Part shown: positions 1-64,000 of the stretch, in pieces
Position numbering within the stretch: position 1 is the stretch's first letter
How the letters are laid out: each line of letters opens with the position of its first letter
Assembly (NCBI GenBank): GCA_028718635.1
Contig: JAQULK010000001.1
Location: forward strand, 543,834 to 607,833
From: Minisyncoccota bacterium
GTDB lineage: Bacteria; Patescibacteriota; Minisyncoccia; Phycocordibacterales; UBA9973
Reading direction: 5' to 3'
Length of the DNA: 64,000 nt
Position numbers and translations under genes: made by a program
The notes under the pieces: model-generated
What the model was told of the DNA's origin: nothing
Database searches by the model: none
The model's input: the letters and a program-made list of their open reading frames with translations, nothing else

Positions 1-429
1 ATTCGGACGTCCAACGTCCGTAGATCCACACCATGTGTATTTTGCTTCGCGTTCAATTAAAGATATTCCTAGGGTTTTAGTATCTTTAATCTTTAAATTT
101 ATATTCTTAATTCTTTTAAATTCATTCTGAAGCTCATTTTTAATGGTATTTTGAGGATAAATGAAAATATTAGTTTTCGGGAAAAGCCATATATATTTTC
201 CAGAAATTTTTTTATCTACCGCACTTTTTAATGTTTCTGTATCAAGAACCTTATTACCGACGATATCCACCTCACTAATATTTATATTTTTCAAACGGGA
301 AAGAAAAACAAGCAATATAAAAAACGCTAGAACCACTATCAATAAGATCAAAATCTTATTTAAAAAAACTTTGTGCCTTCTTTTTTTTAATTCTAAGAGG
401 CCCGGAGAATTTAAAACATTTCTTTTCAT
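1..429 (-). CDS. ftsQ: Cell division protein FtsQ/DivIB, N-terminal part; the gene runs off the window start
   Basis: My own reverse-complement translation from the ATG at 429-427 gives MKRNVLNSPGLLELKKRRHKVFLNKILILLIVVLAFFILLVF...VDIVGNKVLDTETLKSAVDKK...GISLIEREAKYTW, a basic N-terminus, a TM anchor and a POTRA-like segment typical of FtsQ. It is missing from the ORF track because no stop lies inside the window. Confidence 0.5.
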   Translation of the reverse strand, partial: MKRNVLNSPGLLELKKRRHKVFLNKILILLIVVLAFFILLVFLSRLKNINISEVDIVGNKVLDTETLKSAVDKKISGKYIWLFPKTNIFIYPQNTIKNELQNEFKRIKNINLKIKDTKTLGISLIEREAKYTWCGSTDVGRPN

Positions 430-499
430 CCCAGTACTAAAATTTTAAATTGTTAATATTAGTGGTCATTTATTCTACTCAAAAATTTAGTACGGGACA
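427..499. repeat. Type-A junction inverted-repeat element (arms CATCCCAGTACTAAAATTTTAAAT / CTCAAAAATTTAGTACGGGAC)
   Basis: It spans from the serS stop to the ftsQ start codon (CAT at 427-429 lies inside the left arm). Near-identical to the copy at 40407-40478. Confidence 0.75.
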
Positions 500-502
500 G
501 GT

Positions 503-1870
503 TTATTTAATGAATTCCCTACCACCCATATATTTGCGCAAAACTTCCGGAATTTTTATCGAACCATCGGCTTGTTGGTAATTTTCTACTATCATTATAA
601 GAGGCCTGCCGGAAAGAGCCGTATTGTTTAATGAATGGACAAATTTCAATTTGCCGTCATTATCGCGATAACGAATATTCAATCTGCGAGTTTGAAAATC
701 ATGGAAATAACTAGCGGAACCGGTTTCTCGGTAGGTATTTTCAGACGGCAACCAAGTTTCAATATCATATTTCTTTACTTGACCCAAGCCCAGATCCCCG
801 GCGCAATTTATAACTACATGATAAGGCAAACCTAAAGCTTCCATGATTTCTTCGGTATTCCGCTCGATCTCCTCATGAAACTTTACTGATTCTTCGTGAG
901 ATGCTTCACAAAGGACAACTTGCTCAAATTTATAAAACTCATGAACTCGAAGGATTCCTTTTGTATCTTTGCCATGACTTCCTGCCTCGCGACGAAATGC
1001 ATCAGAAAATCCAAGCATTTTTATCGGCAAATCTTTTTTTTCTAAAATTTCTCCCATATAATGTCCCATCATTGCGACCTCGGCCGTGCCAGAGAGATAC
1101 TCGCCATCTTGCGTCCTGTATAGATCTTCTTCTCCTTGAGGAAGATAACCAGTGCCTAAAAATACTTCTCGCTTTACTAAAGATGGAACTATCATCGGAA
1201 CAAAACCGTCTTTTTTAGAAAAGAAATCCTGCACAAACTGCCACAAGGCAAATTCTAATAACGCGCCATCACCCTTGAGAAAATATCCGCGAAAGCCGGC
1301 CACTTTTACACCTCGAACAATATCAACCATCCCGAGATTCTCCATGAGCTCAATGTGGTTTTTGGGAGTAAAATCAAATTTAGGAATTTCACCAAAAACT
1401 TTTACTTCTTTGTTTTCTGCGTCTGTTTTCCCTTCCGGTACAGACATATCTGGAACATTCGGCACTTGCACCATTATTTTCTGCCATTCTTCCATAGTAG
1501 TCTTTAATTTCTCTTCTTTAGCCTTGATGTCTTCTTTCACTGCGCGCATTTCCTCAATTAATTGAATTTTGGATGCTGGGTCCTGATCGCGAGATATGTC
1601 ATTCGAAACTCTATTTACTTCACTACGAAGTTCTTCCACTTCTTTGAGTTCTTTTAATCGGGTATCATCAAGCGCAATCAAAGCATCAATATCTATCTCA
1701 ATATTTTTTTTCTTCGCCCCCGCCTGCACGATATCTTTGTTTTCGCGAATAAATTTGATGTCTAGCATATTTTTATTATACACAAAAGTTGTTATAATGA
1801 AAAGCGCATAAATGATTTTAAGGAAACGTGTGGGTTCCCTGTCCTTTTGACTCCGAGGGCGCAGTTTCAA
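503..1870 (-). CDS. serS: Seryl-tRNA synthetase
   Basis: 455 aa with an N-terminal coiled-coil arm and a class II core (FRREAGSHGKDTKGILRVHEF, GSASYFHDFQTRRLNIRY) typical of SerRS. Confidence 0.9.
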   Translation of the reverse strand: MKLRPRSQKDREPTRFLKIIYALFIITTFVYNKNMLDIKFIRENKDIVQAGAKKKNIEIDIDALIALDDTRLKELKEVEELRSEVNRVSNDISRDQDPASKIQLIEEMRAVKEDIKAKEEKLKTTMEEWQKIMVQVPNVPDMSVPEGKTDAENKEVKVFGEIPKFDFTPKNHIELMENLGMVDIVRGVKVAGFRGYFLKGDGALLEFALWQFVQDFFSKKDGFVPMIVPSLVKREVFLGTGYLPQGEEDLYRTQDGEYLSGTAEVAMMGHYMGEILEKKDLPIKMLGFSDAFRREAGSHGKDTKGILRVHEFYKFEQVVLCEASHEESVKFHEEIERNTEEIMEALGLPYHVVINCAGDLGLGQVKKYDIETWLPSENTYRETGSASYFHDFQTRRLNIRYRDNDGKLKFVHSLNNTALSGRPLIMIVENYQQADGSIKIPEVLRKYMGGREFIK

Positions 1871-1896
1871 AAAATTATTTATGCGCTTTTCATTTC

Positions 1897-2757
1897 ATGC
1901 AAATTAAAAAACTGACAAAAAACAAATTTCCAAAAGCATTATTAGAAATTCCCCAACCGCCGGAAAATCTTTGGGTTATGGGGGAAATGCCCTCTCCTAA
2001 TTTAATACACCTCTGTGTAGTAGGCTCAAGAAAATTCACATCTTATGGGCGCGAATCCTGCGAAAAAATAATAGCAGGATTAAAAGGCTATCCGATAGTA
2101 ATCGTTTCTGGCTTTGCTATGGGTATAGACACCATAGCTCACAAAAAAGCGATGCAGGTAGGGCTCAAAACCTTAGTCTTCCCTGGTTCAGGATTATCGG
2201 ATGAAGCAATATATCCAAAAACAAATGTAAGACTCATAAGAGAAGTTATTGAAAACGGCGGATGCTTAATTTCGGAATTCGAACCTGACTTCAAGGCGAC
2301 GCAATGGAGCTTTCCGATGAGAAATAGGCTAATGGCTGGTATTTCAAAAGCAGTACTCATCATAGAAGCAGAAGAAAAATCAGGAACACTTATCACTGCA
2401 CGACTCACTACAGAGTACAATAGAGATTTATTGGTGGTGCCTGGTTCGATTTTTTCTCCAAACTCAAAGGGAGTAAATAAATTATTGCATCAAGGCGCGA
2501 CTCCCGTCACTTGCTCTGAAGATGTCCTTGAAGCGTTAGGCTTTGAGCTTCCTAAAGACAAAGAAAAACAGGCTAAATTGTTTTTAGACTTATCACCTGA
2601 TGAGAAAAAAGTCATCGATCTTTTACGCGAACCGATGCCTCGTGATGAATTGATCCGCTCTTTAAAAATGCCGACACCACATGCCAACGCACTGCTATCG
2701 GTGATGGAAATAAAAGGATTGATAAAAGAAGAAATAGGTGAAATAAGATTGGCCTAA
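1897..2757 (+). CDS. dprA: DNA processing protein DprA/Smf
   Basis: Rossmann-like DprA core VVGSRKFTSYGRESCEKIIAGLKGYPIVIVSGFAMGIDTIAHKKAMQVG. The start is trimmed to the internal Met (MQIKKL) so it does not overlap the divergent serS start. Confidence 0.8.
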   Translation: MQIKKLTKNKFPKALLEIPQPPENLWVMGEMPSPNLIHLCVVGSRKFTSYGRESCEKIIAGLKGYPIVIVSGFAMGIDTIAHKKAMQVGLKTLVFPGSGLSDEAIYPKTNVRLIREVIENGGCLISEFEPDFKATQWSFPMRNRLMAGISKAVLIIEAEEKSGTLITARLTTEYNRDLLVVPGSIFSPNSKGVNKLLHQGATPVTCSEDVLEALGFELPKDKEKQAKLFLDLSPDEKKVIDLLREPMPRDELIRSLKMPTPHANALLSVMEIKGLIKEEIGEIRLA

Positions 2758-2763
2758 TGTTTT

Positions 2764-3654
2764 CTATTTAATTTTTTTTCCATATTCATATGTGTGATTT
2801 TTATCAGCAGAAATATATTTTGAAATTAAATAAAATGTACTTGGATCAGCATCGGTTATTATTCCACTTTGTTCCCTTATTTCAAAGGCATTATTATAAA
2901 CATGATTTTTATCCTTGAAATAACATTCGGGTAATTTGGTAAATGTTTGAACATCAGCAACTTCTATTTTCTTACCACGATAATAGACACCACTCTTATC
3001 TTTATAAAAATCACATTCCAAAGATATAAAAGTTGCGGAATCAGCTCCCTTTAGTACCACTGCCGATTGAGGAATAGTGCCCTTAATATTACGAACAAGC
3101 TCCCCTCCAAAATAATAAACATTATGATTATCTTTAGCATAATGTTCACCTATAAACAAAAATGTTTTTGGGTCAGCACCATCAATAATATTTAATGCAC
3201 CTTCTCCTAAATTATCAACTCCTGCCATATACACATTTTTATTATCTTTTGAGTACAACCATGGGTTTATATCATTGACACCCATATTTTCAATTATTTT
3301 GAAAGATGTCGCATCAATCCCATTAAGTTTTTTTCCAAAATAAAAAACGGTTTTTTCATCCTTAGAATAAGGACTACCACTTATTATCTCAAAATGTATT
3401 GGATCAACGTCTATCTTTTTAACCAGCGGAATAAACTCAAAACACAGCAATGATCTACATCCTCCTCCTATTAAATAATCCTCATTACTATGGTAATATA
3501 TCGAAGAAAATCCTTTGTAATAATACTCACTAATGCTAATGCTCGAATCTATTTTTTCTTTCCCAAAGGAAGTTCTATTAATTAGAAACCATACACTAAA
3601 TGCTAAAAATACAATTACTATTAGTAAAACAGGAGTTCTAAGTATTTTTTTCAT
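2764..3654 (-). CDS. Secreted/membrane-anchored DKNYY-repeat protein
   Basis: N-terminal TM/signal segment (VLLIVIVFLAFSVWFLI). About 7 repeats of the motif Y(Y/F)xKDKNxVYY/GKK (DKNHVY, DNKNVY, DNHNVYYFGG, DKSGVYYRGKK, DKNHTYEYGKK), as in the DKNYY repeat family. Confidence 0.55.
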   Translation of the reverse strand: MKKILRTPVLLIVIVFLAFSVWFLINRTSFGKEKIDSSISISEYYYKGFSSIYYHSNEDYLIGGGCRSLLCFEFIPLVKKIDVDPIHFEIISGSPYSKDEKTVFYFGKKLNGIDATSFKIIENMGVNDINPWLYSKDNKNVYMAGVDNLGEGALNIIDGADPKTFLFIGEHYAKDNHNVYYFGGELVRNIKGTIPQSAVVLKGADSATFISLECDFYKDKSGVYYRGKKIEVADVQTFTKLPECYFKDKNHVYNNAFEIREQSGIITDADPSTFYLISKYISADKNHTYEYGKKIK

Positions 3655-3732
3655 AAATTTCTTTATTCATTGTCACATTAATCTAATCCTAGTTTCTTCA
3701 ATGATTTAGCATCTCAAATACTAAGTTATTTT

Positions 3733-3996
3733 TTAGAATTTCTTTCCCGAGTTAAATTCTATTTTCTCAACTCGCACAGTTAAATTTTCAATTCTTCTAT
3801 CGTAAGCAACATGATCGGTATATAAAGTAGAAATATTATCTCTAAAAGATTTACTGTCTTCGTGTATCGCTTTAATTTCTTTTAACATTATCTGCAAAAC
3901 ATCTTCTTGTCTTTTTAGATCCTTCTTTGTAGCCATTTTTTTCTCTAAACTTTCAAAACTATTATTCATCATAATAGCTAATTTATCTATTGTCAT
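3733..3996 (-). CDS. Small coiled-coil hypothetical protein
   Basis: ORF with a strong SD (AAGGTGGAAAAATG) before the internal Met (MTIDKLAIMM). No recognisable domain. Confidence 0.3.
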   Translation of the reverse strand: MTIDKLAIMMNNSFESLEKKMATKKDLKRQEDVLQIMLKEIKAIHEDSKSFRDNISTLYTDHVAYDRRIENLTVRVEKIEFNSGKKF

Positions 3997-4097
3997 TTTT
4001 CCACCTTTTTTAATCATTACTCAAGTATACCAATAACAAGATATTCGAGTCAAATTAAATTAATTTTTATATATTTTGAGTAAAAAATGAAACAAAA

Positions 4098-4137
4098 TTT
4101 GCAAAAAAAATATGTTTCGTGTAATACTTGGTGAGTT
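4098..4137 (+). promoter_or_regulatory. Candidate sigma70-like promoter for topA (TTGCAA-N18-TAATAC) followed by a GGTGAG SD
   Basis: Hexamer pattern read directly upstream of the topA ATG. Weak evidence only. Confidence 0.25.
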
Positions 4138-6417
4138 ATGAAATTATTAATTGTGGAATCACCATCAAAAGCAAAAACTATTGAGAAATATCTCGAAGGT
4201 GCCTTTACTGTGCGCGCGTCTGTCGGACATATTCGCGATTTGCCTAAATCAAACAAACAAGCCATAGACATCGAAGGCGGTTTTATTCCGCATTATGAAA
4301 TTTCAAAAGGTAAAGAAAAGATTGTGCATGAACTCCAAGGACTGGCAGAAAAAGCAAATGAAATACTTCTCGCGACAGACCCCGACCGTGAAGGAGAAGC
4401 CATCGCTTGGCACATAGAAACACTCCTTAATCAAGACCCCGAAGGAAAGAGTACTTCCTACGGGGCAAGTAAAAAAGTAAAAACTCCTATAAAAAGAGTA
4501 AGGTTTTACGAGATAACAAAAGATGCGGTACAAGAAGCTATAAAAAACCCAAGTGATATCGATCTGAAACTCGTTAAAGCTCAAGAAGCGCGCCGGGTGC
4601 TCGACAGGTTGGTAGGATATGATTTAAGCGGACTCATATGGAAAAAAGTGAGATACGGACTTTCTGCTGGCCGTGTCCAATCCCCTGCGCTTCGCATAAT
4701 AATGGAACGAGAACGCGAAATTCTAGCTTTTGTTCCTGAAAAATATTGGAAAATATTTGGATTATTTGAAACACCCAAAAAAGAGAAAATAACTCTAACT
4801 TGTTCCAAAGAGCCTCGAGAAGAAAAATTATTTGAAAAAATAATGACTGAAGGTAGAAAAGGTACTTGGATGGTAAAAGGAGTAAAAGAATCTGAGCAAA
4901 AACGTTCTCCTCGAGCGCCCTTTACCACTTCAACACTCCAGCAGACTGCCTCTTCGCGGCTTGGGTATTCCCCTTCGCGCACAATGCAAATAGCGCAAAA
5001 ACTTTATGAAGCAGGGCACATCACCTATATGCGAACAGACAGCACCAACCTTTCTGGTACTGCTCAAGCTCAAATAATATCATTTGTAAAAAAGGAATAT
5101 GGCAATAACTATGCGGAGGCACACACTTATAAGACAAAATCAAAAAATGCCCAGGAGGCGCATGAGGCTATCCGCCCTACACATATAGAGAAACTGTCTG
5201 CTGGGACAGATGACCAAAGCAAATTATACCGACTTATTTGGGAGCGCGCGGTTTCTTCACAAATGGCAGATGCCAAATTACTTAAAACTAAAATTACTGC
5301 AAATATAAATTCGGACGTTGGACGTCCGGTTTCCGGACGTCCAACGTCCGAATTACCCGATTTCACAGCGGTTGGCTCTCGTTTGCTTTTCCCCGGATGG
5401 CTAAGAGTCGACACTGGAGCGCGCGGTGAAGATGTGGAATTGCCTTTATGCAAAGAGGATGAAATTCTAAAACTTCTAGAACTAAAAGGAGAAGAAAAAT
5501 TTACCGAACCGCCTGGTAGATATTCTGAAGCGGGATTGATTAAAGAACTTGAGGCGAGAGGCATCGGCAGGCCTTCTACTTATGCATCAATAATGAGAAC
5601 CATCGAAACTAGAGGATATGTAAAAAAAGAAGGCAAAACGCTCTTTCCTACTGATGTCGGCGAAGTAGTATCGGATTTTTTAGAAAAACATTTTGCCAAT
5701 TATATCTCTGACACATTCACTGCTGAGATGGAGGACGAATTGGACGAAATATCCCGAGGCGAACGCGAATATGAAAAAACATTGAAAGATTTTTATATTC
5801 CTTTTTTGAAAGAAGTTAAATCAAAAGAAAAATTAGAAAAAGCAACCAACTTGGGCAATGCTCCGGAAAACATAAAATGCCCGAAATGCGGAGAGCCTAT
5901 GATTGTCAAGCTTTCACGCGGAGGAAAATTTTATTCTTGCTCGAAATATCCCGATTGCGAGGGAGCATTAATGCTCGACGGTACAGAATTAAAAGGTCCG
6001 GAAGAAACCGGTGAAATATGTCCTGAATGCGGAAACAAGAAAGGCAAATCCGGTGGAGGAAAATTGATAGTCAAACAAAGGCGCGATGGCACAGGCACAT
6101 TTATCTCCTGCTCGCGTTATCCTAAATGCAAATTTATCAAAAAAGATGAAGCTGAAGAAGCCAAAAAACGCACCGGTGTCATCTGTCCTGTTTGCAAAAA
6201 GGGAGATATCTCAGAGAGACGCGGACGTTTTGGAATATTTTATTCTTGTTCAAACTATCCTGATTGTAAATTCGCCATAAAGGCAAAACCTACCGGCAAC
6301 ATATGCAAGGAATGCGGAAGCTTGATGATGGAAGGCACAAAAACAATTCCTGAAAGATGTTCAAATAAAGCATGTAAAATACATAATCCTCATAAAATAC
6401 CCAAGATTGAAGCTTGA
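4138..6417 (+). CDS. topA: DNA topoisomerase I with four C-terminal C4 zinc ribbons
   Basis: 759 aa with a TOPRIM N-terminus (LLIVESPSKAKTIEKYLEG, ATDPDREGEAIAWH), active-site region (ITYMRTDST) and repeated C-terminal CPxCG...CxxYPxC zinc ribbons. A 43-nt palindrome is inserted in-frame at 5310-5352. Confidence 0.9.
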   Translation: MKLLIVESPSKAKTIEKYLEGAFTVRASVGHIRDLPKSNKQAIDIEGGFIPHYEISKGKEKIVHELQGLAEKANEILLATDPDREGEAIAWHIETLLNQDPEGKSTSYGASKKVKTPIKRVRFYEITKDAVQEAIKNPSDIDLKLVKAQEARRVLDRLVGYDLSGLIWKKVRYGLSAGRVQSPALRIIMEREREILAFVPEKYWKIFGLFETPKKEKITLTCSKEPREEKLFEKIMTEGRKGTWMVKGVKESEQKRSPRAPFTTSTLQQTASSRLGYSPSRTMQIAQKLYEAGHITYMRTDSTNLSGTAQAQIISFVKKEYGNNYAEAHTYKTKSKNAQEAHEAIRPTHIEKLSAGTDDQSKLYRLIWERAVSSQMADAKLLKTKITANINSDVGRPVSGRPTSELPDFTAVGSRLLFPGWLRVDTGARGEDVELPLCKEDEILKLLELKGEEKFTEPPGRYSEAGLIKELEARGIGRPSTYASIMRTIETRGYVKKEGKTLFPTDVGEVVSDFLEKHFANYISDTFTAEMEDELDEISRGEREYEKTLKDFYIPFLKEVKSKEKLEKATNLGNAPENIKCPKCGEPMIVKLSRGGKFYSCSKYPDCEGALMLDGTELKGPEETGEICPECGNKKGKSGGGKLIVKQRRDGTGTFISCSRYPKCKFIKKDEAEEAKKRTGVICPVCKKGDISERRGRFGIFYSCSNYPDCKFAIKAKPTGNICKECGSLMMEGTKTIPERCSNKACKIHNPHKIPKIEA
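5310..5352. repeat. 43-nt perfect palindrome TTCGGACGTTGGACGTCCGG-TTT-CCGGACGTCCAACGTCCGAA inserted in-frame in topA
   Basis: 20-bp arms with a 3-nt loop. It encodes SDVGRPVSGRPTSE in topA, and the antisense strand would read the same peptide motif. Confidence 0.85.
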
Positions 6418-6459
6418 AATAATATTTTCTAACTTTCACAAAGGTGCTATACTTTTAAG

Positions 6460-7941
6460 ATGGAAAATACAGTAGGAGATGTAAGAGAAATCATTGATCT
6501 CGTACAAGGAAAAATAAATAAAGAAGAGGAGGAACTTTTGCGCAAAGCCTATGATTTTGCGAAAAAAGCTCATGCGGGACAAAAAAGAATGAGCGGAGAA
6601 CCTTATTTTATTCATCCTTTTGAGACTGCAAAAATTTTAACTGGTCTTGGAATGGATATTCAAATCATCGTTGCTGGATTATTGCATGATGTATTAGAAG
6701 ATACTTCTATAACAGAAGATGCAATACAAAAAAATTTTGGTGATGATATTTTATTTTTAATCAAAGGTGTAACGAAATTAGGAACCTTAAAATACAGAGG
6801 ACATGAAAGGCATGTGGAATCTCTGCGTAAATTTTTTGTGGCGATAGCAAGCGATCTACGAGTAGTTATTATTAAATTTGCCGATAGATTGCACAACCTG
6901 CGCACTCTCGAATATGTGCGAGAAGATAAAAGAGCTCGAATAGCCATAGAATCTATCGAAGTTTACGCTCCCCTCGCAAACAGGCTCGGAATGGGAAAGC
7001 TCAAAGGCGAACTAGAGGATGCCGCTTTCCCATATGCTTTTCCAAAGGAGTACAAAGAGACAGAAGAAATATTTAAAGAAAAAAAAGGTCTTTATGAAAA
7101 AAACTTAAAAGAAGTGAATGAAAAATTACAAAAAGAATTAGAAAAAAACAAAATAAAATTTATAGAGATTGATTATCGGATAAAACACTTATACAGCTTA
7201 TATAAAAAACTTTTAAAATATGATATGGACATAGATAAGATCTATGACATCGTGGCGTTACGTGTGGTAGTTAATACTGTTGCAGATTGTTACCGAGTCT
7301 TGGGATTAATCCATTCTGTTTGGAATCCACTACCAGGAAGAATTAAAGATTTTATTTCTATTCCAAAACCAAACGGTTATCGTTCAATTCACACAACTGT
7401 TTTTACTGGTTTAGGAGGAGTAGCAGAAATTCAAATAAGGACAAAAGAAATGCATACTGAAGCAGCTTATGGTGTCGCTGCCCACTTTGTTTATAAAGAA
7501 AAAGGTGAAAATAAAATTAAAGGAAATAAAGAAAAATTTAAATGGATCGAAGAACTAAAAGAACTTAATTATTCTCCTGATGATCCAATAAAATTTATTG
7601 ACCATCTTAAGATGGATTTCTTTAATGATCGTATTTTTATCTTCACGCCTAAAGGGGATGTTATTGATTTGCCAGAAGATTCAAGCCCGATAGATTTTGC
7701 CTATTCGATACACACTGATATTGGAAATCATATTTTTGGAGCTAAAATAAACGGCAAAATGTCTCAAATTTTTACCAAATTAAGAAATGGAGATATTGTT
7801 GAAATAATAACCAAAAAAGATTCTAAACCTTCAGGCAAATGGCTGGAATATACTAAGACTTCCATTGCAAAGAAAAATATAAAATCCTATCTTGAAAAAA
7901 ATAGTCTTCTTTCTAAGCTCATGTCCTTCGGCCGTAGTTAA
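6460..7941 (+). CDS. Small RelA/SpoT homolog (HD hydrolase + (p)ppGpp synthetase + TGS domains)
   Basis: HD motif (LLHDVLEDT), synthetase motifs (GRIKDFISIPKPNGYRSIHTTV) and a TGS-like segment (FIFTPKGDVIDLPEDSSPIDFAYSIHTDIG). 493 aa, no ACT domain. Confidence 0.8.
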   Translation: MENTVGDVREIIDLVQGKINKEEEELLRKAYDFAKKAHAGQKRMSGEPYFIHPFETAKILTGLGMDIQIIVAGLLHDVLEDTSITEDAIQKNFGDDILFLIKGVTKLGTLKYRGHERHVESLRKFFVAIASDLRVVIIKFADRLHNLRTLEYVREDKRARIAIESIEVYAPLANRLGMGKLKGELEDAAFPYAFPKEYKETEEIFKEKKGLYEKNLKEVNEKLQKELEKNKIKFIEIDYRIKHLYSLYKKLLKYDMDIDKIYDIVALRVVVNTVADCYRVLGLIHSVWNPLPGRIKDFISIPKPNGYRSIHTTVFTGLGGVAEIQIRTKEMHTEAAYGVAAHFVYKEKGENKIKGNKEKFKWIEELKELNYSPDDPIKFIDHLKMDFFNDRIFIFTPKGDVIDLPEDSSPIDFAYSIHTDIGNHIFGAKINGKMSQIFTKLRNGDIVEIITKKDSKPSGKWLEYTKTSIAKKNIKSYLEKNSLLSKLMSFGRS

Positions 7942-7970
7942 CGTCCTACAGGCGAGGCCTTCGGACGTTC

Positions 7971-8966
7971 CTAGACGCTAAAATTAGAAATATTGTATAA
8001 ATCTGTCTCGTCCTTTTCTGCTTCTTCTTTTGATCTATCGTCTAGTGGTGTCTCAGCGGTTGAACCGTTAGGTTCCAGCGGTTGAACCGCTGTATTTTCA
8101 ATATGCTTTTCAAGCATATCACCTGGTTTTTTTTCAACTTCTCCTTTACGAATCAAGTCTAAAATTATTCGCAAATCTTCAGTAGAAAAAAAGTCAATTT
8201 TAATTTGCCCGCCCAATTCCTTCCTATCTATGTGTACTCGGGTACCTAATTTTTCCTGAAATTCTTCTTCTAATTCCGTAATTTCCGGGTCAGGCATAAA
8301 TTCTTTTTTTCGCACGCGATCATAAGCTATTTTCCTAGCCAGTCTTTCTGCCTCGCGCACCGTGATTTTTTTGTAAACAATTTCCTTAAATAAAACCAAT
8401 TGTTCCTCTGGATGATCTGCGAGCATTAAGAGTGGGCGAGTGTGACCATCGGAAATTTTTCCTTCAGATAAACCATGCAAAATTTCTTCTGGTAAAGTTA
8501 AAATACGCAAAGAATTGGAGACATATTCTCTGCTTTTACCCATCTTTTTAGCGACTTCATTGTGGGTAAATTTAAACTCAGTGACTAAACGAAAAAAAGC
8601 TCGAGCCCTATCAACGACATTTAAATCTTCACGCTGTAAATTTTCAATGATAGCAAGCTCAAGCTTCATCAAGGTCGTATCCCCTGTGCGAATCACTACA
8701 GGGACTTGCGATACCATAGCCATTTTGGCAGCTCGAAGCCTGCGCTCTCCAGCAATCAATTCATATTCAGTTACTAGTCCATCCCCGCCTTCTTTTTCCA
8801 CTTCAACTCGAGAAACTATAAGTGGCTGAAGAACCCCGTACTGTTTTATTGAATCAGCTAAATCAGCTAATCTAGCTTCATCAAAATCTCGCCTTGGTTG
8901 AAAAGGATTTGGTTTTATTTTATCGGTGTCAATCCAAAAAATTGAATTGGAATATAAGTTAGACAT
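7971..8966 (-). CDS. parB: ParB/Spo0J-like partition protein
   Basis: ParB box LQPLIVSRV...YELIAGERRLRAAKMA, HTH and C-terminal dimerisation region, with an acidic C-terminal extension. Confidence 0.8.
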   Translation of the reverse strand: MSNLYSNSIFWIDTDKIKPNPFQPRRDFDEARLADLADSIKQYGVLQPLIVSRVEVEKEGGDGLVTEYELIAGERRLRAAKMAMVSQVPVVIRTGDTTLMKLELAIIENLQREDLNVVDRARAFFRLVTEFKFTHNEVAKKMGKSREYVSNSLRILTLPEEILHGLSEGKISDGHTRPLLMLADHPEEQLVLFKEIVYKKITVREAERLARKIAYDRVRKKEFMPDPEITELEEEFQEKLGTRVHIDRKELGGQIKIDFFSTEDLRIILDLIRKGEVEKKPGDMLEKHIENTAVQPLEPNGSTAETPLDDRSKEEAEKDETDLYNISNFSV

Positions 8967-9147
8967 GAATTGATTTTAGCATGTTTTAGAAAATATAAAA
9001 AATTTATATAATCTTACAACTGATTTAGGGCAGATGTAAAATTGATTATTGTTGGAAAGAAATTAAATTGAGGGCCGTGCTCTTGGTTTAGACCTTCTTT
9101 TGGCAATACTTGTCATGCTCAATCCAAAATAAGGAAGGAGCATAAAA

Positions 9148-9537
9148 ATGAGAGACACGAATGATGAGAGGATTAGCAAAGCAGTATCGACCTTCGATCA
9201 CATCCTTTGGGAAAGTATTCTTAGGGCGTGTGGAATGGCAACTTCTAAAGCTTTCCAGCAAACAGGTCGTTCGGCGCGGGTAGTTTATTCAATCCCAGAC
9301 TTGGATCCCAACAGTGCTATTTACTCCGAAGGCATAGCCCAAGAAGTAAAGAGTTTTCTGATGTACAATCGACGCGTAAAGAAAATTGGTAAAAGATTGT
9401 ACAAACTCGATGAAGCTCTTAAATTATGTACTCATGAAAGTTATCGAATATTTTTGAAAAGAATATTCGGCGAACAACAAGAAAAAGAACTAGATTTCGT
9501 TCAGAAGCGAATCTACGAATTTCGTTTTCATGTTTGA
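9148..9537 (+). CDS. Hypothetical protein (129 aa) in a GC-richer islet with its own SD and terminator
   Basis: Strong SD AAGGAAGGAG 6 nt before the ATG, a terminator hairpin immediately downstream, and codon usage more GC-rich than the neighbours. No recognisable domain. Confidence 0.45.
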   Translation: MRDTNDERISKAVSTFDHILWESILRACGMATSKAFQQTGRSARVVYSIPDLDPNSAIYSEGIAQEVKSFLMYNRRVKKIGKRLYKLDEALKLCTHESYRIFLKRIFGEQQEKELDFVQKRIYEFRFHV

Positions 9538-9545
9538 TTGATATC

Positions 9546-9593
9546 ATAGACAGGCCATGGGGATTTAATCCTATCGCCTGTCTATTTTTTTTG
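9546..9593 (+). terminator. Rho-independent terminator (ATAGACAGGC...GCCTGTCTAT + T8)
   Basis: Perfect 10-bp stem followed by TTTTTTTT, read directly from the sequence. Confidence 0.7.
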
Positions 9594-9646
9594 TAGGATA
9601 ACGTTATTTTTCTATAAATTGATTTAAAATTAAAAATAAAGTATTA

Positions 9647-9731
9647 TTTTAATGTTGCCGGGGTGGCGAAATTGGTAACCGCAATTGACTCAAAATCAAT
9701 CGGGGGCGACCCCTTGGGAGTTCGAGTCTCC
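9647..9731 (+). tRNA. tRNA-Leu(CAA), class II with a long variable arm
   Basis: Folded by hand: acceptor GCCGGGG/CCCCGGC, D-arm GCG/CGC, anticodon stem ATTGA/TCAAT with loop CTCAAAA (anticodon CAA), variable arm GGGG-GCGA-CCCC, T-arm GGGAG-TTCGAGT-CTCCC, discriminator A, no encoded CCA. Confidence 0.8.
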
Positions 9732-9741
9732 CCCCCGGCAC

Positions 9742-10317
9742 TTGCCTTATAACAATAAAAACAAAAAATCTTTAGCCTATATAATTGGTGTTTCTTTGGG
9801 AGATGGAAATTTATCCAATGCGAACGGACGTGCTGTAAGACTAAGAGTAACTTGTGACAAAAAGTATCCACTGCTAATAAAAAATATAGTAAAAAATTTG
9901 GAGAACATTTTTATAAAAAATAAGGTTTCCATAGTGGACAGAGTTAACGCCGTAGATGTTTCTGTATATTCAAATGATTTAGAAGATTTATTAGGCTGGA
10001 AGGCAAAAAATGGATCTAAGATAAAACAACGAGTGTGTATTCCAGATTGGATTAAGGAAAATGAAATCTACCAAAAGGAGTGTATTCGAGGGTTATTTCA
10101 AACAGACGGATCTTTGTATTTTGACAGAGGATATAAAATGGCTAATTTTACATCTGCATGTATTACATTAATTCAGGATGTTAGCGAGATACTTAATTCT
10201 TTGGGTTTTAATGTTAAATCAAGAAAAGTTATTGATAAGGGCAAGATTAAATATGTCATTAGAATTTCTAAAGATGTAGAGGTTTTTGTTGAAACTGTCA
10301 ATTTTTGGAAATTGTAA
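9742..10317 (+). CDS. LAGLIDADG-family homing endonuclease-like protein
   Basis: LAYIIGVSLGDGNL (LAGLIDADG motif) and a second GLFQTDGSLYF motif about 100 aa later. The ORF frame reads through the tRNA 3' half; a TTG at 9742 is the first plausible start. No SD is visible. Confidence 0.6.
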   Translation: MPYNNKNKKSLAYIIGVSLGDGNLSNANGRAVRLRVTCDKKYPLLIKNIVKNLENIFIKNKVSIVDRVNAVDVSVYSNDLEDLLGWKAKNGSKIKQRVCIPDWIKENEIYQKECIRGLFQTDGSLYFDRGYKMANFTSACITLIQDVSEILNSLGFNVKSRKVIDKGKIKYVIRISKDVEVFVETVNFWKL

Positions 10318-10357
10318 CTATATTTAAGAAGTTATCCACATTTGCATTATATCATAT

Positions 10358-10930
10358 ATGATATATAGTTTATATGTGGGAAAATTATATGTAGTTAGGC
10401 ATGGAGAAATTGATTACAATATTCAAGGAAGATACGCTGGCTCTGTTGATGTTGAACTGAATAAAAAAGGAATACAACAAGCGCACGACACCGCCAACAA
10501 AGCTTCTCAATTAAATATTGATTTAATTATAACTTCTCCCCTAAAAAGATGTACGCGAATGGCGAACATTATTCAAAAAGTTATTAATGTGCCAGTCCAT
10601 AATTCAAATGAATTTTGTGAAAGAAACGTCGGGGTTTTTGAAGGTTTAACGCGTGAGGAAGCAAAGAAAAATTACCCTGAATTGTGGGCAAAAAATATTA
10701 CCAGGATTTACGACGATGCTCCACTTGGCGGAGAAACAATCAAGGAGGTAGAAAAAAGAGTTTATATCGGACTTCAGAAAATCAAAAAAAAATATAATGA
10801 TAAAAATACTCTTATTGTCACGCATGCTTTTGTTGGTAAAATAATACATAAGTTTTTTAACGAAATGAACGAGAAACAATTTTTTGAATACAAACTTGAT
10901 AATGCCAAAGTGGTGGAATACAATTTATAA
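10358..10930 (+). CDS. Histidine phosphatase family protein (phosphoglycerate mutase-like)
   Basis: RHGE catalytic motif (VVRHGEIDYN) and a conserved His region (LIVTHAFVGK). Confidence 0.7.
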   Translation: MIYSLYVGKLYVVRHGEIDYNIQGRYAGSVDVELNKKGIQQAHDTANKASQLNIDLIITSPLKRCTRMANIIQKVINVPVHNSNEFCERNVGVFEGLTREEAKKNYPELWAKNITRIYDDAPLGGETIKEVEKRVYIGLQKIKKKYNDKNTLIVTHAFVGKIIHKFFNEMNEKQFFEYKLDNAKVVEYNL

Positions 10931-10944
10931 ATTATTAGAAATAT

Positions 10945-12453
10945 ATGCAAAATACCCAACAAAAACAAATAGGAGAATTTATTAAAAATTTAAGAGAACA
11001 AAGAGGTTTAACGCAGGGAGAATTTGCCAAAGCTCTTTTTACTTCTCAAAGCGCTGTAGCTCGCATGGAAAAAGGCGAACAGAATTTTTCTACAGAAATT
11101 TTAACAAAAATAAGCAATGTACTAGATCATAAAATGGTTTGCATAAATGATTCAATTGACTTCCAAGTAAACGGCGGGAAGAAATTGAGTGGAACCATTA
11201 AGACAAATTTTTCTAAAAATGGTTCAGTTGGGCTACTTTGCGCTTCCCTATTAAATAAAGGCACGACTACCCTGCACGGTATTGCTAGAATCGAAGAGGT
11301 AAACAGGGTGATAGAAATATTGGAAAGCATAGGAGTCGCAGTAAAATGGTCAGACCAAAATACAGTAATTATTAAGCCCCCAAAAAAGTTTAATTTAAAA
11401 GATATAAATATTGAATCGGCTATTAAGACTCGTTCTGTTGTAATGCTGATGGGACCGCTCGTTCATTATCTTTCTTCTTTTTCCTTGCCTCATGCGCACG
11501 GTTGCAGTCTAGGCAAACGCACGGTGGCCGCTCATATTTATGCCCTGGAAAACCTTGGAATAAAAATAAAAACCACAGAAAAAACTTATGATATCACCGC
11601 AAAAAAATTAAAACCTAGTGAAATAGTGATGTATGAATCGGGAGATACTGCTTGTGAAAATATTCTGACAGCAGCCGCTCTAATTTCCGGAATCACAACC
11701 ATCTCTTTTGCCAGCGCAAACTACATGGTTCAAGAAATTTGTTTTTTCCTTGAGGCTTTGGGTGTGAAAATTGACGGCATAGGCACCGCCAACCTCACAG
11801 TGCACGGAATAAAGGAAATAAATAAAGATATTGAATATTGGAACAGCGAAGACCCGATCGAGTCCATGATGTTTATTTCGGCTTGCGTTGTCACGGATTC
11901 GAAACTCACCATCACCAGATGCCCAATTGATTTTCTATCATTAGAACTCGAGAAATTAAAAAGAATGAATTTAAAATATAAAATATTGAAAAGATACTAT
12001 TCATACAACGGTCGTACCAGACTCGTCGATATTGAAATATTTCCAAGCAAATTAAAAGCATTAGATGATAAAATCCATTCAAACCCTTACCCGGGAATAA
12101 ATATAGACAATTTGCCTTTTTTTGTACCCATCGCCATACGCGCTAAAGGTCAAACCATGATTCATGATTGGGTTTATGAAGATCGCGCGATTTATTTTAC
12201 TGAATTAAATAGATTAGGTGCAAGCATTACTCTTGCAGATCCTCATCGCGTTTATATTCAAGGCGGAACGCCTCTCAAATCGGCTCAGGTAGTATGCCCG
12301 CCAGCTCTTCGCCCTTCAATGGTTATTCTTATTTCCATGCTGGGGGCTCCTGGGACTTCCATTCTTCGCAATGTTTACATGATAAACCGCGGTTATGAAG
12401 AAATAGCTAAACGACTAAACTCCGTCGGTGCAGATATTAAAATTTTGAAGTAA
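10945..12453 (+). CDS. murA: UDP-N-acetylglucosamine 1-carboxyvinyltransferase (MurA) homolog with an N-terminal XRE-type HTH domain
   Basis: The N-terminal 65 aa form an XRE-like HTH (LREQRGLTQGEFAKALFTSQSAVARMEKG). The rest aligns to the MurA/EPSP-synthase fold (KLSGTIKTNFSKNG...LLNKGTTTLHGIARIEEV, HGCSLGKRTVAAH, C-terminal INRGYEEIAKRLNSVGADIKILK). Confidence 0.75.
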   Translation: MQNTQQKQIGEFIKNLREQRGLTQGEFAKALFTSQSAVARMEKGEQNFSTEILTKISNVLDHKMVCINDSIDFQVNGGKKLSGTIKTNFSKNGSVGLLCASLLNKGTTTLHGIARIEEVNRVIEILESIGVAVKWSDQNTVIIKPPKKFNLKDINIESAIKTRSVVMLMGPLVHYLSSFSLPHAHGCSLGKRTVAAHIYALENLGIKIKTTEKTYDITAKKLKPSEIVMYESGDTACENILTAAALISGITTISFASANYMVQEICFFLEALGVKIDGIGTANLTVHGIKEINKDIEYWNSEDPIESMMFISACVVTDSKLTITRCPIDFLSLELEKLKRMNLKYKILKRYYSYNGRTRLVDIEIFPSKLKALDDKIHSNPYPGINIDNLPFFVPIAIRAKGQTMIHDWVYEDRAIYFTELNRLGASITLADPHRVYIQGGTPLKSAQVVCPPALRPSMVILISMLGAPGTSILRNVYMINRGYEEIAKRLNSVGADIKILK

Positions 12454-12454
12454 T

Positions 12455-12563
12455 ATTTACAACATCAACTTTTTTACGGTACGGATTTTTGGAAGCTTTA
12501 AAAATCCTGAAGTTTGCTCGCCGTCGCTCGCAAAACCCCTGCGAAAAGTTATGTTGTAAATTT
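12455..12563 (+). repeat. Type-B structured junction element (~110 bp, terminal inverted repeats ATTTACAACAT-AACTTTT, core CGGTACGGATTTTT...AAAAATCCTGAAGTTT...AAACCCCT)
   Basis: Other copies at 43796-43905 and 35686-35803 (reverse orientation). It starts 2 nt after the murA stop and ends 7 nt before the miaA ATG. Confidence 0.7.
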
Positions 12564-12569
12564 AAAAAA

Positions 12570-13445
12570 ATGAAAAAAATTATTGTAATATTGGGTCAAA
12601 CAGCTACCGGTAAAAGTGATTTGGCAGTACAGATTGCTAAAAAAATTAATGGAGAAATTGTTTCTGCTGATTCCAGGCAGGTGTATAAAGGTCTTGAGAT
12701 TGGAACCGGAAAAATTACTCGAAAAGAAATGAAGGGTGTTCCGCATCATTTACTTGATGTAGCAAACCCCAAACACAGATTTACGGTTGCAGAATATCAG
12801 AAATTAGCAATATCAGCCATAGTTGATATTGCTAAACGAGGTAAAATTCCCATAATTTGCGGAGGGACGGGATTTTATATTGACGCAATAACGAAAGGTA
12901 TTGTTTTCCCGGAAGTTCCGCCAAATATTAGGTTGAGAAAAAGTCTGGATAAAAAATCATTAACAGAATTATTGAAAATATTAAAAAAACTTGATGCAAA
13001 ACGTGTTAAGAATATAGACGTTAAAAATAAAGTCCGGTTAATTAGAGCGATTGAAATAGCAAAAGCATTGGGCAAGGTTCCGAAAATTACAGCGGTTTCA
13101 CCGCTGTATGAATTTATTAAGATAGGTTTATATCTTCCTCAAGAAAAATTAAAAAAGAAAGTAGAAAAGAGAGTAAAAAAAATGTTTAAAATGGGTTTAC
13201 TAAAAGAAATAGAAAAACTTAAAAAATCTATCCGCCTCGGCGGTTACAGCGTTTCAGAAAAAAGGTTGAAGGAATTGGGATTCGAATACTATAACCCCAC
13301 GCCAGAAAAAGTGATTTCAGAAACTCTCAAATACTCCAAACGCCAAATGACTTGGTTTAAAAAGGATAAAAATATTTATTGGATAAATGGCGCAGAACAA
13401 AACGATAATTATTTGAACATACTAGGATTTGTCGGAGGCAAGTAA
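12570..13445 (+). CDS. miaA: tRNA dimethylallyltransferase
   Basis: P-loop GQTATGKSDLAVQIAKKINGEIVSADSRQVYKGLEIGTGKIT. The start is moved to the internal ATG at 12570 because the upstream part of the ORF lies inside a repeat element. Confidence 0.85.
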   Translation: MKKIIVILGQTATGKSDLAVQIAKKINGEIVSADSRQVYKGLEIGTGKITRKEMKGVPHHLLDVANPKHRFTVAEYQKLAISAIVDIAKRGKIPIICGGTGFYIDAITKGIVFPEVPPNIRLRKSLDKKSLTELLKILKKLDAKRVKNIDVKNKVRLIRAIEIAKALGKVPKITAVSPLYEFIKIGLYLPQEKLKKKVEKRVKKMFKMGLLKEIEKLKKSIRLGGYSVSEKRLKELGFEYYNPTPEKVISETLKYSKRQMTWFKKDKNIYWINGAEQNDNYLNILGFVGGK

Positions 13446-14710
13446 TACATCGGGTCGAGATATGCATTTATGGGCGCTAGAGGCTGAGTCAGTGACTTTC
13501 CAGGACAAGCCTTACTCGGAAGGTTTTTCACTTCAGCCGCATTGGGAGCAAAGACAGAGACGTGCAAGTGCGGTCCAGTAGAATAGCCTGTATTCCCGCT
13601 ATAGGCCACTACCGTGCCCCTGTCTACCTTTTGCCCTACATTCACTTTTATTAAGGATAAATGCCCATAAGCGCTAGAAAGTCCATTATCGTATTTAATG
13701 AAAACAAATTTACCAAAAGAAGCCCCTGGACATTGTATATCTGTGTCTCCTATGCCGGCAACTATTCCTGAAGCCATGGATTTAACTGGTGTACCCACTG
13801 AGGCGCGGAAATCTACCCCACCATGAGAACCTGACACATAAAGTCTCTTGGAGTCGACAGTCTTGCCAAAAAGCTGAGTTATAAGTATATAATCTAACGG
13901 CCAAGAAAATACCCCAGCATTTGGCAATTTTGAAGGATCTAGAATATATTTTAATTGAGATTCATAATCCCGGAGTTCTTTTTCGATTGCATTTTTTTGA
14001 GCAAGCTTGCTTTTTAAAAGTTTTTGATAGTTGGCTTCGCTATTTTTCGTTTGAGCTAAAAGCTTATTTTTTTCTTTAGTGTTCTGCACTACGATTTTCT
14101 GCTGATCAGAAAGTTGGGATTTTAGTTTTGAAAGCTCATTTTTAGCATCGATGGTCACATTTCTAGTATCTTCCAAGGCTCCTTTTGTTTGTTTAAGCGT
14201 TATTATTTCCGCTCTAATTCTTTCACGCACGGTGATAATATTATCCATATCATTCCAAATTGTTGAGAAATCATTATTAGACAAAATGTTTTCCACTAAG
14301 CTAGTTTGCTCGGATTCATTTATATTTTTAATCTCGAGACGGATAGAATCTAAATTATTTTTTATAGAATCTTCCTTGGTGTGTATATCAGAACTCAAGC
14401 TTTGGATTGTAAAATTTGTTTTATCAATTTTCTTTTGGGTAAGGGCGATATCCGCATCCAATTTTTTTTTAGTTAAATCAAGCGCTTTAAGAGAACTGCT
14501 CAGAGAGTTTTTTTGTTGTCCAAGGCTATCTAATTGTGATTGAAAATTAGCAATCTCCTTTTCCAACTGCGCAATGTCGGAATTTTTTTGATTTATCTGA
14601 TCTTGAAGATTTTGAGCGCTTTGTGCATAGGAAAAAACAACTGGAAAAAGAAGTAAAATTATTAAAACCAGCGTATTAAACTGCTTTTTGTAATCGCGAT
14701 AATGTTTCAT
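13409..14710 (-). CDS. M23-family peptidase with N-terminal coiled coil (EnvC/NlpD-like)
   Basis: Signal/TM segment, long coiled coil, and a C-terminal M23 motif (GVDFRASVGTPVKSMASGIV, HLHVSVF). Confidence 0.75.
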   Translation of the reverse strand: MKHYRDYKKQFNTLVLIILLLFPVVFSYAQSAQNLQDQINQKNSDIAQLEKEIANFQSQLDSLGQQKNSLSSSLKALDLTKKKLDADIALTQKKIDKTNFTIQSLSSDIHTKEDSIKNNLDSIRLEIKNINESEQTSLVENILSNNDFSTIWNDMDNIITVRERIRAEIITLKQTKGALEDTRNVTIDAKNELSKLKSQLSDQQKIVVQNTKEKNKLLAQTKNSEANYQKLLKSKLAQKNAIEKELRDYESQLKYILDPSKLPNAGVFSWPLDYILITQLFGKTVDSKRLYVSGSHGGVDFRASVGTPVKSMASGIVAGIGDTDIQCPGASFGKFVFIKYDNGLSSAYGHLSLIKVNVGQKVDRGTVVAYSGNTGYSTGPHLHVSVFAPNAAEVKNLPSKACPGKSLTQPLAPINAYLDPMYYLPPTNPSMFK

Positions 14711-15995
14711 TTTTTCCTAATACGGAGGCTATGGTAAACGGATCAGGTGATTTGTCCATTCCAGACAAAGCAAAACGCACTGGATGCAGCAATTCTCCCT
14801 TACTGCTCATTTTATCCGCTAGTGACATCAGCACATTTTTTATGTTTTCCTGAGAAAAATTTTCTTCTTTTAATTCTTCTAATGCTTTTATCGCTAGCTG
14901 TAAATTTTCAGACGTTTTTTCCGGAGAAGTATTCTTAAAAATTAATTTCTCCTTAGGATAATTTGGTTGTTTAAAAAATAAATCCAACTCTCCTTTTTCT
15001 ATCATTTCCTTTATATCTCCCCACTTAGAAATTCTCTCAAAAATTAATGGTACTATTTTTTTTTCTCGCATATTTTCTGGTAGACTTTTTAAGATATTTT
15101 TTTCTATTTCTTCTTTAGAAAGTAATTTCATATGCTCCTTATTTATCCAATTTAATTTATCATCGCTCCACTTTGCTCCTGAATGTTGAATTTTAGTCAA
15201 ATCAAAAACCTTAATTAATTCTTCTCTGGTGTATACTTCTTTTTCTCCGCCGGGATTAAAACCAAGGAATGCTAAATAATTTATCATGGCATCCGGTAAA
15301 TAGCCCTCCTTTTCGTAATCTAAAACATCTTTGGCGCCATCGCGTTTCCCTAGTTTTTTGTTTCCTTCCGATCCCATTATCGGAGGCGTAGTTACAAAAT
15401 ACGGAGGAGTAACGCCAAGCGCTTCATAAACAGACAAAAACTTCGGGGTTGAGGATATAAATTCTTGCCCTCGCACCACGTGAGTCACCTCCATCTCTAT
15501 GTCATCTACAATGTGCGCAAAATTATAGGTCGGATATCCGTCGCTTTTTATTAATATAAAATCATCCAGCGCCTCCGGGCCGGCAGAAAGTTCTCCCCAA
15601 ACAATATCATTCCATTCGGTGCGTTTTTTTTCTGGTATTTTAAATTTTATAGCTTGGCCATCTAAATAAGTATGCCCGGCTTTAGTGAGTTTATCCGCGT
15701 ATTTTTTATATAATTCTAATCTTTTTGATTGAATATATGGCGCATGTGGTCCTCCGATATCCGGCCCTTGATCCCAATTCAAACCAAGCCATTTTAATGA
15801 TTTTTGAATATGCTCTATTGATCCTTCGACTTCCCTTTCTTTATCTGTATCTTCTATGCGTAAAATAAATTGACCATTGTTTTTTCTAGCCAAAAGCCAA
15901 GCATAAAGCGCTGTTCGGATATTTCCGACATGAATAAAACCCGTCGGCGACGGCGCAAACCTAGTTACAACTTTTTCTGTAGTTTTTTCTTGCAT
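14676..15995 (-). CDS. gltX: Glutamyl-tRNA synthetase
   Basis: Class I HIGH region RFAPSPTGFIHVGNIRTALY, KMSKS-like KLGKRDG; 439 aa. Confidence 0.85.
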   Translation of the reverse strand: MQEKTTEKVVTRFAPSPTGFIHVGNIRTALYAWLLARKNNGQFILRIEDTDKEREVEGSIEHIQKSLKWLGLNWDQGPDIGGPHAPYIQSKRLELYKKYADKLTKAGHTYLDGQAIKFKIPEKKRTEWNDIVWGELSAGPEALDDFILIKSDGYPTYNFAHIVDDIEMEVTHVVRGQEFISSTPKFLSVYEALGVTPPYFVTTPPIMGSEGNKKLGKRDGAKDVLDYEKEGYLPDAMINYLAFLGFNPGGEKEVYTREELIKVFDLTKIQHSGAKWSDDKLNWINKEHMKLLSKEEIEKNILKSLPENMREKKIVPLIFERISKWGDIKEMIEKGELDLFFKQPNYPKEKLIFKNTSPEKTSENLQLAIKALEELKEENFSQENIKNVLMSLADKMSSKGELLHPVRFALSGMDKSPDPFTIASVLGKNETLSRLQKAV

Positions 15996-16017
15996 GCAAT
16001 TATTTTAGCACATTTTT

Positions 16018-17148
16018 CTATTTCTCGTGGCTTAAGGCTATGTCTACCAACTCCCTAGCTATTTTTTCTGCAGCACCTTCTTTCCCAAAAGCTTTTGCAT
16101 TCTCGGCCATTTTTTTATATCCTTCCTTGTCATTTATTATTCTTTCAATTTCTAAGCTTAAAATATTAGCTGTCATATTCTCCTCCTCAATAACACTGCA
16201 AGCTCCGGCTCGCGCATAACTAAAAGCATTTTTCCTGGAGTGGTCGGCGTTTGAATTTTTAAAAGGGACCAGGATCGATGGCACGCCCCAGGAAGCTATT
16301 TCGAACAAGGTTGACCCTGCGCGCGAAACGATAACCGTGGCAGCGCCAGCTACCATTTTCATTTGCAAAGGATTTAAAAAAGGAAGAGGCAAATACCTCG
16401 CTTTATTTTTTTCTTTTTCAAGAGCAACCTCGGACTGCCCTTTAACTGTCTTAAAATTTTTAATCCCTGTTTGATGAATAATTTGATAATTTTTTATTAA
16501 TTTTGGCAATGCATCTAAGACAACATTGTTTATAAGTTGTGCACCCTGAGAACCACCAAGTATGACAATTACAGGTATGGCCTCTTCTAATTTAAAATAT
16601 TCAAACGCTTCTTTTTGCGGTGCTTTATGTTCTATTTCGGTTCTTATCGGCTGGCCTGTCCAAGCAATGGTTTTTTTAGGAAAAAATGGGGCAGACTCCG
16701 CAAAAGACACAGCGACTTTTTCGGCAAAATGCCCGGCCCAAAGATTTACGCGTCCGGGAGCAGAGTCCGATTCATGGATCAAAACAGGAATGCGTAAAAT
16801 TCTGGCTGCAAAAATCGTCGGGAAAGATGCGTATCCGCCTTTTCCAAAAACCACATCCGGATAAATCGTAAATAATTTGTAAGTGGCATTAAGAATGCCA
16901 AAAAAAACCTTAAAAATATCAATAAAATTTTGGAATGAAAAATAGGTACGCATCTTTCCAGAAATTACTTCTTCAAAAAGAAGTTCATTTTCAACAAGCA
17001 TTTTTTTGTCGTAAGGGCTATCTGAAAAATAGTAAAGTTTTGCTCCAATGATGTGTTCGGAATCTACAATTTTATTAACTTTTTGAGCGACAGCGATTAA
17101 AGGATAAAAATGCCCTCCTGTCCCCCCGCCTGTAAAAACTATTTTCAT
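16018..17148 (-). CDS. murG: Undecaprenyldiphospho-muramoylpentapeptide beta-N-acetylglucosaminyltransferase
   Basis: MKIVFTGGGTGGHFYPLIAVA N-terminus and a GT28 C-terminal domain. Confidence 0.85.
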   Translation of the reverse strand: MKIVFTGGGTGGHFYPLIAVAQKVNKIVDSEHIIGAKLYYFSDSPYDKKMLVENELLFEEVISGKMRTYFSFQNFIDIFKVFFGILNATYKLFTIYPDVVFGKGGYASFPTIFAARILRIPVLIHESDSAPGRVNLWAGHFAEKVAVSFAESAPFFPKKTIAWTGQPIRTEIEHKAPQKEAFEYFKLEEAIPVIVILGGSQGAQLINNVVLDALPKLIKNYQIIHQTGIKNFKTVKGQSEVALEKEKNKARYLPLPFLNPLQMKMVAGAATVIVSRAGSTLFEIASWGVPSILVPFKNSNADHSRKNAFSYARAGACSVIEEENMTANILSLEIERIINDKEGYKKMAENAKAFGKEGAAEKIARELVDIALSHEK

Positions 17149-17182
17149 GATTTTATTCTACCATATTTAATCCCTGTAGCAG

Positions 17183-17216
17183 AGCGAGCCCTGCCTGCCG
17201 GCAGGCAGGGCTCGCT
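17183..17216. repeat. 34-nt perfect GC-rich palindrome AGCGAGCCCTGCCTGCCGGCAGGCAGGGCTCGCT (GGCAGGCAGG family)
   Basis: Read directly, intergenic between the Cys-rich gene stop and the murG start. Related copies at 31036, 41562, 53768 and 57932. Confidence 0.8.
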
Positions 17217-17222
17217 ACGGGA

Positions 17223-18974
17223 CTAGTATATTTCTTGCTGATAACACCTCTCACAATAAATAATTTCAGGACGTTCCGGAGCATAACTGGTCTCAAACTC
17301 TACAGGGCATTTACCTATATGGGTATGGGTAGTCTTTTCACACATGCAGGCTCTATGCCAAAGCTTTAAGGGATTCCTTTGTTTCAGTCTTTGGTAATGT
17401 CTGCAATTAGGACAGAGATGAGGTAAAGGTAGATTCATTCTTTGGTAGAATTGGAGTTCTGGAGCAATGATTTTGAAGGCTTCGGTGCATTGTTCATTGC
17501 ATTTGCCTTGATGTTCGCATTCTATGACTTTCCCTAGGATGGATTCATCTACGTCTTGGATGTTGTCCGGAATGTCTGTTGTTTTAATGTCTAGGGTATA
17601 GTTTCTTTCTTCTGCATCTTTCCATTGGTAACCTTGTTTTAAAGCTTCTTCTTTGGTTAAAGGAAAGTATTCTTGAGCGATGGTTTCGTTGTAACAGAAA
17701 GGGCTTAATTCTGTTGGAAAGAACTCTCCGTATTGGTAGATTCTGCCTTTGGTGTCTAGGTAGGGCATATCGTTCATGTGCTTGATGATTTTGGGGACTA
17801 GTTCTTCGTATTGTTCTTTGGTGTATTGGTGGTTGAGGATGCAGTAGGATTTGTTGCGGAGACCGACGCAGGCGAAGAGGTGGATAGATCCTGAACAATT
17901 TATAGAATAAGAAATATCACTACTGTCCTTTATAAAAAAACTAAATTTATAATCGGAATTTTCATTTGATTCAAAACCTAATGCAATAGTCTCATAGACT
18001 GATTCTGCTTTTGACATTCCATAATTGTCATAGCTATCTTTTACGCCAAGGACTGAATGTGTGGTGTATTTACTATTTTCAGAATCATTTCCCAATACAT
18101 CAAAACAATATTTACAATTTCTTGCATTCCTAATATTATTCCCTGTGCATTCTTTTGTATTAATTAAAAGAGAATGTCTGTGTATAGAATTAAGATATAA
18201 ATCTTTAAATTTATCTTTGTTTTTTTGCAAAGAATCATAACTACCTAAATTTAAATTCTGAATAGTTGCCAAATATTCTTCCCTCTTCATTTGTTTATTA
18301 AAAAAACAATATTGTTTATTCTTTAAATTAGTACATCCAAAACAGTTAGTGCAATTTTTACATTCGTATAAAAAATATGAATCAACGCAATTATCAGAAT
18401 TTTTACTAAAGAATAATCTGTTTGAATTCTCGCATTGAATATCCTCATAACAAAGTTCAAGTTTTTTAGAAATAGAAATGTCTAAGGAATCTTTCATGAA
18501 GGATGAGTTGCTGGAATATAAAACATTTTCATCGTTTTTACTTCCAAATAAGAGGTAACAATTTTTATTTTCAGCAGAAAAATTACAATAATCTGAATTT
18601 ACTGGATTAGTATTAAATAAACTCATTTGTGGAACTTTATTATATAAATCCTTTAGCTGAACGAAAAAATTTTTAGAAAAATCATAATCGCTTCCAAAAG
18701 AAAAAGGATCCCAAGAATCTCCCCACCAGCAATCCTGACAGAATACATTTATGGGACTTTCTTCTGCATAAATAGAAATAATAGTTTTTTTACAAAGATT
18801 GCATTTCCTTTTATACAAAGACCTTTCATTGCGAAAGTTCATCCTTTTGACCATCCGACATTCCGGACACCATGTAGGTGGAGGCACTTTTATTTTTTTA
18901 TAGAAATTAAAATCTTCCGGCTCGATTATGAAGTCTTTTTGACAATTTTGGCATACTTTAGTTTCCGAATCCAT
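17223..18974 (-). CDS. Cysteine-rich paralog family protein, copy 1 (583 aa), inserted between ftsW and murG
   Basis: Family signature: N-terminal CQNCKKDFxIEPEDFxFYxKIKVPPPTxCPECR, C-terminal LPLPxLCPNCRHYQRLKxRNPxKLWHRxCMCxK...CxVEFETSYAPxRPEIIYCExCYQQE(I/V)Y, and internal C-x2-C-x2-C-x2-C modules. Confidence 0.85.
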   Translation of the reverse strand: MDSETKVCQNCQKDFIIEPEDFNFYKKIKVPPPTWCPECRMVKRMNFRNERSLYKRKCNLCKKTIISIYAEESPINVFCQDCWWGDSWDPFSFGSDYDFSKNFFVQLKDLYNKVPQMSLFNTNPVNSDYCNFSAENKNCYLLFGSKNDENVLYSSNSSFMKDSLDISISKKLELCYEDIQCENSNRLFFSKNSDNCVDSYFLYECKNCTNCFGCTNLKNKQYCFFNKQMKREEYLATIQNLNLGSYDSLQKNKDKFKDLYLNSIHRHSLLINTKECTGNNIRNARNCKYCFDVLGNDSENSKYTTHSVLGVKDSYDNYGMSKAESVYETIALGFESNENSDYKFSFFIKDSSDISYSINCSGSIHLFACVGLRNKSYCILNHQYTKEQYEELVPKIIKHMNDMPYLDTKGRIYQYGEFFPTELSPFCYNETIAQEYFPLTKEEALKQGYQWKDAEERNYTLDIKTTDIPDNIQDVDESILGKVIECEHQGKCNEQCTEAFKIIAPELQFYQRMNLPLPHLCPNCRHYQRLKQRNPLKLWHRACMCEKTTHTHIGKCPVEFETSYAPERPEIIYCERCYQQEIY

Positions 18975-19000
18975 GGACTTAAAATTAATTATTTTTATGT

Positions 19001-20101
19001 TTAATTTTTGCGCTGAAATTTTGATATATTAAGCACTATGCCTATAGCCATCATATAAACCATAAGTGAAGTGCCTCCTTGGCTCATAAACACTAATGGA
19101 ACTCCTGTTAAGGGAAAAACCCCAACCACAGAAGCAATATGCATAAATGATTGCGCTGTAATTAGTATAACAATTCCATAAACTAAAAGTCCACTAAAAG
19201 CATCTGGGGAGCGATTGGCAATACGAAAACCCCGTAAAATAAAAAATAAATAAAGAATTATCGTAAAGACTGATCCGACAAAACCTAATTCTTCGCCCAA
19301 AACAGCAAAAATAGAATCCCCTTGCGGCTCAGGAAGATAACTGAATTTTTGAATGCTTTGACCGAATCCACGCCCTATAATACCGCCAGACCCTAAGGCG
19401 ATGAGAGATTGCTGGATTTGATAGGAAGATCCTTGCGCATCCTGCGATGGATTTATAAAAGTTTTTACCCGTTCCTGCAGATAAGGCGTAAAATATACAA
19501 GGGTTCCGAGTAGCAGTGTCGCCCCTAAAATCGTGCCTATAATATATTTAACAGGAACGCTTGAAATAAAAAGCATCGACACTCCGGTAACAGTAATCAA
19601 GATAAAGCTTTTTGTATCCGGCTGTTTTAATAGAACCACAGCAATGACTGCGAGCATCACTAAGAATGGCAAAATTCCAAATTTAAAATCCTTGACTCTG
19701 CTTTTCGCCCACGACAGCCAAGCGGCAAAATAAATCACAAAAGCAAATTTTAAAAATTCAACAGGTTGGAATTTTAGCAGGCCTAGGTCGATCCATCTTT
19801 CTGCCCCTCCATGACTCCACCCAAGTGCAGGAATAAAAACCGACGCAGTCAATAATATTGATCCCAGAAAAATTATTAAGGAAAATCTGCGCCAAAATTT
19901 ATAATTAATCTTAGAACAAAAGTACATGCCCAGAAAACCAATACCAAGACCTAAAACTAGTTGGCTAAAAAGCACTGAATAAAAAGTTTTTTCATTTCTT
20001 GCTAAAACTCCGAGCGATGCTGAAATAAACATAGCCACTCCCAGCGCTAATAAAATAAATGTAATTATAAGAAAAAATTTATCGGCCTTTTTTTCTTTCA
20101 T
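19001..20101 (-). CDS. ftsW: SEDS-family peptidoglycan glycosyltransferase FtsW/RodA
   Basis: 366 aa polytopic membrane protein with SEDS conserved regions (GxxxNGAxRW-like GGAERWIDLG, PEPQGDSIFAVLGEELG). Confidence 0.8.
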   Translation of the reverse strand: MKEKKADKFFLIITFILLALGVAMFISASLGVLARNEKTFYSVLFSQLVLGLGIGFLGMYFCSKINYKFWRRFSLIIFLGSILLTASVFIPALGWSHGGAERWIDLGLLKFQPVEFLKFAFVIYFAAWLSWAKSRVKDFKFGILPFLVMLAVIAVVLLKQPDTKSFILITVTGVSMLFISSVPVKYIIGTILGATLLLGTLVYFTPYLQERVKTFINPSQDAQGSSYQIQQSLIALGSGGIIGRGFGQSIQKFSYLPEPQGDSIFAVLGEELGFVGSVFTIILYLFFILRGFRIANRSPDAFSGLLVYGIVILITAQSFMHIASVVGVFPLTGVPLVFMSQGGTSLMVYMMAIGIVLNISKFQRKN

Positions 20102-20220
20102 CCCGTACGAAATAGGACGCGTACGCTTACGTTATATCCTTTGTTTTGTTATTAATAATAGATCTTATCAATTTCATAATTTTATTTGTTTTATGCGTCC
20201 GCGATTTCGTTCGGGATTCA
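20099..20220. repeat. Type-A junction inverted-repeat element (arms TCATCCCGTACGAAAT / ATTTCGTTCGGGATTCA, inner IR GGACGCG/CGCGTCC)
   Basis: It spans exactly from the mraY stop to the ftsW start codon, which is embedded in the left arm. Confidence 0.7.
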
Positions 20221-20224
20221 TTCT

Positions 20225-21280
20225 TTACCGACTAATAATTGCTAAAATTATGCCTATGATGGCAAACATAATTGAGAGAACCCAAAAACGCATCGTCACC
20301 TTATAGGATGGCCAGCCGATCGCCTGAAAATGATGATGAATAGGAGCAAGCCTAAACACTCTTTTGCCGTTTCTAATTTTCTTTGAAATCATTTGGATGA
20401 TAACCGAGCCAGAGGTGACCACGAGCAACATAGCAACTACAGGCAGAATCAAAACTGAGTCAGTTAAAAATGCCAATGTTGCCAAAGTAATAGTGAGCCC
20501 CATAATGCCCGTCTCTCCCATATAAAATCTAGCAGGAGGAATGTTGAACCAAAGGAAAGCCAAAATTGATCCGGTAATTACTCCGGAAAAAACAGCGAGA
20601 TCTATCTGATTATTGGCGAAGGCAATGGCGGAATATGCAGCAAAAATTGAGGCAAAAACTCCTCCTGAAAGCCCGTCGATGCCATCGATTACTCCTCCGG
20701 AAAAAGTCGCCAACGCCACTATTATAAAAAAAGGAATAATCAAAACGCCCAAATAAATTTCGCCACCGAACGGAATATGGATCGACGTCATGCCTAGTTT
20801 ATAAAAAAACCAACATCCTATAAAAAAAGATATCAAAAGTATAAAAAGAACTTTCCATTTGCGCCAAGATTTGTCATCCCGGGCAAATTTTCCAGATCCG
20901 TAAATTTGGATAAGATCATCCCAAAGCCCGACCAATGAACCCAAAAGAAGCGTGAAAAAAGGGATGAGCGCTTGGTTGCGGCTCAGAAAATTCATTTTTT
21001 CCGTATCGTTGGATGGAAATAGAACTAGAGCTAAATAAAAAAGAAGCGTGGTCAGAAGAGCGGAAGCCCAAATTATTATTCCGCCGACGCGAGGAGTTTT
21101 TGATTCTTCTTTTTCGTTGTGTATTTTATGAAAATCTGACGCGGACGTGTCCATGCTTCTGGAATATTTTTTCCACATTTTATATTTATAAAAAAAATGG
21201 GTGGCGATAGGAGTAAGCAAAAGACCTAAAAAAAATGCAAAAGCCGTAGGTATAAAAATCTTGACCAAATTTAGAAGCAT
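20225..21280 (-). CDS. mraY: Phospho-N-acetylmuramoyl-pentapeptide transferase
   Basis: GLWDDLIQI and APIHHHFQAIGW motifs characteristic of MraY. Confidence 0.85.
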   Translation of the reverse strand: MLLNLVKIFIPTAFAFFLGLLLTPIATHFFYKYKMWKKYSRSMDTSASDFHKIHNEKEESKTPRVGGIIIWASALLTTLLFYLALVLFPSNDTEKMNFLSRNQALIPFFTLLLGSLVGLWDDLIQIYGSGKFARDDKSWRKWKVLFILLISFFIGCWFFYKLGMTSIHIPFGGEIYLGVLIIPFFIIVALATFSGGVIDGIDGLSGGVFASIFAAYSAIAFANNQIDLAVFSGVITGSILAFLWFNIPPARFYMGETGIMGLTITLATLAFLTDSVLILPVVAMLLVVTSGSVIIQMISKKIRNGKRVFRLAPIHHHFQAIGWPSYKVTMRFWVLSIMFAIIGIILAIISR

Positions 21281-21323
21281 TTAATCAGTATAACATTAAT
21301 TTTCTTTTGATTAAAATATATGG

Positions 21324-22190
21324 TTGTGTTATTGTTTCCGTGTGAACAAAATTAACTCAAAACTCGTCCTTGCTTTAATTTTATTGATTTTTATATCTCT
21401 GCCAGTGTTCACCACTTCTCTTTTGGATTTTGAAGAACAAAAAACAAACGAAGAAAATTACCAGAAACTTTTACAAGAAGAATCAACCCGCAAAGAAATA
21501 GCGAAGAAAATTCAAGAAGAGGCGGAAGAAAAAAAATATTTAACGGGAAAATTCGACCCTAGCGTTAGAAAAGATTTTGTTTTGATACCTGCGATGTATA
21601 CTACCAATCAAAGCAAAATGTATTTGAGAAAAGAAACTTTTGACGCCTTTTTAAAAATGCGAGATGCCGCAGATAAGGGTGGAATTGGCCTTAGAATAGC
21701 TTCAGCTACTAGAAACTTTGTTTATCAAAAAAATATTTGGAATAATAAATGGACAGGGGTTATGGAAGTAAATGGAGAAAATCTTGCAAAAACTATTCCG
21801 GACAGCTTGGAAAGGTTTATGAAAATATTGGAATATAGCGCCGTTCCAAGCACATCCAGGCATCACTGGGGTACAGACATAGACATAAACGATGCTACCC
21901 CAGAATATTTTGAAAGCAAATTGGGTAAAAAAACTTATGAATGGCTAGTAAAAAATGCTCCATTGTTTGGTTTTTGCCAACCTTATAATCTAAAGGATGA
22001 AAATAGGCCGACGGGCTACAATGAAGAAAAATGGCATTGGTCATATTTGCCTCTCTCAAAAACTTTTACAGAAGAATACAAAGATTTAATAAAAGACGAT
22101 GATATAAAAGGATTTTTGGGGGATGAAAATGTCGCCGGACAGGATTTAATAAATAATTATGTGCTTGGTATCAATCCTAATTGTCTTTAA
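21324..22190 (+). CDS. VanY/M15-family D,D-carboxypeptidase-like protein with N-terminal membrane anchor
   Basis: SRHHWGTDIDIN (SxHxxGxAxD) and EKWHWSY motifs of the LAS/VanY metallopeptidase family. Confidence 0.6.
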   Translation: MCYCFRVNKINSKLVLALILLIFISLPVFTTSLLDFEEQKTNEENYQKLLQEESTRKEIAKKIQEEAEEKKYLTGKFDPSVRKDFVLIPAMYTTNQSKMYLRKETFDAFLKMRDAADKGGIGLRIASATRNFVYQKNIWNNKWTGVMEVNGENLAKTIPDSLERFMKILEYSAVPSTSRHHWGTDIDINDATPEYFESKLGKKTYEWLVKNAPLFGFCQPYNLKDENRPTGYNEEKWHWSYLPLSKTFTEEYKDLIKDDDIKGFLGDENVAGQDLINNYVLGINPNCL

Positions 22191-22216
22191 TTTATTTTGA
22201 ATTACAAAAGAAAAGT

Positions 22217-22849
22217 TTATGTTTGTAATTCATATTTTTTAAAATATTTTTTATAAAGACCGTACTTCGATAATATTTCCCGCAAAGTCAAAGTAGTTGC
22301 AATGGAGATAAAAATCGCAACACTAATATTTATAAACATTAAAAAATAAAAAGTGACAGCACCTGCAAAAGCCGCCATAATATAACCGGATTTTTTATGA
22401 AAAGCGAATGGCGCATCACCCATCACTGCATCGCGAAGCACTCCGCCTCCAAAACCGGTAAACATCCCCATAAAAATACACACTAACGGAACAATAATTC
22501 CATGGCCATTGTCATTAAATAAATAATTATAAGTTACGGAAGTTCCAATAATCGAAAAAGCGGCCAAGCCGATTGAATCCAAAAAACGGAAAAAGGTAAA
22601 CCATTTCTTAAAAACATGCGGTACCAGATAGGTCGCGATGCTCCCAATAACCGCAACCAAAAGATAATTCGGATCTTTGAGATAAAAAACTGGCGTGCGC
22701 CCGATAACTAAATCCCGAAAAGTTCCCCCGCCTACCGCAGTAATAACTCCTAAAAGCACTACTCCAAAAACATTCAACTCGCGCCCCCGAGCCTTAAAAG
22801 CCCCGGCTACAGCGAATGCTAATGTTCCAATTAGATCAAGGATATACAT
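22217..22849 (-). CDS. UPF0126/TRIC-type membrane protein (YicG/YadS glycine-transporter family)
   Basis: Duplicated GGGxxRD motif (VGGGTFRDLVIG; GFGGGVLRDAVMG) in a ~210 aa polytopic protein. Confidence 0.6.
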   Translation of the reverse strand: MYILDLIGTLAFAVAGAFKARGRELNVFGVVLLGVITAVGGGTFRDLVIGRTPVFYLKDPNYLLVAVIGSIATYLVPHVFKKWFTFFRFLDSIGLAAFSIIGTSVTYNYLFNDNGHGIIVPLVCIFMGMFTGFGGGVLRDAVMGDAPFAFHKKSGYIMAAFAGAVTFYFLMFINISVAIFISIATTLTLREILSKYGLYKKYFKKYELQT

Positions 22850-22941
22850 AAATATATTCTACCATAATCACCACCCCCTGCTGACATTAAAAACAGAACT
22901 TACTACAAAACCAGACGACCGCATCATTTCATAGTATTTAA

Positions 22942-24705
22942 TTAATAAACTTCCTGTTGATAGCACTTCTCACAATAAATTATTTCTGGTCTATCTGGTG
23001 CATAACTCGTCTCAAATTCTACTTCGCATTTTCCTGCTCCATGAAAATGATTTTGTTTATCACACATGCAGACTCTGTGCCAAAGTTTCATTGGATTTTT
23101 TTGTTTCATTCTTTGATAGTGCCTACAGTTCGGACACAACCTAGGTAAAGGCAAATTCATTCTTTTGTAAAATTGCAAATCTTCAGGAAGAATTCTGAAG
23201 GCGGTCATACAATCCTCCTCGCACCCTCCTTCATGCTCACAGCCTATCACTTCTTCTAAAATTGAGTCCTCGACTTGTAGAATACTGTCCGGAAGTTCGT
23301 TCGATTTTTTTGTAATTTTATAATCTCTTTTTTCACGATCTTTCCAATTATAACCACTTGCTAGAGCTTTTTCTTTATTCAGAGGAAAATATTCTTGCGC
23401 AGTAGTTTCATTATAGCCATATGGTGAAAATTCTACAGGAAAAAATTCACCGTATTTATATACTCTTTCTTTTTTATCCATATAAGGCATATCATTCATA
23501 TGTTTGATTATTTTAGGAACCAGTTCTTCGTATTCTTCTTTTGTGTATTGCTTGTTTAAGATGCAATATTCCTTCTTTTTTAAACCAACGCAAGCAAAAT
23601 TATTTTCTCCTCCGACAACCCTGATGCTATAATCTATATTTCTCGAACTACTCCAAACTCCCCAACTATGCTTAATATTATATGTACCATTTCCACACTG
23701 AAGACATTCATATACAAGCTCAATATTATCTCCATAATGAGTAAAATCATAAGTAGTTCGTACTGGTCCATTTGAAACAAAAGAGCAAAATTTTGAATCT
23801 TCTGTATTTATGACGCAAAAACATTCTTTGGCATTTTTGGAATGTACTATATAGTCACCAGTCACATTTGAATTTTGAACACCAAAATAATATTTTTTAG
23901 GAAATTTTTTCCAAAACTTCTTAGCTTTTTCTTTCAATGCACTTATATTTTTATAAGAATCCAATCCGAAAGATTTTAATTTTTCTTCGTATTCTTCTTT
24001 GGTGTATGGGGCATTCCAAATGTGATAACTTTTTTTATGGAGATTTACACAACCAAAACAATTATTGCATCCGCGAAGACTATAAGAAAAATATACTTCC
24101 ACGCAATCTTCACAATTTTGAGAGAAAAAAGTCCGATAACAATTTACACTAGTTACTGTTTCATAACTAAGTTCTACTCTATCTACCATAGTAATGTCCT
24201 GCGAATCTTTTGAGTGGAAAACTCCGCTTCCGTAAGATATGTCTTCGTCAAAGGTTCCATCATGAAGCAAGTAACAATTTTTCATATCATTTGCCATATT
24301 GCAATACTGAGAATTAATCATAGTCATACTTATTGCGAAAAGATTACCAATGGGAACTTTAAGAAAAAGTTCAAAAATTTGATCAAAAAATGGTCTGGAA
24401 AAATCAATATCCATTGCATAATCAGAAGCATTCCAATCATCTCCCCACCAGCATTTATCGCAATATATAGTATCTTTTTTATAATCTTTGCTATAAATAG
24501 AAATTATTTTCTTTTTACACAAACCGCATTCTCTATAATGAAGACTCTTTTCATTGCGCCATGCTAAACGTCTTTGTAATCTACACTCTGGACAAAAAGT
24601 CGGCACCGGCACTTTTATTTTTTCATAAAATCCAAAATCATTCGGTTCTATTGCAAAGTCTTTTTTGCAATTTTGGCATATTTTGTTTTCTTTTTTATGT
24701 TCCAT
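22942..24705 (-). CDS. Cysteine-rich paralog family protein, copy 2 (587 aa)
   Basis: Same N- and C-terminal family signature; tandem with copies 3 and 4. Confidence 0.85.
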   Translation of the reverse strand: MEHKKENKICQNCKKDFAIEPNDFGFYEKIKVPVPTFCPECRLQRRLAWRNEKSLHYRECGLCKKKIISIYSKDYKKDTIYCDKCWWGDDWNASDYAMDIDFSRPFFDQIFELFLKVPIGNLFAISMTMINSQYCNMANDMKNCYLLHDGTFDEDISYGSGVFHSKDSQDITMVDRVELSYETVTSVNCYRTFFSQNCEDCVEVYFSYSLRGCNNCFGCVNLHKKSYHIWNAPYTKEEYEEKLKSFGLDSYKNISALKEKAKKFWKKFPKKYYFGVQNSNVTGDYIVHSKNAKECFCVINTEDSKFCSFVSNGPVRTTYDFTHYGDNIELVYECLQCGNGTYNIKHSWGVWSSSRNIDYSIRVVGGENNFACVGLKKKEYCILNKQYTKEEYEELVPKIIKHMNDMPYMDKKERVYKYGEFFPVEFSPYGYNETTAQEYFPLNKEKALASGYNWKDREKRDYKITKKSNELPDSILQVEDSILEEVIGCEHEGGCEEDCMTAFRILPEDLQFYKRMNLPLPRLCPNCRHYQRMKQKNPMKLWHRVCMCDKQNHFHGAGKCEVEFETSYAPDRPEIIYCEKCYQQEVY

Positions 24706-24735
24706 GGTCTAATCTGCTTTAGTTAAGTAAAGTAA

Positions 24736-26439
24736 TTAATACACTTCCTGTTGATAACATTTCTCGCAGTAAATAATCGGAGCGTAAGATTCATCATATA
24801 CTGTTTCAGCTTCTATATTGCATTTTGAACAAAAACGTTTTATTAATCTAAAAGGCGAACGTTTTGCTAAACGTCGCATATGCCTGATATAAAAACTCGC
24901 GTGTGGAAGAGGTAAATCCATTTTTCTATAAAATGAAAGTTCGTTCTCTGTTATTTTATATGCCCCTACAGATTTCGAATTATTTTTTTCTTCGCATTCT
25001 ATAATTTCCTTTAAAATTGAATCATCGGTTTCGCTAATGGTTTCAGGCAACTCTGAACTTTTAATCGTTGTTTTATAATTTTTTTCTTCTCTGTCCTTCC
25101 ATTTATACCCTTTTGCTAAAACCTCTTCTTTTGACAAAGGAAAGAAGTCTGCCGCTGCTGTCTCATTAAAAGCAAAATCAGAAAAAGAGTTTGGAAAATG
25201 TTCGCCAAATCGATACTCTAAACCTTGATCAAAATAAGGCATTTCTTTCATTTGTTTTATGATTTTTTCTTTCAGCACTTCATATTCCTCTTTATTATAC
25301 TTTTTATTCAAAATTGAGTACTCTCCTTTTTTTAAACCGACACATCCAAAACAATTCCGTGCCCCTGGACAGGAATTGCAATAATATAAATCCGAGGCTC
25401 CCATCCAACACTGAGTGCAAAAGTAAATTCTAGCGATATCTAGACCGCAGTTTTCTGATTCATATACTAGTTCAGCCTTATTCCCCCATTCAAAAAAATC
25501 CATGCAGTCTTCCAAGCCGAAAACCGAAAAAAGATACTTTCCATCTTTTACATTTACACAATCAAAAGATTGATGTACGTTTTTGCAGTTCGTAAACCAA
25601 TTGCCAGAAACATCACTAGATTTTATAGAAGCAACCGCTTTTTGAGGGAATTTTTTTCTAAATTCTTCAAATTTTCTATCCATTTCCTTAATGCCAGAAT
25701 AAGTGTTCAATTTAAGACCCTTTATCTTTTTAAAATATTCTTCTTTAGAATAAGCTTCGTTAAAAATATAAAATTCCTTATTATTCAAATTAACGCAACC
25801 TACACAATCAGAACAATTTCGGCAAGCATACAAAAACGAAGAATCCCTGCAATCATGGCTCTCCATACTAAACCTAAGGTTATAACAATTTCTGCAATTT
25901 ATACATTCATAACAAAGCTCGCTTTTGTCAGTCCAAGCGCAGTCGGAACAATCTCTTATGTTCTCGGCAATATAGCTATAAAAAGAATTTTCTGCATTGG
26001 TGGCTCTGAAAACCATATAGGAATTCCTTGGACTGGTAACACGATGAGTGTAAGGGCTATTGATCGCAAAACCCTGCCTGACAAGACTCATTCTCGGAAC
26101 CTTGTTTTGTAATTCCAAAAATTGTTCAAAGAATGGACGATTTTCGTCGTAATCCATTCCATATGAAGACGGATCCCATTTATCTGAATACCAAATATCT
26201 ATATCATAAACTGGAAATATCGTTTTCTCGGGATACATACTAAAAATTTCTTTGTTCGTAAAATCACATTTGCGCTTATAAAGAATAAGCTCATTGGTGC
26301 TCATTAGGCGTCTCATTAGCCTACACTGCGGGCAAAAAGTCGGTGGTGGTACTTTTATCTTTTCATAAAACCCAAAATCATCCGGCTCAATTACGAAATC
26401 TTTTTTACAATTTTGGCAAGTTTTAATTTCTTCTTTCAT
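24736..26439 (-). CDS. Cysteine-rich paralog family protein, copy 3 (567 aa, divergent C-terminus)
   Basis: N-terminal signature conserved (CQNCKKDFVIEPDDFGFYEKIKVPPPTFCPQCR); the C-terminus keeps ...SYAPIIYCEKCYQQEVY but lacks part of the CPNCRHYQR ribbon. Confidence 0.8.
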   Translation of the reverse strand: MKEEIKTCQNCKKDFVIEPDDFGFYEKIKVPPPTFCPQCRLMRRLMSTNELILYKRKCDFTNKEIFSMYPEKTIFPVYDIDIWYSDKWDPSSYGMDYDENRPFFEQFLELQNKVPRMSLVRQGFAINSPYTHRVTSPRNSYMVFRATNAENSFYSYIAENIRDCSDCAWTDKSELCYECINCRNCYNLRFSMESHDCRDSSFLYACRNCSDCVGCVNLNNKEFYIFNEAYSKEEYFKKIKGLKLNTYSGIKEMDRKFEEFRKKFPQKAVASIKSSDVSGNWFTNCKNVHQSFDCVNVKDGKYLFSVFGLEDCMDFFEWGNKAELVYESENCGLDIARIYFCTQCWMGASDLYYCNSCPGARNCFGCVGLKKGEYSILNKKYNKEEYEVLKEKIIKQMKEMPYFDQGLEYRFGEHFPNSFSDFAFNETAAADFFPLSKEEVLAKGYKWKDREEKNYKTTIKSSELPETISETDDSILKEIIECEEKNNSKSVGAYKITENELSFYRKMDLPLPHASFYIRHMRRLAKRSPFRLIKRFCSKCNIEAETVYDESYAPIIYCEKCYQQEVY

Positions 26440-26486
26440 TTTTTTTATATTATCACTTTATAACGGCCGTTAAATTTTGATAATGC

Positions 26487-28238
26487 TTAATACACTTCCT
26501 GCTGATAACATTTCTCGCAGTAAATTATTTCTGGCCTCTCTGGTGCATAGCTCGTCTCAAATTCGACATCGCACTTCTCTGTCCCATGAAAATGATTTTG
26601 TTTATCACACATGCAGACTCTGTGCCAAAGTCTCATGGGATTTCTGTATTTAAGCCTGCGTGCGTGTCTACAATTCAGACAAAGGTTCGGAAGCGGTAAA
26701 TTCATGCGTCGATAAAATTGCAACTCGGCTTGAATGATCTTAAATGCGCCAGTGCATTGATCATTGCAGTTGCCGTCATGTTCGCATTTTATGACTTCAT
26801 GTATAATATCATCCTGCACCTCTGAAATAGTATCGGGTAAATCGCTCACATTTTTTGTGATTTTATAATTTCTCTTTTCGGTTTCTCTCCACGAATATCC
26901 CAAAGCCAATGCTTGTTCTTTGGTCAATGGAAAGAATTCTTGAGCGGTGGTTTCATTGTAGGCAAAAGGACAAGTTTCTATCGGGAAAAATTCTCCATAT
27001 TTATATATCAGGCCTTGCTTGTCTGTGTAAGACATATCATTCATATGGTTTATAATTTGTTCTCTTAATTTAAAATATTCTTCTTTTTCATATTGCTTAT
27101 TGAAAATACAATATTGCTTTTTTCTTAAACCGACACAGCCGAAAATATCCTTTGAATTGACACAAAACATAGAATACTCCACATTTTGGCAATTTGTGAT
27201 TATCCAATGAGAGAATTTTATATTCGCGTTCTGGTCACCGCTTTGCAATGTCTCATACAATAGCGAGGATCCTTGGCCAAACGTGCTGTGGTCGTAAGCA
27301 TCGGTTAATTTTCCTGTTATAAAACTGCAAAATTTACTGTCTTCGATCTCAAAACCAATGAAGCAATTTTTTGCATTTTTTGTGTCGTTTAAATAATCGC
27401 CAGACGATCCGATATTTCGCCATCCATGATAAAATTTTTGAGGATAATTTTGCGACAAAGATTCGACTTTCTCTTGTGCTGTTTTTATCTTTTTTAATGA
27501 ACTTGGGTATAGTTCTGCTAATTTCTTATTATAATCTTCCTTGGAATACTGTTCATTAAAAATGCAATAACTTTTTTTATTTAAATTTATACAGCCGAAA
27601 CAATCATTGCACCCTGAGCAATTTTTAGAAAACATAACATTATGGCAACTATCGCAATCAATACTGAAAAATGTATTGTAGCATCGATTGCAATTCATAG
27701 TTTCATAGCAAAGCTCGCAATGGTTCGCCATTAAATTATCCACGCTGTCCTTGCTATGATTCACGAAACTACCATAAATCAAATTTTCTCCATAATCAGA
27801 ATAAGTAACCATGTATGAATTTTTTTGCCAAGCAGACATGTTGACGTATTCAGTATTAATCCAAGTCGAATACAATCCATATAAATTCATTATGGGAACT
27901 CTGTGATACAGATCATTTATTTGCGAAATTACATTCTGTTTTGGATTAAAATCAACTCCATAATCTATCGCGTCCCAGTCATCTCCCCACCAGCACGAAG
28001 TACAATAAACATGAATTCCAGAATCTTCTGCAAAGATAGCAATCGTCTTTTTATCGCATTTTTCACATATTCGATGATGGAAAGTTCTTTCGTTTCTTCG
28101 AGCCAGCCGACGTATCAAACGGCACTCAGGGCAAAAAGTCGGCAGTGGCACGTTCATTTTTTCATAAAATCCAAAATCATCTGGCTCAATCGTAAAGTCT
28201 TTTTTACAGTTTTGGCAAGTTTTAATTTCTTGATTCAT
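26487..28238 (-). CDS. Cysteine-rich paralog family protein, copy 4 (583 aa)
   Basis: Full family signature at both termini. Confidence 0.85.
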   Translation of the reverse strand: MNQEIKTCQNCKKDFTIEPDDFGFYEKMNVPLPTFCPECRLIRRLARRNERTFHHRICEKCDKKTIAIFAEDSGIHVYCTSCWWGDDWDAIDYGVDFNPKQNVISQINDLYHRVPIMNLYGLYSTWINTEYVNMSAWQKNSYMVTYSDYGENLIYGSFVNHSKDSVDNLMANHCELCYETMNCNRCYNTFFSIDCDSCHNVMFSKNCSGCNDCFGCINLNKKSYCIFNEQYSKEDYNKKLAELYPSSLKKIKTAQEKVESLSQNYPQKFYHGWRNIGSSGDYLNDTKNAKNCFIGFEIEDSKFCSFITGKLTDAYDHSTFGQGSSLLYETLQSGDQNANIKFSHWIITNCQNVEYSMFCVNSKDIFGCVGLRKKQYCIFNKQYEKEEYFKLREQIINHMNDMSYTDKQGLIYKYGEFFPIETCPFAYNETTAQEFFPLTKEQALALGYSWRETEKRNYKITKNVSDLPDTISEVQDDIIHEVIKCEHDGNCNDQCTGAFKIIQAELQFYRRMNLPLPNLCLNCRHARRLKYRNPMRLWHRVCMCDKQNHFHGTEKCDVEFETSYAPERPEIIYCEKCYQQEVY

Positions 28239-28261
28239 ATTTTTTCTCCCGCCTGCATCAG

Positions 28262-28813
28262 CTATGCTTCAGGCATTGCGGGCAGGTCTAAAGATTTTGC
28301 CGCAACACTGATGGAATTACTAACTTCATTATAATCTGGTAATTCTTCTACGGATTTTACTCCCATAAAAGATAATAATTCAAAGCTAGGTTTGTAAATA
28401 TATTTTCTACTGTCTTTTGCATCCGTCGTTTTATCCACCAATCCGCGAACAGACAAGGCTCTTAAAGTAAAACTAGAATTTACGCCTCTAATATAATCGA
28501 TCTCTGCCCTACTCACGCCATTTTTATAAAGAATAATAGAGAGAGTTTCCAGGCTAGCTTTGGAAAGTTCTTTATTGAGTTCCTCTTTTTGCAAATCTTC
28601 AATAATCCCGCTCAATTCTGGCGCAGTGCCGAGCATTATTTCATTTTCATTTTCGATCAGCGCTATTCCTCTTTCTTTCAAATTTTCTTTCAATTTTCCT
28701 ACAGCTTCATTTATTTCTAACTGTTCCACTTTTAAAATTTCAGCAAGTTTCTTGCGAGACATTGGTTCTTCTTTCCAAAATAATATCGCTTCAATTTTTT
28801 GTTCTATGTTCAT
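28262..28813 (-). CDS. scpB: Segregation and condensation protein B
   Basis: IEAILFWKEEPMSRKKLAEIL winged-helix N-terminus typical of ScpB. Confidence 0.75.
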   Translation of the reverse strand: MNIEQKIEAILFWKEEPMSRKKLAEILKVEQLEINEAVGKLKENLKERGIALIENENEIMLGTAPELSGIIEDLQKEELNKELSKASLETLSIILYKNGVSRAEIDYIRGVNSSFTLRALSVRGLVDKTTDAKDSRKYIYKPSFELLSFMGVKSVEELPDYNEVSNSISVAAKSLDLPAMPEA

Positions 28814-28821
28814 AATAAATA

Positions 28822-29592
28822 TTAAGATGCAGTTTCAGAAATTTCTTGCATAATTTTTTCTTGCTTAGTCATTATAATATCTCCTCCTTCAGTTTCTTGG
28901 ATTGCATCAAGTATTCCGTTTCTGATAAGCTCCAGCATAGCCAAAAAACCAACAATCACAACTATCTTTTCTTCTCTTGATGCCTGCTTTCCTCCTCCGC
29001 TAAAATCCTTAAAATTCATCTTAAGAGAACTTTTAATTCTTTCTGTCAATTTATCTATCATTTCCTCGAGGCTTATGACCTTTTGCACTTCTACTTTCGG
29101 CAGAAATACTTTTTGAGGCATAGCGCCTACCGCATTCCGGGCGAAAATCATCATGGAGTCCTTAGTAATTCTATCATCCGGTAAAAATACTAAAACATTA
29201 TTCTTCCTTTCAAGCGGAGCAAAAATTATTTTTTGACCAAAATTATTTTTTATATTTCCTCCTAGCTTGGTGAAAAGTTCGTAAAGGCGCAGCCTTTCTT
29301 CTAAATTTTTAATATCTCCTTCTTCTTCGTTTGTCAGATCTAGGTTTGGCAATAAGGATTTAGATTTGATTAAAAGCAAAGAAGCCGCTACTGAGACAAA
29401 ACTCGAAATTTCAGAATAATGCAAACCTCCCAATTTATTCATGAAATTCAAGAAATCTTCAGTCACCGCGGAAAGGGATACATCATTAATATGAAGCTTT
29501 CGCTTTTCGATCAAGCTCAAAAGCAAGCCAAACGGCCCTTCAAAGCTATTAGTTTTTATTTGAAAAGCAGAATTATCTGTCTGTGTTTCCAT
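28822..29592 (-). CDS. scpA: Segregation and condensation protein A
   Basis: FEGPFGLLLSLIEKRKLHINDVSLSAVTEDFLNFM kleisin N-terminus typical of ScpA. Confidence 0.7.
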   Translation of the reverse strand: METQTDNSAFQIKTNSFEGPFGLLLSLIEKRKLHINDVSLSAVTEDFLNFMNKLGGLHYSEISSFVSVAASLLLIKSKSLLPNLDLTNEEEGDIKNLEERLRLYELFTKLGGNIKNNFGQKIIFAPLERKNNVLVFLPDDRITKDSMMIFARNAVGAMPQKVFLPKVEVQKVISLEEMIDKLTERIKSSLKMNFKDFSGGGKQASREEKIVVIVGFLAMLELIRNGILDAIQETEGGDIIMTKQEKIMQEISETAS

Positions 29593-29713
29593 CACGTTAG
29601 AAGCAGATCGCGATCAACTCACGTTTCTGATATTTAAAGTTATTAATTTTTTTATTATTTATTTTCATATTAATATTTATTTTTAAATTGCGATCGCGGC
29701 TTCTAACGGGATC
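29588..29713. repeat. Type-A junction inverted-repeat element (arms CCATCACGTTAGAAGCAGATCGCGATC / GATCGCGGCTTCTAACGGGATCC)
   Basis: It spans the pepA stop region to the scpA start codon, with an AT-rich spacer between the arms. Confidence 0.6.
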
Positions 29714-31151
29714 CATATCCTTCGATAAATTTGTATAAAAGTCTCACGGGCGTACCGAGAGCCCCAGCAGCCAAACTCTCTCCCGCAGTTGATGTCATTC
29801 TCGGAGCTATATCCAAATGCGCCCACTTCGGAGTTTTTTCCTCTTCTTTTGTATTTTTTACAAATTGATACAAAAAAATTGCTCCATAAATCGCTCCGCC
29901 GTAACGAGAATCCTTATTGTGAACATTTGTAAGATCCCCTATAGATCCTTTTATCTCATTTTCATATTCCTCCCACATTGGCAAACGCCAAATATAATCT
30001 CCAGTTTTTTCTGCTATTTCCTCAAGGTTTTTCACCAATGCATCATTATTAGAAAAAATAGCTGAAGCCCTCTCTCCGAGCGCCACCGCCGCAGCTCCAG
30101 TCAAAGTGGCAACATCTATTATTACCTCTCCATTATATTTTCCTGCATAAGAAAGTGCATCTGCTAAAATTACCCTACCTTCTGCATCAGTATTTAATAT
30201 TTCAATCGTTTGCCCTGACATAGAGCGAACCACGTCTCCAGGTCGATAACTTTTTCCTGATGTCATATTTTCCACAGAAGGAGTAAGCCCGACTACATTC
30301 TTTTTTAATTTCATTTTTGCAGCAAGAGCTATCGTATGTATCACTGCCGCACCGCCTGACATATCCATATTCATTCCGAGAAGCGAAGAAGAAGGTTTTA
30401 GATTTATTCCCCCAGCATCAAAAGTTACCCCTTTACCGACAAGCACAATGGGTTTCTCTTCTTTTTTGCCACCCTTATATTCCATAATAATAAATTTTGA
30501 TTCTTCGTCTGATCCTCGTCCGACAGAAAGAATCGCTCTCATGTTTTGTTTCTCCATTTCTTTCTCTCCTAGGACTGTCACTTTTACTGGCAGATTCTTC
30601 ACCGCTTCTTTTGCCTTTTGAGCCAGAATTTGCGGAGTCATGTCTCCTCCTGGAGTATTTGATAACGTTCTAGTTTTATTTACCTCTTCGGCAATAATAT
30701 TTCCTTTTAAAATTGCTTTTTGAGTTTCTTTGTTTGTTCCAAAAATAATAATCTCTTTAATAGTATTAAATCCTTCCTTGGGCGGTTTTTTATATTCATT
30801 AAATTCATAATTGGCGAAATCAAGCTGAGTACCGATTATTTCTCCCAACTCTAAATCTGAAATCTGTGCGAGGTCTTGCCTCGCACAAGTTTTGAAATCA
30901 TTAAAATTAAAAGCTATTTTTTCTACTTTTGTACTTTTCGCCAAAGCAACCATCTTGCGCACAAGCAAAAAGAGCTTCCGCAAATTCATTTTTTCCTTTT
31001 CTTCGCATTTTAAATAGAGGGTTTTTACACCATTTCCTGCCTTGCCGGCAGGCATGTCCCTAACAATTTCGTCCTTATTTTTTGGGTCAATAGAAACAAA
31101 GAGCACCTCACCTTTTATGTCTTTTGCATTGTCCTTAAAAGTTATTTTCAT
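29703..31151 (-). CDS. pepA: Leucyl aminopeptidase (M17)
   Basis: M17 signature NTDAEGRVILADALSYAG, 482 aa. Contains an in-frame GC palindrome at 31036-31056. Confidence 0.85.
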   Translation of the reverse strand: MKITFKDNAKDIKGEVLFVSIDPKNKDEIVRDMPAGKAGNGVKTLYLKCEEKEKMNLRKLFLLVRKMVALAKSTKVEKIAFNFNDFKTCARQDLAQISDLELGEIIGTQLDFANYEFNEYKKPPKEGFNTIKEIIIFGTNKETQKAILKGNIIAEEVNKTRTLSNTPGGDMTPQILAQKAKEAVKNLPVKVTVLGEKEMEKQNMRAILSVGRGSDEESKFIIMEYKGGKKEEKPIVLVGKGVTFDAGGINLKPSSSLLGMNMDMSGGAAVIHTIALAAKMKLKKNVVGLTPSVENMTSGKSYRPGDVVRSMSGQTIEILNTDAEGRVILADALSYAGKYNGEVIIDVATLTGAAAVALGERASAIFSNNDALVKNLEEIAEKTGDYIWRLPMWEEYENEIKGSIGDLTNVHNKDSRYGGAIYGAIFLYQFVKNTKEEEKTPKWAHLDIAPRMTSTAGESLAAGALGTPVRLLYKFIEGYGSR

Positions 31152-31283
31152 AATTAGATTATATACCTTTTTACAAAAATTTCAAAAAACCATATAAAAT
31201 CTAACATTTTAATAAAAAAGTTTTCCACACCCATTTAGTTTACTTTACTTGACTAAAGTAATTTACTTTGATAAAGTAGCGGT

Positions 31284-31688
31284 ATGAGTAAAGGAATGAA
31301 TAAAAATACATCAATAAATACGGTTAAGCTGATTCAAGGAATTGGCCCCAAGATGAATTGGGACGATAAGAAAAACAAACAATTCATTGAGGCAATCTTG
31401 AGTTTAAAAAATACCGATGAAGCCGAACGTTTTTTACGTGACTTAATGACTGAAAGTGAAATAAAAGAATTTGCGAATCGCCTCGAGGCTGCTTCCCTTC
31501 TATCTAAAGACGTACAATACAATGCGATTATTGAAAGCACGGGTCTTTCTTCTACAACGATCGCCAGAATAGCAAAATGGCTCAAAGGTTCGCTTGGTGG
31601 ATATCGCTTAATTTTATCCCGCTTATCTAATGTTTCTTTGCACCATCACAACTCTTCCAAACTTAGGAAAGGGTTGTTTTTGAGTTGA
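31284..31688 (+). CDS. YerC/YecD-like TrpR-family DNA-binding protein
   Basis: EAILSLKNTDEAERFLRDLMTESEIKEFANRLEAASLL...GLSSTTIARIAKWL matches the YerC/YecD TrpR-related fold. Confidence 0.5.
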   Translation: MSKGMNKNTSINTVKLIQGIGPKMNWDDKKNKQFIEAILSLKNTDEAERFLRDLMTESEIKEFANRLEAASLLSKDVQYNAIIESTGLSSTTIARIAKWLKGSLGGYRLILSRLSNVSLHHHNSSKLRKGLFLS

Positions 31689-31957
31689 TAATTATTTCAA
31701 AGTATTTTTCGAAACTAACCCCTTCCTAAGTTTAGGAAGGGGTTTTGCATTTAGCAAAACTAATTTTTGTTCTTTGAAAGGAAAAAGTATGAGAAAAAAG
31801 GAAAAAGTAAAGAAAGAAAGTAAAAAAGAAAAAGAAAGGAAGGCAGCAGAGAAAAGAAAGTCAGAGGACAAAGAACTCGACAGATTGGTTGATAGTTGGG
31901 GCAAGCGTTTCTTTGGTCTTGGAGGGGCATTAATAGATTAGATAAGGAGGTTAAAAA

Positions 31958-32167
31958 ATGATAGGAAAGAAAAAAATGTACAAGAAAGAAGAATTTCACA
32001 CTTGTTACAGCACAAGTGAAGAAATGGAAAAGGCACTTAAACCTTTTCGCGATGACGGCTGTTCTGACATACGTTTTATGTCCGAGTTAATTGAAATCGA
32101 AAAAAAACGGAAGCAACGATTTTGCAAACTATGCCTAAGACAAAAGTATAAAAACAAGTTAGATTAA
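31958..32167 (+). CDS. Small hypothetical protein (69 aa) with strong SD (TAAGGAGG) and terminator
   Basis: Canonical SD 7 nt before the ATG and a terminator hairpin 25 nt after the stop. A second small Lys-rich ORF (31789-31941, 50 aa) precedes it. Confidence 0.35.
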   Translation: MIGKKKMYKKEEFHTCYSTSEEMEKALKPFRDDGCSDIRFMSELIEIEKKRKQRFCKLCLRQKYKNKLD

Positions 32168-32193
32168 TATCGCGTCTAATCAACGCAAGAAAT

Positions 32194-32232
32194 GGGGCGA
32201 ATCGTGAAACGATTCGCCCCATAATTATTTTT
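32194..32232 (+). terminator. Rho-independent terminator (GGGGCGAATCG-TGAAAC-CGATTCGCCCC + AT-rich/T5 tail)
   Basis: 11-bp perfect stem read directly from the sequence. Confidence 0.6.
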
Positions 32233-32263
32233 ATTCAATTATTTTTTTTATTTTGCTTAAAAA

Positions 32264-32869
32264 TTATTTTAATTTCAAAGTGTGTCCCATTTTGTCGCGT
32301 TTGGTGAGAAGGTAGGATTTGTTATATTTATTTGGTTTTATCTCAATCGGAATATTTTCCACAATTGTCAAGCCATTTTTTATCAGACTTTCTGATTTTT
32401 TAGGATTGTTGGTCAATAACCTTATTTTTGAAATGCCTAAATCGCGCAGAATTTCCGCGCCCACCCTGTAATCCCGTTCATCTATTTCAAAACCAAGCTT
32501 TATGTTGGCTTCGGCAGTGTCTAAGCCATTTTCTTGAAGTTTGTAAGCTCTTAATTTATTCATCAAACCGATTCCCCGGCCTTCTTGGTTCAAGTAAACA
32601 AGCGCGCCCTTGCCTTTCTTTTCAATCATCTTGATTGCTTTTTCGAGCTGATGTCCGCAATCGCATCTAAGAGAGCCGAAAATGTCTCCGGTCATGCAAG
32701 AAGAATGAATCCTCACTAAAACAGTTTCATCTTTCTTCCATTTTCCTTTTACTAAGGCTAAATGTTCTCCTCTTCCCCTGGCTAAACTATAAGCGTATAA
32801 ACTAAAATTCCCATATTTGGTGGGCAATTTTACTTCTATTTCTCTTTTTACAAAATTTTTATTTTTCAT
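32264..32869 (-). CDS. ribA: GTP cyclohydrolase II
   Basis: [23 protein letters not shown] zinc-binding motif; 201 aa, cyclohydrolase II domain only. Confidence 0.85.
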
Positions 32870-33312
32870 TTAAGTAAAGCAAGTTCGAGCGCAGCTAGGG
32901 CAGCTTCTCCTCCGACATGGATTCTTTGCCTTGCTTGCTTGATATTATTTACCGTCAGCACCCCAAAACCGACGGGAATATTGTCTTCAATCATAACTTT
33001 CAGAACCCCTTCTTGCGCCATTTTGCAGACGTAATCAAAATGCGGAGTATCACCTTTTATAACACAACCTAAAGCAACAAGGAAATCATATTTTTTCGAT
33101 TTTGCCATTTTATGCAAAGCAAAAGGAATTTCTACAGACCCAGCGACAGACATTTTCTCAATATTTTTATCAGCAATATTGCAATTCTTCAGCATCTGAA
33201 GCGCGTTTTGCAAAAGAGGCTCCGTGATCTCGGAATTCCATCTAGCAACCACGATGCCGACTTTTAGGTTTTTTCCGTTTAAATATTTATATTTTTTATT
33301 TTTTATATGCAT
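32866..33312 (-). CDS. ribH: 6,7-dimethyl-8-ribityllumazine synthase
   Basis: [18 protein letters not shown] and the lumazine synthase core. The start is set at the ATG at 33312-33310, which lies inside the left arm of a junction repeat; the track ORF extends further to a GTG. Confidence 0.8.
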
Positions 33313-33394
33313 CCCGTACGAAATTATATTAACTTTGTAAATTGACCCATCCACAACACGAAATTTTATTAAAAAGATTTCGTACGGGATGCAT
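33309..33394. repeat. Type-A junction inverted-repeat element (arms ATGCATCCCGTACGAAAT / ATTTCGTACGGGATGCAT, 18-bp perfect)
   Basis: The right arm encodes the last 8 codons of ribE (YASRTKSF). The left arm contains the ribH ATG. Confidence 0.75.
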
Positions 33395-33950
33395 ATTTAG
33401 CCAGTATATCAAATTCCAAATTAACTTCATCTTCTTCTTTTTTAAATTTTAAATTTGTGTGTTTTAGGGTATACGGTAATATTTTTACAACAAATAAATC
33501 TTTGAGAACCTCGGCGACAGTCAGGCTTATGCCTTCTATCGCGATCGATCCCTTATAAACCAAAAATTTTTTGAATTTTTTATCAGAAACCTTTATATAA
33601 AATTCTTTAGAATTTCCTTCTTTTTTTATGCTGATAATTCTGCCTTTTCCATCAATATGCCCGAGCACTAGGTGCCCGTCGAGCCTGTCGGACAAACGCA
33701 TTGATTGCTCAAGATTCACAATGTCGCCTTTCTTCAAGAGTCCTAAATTTGTAAGTTTTAGTGTTTCTGGCATATATTCAAATGAAATATTTTTGTTATT
33801 TTTTTTAACAGTGGAACAAACGCCATTGATAGAAATACTTTCTCCTAATTTTATTTTTCCTAAATTATTTAAAATATCAACAAAAAGACCGCCTTGCGCA
33901 GATTTTACTCTTTTCACTTTTGAAGTTTTTTTTATTATGCCTGTGAACAT
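33369..33950 (-). CDS. ribE: Riboflavin synthase alpha subunit
   Basis: MFTGIIKKTSKV...GESISINGVCSTV with the duplicated lumazine-binding barrel. Confidence 0.8.
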   Translation of the reverse strand: MFTGIIKKTSKVKRVKSAQGGLFVDILNNLGKIKLGESISINGVCSTVKKNNKNISFEYMPETLKLTNLGLLKKGDIVNLEQSMRLSDRLDGHLVLGHIDGKGRIISIKKEGNSKEFYIKVSDKKFKKFLVYKGSIAIEGISLTVAEVLKDLFVVKILPYTLKHTNLKFKKEEDEVNLEFDILAKYASRTKSF

Positions 33951-34309
33951 ATATTAAGATCTTTCTCTATTTGTATAATCAATTCTTTTTCTGTTTTAAA
34001 TTTTTTAAATTTTCTGATAAATTTATTCATTTCAAGAATGACTTTCTTGTCATAAGCATTTCCATTATAGCCGAGCAAATGCGCTTCTATTTTCGGCAAA
34101 CCTTTTTTATCTAATGGACCGATCACAATTCCCGCTTGATATGTCAAACATCGGGTGTTTGACATTAAACTAACTTTTCCAGCGTACACTCCAAAAACCG
34201 GTTTTTTCTCCAGCCTCATAAAATTTTTCCTGTCTAAGTTGATGGTCGGAAAACCGATCTTCCTGCCGTACTGATCCCCTTTTATTACTTTACCAGAGAT
34301 TGTGTACAT
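33935..34309 (-). CDS. Stand-alone riboflavin kinase domain protein
   Basis: GKVIKGDQYGRKIGFPTINL...GVYAG...KIEAHLLGY resembles the C-terminal flavokinase domain of RibF. Confidence 0.55.
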   Translation of the reverse strand: MYTISGKVIKGDQYGRKIGFPTINLDRKNFMRLEKKPVFGVYAGKVSLMSNTRCLTYQAGIVIGPLDKKGLPKIEAHLLGYNGNAYDKKVILEMNKFIRKFKKFKTEKELIIQIEKDLNICSQA

Positions 34310-34313
34310 TTAA

Positions 34314-35663
34314 TTAAAATCCTTCTTCACTTAACCTTTCATCAATGCGATTCATGTCTCGCGGAAACATAGACGCCTCGCGAATATTTTTTAGTCCTAA
34401 AAGTTGCATGGTTATACGTTCTGCACCAAAAGAGAATCCTCCTTCTGGTGGAACTCCGTATTTAAAAGCTTCAAGAAACATTCTAATTTTATTTGGATCC
34501 ATTTCCCAAAGTTTTACATGCTCCTTTAACTGTTCGTAATTATTTATTCTTCGTCCACCAGAGAGCCATTCAACTCCGCGACAAATTAGGTCCATGCCCT
34601 CGTTGTATTCTGGTTCAGCTGGGTTCGGATAAACATAAAAAGGCTTCTTGCGAGTAGGATAGCCATAAATAAAAACAAAATCAGAGCCTGTTTCTTCTTT
34701 AATTATTTCAGAAATTTCTCTTTCATCTTGCGGATTGGTGTCTTTTTCACCTCGCACATCCCGACCAAATTTTTCAAAAATTTTCTGTTGGACTTCTCTC
34801 AAAGAAAGAGATGGGGTTTTGTCTAGCATAACTGGGAGCGTAACGTTTAATAATTTTAATTGTTCACTATTTCTAACTTCAACTTGTTTTAAAATATATT
34901 TAAAAGTTTCTTCCGCCATATCGCGTACATCTGTCCATGATTCTATAAAACCCATTTCAGCATCTAGACAAACAATCTCTGTCAAATGTCTTGTAGTCGA
35001 TGAAGGTTCAGCTCTAAAAACTTTATTCACAGTAAAACATCTTTCAAAAGCTGACATCACAATTTGTTTATAAAGTTGTGGAGACTGAGATAAATAAGCT
35101 TTCTTTCCAAAATAATCAAACTGAAAGACCTCTGCCCCACCCTCAGCAGCGGCAGGAGTTATAGACGGTGCTTGAAATTCAAAAAACATATTTTTTTTCA
35201 TAAATTCTCTGAAAGAATCAATGATCGTTTCTTGAATTTTAAAAATTGCTTGGACTTTTGGCTGCCTTAATACTAATGCCCTGTTGTCCAGCTCTGTTGT
35301 AAGTTCTAAATTATATCCGTCAAGTGACATATCAAAAGGAAGTGCTTCAGCTTTTGCTAATATTTCTATACCTGTGACCTCTAGTTCCACATCGCCATTT
35401 AATACTCCCGCTTTTATATTTTTTTCCGGACGCTTGTTTACCATTCCGGTAATTTTCAAAACCCATTCGGGGCGAATTGTTTTTGCCACCTCTATCGCTT
35501 CTACATGATTCGGCAAAGTGACGCACTGCACTCGCCCAGTCATATCCCGCATATCAAAAAAAACCATTTTACCTTGATCACGTCGCACATCCACCCATCC
35601 GGCGATGACAACCTCTTTGCCAATATGATCTTTTAAATCTTTAATATAAATTCGTTCTTTCAT
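34314..35663 (-). CDS. aspS: Class IIb aspartyl/asparaginyl-tRNA synthetase (archaeal/eukaryal-type, ~450 aa)
   Basis: N-terminal OB anticodon-binding domain (VVIAGWVDVRRDQGKMVFFDMRD) and class II motifs (FRAEPSSTTRHLTEI, GSDFVFIYGYP, GGFSFGAERI). Confidence 0.8.
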   Translation of the reverse strand: MKERIYIKDLKDHIGKEVVIAGWVDVRRDQGKMVFFDMRDMTGRVQCVTLPNHVEAIEVAKTIRPEWVLKITGMVNKRPEKNIKAGVLNGDVELEVTGIEILAKAEALPFDMSLDGYNLELTTELDNRALVLRQPKVQAIFKIQETIIDSFREFMKKNMFFEFQAPSITPAAAEGGAEVFQFDYFGKKAYLSQSPQLYKQIVMSAFERCFTVNKVFRAEPSSTTRHLTEIVCLDAEMGFIESWTDVRDMAEETFKYILKQVEVRNSEQLKLLNVTLPVMLDKTPSLSLREVQQKIFEKFGRDVRGEKDTNPQDEREISEIIKEETGSDFVFIYGYPTRKKPFYVYPNPAEPEYNEGMDLICRGVEWLSGGRRINNYEQLKEHVKLWEMDPNKIRMFLEAFKYGVPPEGGFSFGAERITMQLLGLKNIREASMFPRDMNRIDERLSEEGF

Positions 35664-35685
35664 AAAATTATTCTAGCATAACAAA

Positions 35686-35803
35686 TCAAAATAAAATAGA
35701 AAGTAACATTTTAAGGGGTTTTGAGCGCGTCGGCGCGAAAACTTCAGGATTTTTTCAGTAGAAAAAATCCGTACCGGCAAAATGTTACTTTCTATTTTAT
35801 TTT
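35686..35803. repeat. Type-B structured junction element, reverse orientation, flanked by perfect 25-bp TIR AAAATAAAATAGAAAGTAACATTTT
   Basis: The core matches the 12455 and 43796 copies. The right TIR overlaps the prs stop codon and last codons. Confidence 0.75.
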
Positions 35804-36816
35804 CCATTATGCCAAAGCTGTGTGACGGAATCACCATTATGTAAATTGTCTATGACCTGCGCAATTAATTTAGCGGTAGAGATTATTTCCAATTTTTTAA
35901 TTTTTGTTCGAGCTTCATCTGAAAGGCATGTATCCGTAAACCAAATACCGGAGAACGGCGCATTATTTAATTTTTCTATTGCCTCTCCCGAAAGCACAGC
36001 ATGAGTAGCTGTAAAATACACATCCTCGGCGCCATTTTCTTTTAAAGTCTTGAGAGCTTTGATAGCTGTACCGCAAGTGTCCGCCATGTCATCCGGCATG
36101 ATTATATTGAAACCCCTAGGATCGCCGATGACCTCCATGATTTCATTGTGGTTAGCTTTTTTAGGATCACGGAATTTATTTATAATTACGATGTTGCCTG
36201 GAATGCCAAGCTGTTGCGCGAGTAGCCTGCAGGAAGGCGCGGCTCCCAGATCGGGCGCTACAATTTTAAATTTCTTTAAATTGAATTTTTTAGAACGAAT
36301 ATGATTCAAGATAAGCGAGTCTGTATTCACATCTACTACAGGAATAGTGAGAGGATGAGCATTGTAGCTCGATGGATTGTGTAATTTTAAAACTACTATT
36401 CTATGCGCCCCTGCCATCTGAAGCCGCATAGGAATTTTTTGAGAAAGTACCGGCTCTCGGTGATTGGAAGATTTATCTTGCCTGGAATATGGCAAGCACG
36501 GCATAACCACTGTCACTCGAAAAGGCTCGCCTTGCTTTAGAGCGAGGATCAAAGATTCGCATTCATCTAAATCATAAGAAAGTTTTTCTTTATCGCCAAA
36601 GCGAGGCTGAGAAATAATGTAGACATCTCTGTCTCGGACTGATTCTGTGTGATGCACTAAAAATTCTCCATTGCTGAATATTTTATAATAAAAAGGATCT
36701 AGTTTAGTTTTTAATAATTTGGCTACTTTAAGAGAGAGATTTTGATGAGAACCGCTGGCATTTCCGTATAACTTTAAGGGATAAGGGTTTAGTTTGGGAT
36801 ATTTTTGGTTTTTCAT
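35797..36816 (-). CDS. prs: Ribose-phosphate pyrophosphokinase
   Basis: KIFSNGEFLVHHTESVRDRDVYIISQ and PRPP-binding loop motifs; 339 aa. Confidence 0.8.
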   Translation of the reverse strand: MKNQKYPKLNPYPLKLYGNASGSHQNLSLKVAKLLKTKLDPFYYKIFSNGEFLVHHTESVRDRDVYIISQPRFGDKEKLSYDLDECESLILALKQGEPFRVTVVMPCLPYSRQDKSSNHREPVLSQKIPMRLQMAGAHRIVVLKLHNPSSYNAHPLTIPVVDVNTDSLILNHIRSKKFNLKKFKIVAPDLGAAPSCRLLAQQLGIPGNIVIINKFRDPKKANHNEIMEVIGDPRGFNIIMPDDMADTCGTAIKALKTLKENGAEDVYFTATHAVLSGEAIEKLNNAPFSGIWFTDTCLSDEARTKIKKLEIISTAKLIAQVIDNLHNGDSVTQLWHNGK

Positions 36817-36856
36817 TTGGTTAATTAATTACAAAACATAATAAAATAACTTTCTT

Positions 36857-37921
36857 TTAATGCGCATTAACCAAATAATTCCTGGCTGAAAAAAGATATT
36901 GCTCTGTGAATATTTCTTTCATTGGGACTATAGAATTTTCTTCGTAAAAAGCCAAGATTGATTTTTTGTAAATATTTTCGTCAATGCTCCTGTATGAGAG
37001 TGGAGCGCAACCTTTTGAAAGAAGAACGGCATTGCAAAGCAAGCGCGCAGTGCGTTTATTGCCGTCTTCAAATGGTTGAATATATGAGAGACCCGCCAAA
37101 AGAGTAAGAGCGCCGCTGTAAACATCTTTCATTTTATTAACTAATTCACAAAGAGATTCCAGCGCTTCCTTAATCTGATATTTATTATCGAGAGGCTTAT
37201 ATTTTGTGCCGACAATACCGACAAGACCGTTTCTTATACCGCGAGCTATTCCTAATTTTTCAATAATTATTTCATGCACTTTTTCTATAAAAACAACATT
37301 CACTCCTTTTTTTTTGAAACCCTCTATATTTTCTAAAATGAAAGAAAAAGCTCTTTTGTGATTTAAGATCATTATCGCCTCATCCTGTGAATGACCCTTG
37401 GCTGGTATGCCTTCGCGAATCAAGCGTTCGGTATCCAATAAAGTATAGGTATTGCCTTCAATTTTTGAAGACTTCCAGGATAATTCAATTATGAAACGCT
37501 CCAATTCTTTTACATGGATTGTCGGTGTTAATTTTTTTATATTTTTTTTATATTGAGCTGTGGCAGAATCAAGGATATTTTTTTCGTCATCCGAAAATAT
37601 ATCAAGTGGAAATTCTTTGAATAAGCGAAAATTAAAAAAGCCGTTTCCTATTCTTTTGTCCGGTTCTATCGTATCATACACCGAGAGGTCTACTGGAGAA
37701 AATAAAATTCCTTTAATTGTTTTTTGGTATACAGTGGAACGTCCCTTGCCCTTTCTTTTAAGATATTCAGCTTTGCTCAGATAATCCAAATCCCGCTTTA
37801 TTGTTATTAGAGAAACTTTCTGTTTTTTATCCATTAAACCCAAAACGTCAGAAGAAGAAAACTCTTCATTTAGTTTTATATTTTTTAGAATATCCAGTTG
37901 TCTATTATTCAAATAATCCAT
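36857..37921 (-). CDS. Fic/DOC-family protein (AMPylation/fido domain)
   Basis: Canonical Fic motif QPFEDGNKRTARLL (HxFx(D/E)GNGRxxR) plus an N-terminal wHTH-like region. Confidence 0.8.
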   Translation of the reverse strand: MDYLNNRQLDILKNIKLNEEFSSSDVLGLMDKKQKVSLITIKRDLDYLSKAEYLKRKGKGRSTVYQKTIKGILFSPVDLSVYDTIEPDKRIGNGFFNFRLFKEFPLDIFSDDEKNILDSATAQYKKNIKKLTPTIHVKELERFIIELSWKSSKIEGNTYTLLDTERLIREGIPAKGHSQDEAIMILNHKRAFSFILENIEGFKKKGVNVVFIEKVHEIIIEKLGIARGIRNGLVGIVGTKYKPLDNKYQIKEALESLCELVNKMKDVYSGALTLLAGLSYIQPFEDGNKRTARLLCNAVLLSKGCAPLSYRSIDENIYKKSILAFYEENSIVPMKEIFTEQYLFSARNYLVNAH

Positions 37922-38038
37922 AATTTTTTAAAAAATTTATCGTATCATTTTGACTCCCTAATCATATCATTTTGATACGATTAGGGCAATACCCAACATT
38001 ATTTGACTTTAAAAATTATTCGTGTAATATACATATTA

Positions 38039-38116
38039 ATGAAATCAAATATGAGTTTTAACAATTATTTCTTCTTTTTTAGCTTTTGGAGCCAAGGTTC
38101 CAGAGTTCATTTCTGA
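38039..38116 (+). CDS. Candidate Phe-rich leader peptide (MKSNMSFNNYFFFFSFWSQGSRVHF) upstream of pheA
   Basis: Translated by hand; 7 Phe in 25 codons with the run FFFFSF, followed by a terminator hairpin 45 nt later. No strong SD. Confidence 0.4.
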   Translation: MKSNMSFNNYFFFFSFWSQGSRVHF

Positions 38117-38158
38117 TATTGTTAAAATCATTCTAAAACAAACATAACAATACAAGAA

Positions 38159-38197
38159 ACGAGCCCTGGAACGGGGCTCGTTTTTCTTTTTTGTTTA
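38159..38197 (+). terminator. Attenuator/terminator hairpin (CGAGCCC-TGGAAC-GGGGCTCG + TTTTTCTTTTTTGTTT)
   Basis: Stem plus T-tract lying between the Phe leader peptide and the pheA SD (AAGGAAGG). Confidence 0.55.
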
Positions 38198-38280
38198 AGA
38201 GAAAAAAGTAGCACATCGTCAGAAGAATAAAAACGGTTGCCCTTAGGTGACTGAAAAAACTAGAAAGGAAGGAAAAAGTC

Positions 38281-39156
38281 ATGGAAAGAATTACTTATCT
38301 TGGCCCCCAAGGAGCAACATTCTCAGAGCTAGCTTACATAGAGCTGGCCAGGTTGTTTGGAGCTCCTAGTCTTAATGTGGGAGAAATAGTTCTGGCTGGA
38401 AAAAACCAAGACGTTTTGCCTTTGGTTTTCAACCATGGTGGCTATGGAGCTATAGCGATGGAAACAGATGCTGAGGGTAGAGTTGACGGACCTGTCAACA
38501 CTTTCATTCAGCTTCTTAGAAATTGCGAAACTTCAGAGGATTGCCCGATAACAGTTATTGGGGCAATCAAAATGCCTATTTCTTTTGCCCTTATGGTTAG
38601 ACCAGGAGTGCAAAAGAAAGACATTAGGACTGTTGTCGCACACCCAAAAGCATTAGGTGCATGCAGAAACATGGTCAACTGTTTAGTCAGTGACCAAGAA
38701 AAGATCATCGAGTCGGACAGTAATGGCTTAGCCGCCGAAGATGTTGCAACTAAACAAAAATTTTCTCAGGCTGCAGCACTTGGCCCAAGAGTCGCCGCAG
38801 ACAGGTATGGACTTCAGATTTTAGAAGAAGCTTGTGAAGATAGTCCTGCGACTACCACTTTTTTTCTTTTAGGACCTAAATCTCGCCCACAAGTGATGCA
38901 GGAGGTAAATAGGTCTTTATTAGTATTTCGGGTTAAACACGAACCTGGGTCACTTGTAAAGACACTTCTACCTTTCTCGGACGCAGGATTAAACTTGCGT
39001 CAAATTCATTCACTTTATACTGGCAAAGGTCAATATGACTTCGCAGTCGAGATTGAATGTGGAAAGGACCAAGAAGAGGACTTAGTACGTGCTATGTATG
39101 GATCAATGAGACACATGATGTGTTATGTTCTTTTCGGCCCTTTCCCTGTTGTTTAA
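38281..39156 (+). CDS. pheA: Prephenate dehydratase (PDT + ACT domains)
   Basis: ITYLGPQGATFSELA N-terminus and an ACT-domain region LLVFRVKHEPGSLVKTLLPFSDAGLNLRQIHS. Codon usage is GC-richer than the surroundings. Confidence 0.65.
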   Translation: MERITYLGPQGATFSELAYIELARLFGAPSLNVGEIVLAGKNQDVLPLVFNHGGYGAIAMETDAEGRVDGPVNTFIQLLRNCETSEDCPITVIGAIKMPISFALMVRPGVQKKDIRTVVAHPKALGACRNMVNCLVSDQEKIIESDSNGLAAEDVATKQKFSQAAALGPRVAADRYGLQILEEACEDSPATTTFFLLGPKSRPQVMQEVNRSLLVFRVKHEPGSLVKTLLPFSDAGLNLRQIHSLYTGKGQYDFAVEIECGKDQEEDLVRAMYGSMRHMMCYVLFGPFPVV

Positions 39157-39421
39157 GTTCAATGTTTAAAAAAAAACAGCTACCTGTGGTGGCTGTAAAA
39201 ACAACACTAATTAAAGGAAGGAAGTAAAAAGAAATGAAAAAGAACCGTATTTTTCTCCAATGCCTACGTCAGTACCGACAGTACCGTTTGAGCAGGTAAG
39301 TCTGCTTATACGACATATGGAAGCCCAAAAGGGCAAAAATGAAGAAGGAATGGAAAAAATAAAGAAAGAAGCTGAAGAAGCTGGCTTCAAAATAGAATAA
39401 AGGTATCGTTTTTATCAACTT

Positions 39422-47356: not shown

Positions 47357-49105
47357 CTAATACACCTCCCCCTGATAACATTTCTCACAATAAATAATTT
47401 CAGGACGTTCCGGAGCATAACTGGTCTCAAACTCTACAGGGCATTTACCTATATGGGTATGGGTAGTCTTTTCACACATGCAGGCTCTATGCCAAAGCTT
47501 TAAGGGATTCCTTTGTTTCAGTCTTTGGTAATGTCTGCAATTAGGACAGAGATGAGGTAAAGGTAGATTCATTCTTTGGTAGAATTGGAGTTCTGGAGCA
47601 ATGATTTTGAAGGCTTCGGTGCATTGTTCATTGCATTTGCCTTGATGTTCGCATTCTATGACTTTCCCTAGGATGGATTCATCTACGTCTTGGATGTTGT
47701 CCGGAATGTCTGTTGTTTTAATGTCTAGGGTATAGTTTCTTTCTTCTGCATCTTTCCATTGGTAACCTTGTTTTAAAGCTTCTTCTTTGGTTAAAGGAAA
47801 GTATTCTTGAGCGATGGTTTCGTTGTAACAGAAAGGGCTTAATTCTGTTGGAAAGAACTCTCCGTATTTATATACTCTACCCTTTGCATCAATGTAGGGC
47901 ATGTCGTTCATGTGCTGGATGATTTTGGGGACTAGTTCTTCGTATTGTTCTTTGGTGTATTGGTGGTTGAGGATGCAGTAGGATTTGTTGCGGAGGCCGA
48001 CGCAGCCAAATAAATTCGAGCAATTATAACAAATAACAGAATACTGCACATTTTGCGATTCTCTTATCTCGACTGAAAAATTTATTTTAGAAGAAGAAAC
48101 TCCTGCGGCAACACTTTCGTAAATAAGTTCACCACCTACTCCACAAGCAATCCCATCATACATATCTCGCACACCACCTCCTAGCCAAAAAGCAAATTTA
48201 CTATCTTCATTTTTTCCATCTACACAGTCAAAAATATATTTGCAGTTTTTGGCGTCTATAATATAGTCCCCGGTAGTGTTTTGCATGCGTACAAAAGAAG
48301 CAAATTTCTTCGGAAGTTTTAATTTTAAGTCTTCAAATTCTTTTTTGTTTTTAATCAAATTACTGTAATTACCTAATTTTAGCCTATCTATTTCTTTAAT
48401 ATAATCGTCTTTCGTATAGGCAATGTTAAAAACATGATACTGTTTATTTCGCAACCCAACACAACCGAAGCAATTTGAACAATTTTTGCAATCATACATT
48501 AAAAATGATTCCACGCAATTTGAACAATTTTCTCCAAAAAATAATTTATATGAATTTTGACAATTTATGTTTTCATAACAGAATTCGACTTTATCAGTAA
48601 AATAAATATCCACAGAATCTCTAGAACTAAAAGGACGATTACCATAAATAATATTTTCTCCCCATCCGCCACCAAAAGTTAAGTAACAGTTCTTGCTGTC
48701 ATCCATCCAATTTACATATTCACAATTTACATTGTTTTTATTGGTTAGATTGCTTCTGGGAACTTTTAGAAATAAATCATTGAACTGTTCGAAAAAAGTC
48801 TTGGAAAAATCATAATCTCTGCCAAAATCCATCGGTGACCAAGAATCTCCCCACCAATATTTTTGATCATACACTACTCCGCTGCCTGGTGAATAAGCAG
48901 AAAATATTTGTTCTTCGTGGCCTAAGGCATCACATTTTCTCTTATATAAAGTTCTCTCATTCCTAAAATTCATCCGTCTTACCATACGGCAAGACCAACA
49001 CCAGGTCGGGGCTGGAACCTTCATTTTTTTATAAAAACTAAAATCGTCAGAATCAATGGTGAAGTCTTTTTTACAGTTTTGACAGATTTTTGTTTGTGGC
49101 GCCAT
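47357..49105 (-). CDS. Cysteine-rich paralog family protein, copy 5 (582 aa), immediately downstream of dnaJ
   Basis: Full family signature. The C-terminal ~205 aa are virtually identical to copy 1. The start codon is 2 nt after the dnaJ stop. Confidence 0.85.
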   Translation of the reverse strand: MAPQTKICQNCKKDFTIDSDDFSFYKKMKVPAPTWCWSCRMVRRMNFRNERTLYKRKCDALGHEEQIFSAYSPGSGVVYDQKYWWGDSWSPMDFGRDYDFSKTFFEQFNDLFLKVPRSNLTNKNNVNCEYVNWMDDSKNCYLTFGGGWGENIIYGNRPFSSRDSVDIYFTDKVEFCYENINCQNSYKLFFGENCSNCVESFLMYDCKNCSNCFGCVGLRNKQYHVFNIAYTKDDYIKEIDRLKLGNYSNLIKNKKEFEDLKLKLPKKFASFVRMQNTTGDYIIDAKNCKYIFDCVDGKNEDSKFAFWLGGGVRDMYDGIACGVGGELIYESVAAGVSSSKINFSVEIRESQNVQYSVICYNCSNLFGCVGLRNKSYCILNHQYTKEQYEELVPKIIQHMNDMPYIDAKGRVYKYGEFFPTELSPFCYNETIAQEYFPLTKEEALKQGYQWKDAEERNYTLDIKTTDIPDNIQDVDESILGKVIECEHQGKCNEQCTEAFKIIAPELQFYQRMNLPLPHLCPNCRHYQRLKQRNPLKLWHRACMCEKTTHTHIGKCPVEFETSYAPERPEIIYCEKCYQGEVY

Positions 49106-49106
49106 T

Positions 49107-50225
49107 TTATATCCCCTCTTTTTTAAGTTCTTCTATTGTTGCACGAGCTTGACGAGAGAGTTTGGTTGGAAGTTTTATGTTGAGTTTAATTAATAGATCC
49201 CCTCTTTTATTTTTTGCAAAAGGCACACCCTTGCCACGAACGCGCAGGATCTCATTTACAGAAACTCCTTCCGGAATCGTCACTTCGATTTCTCCATCCA
49301 AAGTTTGAATAGGATATTTAGTTCCGAGGAGCGCATCGGAGAGTTTTAAATTCAAATTCATCACTAGGTCATTTCCCTCTCGCTTGAATATAGGATGCGG
49401 AGCCACATTTATTTTTATATAAAGATCCCCCGTAGTGCCTTTAGAAACTGCCTCTCCGTAGCCTGTCATGCGAATCATCTCGCCATCGCGAATGCCGGCT
49501 GGAATGACAATGGAAACTTCTTCCTCGCGACGAAGTACTCCTTTGCCTTTACATTTTTCACAAACTTCTTTCGGCACTTCGCCTGTACCCAGACAGACTT
49601 CGCAAGTTTTCGTACTGGCGATATTTCCAAAAATTGTTCTTTTTGATTCGCGAATGCGTCCCTGTCCATTGCAATTTTTACAGGTTTCCATTTTAGTTCC
49701 AGGTTTCGCGCCGGAACCTTTACAAGTCTCGCAGGTGGAAGTTTTGGTAATTAAAACTTTTCTGGTTACGCCAAAGATAGAATCAGCGAAAGAAATTTGA
49801 ATCTCCGTAGAGATATCTCTGCCTCGACGCGCTTCTTGTCTTCCTCCGCCCATTCCGCCTCCGAAGAAATCACTGAAAATATCATTGAGGTCAAACTCGG
49901 CAGAACCGTTTTGAAAACCGCCAAAGCCCTGCCCAGAAAAATTACTGAAATCAAAACCACCGAAGCCACCTTGCCTTGGGTCGCCGTAGCCTCCGGCAGA
50001 GGCACCTCCCATATTTTCAAAACCTGATCCGAATTGATCATACTTTGAACGCTTGGCGTCGTCGGAAAGCACTTGATAAGCTTCGTTGGCTTGCTTAAAT
50101 TTTGCTTCATTACCGCCCTTTTTATCAGGGTGATATTTCTGCGCCAACTTATAAAAAGCCTTCTTGATTTCATCTTTAGAGGCAGTTTTATTCACACCTA
50201 AAATGTCATAATAGTCTTTATTCAT
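49107..50225 (-). CDS. dnaJ: Chaperone DnaJ
   Basis: J-domain (DYYDILGV...HPDK), G/F-rich linker and four CxxCxGxG zinc-finger repeats; 372 aa. Confidence 0.9.
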
Positions 50226-50240
50226 AACATTATTCGACTA

Positions 50241-51755
50241 TTATATCATAGGCTCAGCCTCTTGTGAAGTTTTAGTTTCTATTTTTTGATTATTTTCCTT
50301 AATCTCTGATTCTTCAGATATTTCTTCTCCCCTTTCTTTTGCTTTTCTTTTAGCTTTTCCTTCAATAATAGCCTTTTCTTCCGCACTTCGAATGATGGTA
50401 GCTTCTTCTTCAGCGATAAGTTTTGCCGCATCGTCTTTTGAAATTGAGTACTTCCTACGCGAGGCATCAACAATTTCTTTTCTATAAGACGGATGTGTGG
50501 GCGCTAAAACCCGCAAGGTCTCAGCGGAAAATGGATCATAAGATTCTCCATCGATGGTCATCTTGATATAAATTTCTCCTACTGCGAGATTGATCATATC
50601 TTTCACATCAAAGAGTGGCGCAAATTCTGGTTTCATTTTGACGGCATCTTCACCACCAACACGAAAAGTAATGATACTACCGCAATTTCCGAGCACTGCC
50701 TGATGAACTTTCGTAATAATTTGGCCCACATACTGGTGGGCGATAGTTAAGTTTAATCCGTACTTTCTAGCCTCGGATAATATATTTTCAAAAGTTTGGG
50801 TGACGACATTTTGGAACTCATCTACGTATAAATAAAAATCTGTGCGGTCTTTTTCCGGAATAGCCGCACGTTCCATGCCGGCTTGTTTTATTTTTGTCAA
50901 AAACATTGAACCCAAAAAGGAAGAATTTTCTTCTCCAAGTCGGCCCTTGGAAAGGTTGATGAAAATTATTTTTCCTTCATTCATCAGCTTACTGATATCA
51001 ATCTTATTCTGTTTCTGACCGAAAATATTTCGAAGTAATGGATCGGAAAGAAATTGGCCGAGCTTGTTTACGAGCGGGATGATAGCGTCCGTATCGAATT
51101 TCTCCGACCAGTCGGCAAATTCTATAGCGAAGAATCTTTTGACCATATCGTCGGTAATATATTCCACCACTTTTTGCCTGTAATTCCTGTCAGTCAACAT
51201 TGAGATCATCCCACGCATAGTAGCATGCGGATAATCAAGCAAGGCCAAACAAGTAAAACGAAAAACGTGCTCCAGACGAGGAGTCCAGTTGGCTCCGAAT
51301 TGCTTTTGAAATACTTCGATCAATCCTTGGGTCAATTGGAATTTAAACATCGGATCGACATTTGCGAGCGGATTGAAAGAAGCTGGAAAATCAATATCTG
51401 GCGGATCTATAATGCAGACATCTTCTATACGTTCTTTTGGTATATAGTCCAGCATCGCGTCAATCACATCGCCGTGCGGATCGATCAGGCACAAGCCATG
51501 ACCATAAGTCACATCTTGCCTGAGCATGAGTTCTAGAAGTTTCGTTTTACCAACACCAGACTTTCCGATGATATAAAGATGTCTTCGTCTATCTATTCTT
51601 TTTATTCCAAAAATAAATTTTTTCTCTTCTAAAGAAGCAACGTAATTTGTCCGTCCGATAAAAGAAACTTCAGCCGGATCTACTTTGCCGAACACAGGCA
51701 GTTCTGGTGGTGGTGGTCCGTATTTTATTATTTGCACTCGATTCGGCTTGGGCAT
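50241..51755 (-). CDS. P-loop ATPase of the TraD/VirD4 (type IV coupling protein)/FtsK-HerA superfamily, paralog 1 (504 aa)
   Basis: Walker A IIGKSGVGKT, Walker B LYVDEFQNV, and a C-terminal EARKYGLNLTIAHQYVGQI motif resembling the TraD/TraG C-terminal domain. Acidic/Lys-rich tail. Confidence 0.6.
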   Translation of the reverse strand: MPKPNRVQIIKYGPPPPELPVFGKVDPAEVSFIGRTNYVASLEEKKFIFGIKRIDRRRHLYIIGKSGVGKTKLLELMLRQDVTYGHGLCLIDPHGDVIDAMLDYIPKERIEDVCIIDPPDIDFPASFNPLANVDPMFKFQLTQGLIEVFQKQFGANWTPRLEHVFRFTCLALLDYPHATMRGMISMLTDRNYRQKVVEYITDDMVKRFFAIEFADWSEKFDTDAIIPLVNKLGQFLSDPLLRNIFGQKQNKIDISKLMNEGKIIFINLSKGRLGEENSSFLGSMFLTKIKQAGMERAAIPEKDRTDFYLYVDEFQNVVTQTFENILSEARKYGLNLTIAHQYVGQIITKVHQAVLGNCGSIITFRVGGEDAVKMKPEFAPLFDVKDMINLAVGEIYIKMTIDGESYDPFSAETLRVLAPTHPSYRKEIVDASRRKYSISKDDAAKLIAEEEATIIRSAEEKAIIEGKAKRKAKERGEEISEESEIKENNQKIETKTSQEAEPMI

Positions 51756-51849
51756 AACTAGATATATTTTAGCATAATTTAGGCTTAATTACATTCAAAA
51801 ATAAAATTTTCTATAAAACTAGACGACCGCATTGTTTTATAGTATGAAA

Positions 51850-53586
51850 TTAATATACCTCCTGCTGATAGCATTTTTCACAATACACTATCTCAGGCCG
51901 ATCTGGAGCATAACTCGTCTCAAATTCTACTTCGCATTTTTTAGTTCCGTGAGAATGATTGGTCTTGTCGCACATACACTGCCTGTGCCAAAGTTTTAAT
52001 GGATTAACTTTTTTAAATCTCTCCTGATGCCTGCACTCAAAACATTTTCTAGGCAATGGCAACTTAAATTTTTTCAAAAAAAGATATTCGTTTTGAATAA
52101 TTTTATAAGGTCTTTTGCAGGAAGCGCATTCAATAACTAAATTAATGATATCCTCCTCAGTATTATTGATATGATCTGGTAAATCCTTCGCTTCACAAGT
52201 AGCACTGTATTCTGGTTTGGCCTTCTCGATATAGTTGTAACCTTCATTTAAAATATTTTCCTTAGAAAATGGAAAATAATCTTGCGCAACGGTTTCATTA
52301 TAACCAAAAGGAGAAAGCTCTATTGGAAAATATTCACCATAAGAATATGAATTCCCCTTTTTATCAAAATAAGGCACCTTCGCCATCTGCTCAATAATCT
52401 GTAACCGTAATTCTTCAAATTTTTCTTTAGAATACTGTTTGTTAAAAATACAATAACTTTTATTTCGAAGACCTACACAACCAAAAATATTATTACAACC
52501 ATGACAATTAAAACAATATTCAGCATTTAAACACTCCCAAACTGTTAAGGTGAATAATTGTCTAGACCCATAAACCCCAGAATCCATAGCCTCATAAATC
52601 AATTCTGATTTTTCTCCCGTACCATAAGCGTCATAACTATCTTTTTCACCATTAACCGCGTTAATCACATATTTACAATCTTTCATATCATCTTGAATGG
52701 CAAAGCAATGATGACAATTTTTGGCATGAAAAATATCATCTCCAGAAACATCGACAGAATTTATAATGTTAGCAAATCTTCTGATGGTCTTTAATTTTAG
52801 CTTTTCAAATTCTTCGCTTACTTTTTTAAAATTTTCAAAATTTCCGAGATCTAATTCTTTAAGCTTTTTATCGTACTCTTCTTTGGTCAATTGAACATTC
52901 CACATACAATTAGACTTATTGCGGAGACCAGTGCAACCAAAACAATTTATGCAGTTTTTGCAATCGTAAAGAAAATATGAGCTAGTGCAAGAGTCTGCAT
53001 TATGAGAAAAAAAGGTTTCATAACATTTCAAGGAAGAAACATCTTCATAACAGAATTCGCAATCCTTTACTGTAAACATATCCATGCAATCTTTGCAGGA
53101 ATTGGCGCGCGAGGAATAAGAAATATTCTCGCCTATCCAAGATGCCGATACAAGAAAGGAATTTCTGAATTCGCCGATATAATTGCCATAGGAAGTATTG
53201 ACGCATCTTCCGATAAAAAGGTTTGGTTGAGGAGTTTTTTCCAACAACTCTCGAAATTGCTCAAAGAATAGCCTATTAAAATCATATTCTAAACCATAGT
53301 CCAAAGGATCCCACTCATCGCTCCACCAGATATCTCTCTCATAAATAGTAAATGGGGAATCCGATGAAAAACAACTGATCAGACTCTTGCCAGTTTTTGC
53401 GCATTTATTCCTGTGCAACGCACGTTCGTTTCGCCAAGCAAAACGCCTTTGCATTCGACAATCAGAACAAAAAGTAGGCGGTGGCACTTTTATTTTTTCG
53501 TAAAAATTAAAATCTTCTTGTTCTATCAGAAAATTTTGTTTACAATTTTGACAATTTTTTGTTTCTGCATTCATAAAATTTCTCAA
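51850..53586 (-). CDS. Cysteine-rich paralog family protein, copy 6 (578 aa), between the two ATPase paralogs
   Basis: Family signature at both termini (CQNCKQNFLIEQEDFNFYEKIKVPPPTFCSDCR ... CEVEFETSYAPDRPEIVYCEKCYQQEVY). Confidence 0.85.
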   Translation of the reverse strand: MRNFMNAETKNCQNCKQNFLIEQEDFNFYEKIKVPPPTFCSDCRMQRRFAWRNERALHRNKCAKTGKSLISCFSSDSPFTIYERDIWWSDEWDPLDYGLEYDFNRLFFEQFRELLEKTPQPNLFIGRCVNTSYGNYIGEFRNSFLVSASWIGENISYSSRANSCKDCMDMFTVKDCEFCYEDVSSLKCYETFFSHNADSCTSSYFLYDCKNCINCFGCTGLRNKSNCMWNVQLTKEEYDKKLKELDLGNFENFKKVSEEFEKLKLKTIRRFANIINSVDVSGDDIFHAKNCHHCFAIQDDMKDCKYVINAVNGEKDSYDAYGTGEKSELIYEAMDSGVYGSRQLFTLTVWECLNAEYCFNCHGCNNIFGCVGLRNKSYCIFNKQYSKEKFEELRLQIIEQMAKVPYFDKKGNSYSYGEYFPIELSPFGYNETVAQDYFPFSKENILNEGYNYIEKAKPEYSATCEAKDLPDHINNTEEDIINLVIECASCKRPYKIIQNEYLFLKKFKLPLPRKCFECRHQERFKKVNPLKLWHRQCMCDKTNHSHGTKKCEVEFETSYAPDRPEIVYCEKCYQQEVY

Positions 53587-53647
53587 CTCGCCTCACCCCT
53601 TGCTTTCCCCTCTCCATTACTATGGAGAGGGGCTGGGGAGAGGTTTT

Positions 53648-55792
53648 CTATTCTAAAATTTTTCTTAAAACATCTTCTGGTACTTCCCTCGGCTGTAGCC
53701 CTCCTACGGGCGAAGCTGGTGTTTTTGGCTTTTGGGGAGTTTCTTCCCCTCCTTGTGAAGGAGGGGTGCCTGCCTGCCGGTCAGGCAGGGCTTCAGCCGG
53801 GGTGGTGATTTTTTTCGTAATCAAATCTTTTAATTTATTCATATTTTCCGGAGTAGCTGCGCGGTCAACACCTATTGGACTGACAGGCTTTTTTACTTCC
53901 CTCGGCTGTAGCCCGCCTATGGGCGAAGCTTGCATTTTATTTTTTAGAGAATCAAGTGAAATGGGAGTAGGTGTGGAAACAGGCGTTGGTGTGGATTTAG
54001 TTTCTTCTACTACTACTTTATTTAAAACTTCTCTTAATGCTGAATTGTCCCCATTTACTCGTTTCACAGGAGCTCCACTAATGCGAGCTGGATAAACGGG
54101 TTTGACTTTAACTGGAACTTTTTTAGTAAAAACTTTTTTTATAGACTTAAATACACTAGGCTTGCTTGCTAAAGCAATATCTTTTTCTCCTCTTTCTTGA
54201 TATCTATGTTCTTCTTCAACTCCTCCATTCTTTTGTTTAAATTCTATACCTAAATCAGCCAATGGTTTATAAAATTTAGATTCATCATACTTAATTTGAT
54301 CTTGCCCCCTTTTTTCCACCTTAACTTCTCCAGATTTTATTTTTGCTATACATTCCTTACAATAAACTGCTCGGCCTGGTTCAGGCTTGAAAGGTACCGT
54401 CTTTTCTAACTTACAAAGAGAACAAATTACGGGAAACTTTTCCAAATTTCCATTTCCGTTAGTGTCAGGATAATTGCCCAAGGACATTCCGCTCCAGTTA
54501 TTGATTTCTCTTTCCACTGCCTCGCGAGGCCTACAATAAAGATCCCGGGATGATTTTATTACCTCTTCTTCTATTTTTTTATTACCCGACTTTACTATCG
54601 GAGGCAAAGTCCTAGCGGAAAATGGACGGGAGGTCACGCCATCGATCATCAACTTCAGATAAATTTTATAGTTTGGCAAGTTTACAATATCAGAAGGAGT
54701 GAATTCTGGATCAAATTCTTTTTCTAAAAAGTCTGCATCGTCCGAGCCGACCCTAAAAACTATCATTGTGCCGACGTTACCAAAAACAGCATCACGCACC
54801 GCAGAACTCTTATCAGAAATAAGTTGCGCAGTGTACTGGTGCGCCACCGTCAAATTCAGCCTGTATTTTCTAGCTTCAGACAAAATACCCGCAAAAGCAT
54901 CCGTCACAAAGTTTTGGAATTCGTCGACATAAAGGTAAAAGTCTTTGCGGTATTCCTCAGGGATGCGCACTCGTTCCATCGCGGCTAGTTGAATCTTGGT
55001 AATGATCATTCCTCCTAATAGCCCGGAATTGTCTTCACCGATTCGTCCCTTGGAAACATTCACGAGAAAAATCTTCCCGTCATTCATAATGTCGAAAATG
55101 TTGATCGTACTTACAGATTGGCCGACGACATTGCGGATAATCGAGGTCGAAAGAAATTGCCCGACTTTGTTTTGAATCGGCGCGATGGCCTCATTTCTGA
55201 ATTTATCCTGCCAAGCTTCATACTCATGGACCCAGAAGGCTTTTATAACCGGATCTTTTAGATTAGAAATTATTTTCTGGCGGTAATCTTTGTCTACAAG
55301 CATTCGGGGAATTCCAAGCAGGGTCGTTCCCGGAGTATCGAGCAATGCCAAAATACAATTATTTAAAATATATTCCATTCGGGCACTCCAAGCGTTCGCC
55401 CAGATTTTCGTAAAAATACCCATGAGTCCGGACGCTACCAGATGCTTATATTGCGGATCAATTAATTCCAAAACATTAAAACCGATATGATAATCCGTGT
55501 CTGCCGGATTAAAATAAACTACATCTTTCATTCGCTCCGGCGGAATAGCAGAAAGGACGCCTTCGACGAGTTCTCCGTGCGGATCGACTACGCAGACTCC
55601 TTCGCCGTTCTGAATATTCTGAACTATCATATTAAACATCAAGGCAGATTTACCGGTACCGGACTTTCCGAGAATATAAACATGCTGACGCCTGTCCTTG
55701 CGTTTGATGCCAAAGAGTTGATTTTTGTCGCGAAAAGATGTGAGCCCAAGATAAGTAATATCTCTATTTTTTGGTATTTCTGGCAGTTCCAT
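53648..55792 (-). CDS. TraD/VirD4-like P-loop ATPase, paralog 2, with C-terminal zinc ribbon and Pro-rich repeat tail (714 aa)
   Basis: The N-terminal ~440 aa are homologous to paralog 1 (ILGKSGTGKS, LYVDEFQNFV, EARKYRLNLTVAHQY). This is followed by CSLCK...YCKECIAK and a tandem SPIGGLQPREV-containing tail. An in-frame GC palindrome lies at 53768-53791. Confidence 0.6.
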   Translation of the reverse strand: MELPEIPKNRDITYLGLTSFRDKNQLFGIKRKDRRQHVYILGKSGTGKSALMFNMIVQNIQNGEGVCVVDPHGELVEGVLSAIPPERMKDVVYFNPADTDYHIGFNVLELIDPQYKHLVASGLMGIFTKIWANAWSARMEYILNNCILALLDTPGTTLLGIPRMLVDKDYRQKIISNLKDPVIKAFWVHEYEAWQDKFRNEAIAPIQNKVGQFLSTSIIRNVVGQSVSTINIFDIMNDGKIFLVNVSKGRIGEDNSGLLGGMIITKIQLAAMERVRIPEEYRKDFYLYVDEFQNFVTDAFAGILSEARKYRLNLTVAHQYTAQLISDKSSAVRDAVFGNVGTMIVFRVGSDDADFLEKEFDPEFTPSDIVNLPNYKIYLKLMIDGVTSRPFSARTLPPIVKSGNKKIEEEVIKSSRDLYCRPREAVEREINNWSGMSLGNYPDTNGNGNLEKFPVICSLCKLEKTVPFKPEPGRAVYCKECIAKIKSGEVKVEKRGQDQIKYDESKFYKPLADLGIEFKQKNGGVEEEHRYQERGEKDIALASKPSVFKSIKKVFTKKVPVKVKPVYPARISGAPVKRVNGDNSALREVLNKVVVEETKSTPTPVSTPTPISLDSLKNKMQASPIGGLQPREVKKPVSPIGVDRAATPENMNKLKDLITKKITTPAEALPDRQAGTPPSQGGEETPQKPKTPASPVGGLQPREVPEDVLRKILE

Positions 55793-55816
55793 ATAGTTAT
55801 TATTTTACAACAAAAT

Positions 55817-55851
55817 CACAAAAACAAAAAGCCCCTTGAAGGGGCTTTTTG
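55817..55851 (-). terminator. Rho-independent terminator downstream of dnaK (AAAGCCCC-TTGAA-GGGGCTTT, T-runs on both strands)
   Basis: 8-bp GC-rich stem. The minus-strand transcript continues into TTTTTGTTTTTG. Confidence 0.65.
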
Positions 55852-55854
55852 TAG

Positions 55855-57759
55855 TTACGCCTTAGGCTCTTCGCCTTCAGGACCTTTTTCTTTAAACTCA
55901 GCGTCTTTGACTTCGGCTGGTTGTTCTTCGGGAGTTCCAGCTGGAGGAGTTTCGGTCCCTGCCTTTGCCATTGCTTCTCCTATCTTAGACATTTCAGCAG
56001 AAAGTTCTTCAGTGGCTTTTTTGATCGCCTCTCCATCGGTGCCATCTTTCACCCCTCGCAACGCAGTTATCTTTGCATTCACTTCATCTTTTAATTCTGC
56101 AGGAATTTTTGCTTCATTGTCTTTGAGCGCTTTTTCTGCAGTGTAAATTATCATCTCTGCAGTGTTTTTCACTTCTGCATTTTCTTTCTTTTTCTTATCC
56201 TCTTCAGCATGAAGCTCTGCATCAGCTTGCATTTTCTTGATGTCTTCTTCCTTGAGCCCGGAACTGGCTTCGATTTTAATTGATTGAGTTTTTCCAGATG
56301 CTTTATCTTTTGCAGAAACGTTTAGGATTCCATTTACATCCACATCAAAAGCAACTTCAATCTGGGGCATGCCACGAGGAGCTGGTGGAACTCCATCTAA
56401 AATAAATCGGCCTAGAGATTTGTTGTCAGATGCCATCGGGCGTTCTCCTTGCACAATATGTATTTCTACAGAAGTTTGATTGTCAGCAGCAGTAGAAAAT
56501 GTTTGGGACTTACTCGAAGGAATAGTGGTATTTCTTTCAATTAATTTTGTAGCCACTCCTCCTAAAGTCTCAATCCCTAAGGATAGAGGAATCACATCCA
56601 GAAGCAACACATCACGAACATCCCCTTGCAACACGCCTGCTTGGACGGCTGCACCGAGCGCCACGACTTCATCAGGGTTAATAGACATATTTGGAACTTT
56701 GCCGAAAAGATTTTGTACTGCAGAAACTATGGCTGGCATTCTCGTCTGACCGCCCACCATGATAATTTCATTAATTTCATTCATCTTAAATGGAGAAGCG
56801 GAAAGAGCTCTTTTAGTAATTTCAATGGATCGATCTATGTATTCCTTAGCAAGAGATTCCAACATCGCACGAGACATCTTGAGCAATAAATGCTTTGGAC
56901 CAGAAGCATCAGAAGTAATAAAAGGAATATTTATTTCAGTTTCCGTAGTGGTAGAAAGTTCATGCTTAGCTTTTTCGGCAGCTTCTTTTAGTCTTTGGTG
57001 CGCCAGAGGATCTTTGATCACATCAATACCAGATTCTTTTTTATATTCTTCAGCTATCCACCCTATTATTTTTCTATCAATATCCCCTCCGCCCATATGG
57101 CTGTCTCCATCGGTGGATTTAACTTCAATAACGTCATCGCCTATTTCTAATACAGACACATCAAAAGTTCCTCCGCCGAAATCGTAAACAACTATCTTTT
57201 CATTTTTCTTTTTATTAAATCCATAAGCAAGCGCTGCAGCCGTTGGTTCGTTGATGATACGCTTTACATCGAGCCCAGCGATAGCTCCTGCATCTTTGGT
57301 CGCTTTTCTTTGGGCATCATTAAAATATGCTGGAACTGTTATTATAGCCTCAGTAATTTTTTCTCCTAACTTTGCTTCAACGTCGGCTTTTATTTTTTGT
57401 AGAATAATCGCGGAAATTTCTTCTGGTCGATAAAACTTATCTGCCATTTTTATTTTTACTCCGCCTCCATCTCCCGCTTCAATTTTAAATGAAGCTGTTT
57501 CGCGATCCTTTTGCACTTCTGGATCATCAAATCGATGTCCCATATAGCGTTTTATTTCAGCAATGGTGTTTTCTGGATTTGTAACCGCTTGTCTTTTTGC
57601 TAAAAGGCCGACGATGCGATCTCCATTTTTTGCAGTCGCTACGACAGAGGGTGTCGTACGATTGCCTTCTACATTCTCTATAATCTTCGGTGCACCGCCT
57701 TCAATGACAGCTACTGCCGAATTTGTTGTTCCTAAATCTATACCTATTATTTTTGACAT
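55855..57759 (-). CDS. dnaK: Chaperone DnaK (Hsp70)
   Basis: [35 protein letters not shown] Hsp70 signatures; 634 aa. Confidence 0.95.
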
Positions 57760-57857
57760 ATATTTTATAAGGTTAATTTATAATTTTTAATAATTTACTA
57801 ATATTTCGCGACCACTAAAAACTTGTATAAACAGAGTATATATGATAACATATATCC

Positions 57858-58406
57858 ATGTCAAGTTATTCAAGAAAAATACTTAAAAAACTAGCCGAAA
57901 GACCGGCAATTTCCGTGGAAGATTTAAAAGACCTGCCTGCCATGCCTACCGGCAGGCAGGCCGGCGAGGCAGGAAATGATACTAAAACAACCTATGCTAT
58001 TTCTCGCGCCTTAAAAAATTTAGTGGAAGGCAAATATGCAGAAATTCATGAATCCGGAAGGCAAGATTACGTAAAAATTACTCCTCTTGGAAAAAATAAA
58101 TTAAACACGTTGCTCTTGGAAAATGAGAGTGTGCTGGTCCCACAAAATTGGGATGGATTTTGGAGAATTATTTTGCTTGATCTTCCTGAAAGTAGAAAAA
58201 GTGAGCGCGAATCTTTACGCTACCTTTTAAAAAAAGCTGGCTTTGTCTGTCTAAAAAATTCTGCTTGGATTTCTCCCTTCCCTTTTGAACATTTGTTTGC
58301 GAACATAAAAAAAGATCTCGGGCTCACCACCGAGATAATGATCATCGTCACTGAAAATATAGACAACGAAAGTAAAAAAGTTTTATTTGAAAGTTTTGGA
58401 AAGTAG
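57858..58406 (+). CDS. PaaX-like winged-helix regulator family protein (182 aa), opposite strand within the chaperone/Cys-rich cluster
   Basis: C-terminal WDGFWRIILLDLPESRKSERESLRYLLKKAGFVCLKNSAWISP matches the PaaX-type C-terminal domain. The N-terminus carries an in-frame GC palindrome insertion (LPAMPTGRQAGEAGN). Confidence 0.45.
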   Translation: MSSYSRKILKKLAERPAISVEDLKDLPAMPTGRQAGEAGNDTKTTYAISRALKNLVEGKYAEIHESGRQDYVKITPLGKNKLNTLLLENESVLVPQNWDGFWRIILLDLPESRKSERESLRYLLKKAGFVCLKNSAWISPFPFEHLFANIKKDLGLTTEIMIIVTENIDNESKKVLFESFGK

Positions 58407-58412
58407 TAGCAG

Positions 58413-58453
58413 CAGACGTTGGACGTCTGGGAATCTTGACGTCCAACGTCTGT
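58413..58453. repeat. GACGTTGGACGTC-family inverted repeat (CAGACGTTGGACGTC-N11-GACGTCCAACGTCTG)
   Basis: 15-bp perfect arms, intergenic between convergent stops. Related copies at 1-25, 5310-5352 and 7940-7970. Confidence 0.75.
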
Positions 58454-58456
58454 AAC

Positions 58457-60184
58457 CTAGTATATCTCCTGCTGGTAGCATTTCTCGCAATAAACTATTT
58501 CCGGACGGTCGGGCGCATAACTGGTCTCAAATTCAACTTCGCATTTGCCTTTATGATTTGAATGATTTTCTTTATCGCACATGCACTGTCTTTTAAAAAA
58601 AATAGGTGGATTTCGCAACTTTAAACGTTCATAATGTCTGCAATTAATACATAAACGAGGCAATGGAAGGTTCATTCTTTTTAAGAAATCAAATTCTGTT
58701 TTAATTATGCGAAAAGCCTTCGTACATTCATGTTGACAATTTCCTTTATGAGCACATTCAATAGATTGATTCAAGATGTTCTCATCAATTTCTTTTATGT
58801 TATCTGGAATATCTTCATTTATTAATGTAATTTTATAATTTTGCTTTGAAGTTTCATACCACAAAAACCCTTTACTTTTCGCTTTTTCTTCACTTAAAGG
58901 AAAAAATTCATATGCTTGAGTAGCGTTGTACGGAAAAAAGGAAAATTTACTCGGAAAAAATTCTCCGTATTCACTTGTTTCTTTCATGTGTTTAATTATT
59001 AGAGGCACTATTTTTTCATATTCTTCTTTGGTGTATTGCTTGTTGAAGATGCAATATTGTTTATTTTTTAACGAAACACACCCAAAAAGATCTGACGAAC
59101 TACTACAGAAAACACAGTAAGTCAAATTCCTTACATTCGGATAACAGTAAGCACTGAATTTAATATTCGAACTTCCATCACCAACAATAAGACTTTCATA
59201 AATAAGCTCTGCATTTTCTCCATAATTAGAATAATCGTAACAATCTTTCACTGGACCACTTAAAATATTTTGAACGAATTTACTATCTTCCACCGTCCTA
59301 ACACGAAAACAATATTTTGCGTTTTTAGACCCATAGACATAATCACCGGAAACATTCATATTTTGACGGTCATGGATATATTTTTGAGGATAATTAAGCC
59401 AATGCTTATAAGCTTTGTCGCGTAAGATTTCAAAAGCTTTGTTGGAGCCCAAGTTAAATTCTGCAACTTTTTTTAAATATTCTTCTCTTGAATATTGTTT
59501 ATTAAAAATACAATATGATTTATTGCGAAGATTAATTGACCCTAAACAACTATTGCATCCAATACAATCTTTACAGAAAATCATTTCTTGGCAACTTTCA
59601 CAATCAACTGAAAAAAATGTTTTGTAACAAGTTGTTGTATTAACATTTCCATAACTTAATTCACATTTAGTTGTCATGTGACTGTCAAAGGATTGTTTAG
59701 AACCCGTGTCCCAAATAAGATAAGCGGAATCTTCCGTATAAGACGCTCCTCGAACGAGATAGCAATTTTTGCAGCTATGATTATTTGAACAATAATAACA
59801 ATTCACCATATTGTACATAGAATGTACAGGTAGTGGTACTTTATAAAGCAAATCTTTAAACTGTTCAAAAAATGGTTTTGAAAAATTATACTCTTGACCA
59901 TATTCCAAAGGATTCCAAGCATCAGAAATCCAATAATCCCGATCATATATTTTATAAGTGTTTTCTTCAGGGAAAAGTGAGAAAATTTCTTCCCCATTTA
60001 GAGCTTCCTTTTTCTTGAATAAATGCCAATCATTACGCCAAGCCATACGTCTTTGCAACCTGCATTCTGGACAAAAAGTAGGCGGTGGAACCTTTATCTT
60101 TTCATAAAAGTTAAAATCTCCCGACTCTATCGTGAAATCTTTTTGGCAATTTTGGCATATTTTGTTTTCACTGTTACTTTCCAT
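58457..60184 (-). CDS. Cysteine-rich paralog family protein, copy 7 (575 aa)
   Basis: Family signature (CQNCQKDFTIESGDFNFYEKIKVPPPTFCPECR ... CEVEFETSYAPDRPEIVYCEKCYQQEIY). Confidence 0.85.
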   Translation of the reverse strand: MESNSENKICQNCQKDFTIESGDFNFYEKIKVPPPTFCPECRLQRRMAWRNDWHLFKKKEALNGEEIFSLFPEENTYKIYDRDYWISDAWNPLEYGQEYNFSKPFFEQFKDLLYKVPLPVHSMYNMVNCYYCSNNHSCKNCYLVRGASYTEDSAYLIWDTGSKQSFDSHMTTKCELSYGNVNTTTCYKTFFSVDCESCQEMIFCKDCIGCNSCLGSINLRNKSYCIFNKQYSREEYLKKVAEFNLGSNKAFEILRDKAYKHWLNYPQKYIHDRQNMNVSGDYVYGSKNAKYCFRVRTVEDSKFVQNILSGPVKDCYDYSNYGENAELIYESLIVGDGSSNIKFSAYCYPNVRNLTYCVFCSSSSDLFGCVSLKNKQYCIFNKQYTKEEYEKIVPLIIKHMKETSEYGEFFPSKFSFFPYNATQAYEFFPLSEEKAKSKGFLWYETSKQNYKITLINEDIPDNIKEIDENILNQSIECAHKGNCQHECTKAFRIIKTEFDFLKRMNLPLPRLCINCRHYERLKLRNPPIFFKRQCMCDKENHSNHKGKCEVEFETSYAPDRPEIVYCEKCYQQEIY

Positions 60185-60230
60185 TTTTGAAATTTCTTAG
60201 TCTATCATATATGATATGCTAATTAAATAT

Positions 60231-61973
60231 TTAATATATCTCCTGTTGATAACACCGTTCACAGTATACAGTCTCTGGTCGGTCCGGAGCATAGTTCGTT
60301 TCAAATTCTATCTCGCATTTGCCTTTGTGATTTGAATGGTTTTCTTTGTCGCACATACATTCACGTTTATAAAGTCTTGGTAAGGGTAATTGTATAAATC
60401 TTTTGTAATGACGACAATTAGAACAAAGAACAGGAAGCGGTATATTGTGTTTCTTATAAAATTTTAGCTCATAATCCGTCAAACGAAAAGCTACATTACA
60501 ATGATGGTCACACCTCCCTGCATGAGCACATCCTAAAACTTCTTTCAAAATTTCATCATTTACTTCGACTATATTGTCTGGAATTTTTTCTGTTGGTATA
60601 CTAATTTTAAAATTTTTAACAATAGATTCGCGCCAAGTATAACCTTTTTTTGCTGCTTCCTCCTCTGTGATAGGAAAAAATTCCTGAGCTATAGTTTCGT
60701 TGTATCCCCAAGGAGAAAGTTCTACTGGAAAAAATTCACCATATCTATAAATCCTTCCCACCTTATCCACAAAAGGCACATTTTCCATTTGTTTTATGAT
60801 CTCCTCTCGAAGTTTATTAAATTCTTCTTTTGAATAAACCCTGTTTAAAATTGCATTTTCTTTGTTTTTTAGACCGGTACAACCAAATATATCATTGCAA
60901 TTGGCACAAAAATCAACATAATCCGCATCTCGCACAGAGTTATTGGCAGAATGGGAAAACTTTACATTGTAATCGTCTAAGGAACCTGTCACATACTCAT
61001 ACATCATCTCTGACCATCCGCTATAAGTAAAATCCATACAATCTTTTGCAACCAGAGTTCTATAGCCATATTTTACATTTTCCACATCCTCTGAATTAAA
61101 ACAATTTTTACAATTTTTCACATTGGAAAGATTATTTCCTGTAGAATTTACTGAACGAATGATGTTAGCAAAACGATAAATAGCTCTTTGCTTTATCTCT
61201 TCGAATTCCTTGATTAAGATTTCACGCGAAGCCCTGCTTTGTAAATTTAATTTCTTTATCTCTTTTAAATATTCTTCTTTTGAATATTGTTTGTTGCGAA
61301 TATAAAATTCTTTATTGCGCAAATTATAAGAAAGTAAGCAGTTACTACAATTTACACAATCAACCAAAAAATAAGAATCCAAACAATTTCTAGACAATAA
61401 AACGTGCTGGCAATTATAGTTTTTTTCTCCTTCAATATTCTCATATAAACTTTGTCCTTCCTTCATATTTGCGCAATCAATAATATCGCTGGACTTGTCT
61501 ACTGTTGTTGAATAAAAAACATTTTCTGACCCTTTAACGACAGAAACAGATAAGTAAACATTTCTTGATTCCCCAACATAGTTCGAATAATCAGAATTAA
61601 TAGAATTTCTCTGCCAAAGAGCTAACCTTGGTACAGTTTCAAGCAATTCTTTAAATTGTTCAAAAAAAGATCTAGAAAAATCATAACCCCGTCCAAAAGT
61701 AGTAGCTTCCCACGCGTCTCCATGCCAACATTCCCTACAGTAGACAGGAAAGGACACAAATTCAGCATACATTGAAATAATATTTTTTTTACACAGACTG
61801 CAGTCACGACGATACAATACCCTCTCATTACGCCAAGCAAGACGCCTAATAAATCTGCATTCCGGACAAAAAGTAGGAGGCGGTACTTTTATTTTTTCAT
61901 AAAAATTAAAATCTTCTGCCTCTATGATGAAGTCTTTCTTACAGTTTTGACAAATTTTAATTTCTTGTTTCAT
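60231..61973 (-). CDS. Cysteine-rich paralog family protein, copy 8 (~580 aa)
   Basis: Family signature. The start is trimmed to the internal MKQEIKICQNCKK Met (61973), 2 nt after the upstream copy's stop. Confidence 0.8.
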   Translation of the reverse strand: MKQEIKICQNCKKDFIIEAEDFNFYEKIKVPPPTFCPECRFIRRLAWRNERVLYRRDCSLCKKNIISMYAEFVSFPVYCRECWHGDAWEATTFGRGYDFSRSFFEQFKELLETVPRLALWQRNSINSDYSNYVGESRNVYLSVSVVKGSENVFYSTTVDKSSDIIDCANMKEGQSLYENIEGEKNYNCQHVLLSRNCLDSYFLVDCVNCSNCLLSYNLRNKEFYIRNKQYSKEEYLKEIKKLNLQSRASREILIKEFEEIKQRAIYRFANIIRSVNSTGNNLSNVKNCKNCFNSEDVENVKYGYRTLVAKDCMDFTYSGWSEMMYEYVTGSLDDYNVKFSHSANNSVRDADYVDFCANCNDIFGCTGLKNKENAILNRVYSKEEFNKLREEIIKQMENVPFVDKVGRIYRYGEFFPVELSPWGYNETIAQEFFPITEEEAAKKGYTWRESIVKNFKISIPTEKIPDNIVEVNDEILKEVLGCAHAGRCDHHCNVAFRLTDYELKFYKKHNIPLPVLCSNCRHYKRFIQLPLPRLYKRECMCDKENHSNHKGKCEIEFETNYAPDRPETVYCERCYQQEIY

Positions 61974-61975
61974 TT

Positions 61976-63649
61976 TTAAGCAATATTCTGCTTGTAACAT
62001 TCTTCGCAAGCGATTTTCTGATATCCCCACTCTGGCAAATAATACGCTTCAACTTCTTTTTCGCAATAAAAACACTTATACGGATATGCTTGCAAAACGG
62101 TCAAGTATTTCAAACTATTTTTTATACGCACGTCAAAATGACGACGCGGAAGCGGAATATTGTTCTCTCTATAAAAAGAGAGTTCGTTTTGGGCAATATT
62201 AAAACGCCAGCCTGTCTCCGGGCATATGAGCGCTTGAGTAATAATGGTATCTGGTACATCTTTTATGTCATCAGGCAATTCGCTTGTAGGCATTCCATCT
62301 ATATGATTCTCTATGATATCTTCCCAATAACCTCCAAGTTTTAAAATATCTTCTTTTTTTGTATCTGGAAAATATAAAAAGCTTGTTGAAAAATTGAAAG
62401 GTCCTGCGCTCATAGCGTAAGGTAAAAACTTTCCATATTCTCCCCTCTTTTTCATATCAGAAACTATTTCATCTTTTAGTTTTTCATACTCTTCCTTGTC
62501 ATACTGTTTATTTAAAATGCAATATTTTTTCTTCTTGAGTCCAACACAACCAAAACAATATTCACATTCAAAACAAATGTCTAAATATTCAGAATACCTG
62601 GAAGGAGACCAACTCGAATATTTGAGAGAATAACTATTTCCTTGACAGGCGCTGCAATTACCAGACAATTCCAAAAACTGACAACCATTAGAATCAATAC
62701 TTGATTTTAATTCTTGCCCTCTGATACAATTTGATAAATCTTCAGAAGTTTGTATCGTATTACAATTGTGACAATTTTTTACATCTAATAAATAATTTCC
62801 ATCTGAATTATGTGTTTTTAGATTAAAATTTGGCCTGTGAACTACCTCTTTTATAATTATTTCCTCAAAACGTCTTTTATATTTTTGGATAGAACCATAG
62901 GAACCTAAATTAAATGATTTTATTTTTTTTTCATATTCCTCTTTAGAATACTGAACATTTTCTATGCAATGAGATTTGTTGCGTAAATTCCAACACATAA
63001 AACAGTTTTGGCAATTTCGACAATCGTATAAAAATCTAGAGTCTATGCAATCACGAGAATGTTTGGAATAAAAAAGTTTATAAGAGTTAAAGCAATCTGA
63101 GGAATCATAACTTTTTTCGCAAAAAAAACCAACAATCATATCAAAAGAATTCTTTACTCCTATATTTCTATATGAATAATACAAATCTTCACAATCCACC
63201 ATCGAACGAGATAAATAACAATTTTTTGAATTCCAAACATCATCGCACCAATCACAACCAGTATTCTTTATACCTCCTTGGTGTGGGTGAGGAATTTTTT
63301 CTTGAAGTTCTTGTAATTGCTCAAAAAAAGGCTTACTAGAATTATAATCCATTCCATAATCCATCGCGTCCCATTTGTCGCTGTACCATTCGTTTAAAGT
63401 ATAGATCGGGTATCTGCTTTTTTCCGGCAAAACAGTGATCAAGCTCTCTCCTGAAAGGTCTGATTTGCCTTTGCGGAATTTTCCAAACATCCAAAAAGAT
63501 AAATGTAATTTTACTCGACAGAAAAAACAAAGCGTTGGCAGTTCAATATCAACTTTTTTATATAAAGATAATTCCTCTTCTGTAATTGTGAAGTCTTGCT
63601 GGCAGTGTTCACAAATTTTATGTTGCTGATTCTTTGTATTCATATACAT
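61976..63649 (-). CDS. Cysteine-rich paralog family protein, copy 9 (557 aa, most divergent member)
   Basis: Recognisable but diverged termini (ICEHCQQDFTITEEELSLYKKVDIELPTLCFFCR ... CFYCEKEV...IACEECYKQNIA) and the same C-x2-C module architecture. Its start overlaps the grpE 3' end. Confidence 0.75.
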   Translation of the reverse strand: MYMNTKNQQHKICEHCQQDFTITEEELSLYKKVDIELPTLCFFCRVKLHLSFWMFGKFRKGKSDLSGESLITVLPEKSRYPIYTLNEWYSDKWDAMDYGMDYNSSKPFFEQLQELQEKIPHPHQGGIKNTGCDWCDDVWNSKNCYLSRSMVDCEDLYYSYRNIGVKNSFDMIVGFFCEKSYDSSDCFNSYKLFYSKHSRDCIDSRFLYDCRNCQNCFMCWNLRNKSHCIENVQYSKEEYEKKIKSFNLGSYGSIQKYKRRFEEIIIKEVVHRPNFNLKTHNSDGNYLLDVKNCHNCNTIQTSEDLSNCIRGQELKSSIDSNGCQFLELSGNCSACQGNSYSLKYSSWSPSRYSEYLDICFECEYCFGCVGLKKKKYCILNKQYDKEEYEKLKDEIVSDMKKRGEYGKFLPYAMSAGPFNFSTSFLYFPDTKKEDILKLGGYWEDIIENHIDGMPTSELPDDIKDVPDTIITQALICPETGWRFNIAQNELSFYRENNIPLPRRHFDVRIKNSLKYLTVLQAYPYKCFYCEKEVEAYYLPEWGYQKIACEECYKQNIA

Positions 63650-64000
63650 TGACTCTCGCAGGGCGTATCACGCGTTCACCTAGTTTGTAACCTTTCTGAA
63701 TCACATTGGCGACTGTGTGGTCTTGTTCTTTTTTGTTTGTCTCCACTGCTTCGATAGACTGATGAATATTCGGATCAAAATTCTCTCCGGTTTCGCCTAT
63801 TGCTTTCACTCCATACTCTTCAAAGATTGCATTCATTTGCGCGTAAATATATTCGACGCCCTTTCTCCAATTGTCGTCTACTTTCTCCCAAGCTTCTTTG
63901 TTTGCAAAAGCCATATCAAAACTATCAGAGACTGTTAGGAAACGAGTCAAAATTCTTTCTCGCATCGCTTCTGAAAAAATCGCTTTCCGATCTTCTTCTT
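63618..64000 (-). CDS. grpE: Nucleotide exchange factor GrpE, C-terminal part (N-terminus beyond the window end)
   Basis: LTVSDSFDMAFAN...GVEYIYAQMNAIFEEYGVKAI...NIHQSIEAVET...IQKGYKLGERVIRPARVNV matches the GrpE dimerisation/beta domain. My translation shows the frame stays open to the window edge. Confidence 0.8.
   Translation of the reverse strand, partial: EEDRKAIFSEAMRERILTRFLTVSDSFDMAFANKEAWEKVDDNWRKGVEYIYAQMNAIFEEYGVKAIGETGENFDPNIHQSIEAVETNKKEQDHTVANVIQKGYKLGERVIRPARVNVYEYKESAT

Follow-up and report, generated by a model that had tools for sequence, protein, structure and literature searches.

The window (the whole stretch of 64,000 nucleotides analysed here) carries the chaperone genes grpE, dnaK and dnaJ interleaved with two VirD4/TraD-like P-loop ATPases (ATPase1 and ATPase2) and five members of a cysteine-rich (Cys-rich) protein family; four further copies lie elsewhere, in housekeeping operons at 17-28 kb, giving nine in the window. 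The order on the minus strand is grpE, Cys9, Cys8, Cys7, a PaaX-like gene on the opposite strand, dnaK, a hairpin, ATPase2, Cys6, ATPase1, dnaJ, Cys5 and a membrane protein:

63618..64000, minus strand: grpE, C-terminal 126 codons by in-frame translation (stop 63618-63620); the gene continues past the window end
61976..63649, minus strand: Cys9, Cys-rich paralog of 557 aa, the most divergent copy
60231..61973, minus strand: Cys8, Cys-rich paralog of 580 aa from the ATG at 61973
58457..60184, minus strand: Cys7, Cys-rich paralog of 575 aa
57858..58406, plus strand: PaaX_M-like winged-helix protein of 182 aa (PF20803 at 71 bits), divergent from dnaK
57835..57864, minus strand: promoter-like site 5' of dnaK, TTGACA-18-TATACT with 11/12 matches, by consensus match alone
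55855..57759, minus strand: dnaK, 634 aa (HSP70, PF00012 at 802 bits)
55824..55852, minus strand: intrinsic-terminator-like hairpin (13 bp stem and T-run) between dnaK and ATPase2
53648..55792, minus strand: ATPase2, VirD4/TraD-like P-loop ATPase of 714 aa (Pfam)
54341..54439, minus strand: CxxC-x17-CxxC treble-clef zinc finger in the ATPase2 tail, aa 452-484 (PF23477, TIGR04272)
51850..53586, minus strand: Cys6, Cys-rich paralog of 578 aa from a TTG, with a probable ATG at 53574
50241..51755, minus strand: ATPase1, VirD4/TraD-like P-loop ATPase of 504 aa (Pfam)
49107..50225, minus strand: dnaJ, 372 aa, type I with Zn-finger domain (DnaJ, DnaJ_CXXCXGXG and DnaJ_C domains)
47357..49105, minus strand: Cys5, Cys-rich paralog of 582 aa
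46731..47309, minus strand: polytopic membrane protein of 192 aa with ~6 TM segments, final gene of the co-oriented run
22942..28238, minus strand: Cys4, Cys3 and Cys2 in tandem (26487-28238, 24736-26439, 22942-24705), directly 3' of scpA-scpB
17223..18974, minus strand: Cys1, Cys-rich paralog between ftsW and murG

Several junctions are tight. As the preliminary description had stated, Cys9 begins before grpE has ended (ATG at 63649, an overlap of ~30 nt) and the Cys8 ATG follows the Cys9 stop after 2 nt; ATPase1 and dnaJ are separated by 15 nt, and the Cys5 ATG lies 1 nt, not 2 nt, past the dnaJ stop. Nevertheless, the stretch from grpE to Cys5, for which co-transcription as one unit had been proposed, is probably not one transcript, because a terminator-like hairpin follows dnaK and dnaK has its own strong promoter-like site, located 3' of the PaaX-like gene in operon order. 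The PaaX_M-like gene is a candidate regulator. The locus shares its three chaperone genes, their relative order and their orientation with the Gram-positive (hrcA-)grpE-dnaK-dnaJ heat-shock operon, and in both a regulator-like gene adjoins dnaK. Unlike in that operon, 3 + 1 + 1 Cys-rich genes and two ATPases split up the chaperone genes, the regulator-like gene is PaaX_M-like and on the opposite strand, and no CIRCE operator was found in the window. The 192-aa membrane protein had no Pfam or NCBIfam match.

Both ATPases are predicted from their sequences to be soluble, hexamer-type, paralogous VirD4/TraD-like proteins. In agreement with the preliminary description, Walker A (GKSGVGKT and GKSGTGKS) and Walker B (YLYVDEF) are intact in both, and a TraD/TraG-like C-terminal motif is found in ATPase1 (SEARKYGLNLTIAHQY) and ATPase2 (SEARKYRLNLTVAHQY). 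Both pass the Pfam gathering scores of TrwB_AAD_bind, DUF87, TraG-D_C and T4SS-DNA_transf (40.1, 32.8, 25.2 and 28.1 bits, respectively, for ATPase2), and they also weakly match CedD and FtsK_SpoIIIE; the NCBIfam equivalog cut-offs for TraD/VirD4 are missed by far (53.8 vs 366 bits). They thus resemble type IV coupling proteins (T4CPs; TrwB of R388, VirD4, TraD), of which TrwB was the only PDB relative found by sequence. Unlike T4CPs, they have no N-terminal transmembrane anchor (no TM segment was found in either), no relaxase or VirB4/T4SS genes nearby, and are vertically inherited as two paralogs in tandem context. ATPase2 additionally has a long low-complexity C-terminal tail with a zinc finger (PF23477 at 38.9 bits, cut-off 27; TIGR04272 at 40.8 bits, cut-off 36), and this finger type is retained in distant lineages. 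Mean identity across 80 species was 88.9% for ATPase1, 86.2% for DnaK and 64.2% for CysS; conservation of ATPase1 at about the level of DnaK suggests a core cellular role. A survey of CPR genomes reported 5,713 VirD4-type homologs in 2,918 genomes (~2 per genome), only 148 of them near virB4, and mentioned exaptation as possible (bioRxiv 10.1101/2025.01.22.634366). Going by the passages of that preprint on them, its orphan homologs are very likely the same genes as the ATPases here; those passages make no mention of the pairing of ATPase1 with ATPase2, of DUF8128, of Cys-rich arrays or of any nesting in the dnaK operon, and the term DnaK is absent from the preprint.

The nine Cys-rich copies, which contain 31-37 Cys each and share 32-66% identity, are true paralogs, and the family has no relative in Pfam, NCBIfam or PDB. 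Structure prediction (pLDDT 82 for the Cys5 AlphaFold model) portrays this uncharacterised family as large proteins made of Zn-ribbon modules and beta-solenoid segments. Foldseek found no match to the model in PDB. The alignment with beta-solenoid proteins (ice-binding/antifreeze proteins, left-handed beta-helix enzymes and curli CsgA) covers only ~100 of the 582 residues, with 3-9% identity and in a region of lower model confidence (pLDDT ~65), and those proteins contain nothing equivalent to the flanking Zn-ribbon modules or to the helical and alpha/beta parts. The termini are the most conserved parts of the family, with mean pairwise identities of 61% and 74% vs 31-45% mid-protein. In a profile comparison, the C-terminus aligns with the ATPase2 finger (probability 91.7%, E 7.7e-7); it scores below the cut-off of Pfam zf_Tbcl_2 (13.5 vs 27 bits), and it has CxC...HxH...C in place of the first CxxC of the bona fide CxxC-x17-CxxC domain (zf_Tbcl_2/TIGR04272) in ATPase2. 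This domain type binds zinc in small proteins of Methanosarcina (M. mazei) (PMC12704099).

An N-terminal extension is fused to many family members and in some of them contains a TM helix; its linker motif matches the C-terminal end of DUF8128. Together these features suggest a membrane-associated machine. The Cys proteins themselves have no signal peptide or TM segment, which, given the many predicted Zn sites, would make their export awkward. Cys1 and Cys5 share an exact match of 486 nt and Cys4 and Cys5 share a 3' flank, pointing to ongoing recombination. Furthermore, copies also turn up at a distance from every ATPase (between ftsW and murG, after scpB and after recA).

The interleaving of the chaperone genes with five Cys-rich paralogs and two ATPases, the main claim of the preliminary description, was borne out by open reading frames, domains and recurrence in other genomes, and a comparison of synteny, which it had proposed, gave a positive result for one clade. 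The order grpE-(PaaX)-dnaK-ATPase2-[Cys]-ATPase1-dnaJ is kept in 114 independent contigs from "Nomurabacteria"-type members of the ultra-small Patescibacteria (CPR) (class A, the chaperone-interleaved class), with one partial exception (L065). This recurrence places the arrangement far above chance, and the order is fixed across contigs with CysS identities as low as 47%. dnaJ lies immediately 3' of ATPase1 in 103/106 class-A loci, the polytopic membrane protein directly 3' of dnaJ in 66/77, and the PaaX_M-like gene keeps its position and orientation in those loci with sequence covering the region. Orthologs of grpE (tblastn, 72-85% identity) occupy the same position in related loci, Cys9 orthologs (71-76% identical) lie immediately 3' of grpE in L014 and L113, and Cys6 orthologs (74-79%) fill the same slot in L007, L021, L096 and L145. 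In class A, 139 Cys copies were detected, all of them on the operon side and in the orientation of the operon; the 469 kb immediately downstream had none. The family is not chaperone-specific as had been supposed: the slot between ATPase2 and ATPase1 holds 0-4 Cys-rich genes in class A (none in 23/75 loci), and other copies sit in the ftsW-murG, scpB and recA loci.

At 46 further loci from Parcubacteria, the ATPase pair and the Cys arrays are accompanied by a DUF8128 membrane protein (in 24/46), a small TM protein and secDF; examples annotated by Pfam are L081, L166, L168 and L169. The ATPase-linked arrays comprise 1-11 Cys-rich genes, typically flanked by ATPase1-type and ATPase2-type genes, the largest having 11 copies in 21 kb (L131). 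Cys-rich genes adjoin an ATPase in 35 of the 46 loci, all 87 copies being co-oriented; one locus with the ATPase module, L170, has no Cys gene within 10 kb. Within reach of these loci, dnaK was found in one and dnaJ in two, the remainder showing neither. Since the ATPases and Cys-rich genes cluster in distant relatives without being interleaved with chaperones, they probably form a system of their own. DUF8128 and the small TM protein were found within 10 kb of no class-A locus, and no Nomurabacteria-named DUF8128 homolog was among the best 120 matches, so the membrane platform may be absent in the studied clade.

The gene content, domain identities, conservation and linkage of these loci are direct observations. 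The reading that we tentatively favour, with a probability of roughly 45%, is that an uncharacterised ATPase/Cys-rich module has merged with, or become nested into, the Hsp70 operon in one Patescibacterial clade, with the ATPases acting on the Cys proteins. We count against it that no channel component was identified for the module, along with the Cys-free slots, the locus without a Cys gene, the copies far from ATPases, the missing signal peptides and TM segments of Cys proteins with many predicted Zn sites, the possible lack of a membrane platform in class A, and the hairpin and promoter-like site that speak against a single simple transcript.

A neutral history is somewhat unlikely. Here, an old neighbourhood (dnaK-dnaJ ... 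secDF-DUF8128-ATPase1-Cys-ATPase2) would have been locally rearranged, and proliferating paralogs would have settled co-oriented wherever operon insertion was tolerated; the Cys-rich genes and ATPases would then be functionally unconnected to Hsp70 and perhaps even to one another. In L138, L166, L167 and L169, the DUF8128-ATPase block is preceded at a distance of 4-10 kb by dnaK/dnaJ, with other genes between, so class A could have arisen by compaction of a neighbourhood already in place. The variable number of copies per slot, the copies in the ftsW-murG, scpAB and recA operons and the signs of recombination fit this history as well, as do relatives of Cys3 (at the scpB locus here), 65-70% identical, in the ATPase slot of L102, L114 and L120. 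It does not sit easily with the order fixed in class A, the 1-15 nt spacers around ATPase1-dnaJ-Cys5 or the zinc-finger type common to ATPase2 and the Cys family. Moreover, the enrichment of Cys genes beside the ATPases extends to lineages with DUF8128 proteins that share only 28-59% identity with the reference copy (L081), and such genes are lacking in the 469 kb directly downstream of the class-A operon.

The functional system put forward in the preliminary description stood in its ATPase-Cys link, which recurs in distant lineages; its tie to Hsp70/Hsp40/GrpE did not, as the interleaving is confined to one clade. A dedicated system of all these components, for example for obligatory chaperone-dependent folding or metallation or for chaperone-fed export, is improbable; such folding, metallation or export are hypotheses. 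The stable class-A nesting, the overlaps and 1-2 nt gaps at grpE-Cys9-Cys8 and dnaJ-Cys5, the looser dnaK/dnaJ proximity in some outgroups and the recurrence of CutA1, a protein linked to divalent-ion tolerance, within Cys arrays of 11 class-B loci would be expected of it. However, chaperone genes are rare near the other Parcubacterial loci, the module is complete in loci of the Kaiserbacteria and Liptonbacteria types that lack them, many Cys copies reside in unrelated operons, and the hairpin and the dnaK promoter-like site split the supposed unit.

It is distinctly improbable that the VirD4/FtsK-like ATPases pump DNA (in uptake, segregation or repair) with the Zn-ribbon proteins as DNA/RNA-binding adaptors, the chaperone location being incidental. 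The family matches of the ATPases are to DNA-translocating coupling proteins, including the weak CedD and FtsK_SpoIIIE matches, and treble-clef and CxxC-x17-CxxC fingers frequently bind nucleic acids. In addition, L081 and L170 carry comEC a few genes downstream, and Cys copies adjoin scpAB, recA/ftsK and ftsW. Nevertheless, relaxase, competence and nuclease genes show no consistent linkage, the beta-solenoid core lacks relatives that bind nucleic acids, 5-11 paralogous adaptors are difficult to account for, and the T4CP homolog was reported to be non-essential in a Saccharibacterium (bioRxiv 10.1101/2025.01.22.634366). Finally, a remnant conjugative element or T4SS island inserted into the chaperone operon, to which only the Pfam/NCBIfam similarity of the ATPases to TraD/VirD4 points, is effectively refuted: the lack of nearby relaxase or T4SS genes noted earlier was confirmed (no relaxase, VirB4, integrase or pilus gene was found in the window), the ORFs compared with Pfam or NCBIfam all had either a housekeeping domain or no match, GC content revealed no island, the ATPases score far below the equivalog cut-offs, and they occupy the same site in 114 contigs at 84-93% identity across 80 sampled species genomes, which means vertical, strongly constrained inheritance.

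In the favoured reading, that of a module nested in the Hsp70 operon, an ordinary Hsp70 set (grpE, dnaK and dnaJ) would have been joined by a module, widespread in Parcubacteria, of a short, ultra-conserved ATPase1, a zinc-finger-tailed ATPase2 and a variable Cys-rich array. In other lineages, the neighbours of this module are secDF, a small TM protein and a membrane-anchored DUF8128 protein. Within the "Nomurabacteria"-type clade, both ATPases and part of the Cys-rich genes would have become nested between dnaK and dnaJ and then been retained. As to the module function, ATPase action on the Cys-rich proteins, the direction of any transport and any physical coupling to Hsp70 are inferred. The Cys-rich proteins would be clients or cargo of the ATPases, which may recognise their highly conserved termini, including the C-terminal zinc finger of the ATPase2-tail type, and may remodel, deliver or translocate them at a membrane platform. 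Co-expressed DnaK, DnaJ and GrpE would, in this clade, keep these 580-aa, ~33-Cys clients competent.

In the canonical grpE-dnaK-dnaJ operon the three genes are adjacent, whereas here they are split by five Cys-rich genes, two VirD4/TraD-like ATPase genes (ATPase1, 504 aa, and ATPase2, 714 aa) and one gene on the opposite strand. A predicted promoter-like site also precedes dnaK, and a hairpin follows it. ORF and domain analysis of the window bore out the minus-strand gene order of the preliminary description, with Cys5 to Cys9 denoting members of a family of nine Cys-rich paralogs (Cys1 to Cys9).

Features of the chaperone locus (coordinates in the window, strand, feature)
63618-64000, minus: grpE, partial
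61976-63649, minus: Cys9, its start overlapping the grpE end
ATG at 61973, minus: Cys8, 2 nt past the Cys9 stop
58457-60184, minus: Cys7
57858-58406, plus (opposite strand): PaaX_M-like winged-helix gene, divergent from dnaK
57835-57864, minus: strong promoter-like site before dnaK
55855-57759, minus: dnaK
55824-55852, minus: hairpin of 13 bp with a T-run, after dnaK
53648-55792, minus: ATPase2
51850-53586, minus: Cys6
50241-51755, minus: ATPase1
49107-50225, minus: dnaJ, 15 nt past ATPase1
47357-49105, minus: Cys5, its ATG 1 nt past the dnaJ stop
46731-47309, minus: polytopic membrane protein of 192 aa with about 6 TM segments, unmatched in Pfam and NCBIfam

The 2-nt gap reported between Cys9 and Cys8 was recovered, and the dnaJ-Cys5 spacer, previously put at 2 nt, was corrected to 1 nt. 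Since dnaK has its own strong promoter-like site, the locus probably comprises at least two transcription units, and the earlier proposal of co-transcription probably does not hold for the whole unit. Control by HrcA/CIRCE was rejected, as no match to TTAGCACTC-N9-GAGTGCTAA with ≤3 mismatches occurred in the window, the region upstream of grpE lying outside it. The PaaX_M-like protein may replace HrcA as the regulator; its gene contains a strong GC-rich 13-bp hairpin (57930-57962) amid AT-rich DNA. No Rfam family reached its gathering score between 46 and 64 kb of the window.

Patescibacteria have genomes of about 0.6-1 Mb with very little spare coding capacity, and yet approximately 16 kb of the window is spent on the nine Cys-rich paralogs and 3.7 kb on the two ATPases. 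The anatomy of the locus is robust, and it is surprising given such small genomes. GC content stays at 33-41% throughout, with no compositional island, and each ORF scanned against Pfam or NCBIfam either had a housekeeping domain (aminoacyl-tRNA synthetases, topA, relA/spoT, parB, murG, ftsW, mraY-like, scpAB, dnaB, recR, and riboflavin genes) or had no match. Several smaller features were also seen in the window. Intergenic repeats of about 40-80 nt, direct and inverted (AAAAATCCTGAAG…CGCAAAACCCCT), lie at 12460-12540, 43803-43883, and 35714-35791. An element of about 80 nt is common to 420-498 and 40400-40477, immediately beyond where two aminoacyl-tRNA synthetase genes end at their 3' side, namely serS (503-1870) and a class Ib synthetase gene (40477-41436). 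A stand-alone ORF with a LAGLIDADG_3 domain (9685-10317, 210 aa), possibly a homing endonuclease, is located between parB and a histidine phosphatase gene.

The previous assignment of the two ATPases as TraD/VirD4-like proteins with Walker A and B motifs was supported. Both motifs are intact in the two proteins (Walker A, GKSGVGKT/GKSGTGKS; Walker B, YLYVDEF), and both proteins passed the Pfam gathering scores of TrwB_AAD_bind, T4SS-DNA_transf, TraG-D_C, and DUF87. They fell far short of the NCBIfam TraD/VirD4 cut-offs, the best scores being 53.8 bits for TIGR03743 (cut-off 366) and 50.6 bits for NF045973 (cut-off 250), and TrwB was their only PDB relative by sequence, weakly. They thus share the P-loop ATPase core of the VirD4/TraD/TrwB coupling proteins but differ in two respects. 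Coupling proteins have an N-terminal TM anchor of the hexamer, whereas neither ATPase has a TM segment (maximum 19-residue Kyte-Doolittle score 1.06 for ATPase1 and 1.13 for ATPase2); coupling proteins are associated with a relaxase and/or a VirB4-type T4SS, whereas none was found in the 64-kb window, and no family of this kind recurred in 47 ATPase loci of other Parcubacteria (class B). ATPase2 additionally carries a CxxC-x17-CxxC zinc finger at aa 452-484 (PF23477, 38.9 bits, cut-off 27; TIGR04272, 40.8 bits, cut-off 36) in a long low-complexity tail. The same tail contains a GC-rich 45-nt direct repeat (53681-53725 and 53894-53938) encoding ASP[IV]GGLQPREV. Owing to this repeat, the opposite strand shows a 157-aa ORF (53622-54095) that is spurious. 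Peptides of a similar kind, PTG(E/R)A(G), are found in the PaaX-like protein and at the C-terminal end of CysS.

Across 80 species genomes, mean identity to the window was 88.9% for ATPase1, 86.2% for DnaK, 77.2% for DnaJ, 72.1% for ATPase2, and 64.2% for CysS. ATPase1 is therefore about as constrained as DnaK, which is unusual for a protein without an assigned role. A full HMMER search returned 21,636 cluster representatives at E ≤1e-3, and the best 150 of these fell into three architectures: a short ATPase1-like form, an ATPase2-like form with long C-terminal tails (several with the zinc finger), and a form with an N-terminal extension of 230-450 aa, sometimes starting with a TM helix. The linker of the third form (SRKGEPPxxLP) matches both the C-terminus of stand-alone DUF8128 and the N-terminus of ATPase1 (IKYGPPPPELP); in other lineages DUF8128, a separate TM protein, adjoins the ATPase or is fused to a third paralog. 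A 2025 preprint reports 5,713 VirD4-type homologs in 2,918 CPR genomes, of which only 148 are near virB4, and its authors state that exaptation of these homologs cannot be ruled out (bioRxiv 10.1101/2025.01.22.634366). ATPase1 and ATPase2 are evidently such orphan homologs.

The gene order recurs in a "Nomurabacteria"-type clade. When ATPase1 was searched against a set with a single genome for each species, 425 relatives were obtained, and tblastn with the window proteins was used to annotate the best 80 loci. Another 80 loci came from metagenomes scanned with distant ATPase1-type sequences. We defined class A by an ATPase1 ≥83% identical to that of the window; it comprised 114 loci in total, 34 of them from the metagenome scan. 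Class-A loci share the order grpE, PaaX-like gene (opposite strand), dnaK, ATPase2, ATPase1, dnaJ, membrane protein, and cysS (opposite strand), with one partial exception (L065), and the PaaX_M-like gene has the same position wherever that region is covered. The dnaJ gene directly followed ATPase1 in 103 of 106 loci, and no Cys gene lay between dnaK and ATPase2 in 57 of 60. The slot between ATPase2 and ATPase1 held 0, 1, 2, 3, or 4 Cys genes in 23, 24, 19, 7, and 2 loci, respectively, and fewer Cys genes were found after grpE and after dnaJ. Because of this order and these slot counts, we regard the ATPases as the constant part of the interleaving and the Cys-rich genes as a filling that varies. 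Every Cys copy detected in class A was co-oriented with the operon, and 139 copies lay on the operon side (1,027 kb) as against none in the 469 kb from cysS onward. In 77 class-A loci the 192-aa membrane protein comes next after dnaJ or after a Cys gene that itself follows dnaJ; it was not detected in any non-class-A locus.

The recurrent linkage to chaperone genes anticipated by the preliminary description thus holds in class A, but the chaperones drop out in non-class-A loci: among the 46 from the metagenome scan, dnaK was detected in one and dnaJ in two. Cys-rich genes stood beside the ATPase in 35 of these 46, with a maximum of 11 in 21 kb (L131), and all 87 Cys copies were co-oriented; DUF8128 was present in 24, a small TM protein in 21, and an ATPase2-type gene in 18. 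Unsupervised clustering of the ORFs in non-class-A loci yielded as recurrent components the ATPases, the Cys family, DUF8128, the small TM protein, a sigma70_r4/HARE-HTH protein, SecD/SecF, and CutA1. For example, a Liptonbacteria contig without chaperone genes encodes, in order, the sigma70_r4/HARE-HTH protein, DUF8128 (454 aa, with an N-terminal TM segment), a 166-aa TM protein, an ATPase1-type protein, and CutA1, and further on three Cys-rich proteins, a zinc-finger ATPase2-type protein, and trmD. Five further loci anchored on DUF8128 have the same block, and in a Kaiserbacteria locus DUF8128 and the TM protein are divergent from an ATPase1-type gene followed by four Cys genes and an ATPase2-type gene. 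The conserved block of secD-secF, sigma70_r4/HARE-HTH protein, DUF8128, small TM protein, and ATPase1-type gene was seen in L166-L170, L091, L095, L101, L138, L141, L143, and L159. CutA1, which has a link to divalent-ion tolerance, lies directly after the ATPase1-type gene or inside Cys-rich arrays of other Parcubacteria (L081, L106, L108, L109, L112, L127, L131, L138, L141, L147, L165, and L170).

In L138 and three of the five DUF8128-anchored loci, a co-oriented dnaJ is located 4-10 kb upstream, as is dnaK in L138 and L166. Other genes and secDF intervene before the block in L138 and the three DUF8128-anchored loci, and the chaperone genes there are therefore loose neighbors of the module. 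Class A looks like a compaction of this neighborhood. In no class-A locus did DUF8128 or the small TM protein turn up within 10 kb, and no Nomurabacteria-named protein was among the best 120 DUF8128 homologs, which is suggestive of their loss or relocation in class A.

The nine Cys-rich paralogs (five at the chaperone locus and four at 17223-28238) have 557-587 aa and 31-37 Cys each and are 32-66% identical. They match no Pfam or NCBIfam family and contain no signal peptide or TM segment; Cys5 is 100% identical to PHT16_03205, a "Candidatus Pacebacteria" MAG protein. Over 7,900 homologs scored as significant, and the named ones were all from Patescibacteria and all annotated "hypothetical". 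An AlphaFold model of Cys5 (46 sequences; pLDDT 82, pTM 0.83) has zinc-ribbon-like N- and C-terminal modules, helical connectors, and two strand-rich segments, candidates for a beta-solenoid or left-handed beta-helix core. Foldseek found nothing in the PDB for the Cys-rich model, and only small zinc-ribbon pieces (E 0.006 or worse) among viral structures. Conservation among the paralogs is highest at the termini. The N-terminus has a similarity to zf_Tbcl that stays under the cut-off, and the C-terminus also fell below the Pfam cut-off for the CxxC-x17-CxxC finger (13.5 bits, E 0.059), with precomputed "weak" matches in the L166 and L169 homologs; hhalign aligned this C-terminus to the ATPase2-type finger with a probability of 91.7% (E 7.7e-7 over 33 columns). 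Zinc binding by this domain type has been shown experimentally in Methanosarcina (PMC12704099).

The Cys-rich family is not tied to chaperones, and four of the window copies interrupt other core operons: Cys1 (17223-18974) lies between ftsW (19001-20101) and murG (16018-17148), and the tandem of Cys4, Cys3, and Cys2 (22942-28238) directly follows scpA-scpB (28262-29595). In other genomes, copies are found behind recA or on their own. The copies have evidently recombined with one another. An exact DNA match of 486 nt joins the 3' parts of Cys1 (17249-17734) and Cys5 (47383-47868), 30 kb apart, while their 5' two-thirds are 48-74% identical, which indicates recent gene conversion or a MAG assembly chimera. 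A 3' flank of about 60 nt (…TTATCACTTTrTrACGGCCGTTAAATTT) common to Cys4 (26418-26477) and Cys5 (47288-47347) suggests that the genes were duplicated or moved with their downstream spacer. The idea that the Cys genes are transposase-like mobile elements is not supported, given the age of the paralogs (32-66% identity) and the lack of a nuclease-like fold in the model.

Taken together, two soluble VirD4-like ATPases are in conserved, ancient linkage with arrays of Cys-rich proteins of predicted Zn-ribbon and putative beta-solenoid build, most lineages also having a membrane partner beside secDF (DUF8128 plus the small TM protein), and in one clade the ATPase pair and some Cys genes are nested in grpE-dnaK-dnaJ with tight junctions kept. 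We consider it probable (about 0.7) that the ATPase-Cys linkage is functional. The ATPases would then act on the Cys-rich proteins by remodeling, delivering, or translocating them, possibly with the ATPase ring recognizing their conserved, putative zinc-finger terminus, and in class A co-expression with Hsp70/Hsp40/GrpE would serve this action. The preliminary description had placed the chaperones at the center of such a system; the class-A nesting bears this out in part, but the module is intact without chaperones elsewhere, and real functional coupling to them seems rather unlikely.

The main rival is a neutral history, in which an old neighborhood was compacted and a recombining paralog family settled at permissive, co-oriented operon positions. 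The scattered sites and recombination of the Cys copies are consistent with it; on the other side stand the recurrence of the ATPase-Cys pairing where chaperones are missing and the fixed position of the ATPases in class A. Alternatively, the ATPases may translocate nucleic acid with the zinc-ribbon proteins as adaptors, as the coupling-protein core would allow. An integrated conjugative element or T4SS island was rejected, as the 64-kb window contains no relaxase, VirB4, integrase, or pilus genes and no GC island, and the ATPases are fixed at one site in 114 contigs and vertically inherited.

Beyond a functional ATPase-Cys linkage, there is a real chance that the module is a new system. An export or assembly machine is improbable. 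Equally improbable is the view that the soluble ATPases, DUF8128, the small TM protein (beside secDF), and the Cys-rich family constitute an unrecognized Patescibacteria-specific protein delivery/assembly system into which Hsp70/Hsp40/GrpE were recruited in class A. The ATPase ring would then drive Sec-independent export or membrane/surface assembly of the Cys-rich proteins, which might be, for example, diversifying host-interaction proteins of episymbionts, and Hsp70/Hsp40/GrpE would be the holding chaperone in the clade whose genes have merged into a single cluster.

The ATPase class itself is not new, and earlier work commented on its orphan status in CPR: about two "orphan" VirD4 homologs per CPR genome were noticed and not explained. 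Our literature search found nothing on DUF8128, on CPR VirD4 with DnaK, or on any family of Cys-rich paralogs in Parcubacteria. In the literature searched, the ATPase1/ATPase2 pairing, the DUF8128 partner, the Cys-rich family and its linkage to the ATPases, the zinc finger probably common to ATPase2 and the Cys family, and the dnaK-operon nesting appear to be undescribed. The orphan homologs now have a defined partner set (ATPase1 type, zinc-finger ATPase2 type, DUF8128, and small TM protein), a family of thousands of unannotated proteins as candidate clients, and, within a single clade, physical linkage to the Hsp70 operon. The vague notion of an "exapted coupling protein" thereby becomes a set of testable hypotheses on the handling or delivery, by episymbionts, of a major class of proteins of their own. 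If the chaperone link is only historical, the locus would still be a clear example of a paralog family colonizing the core operons of reduced genomes.
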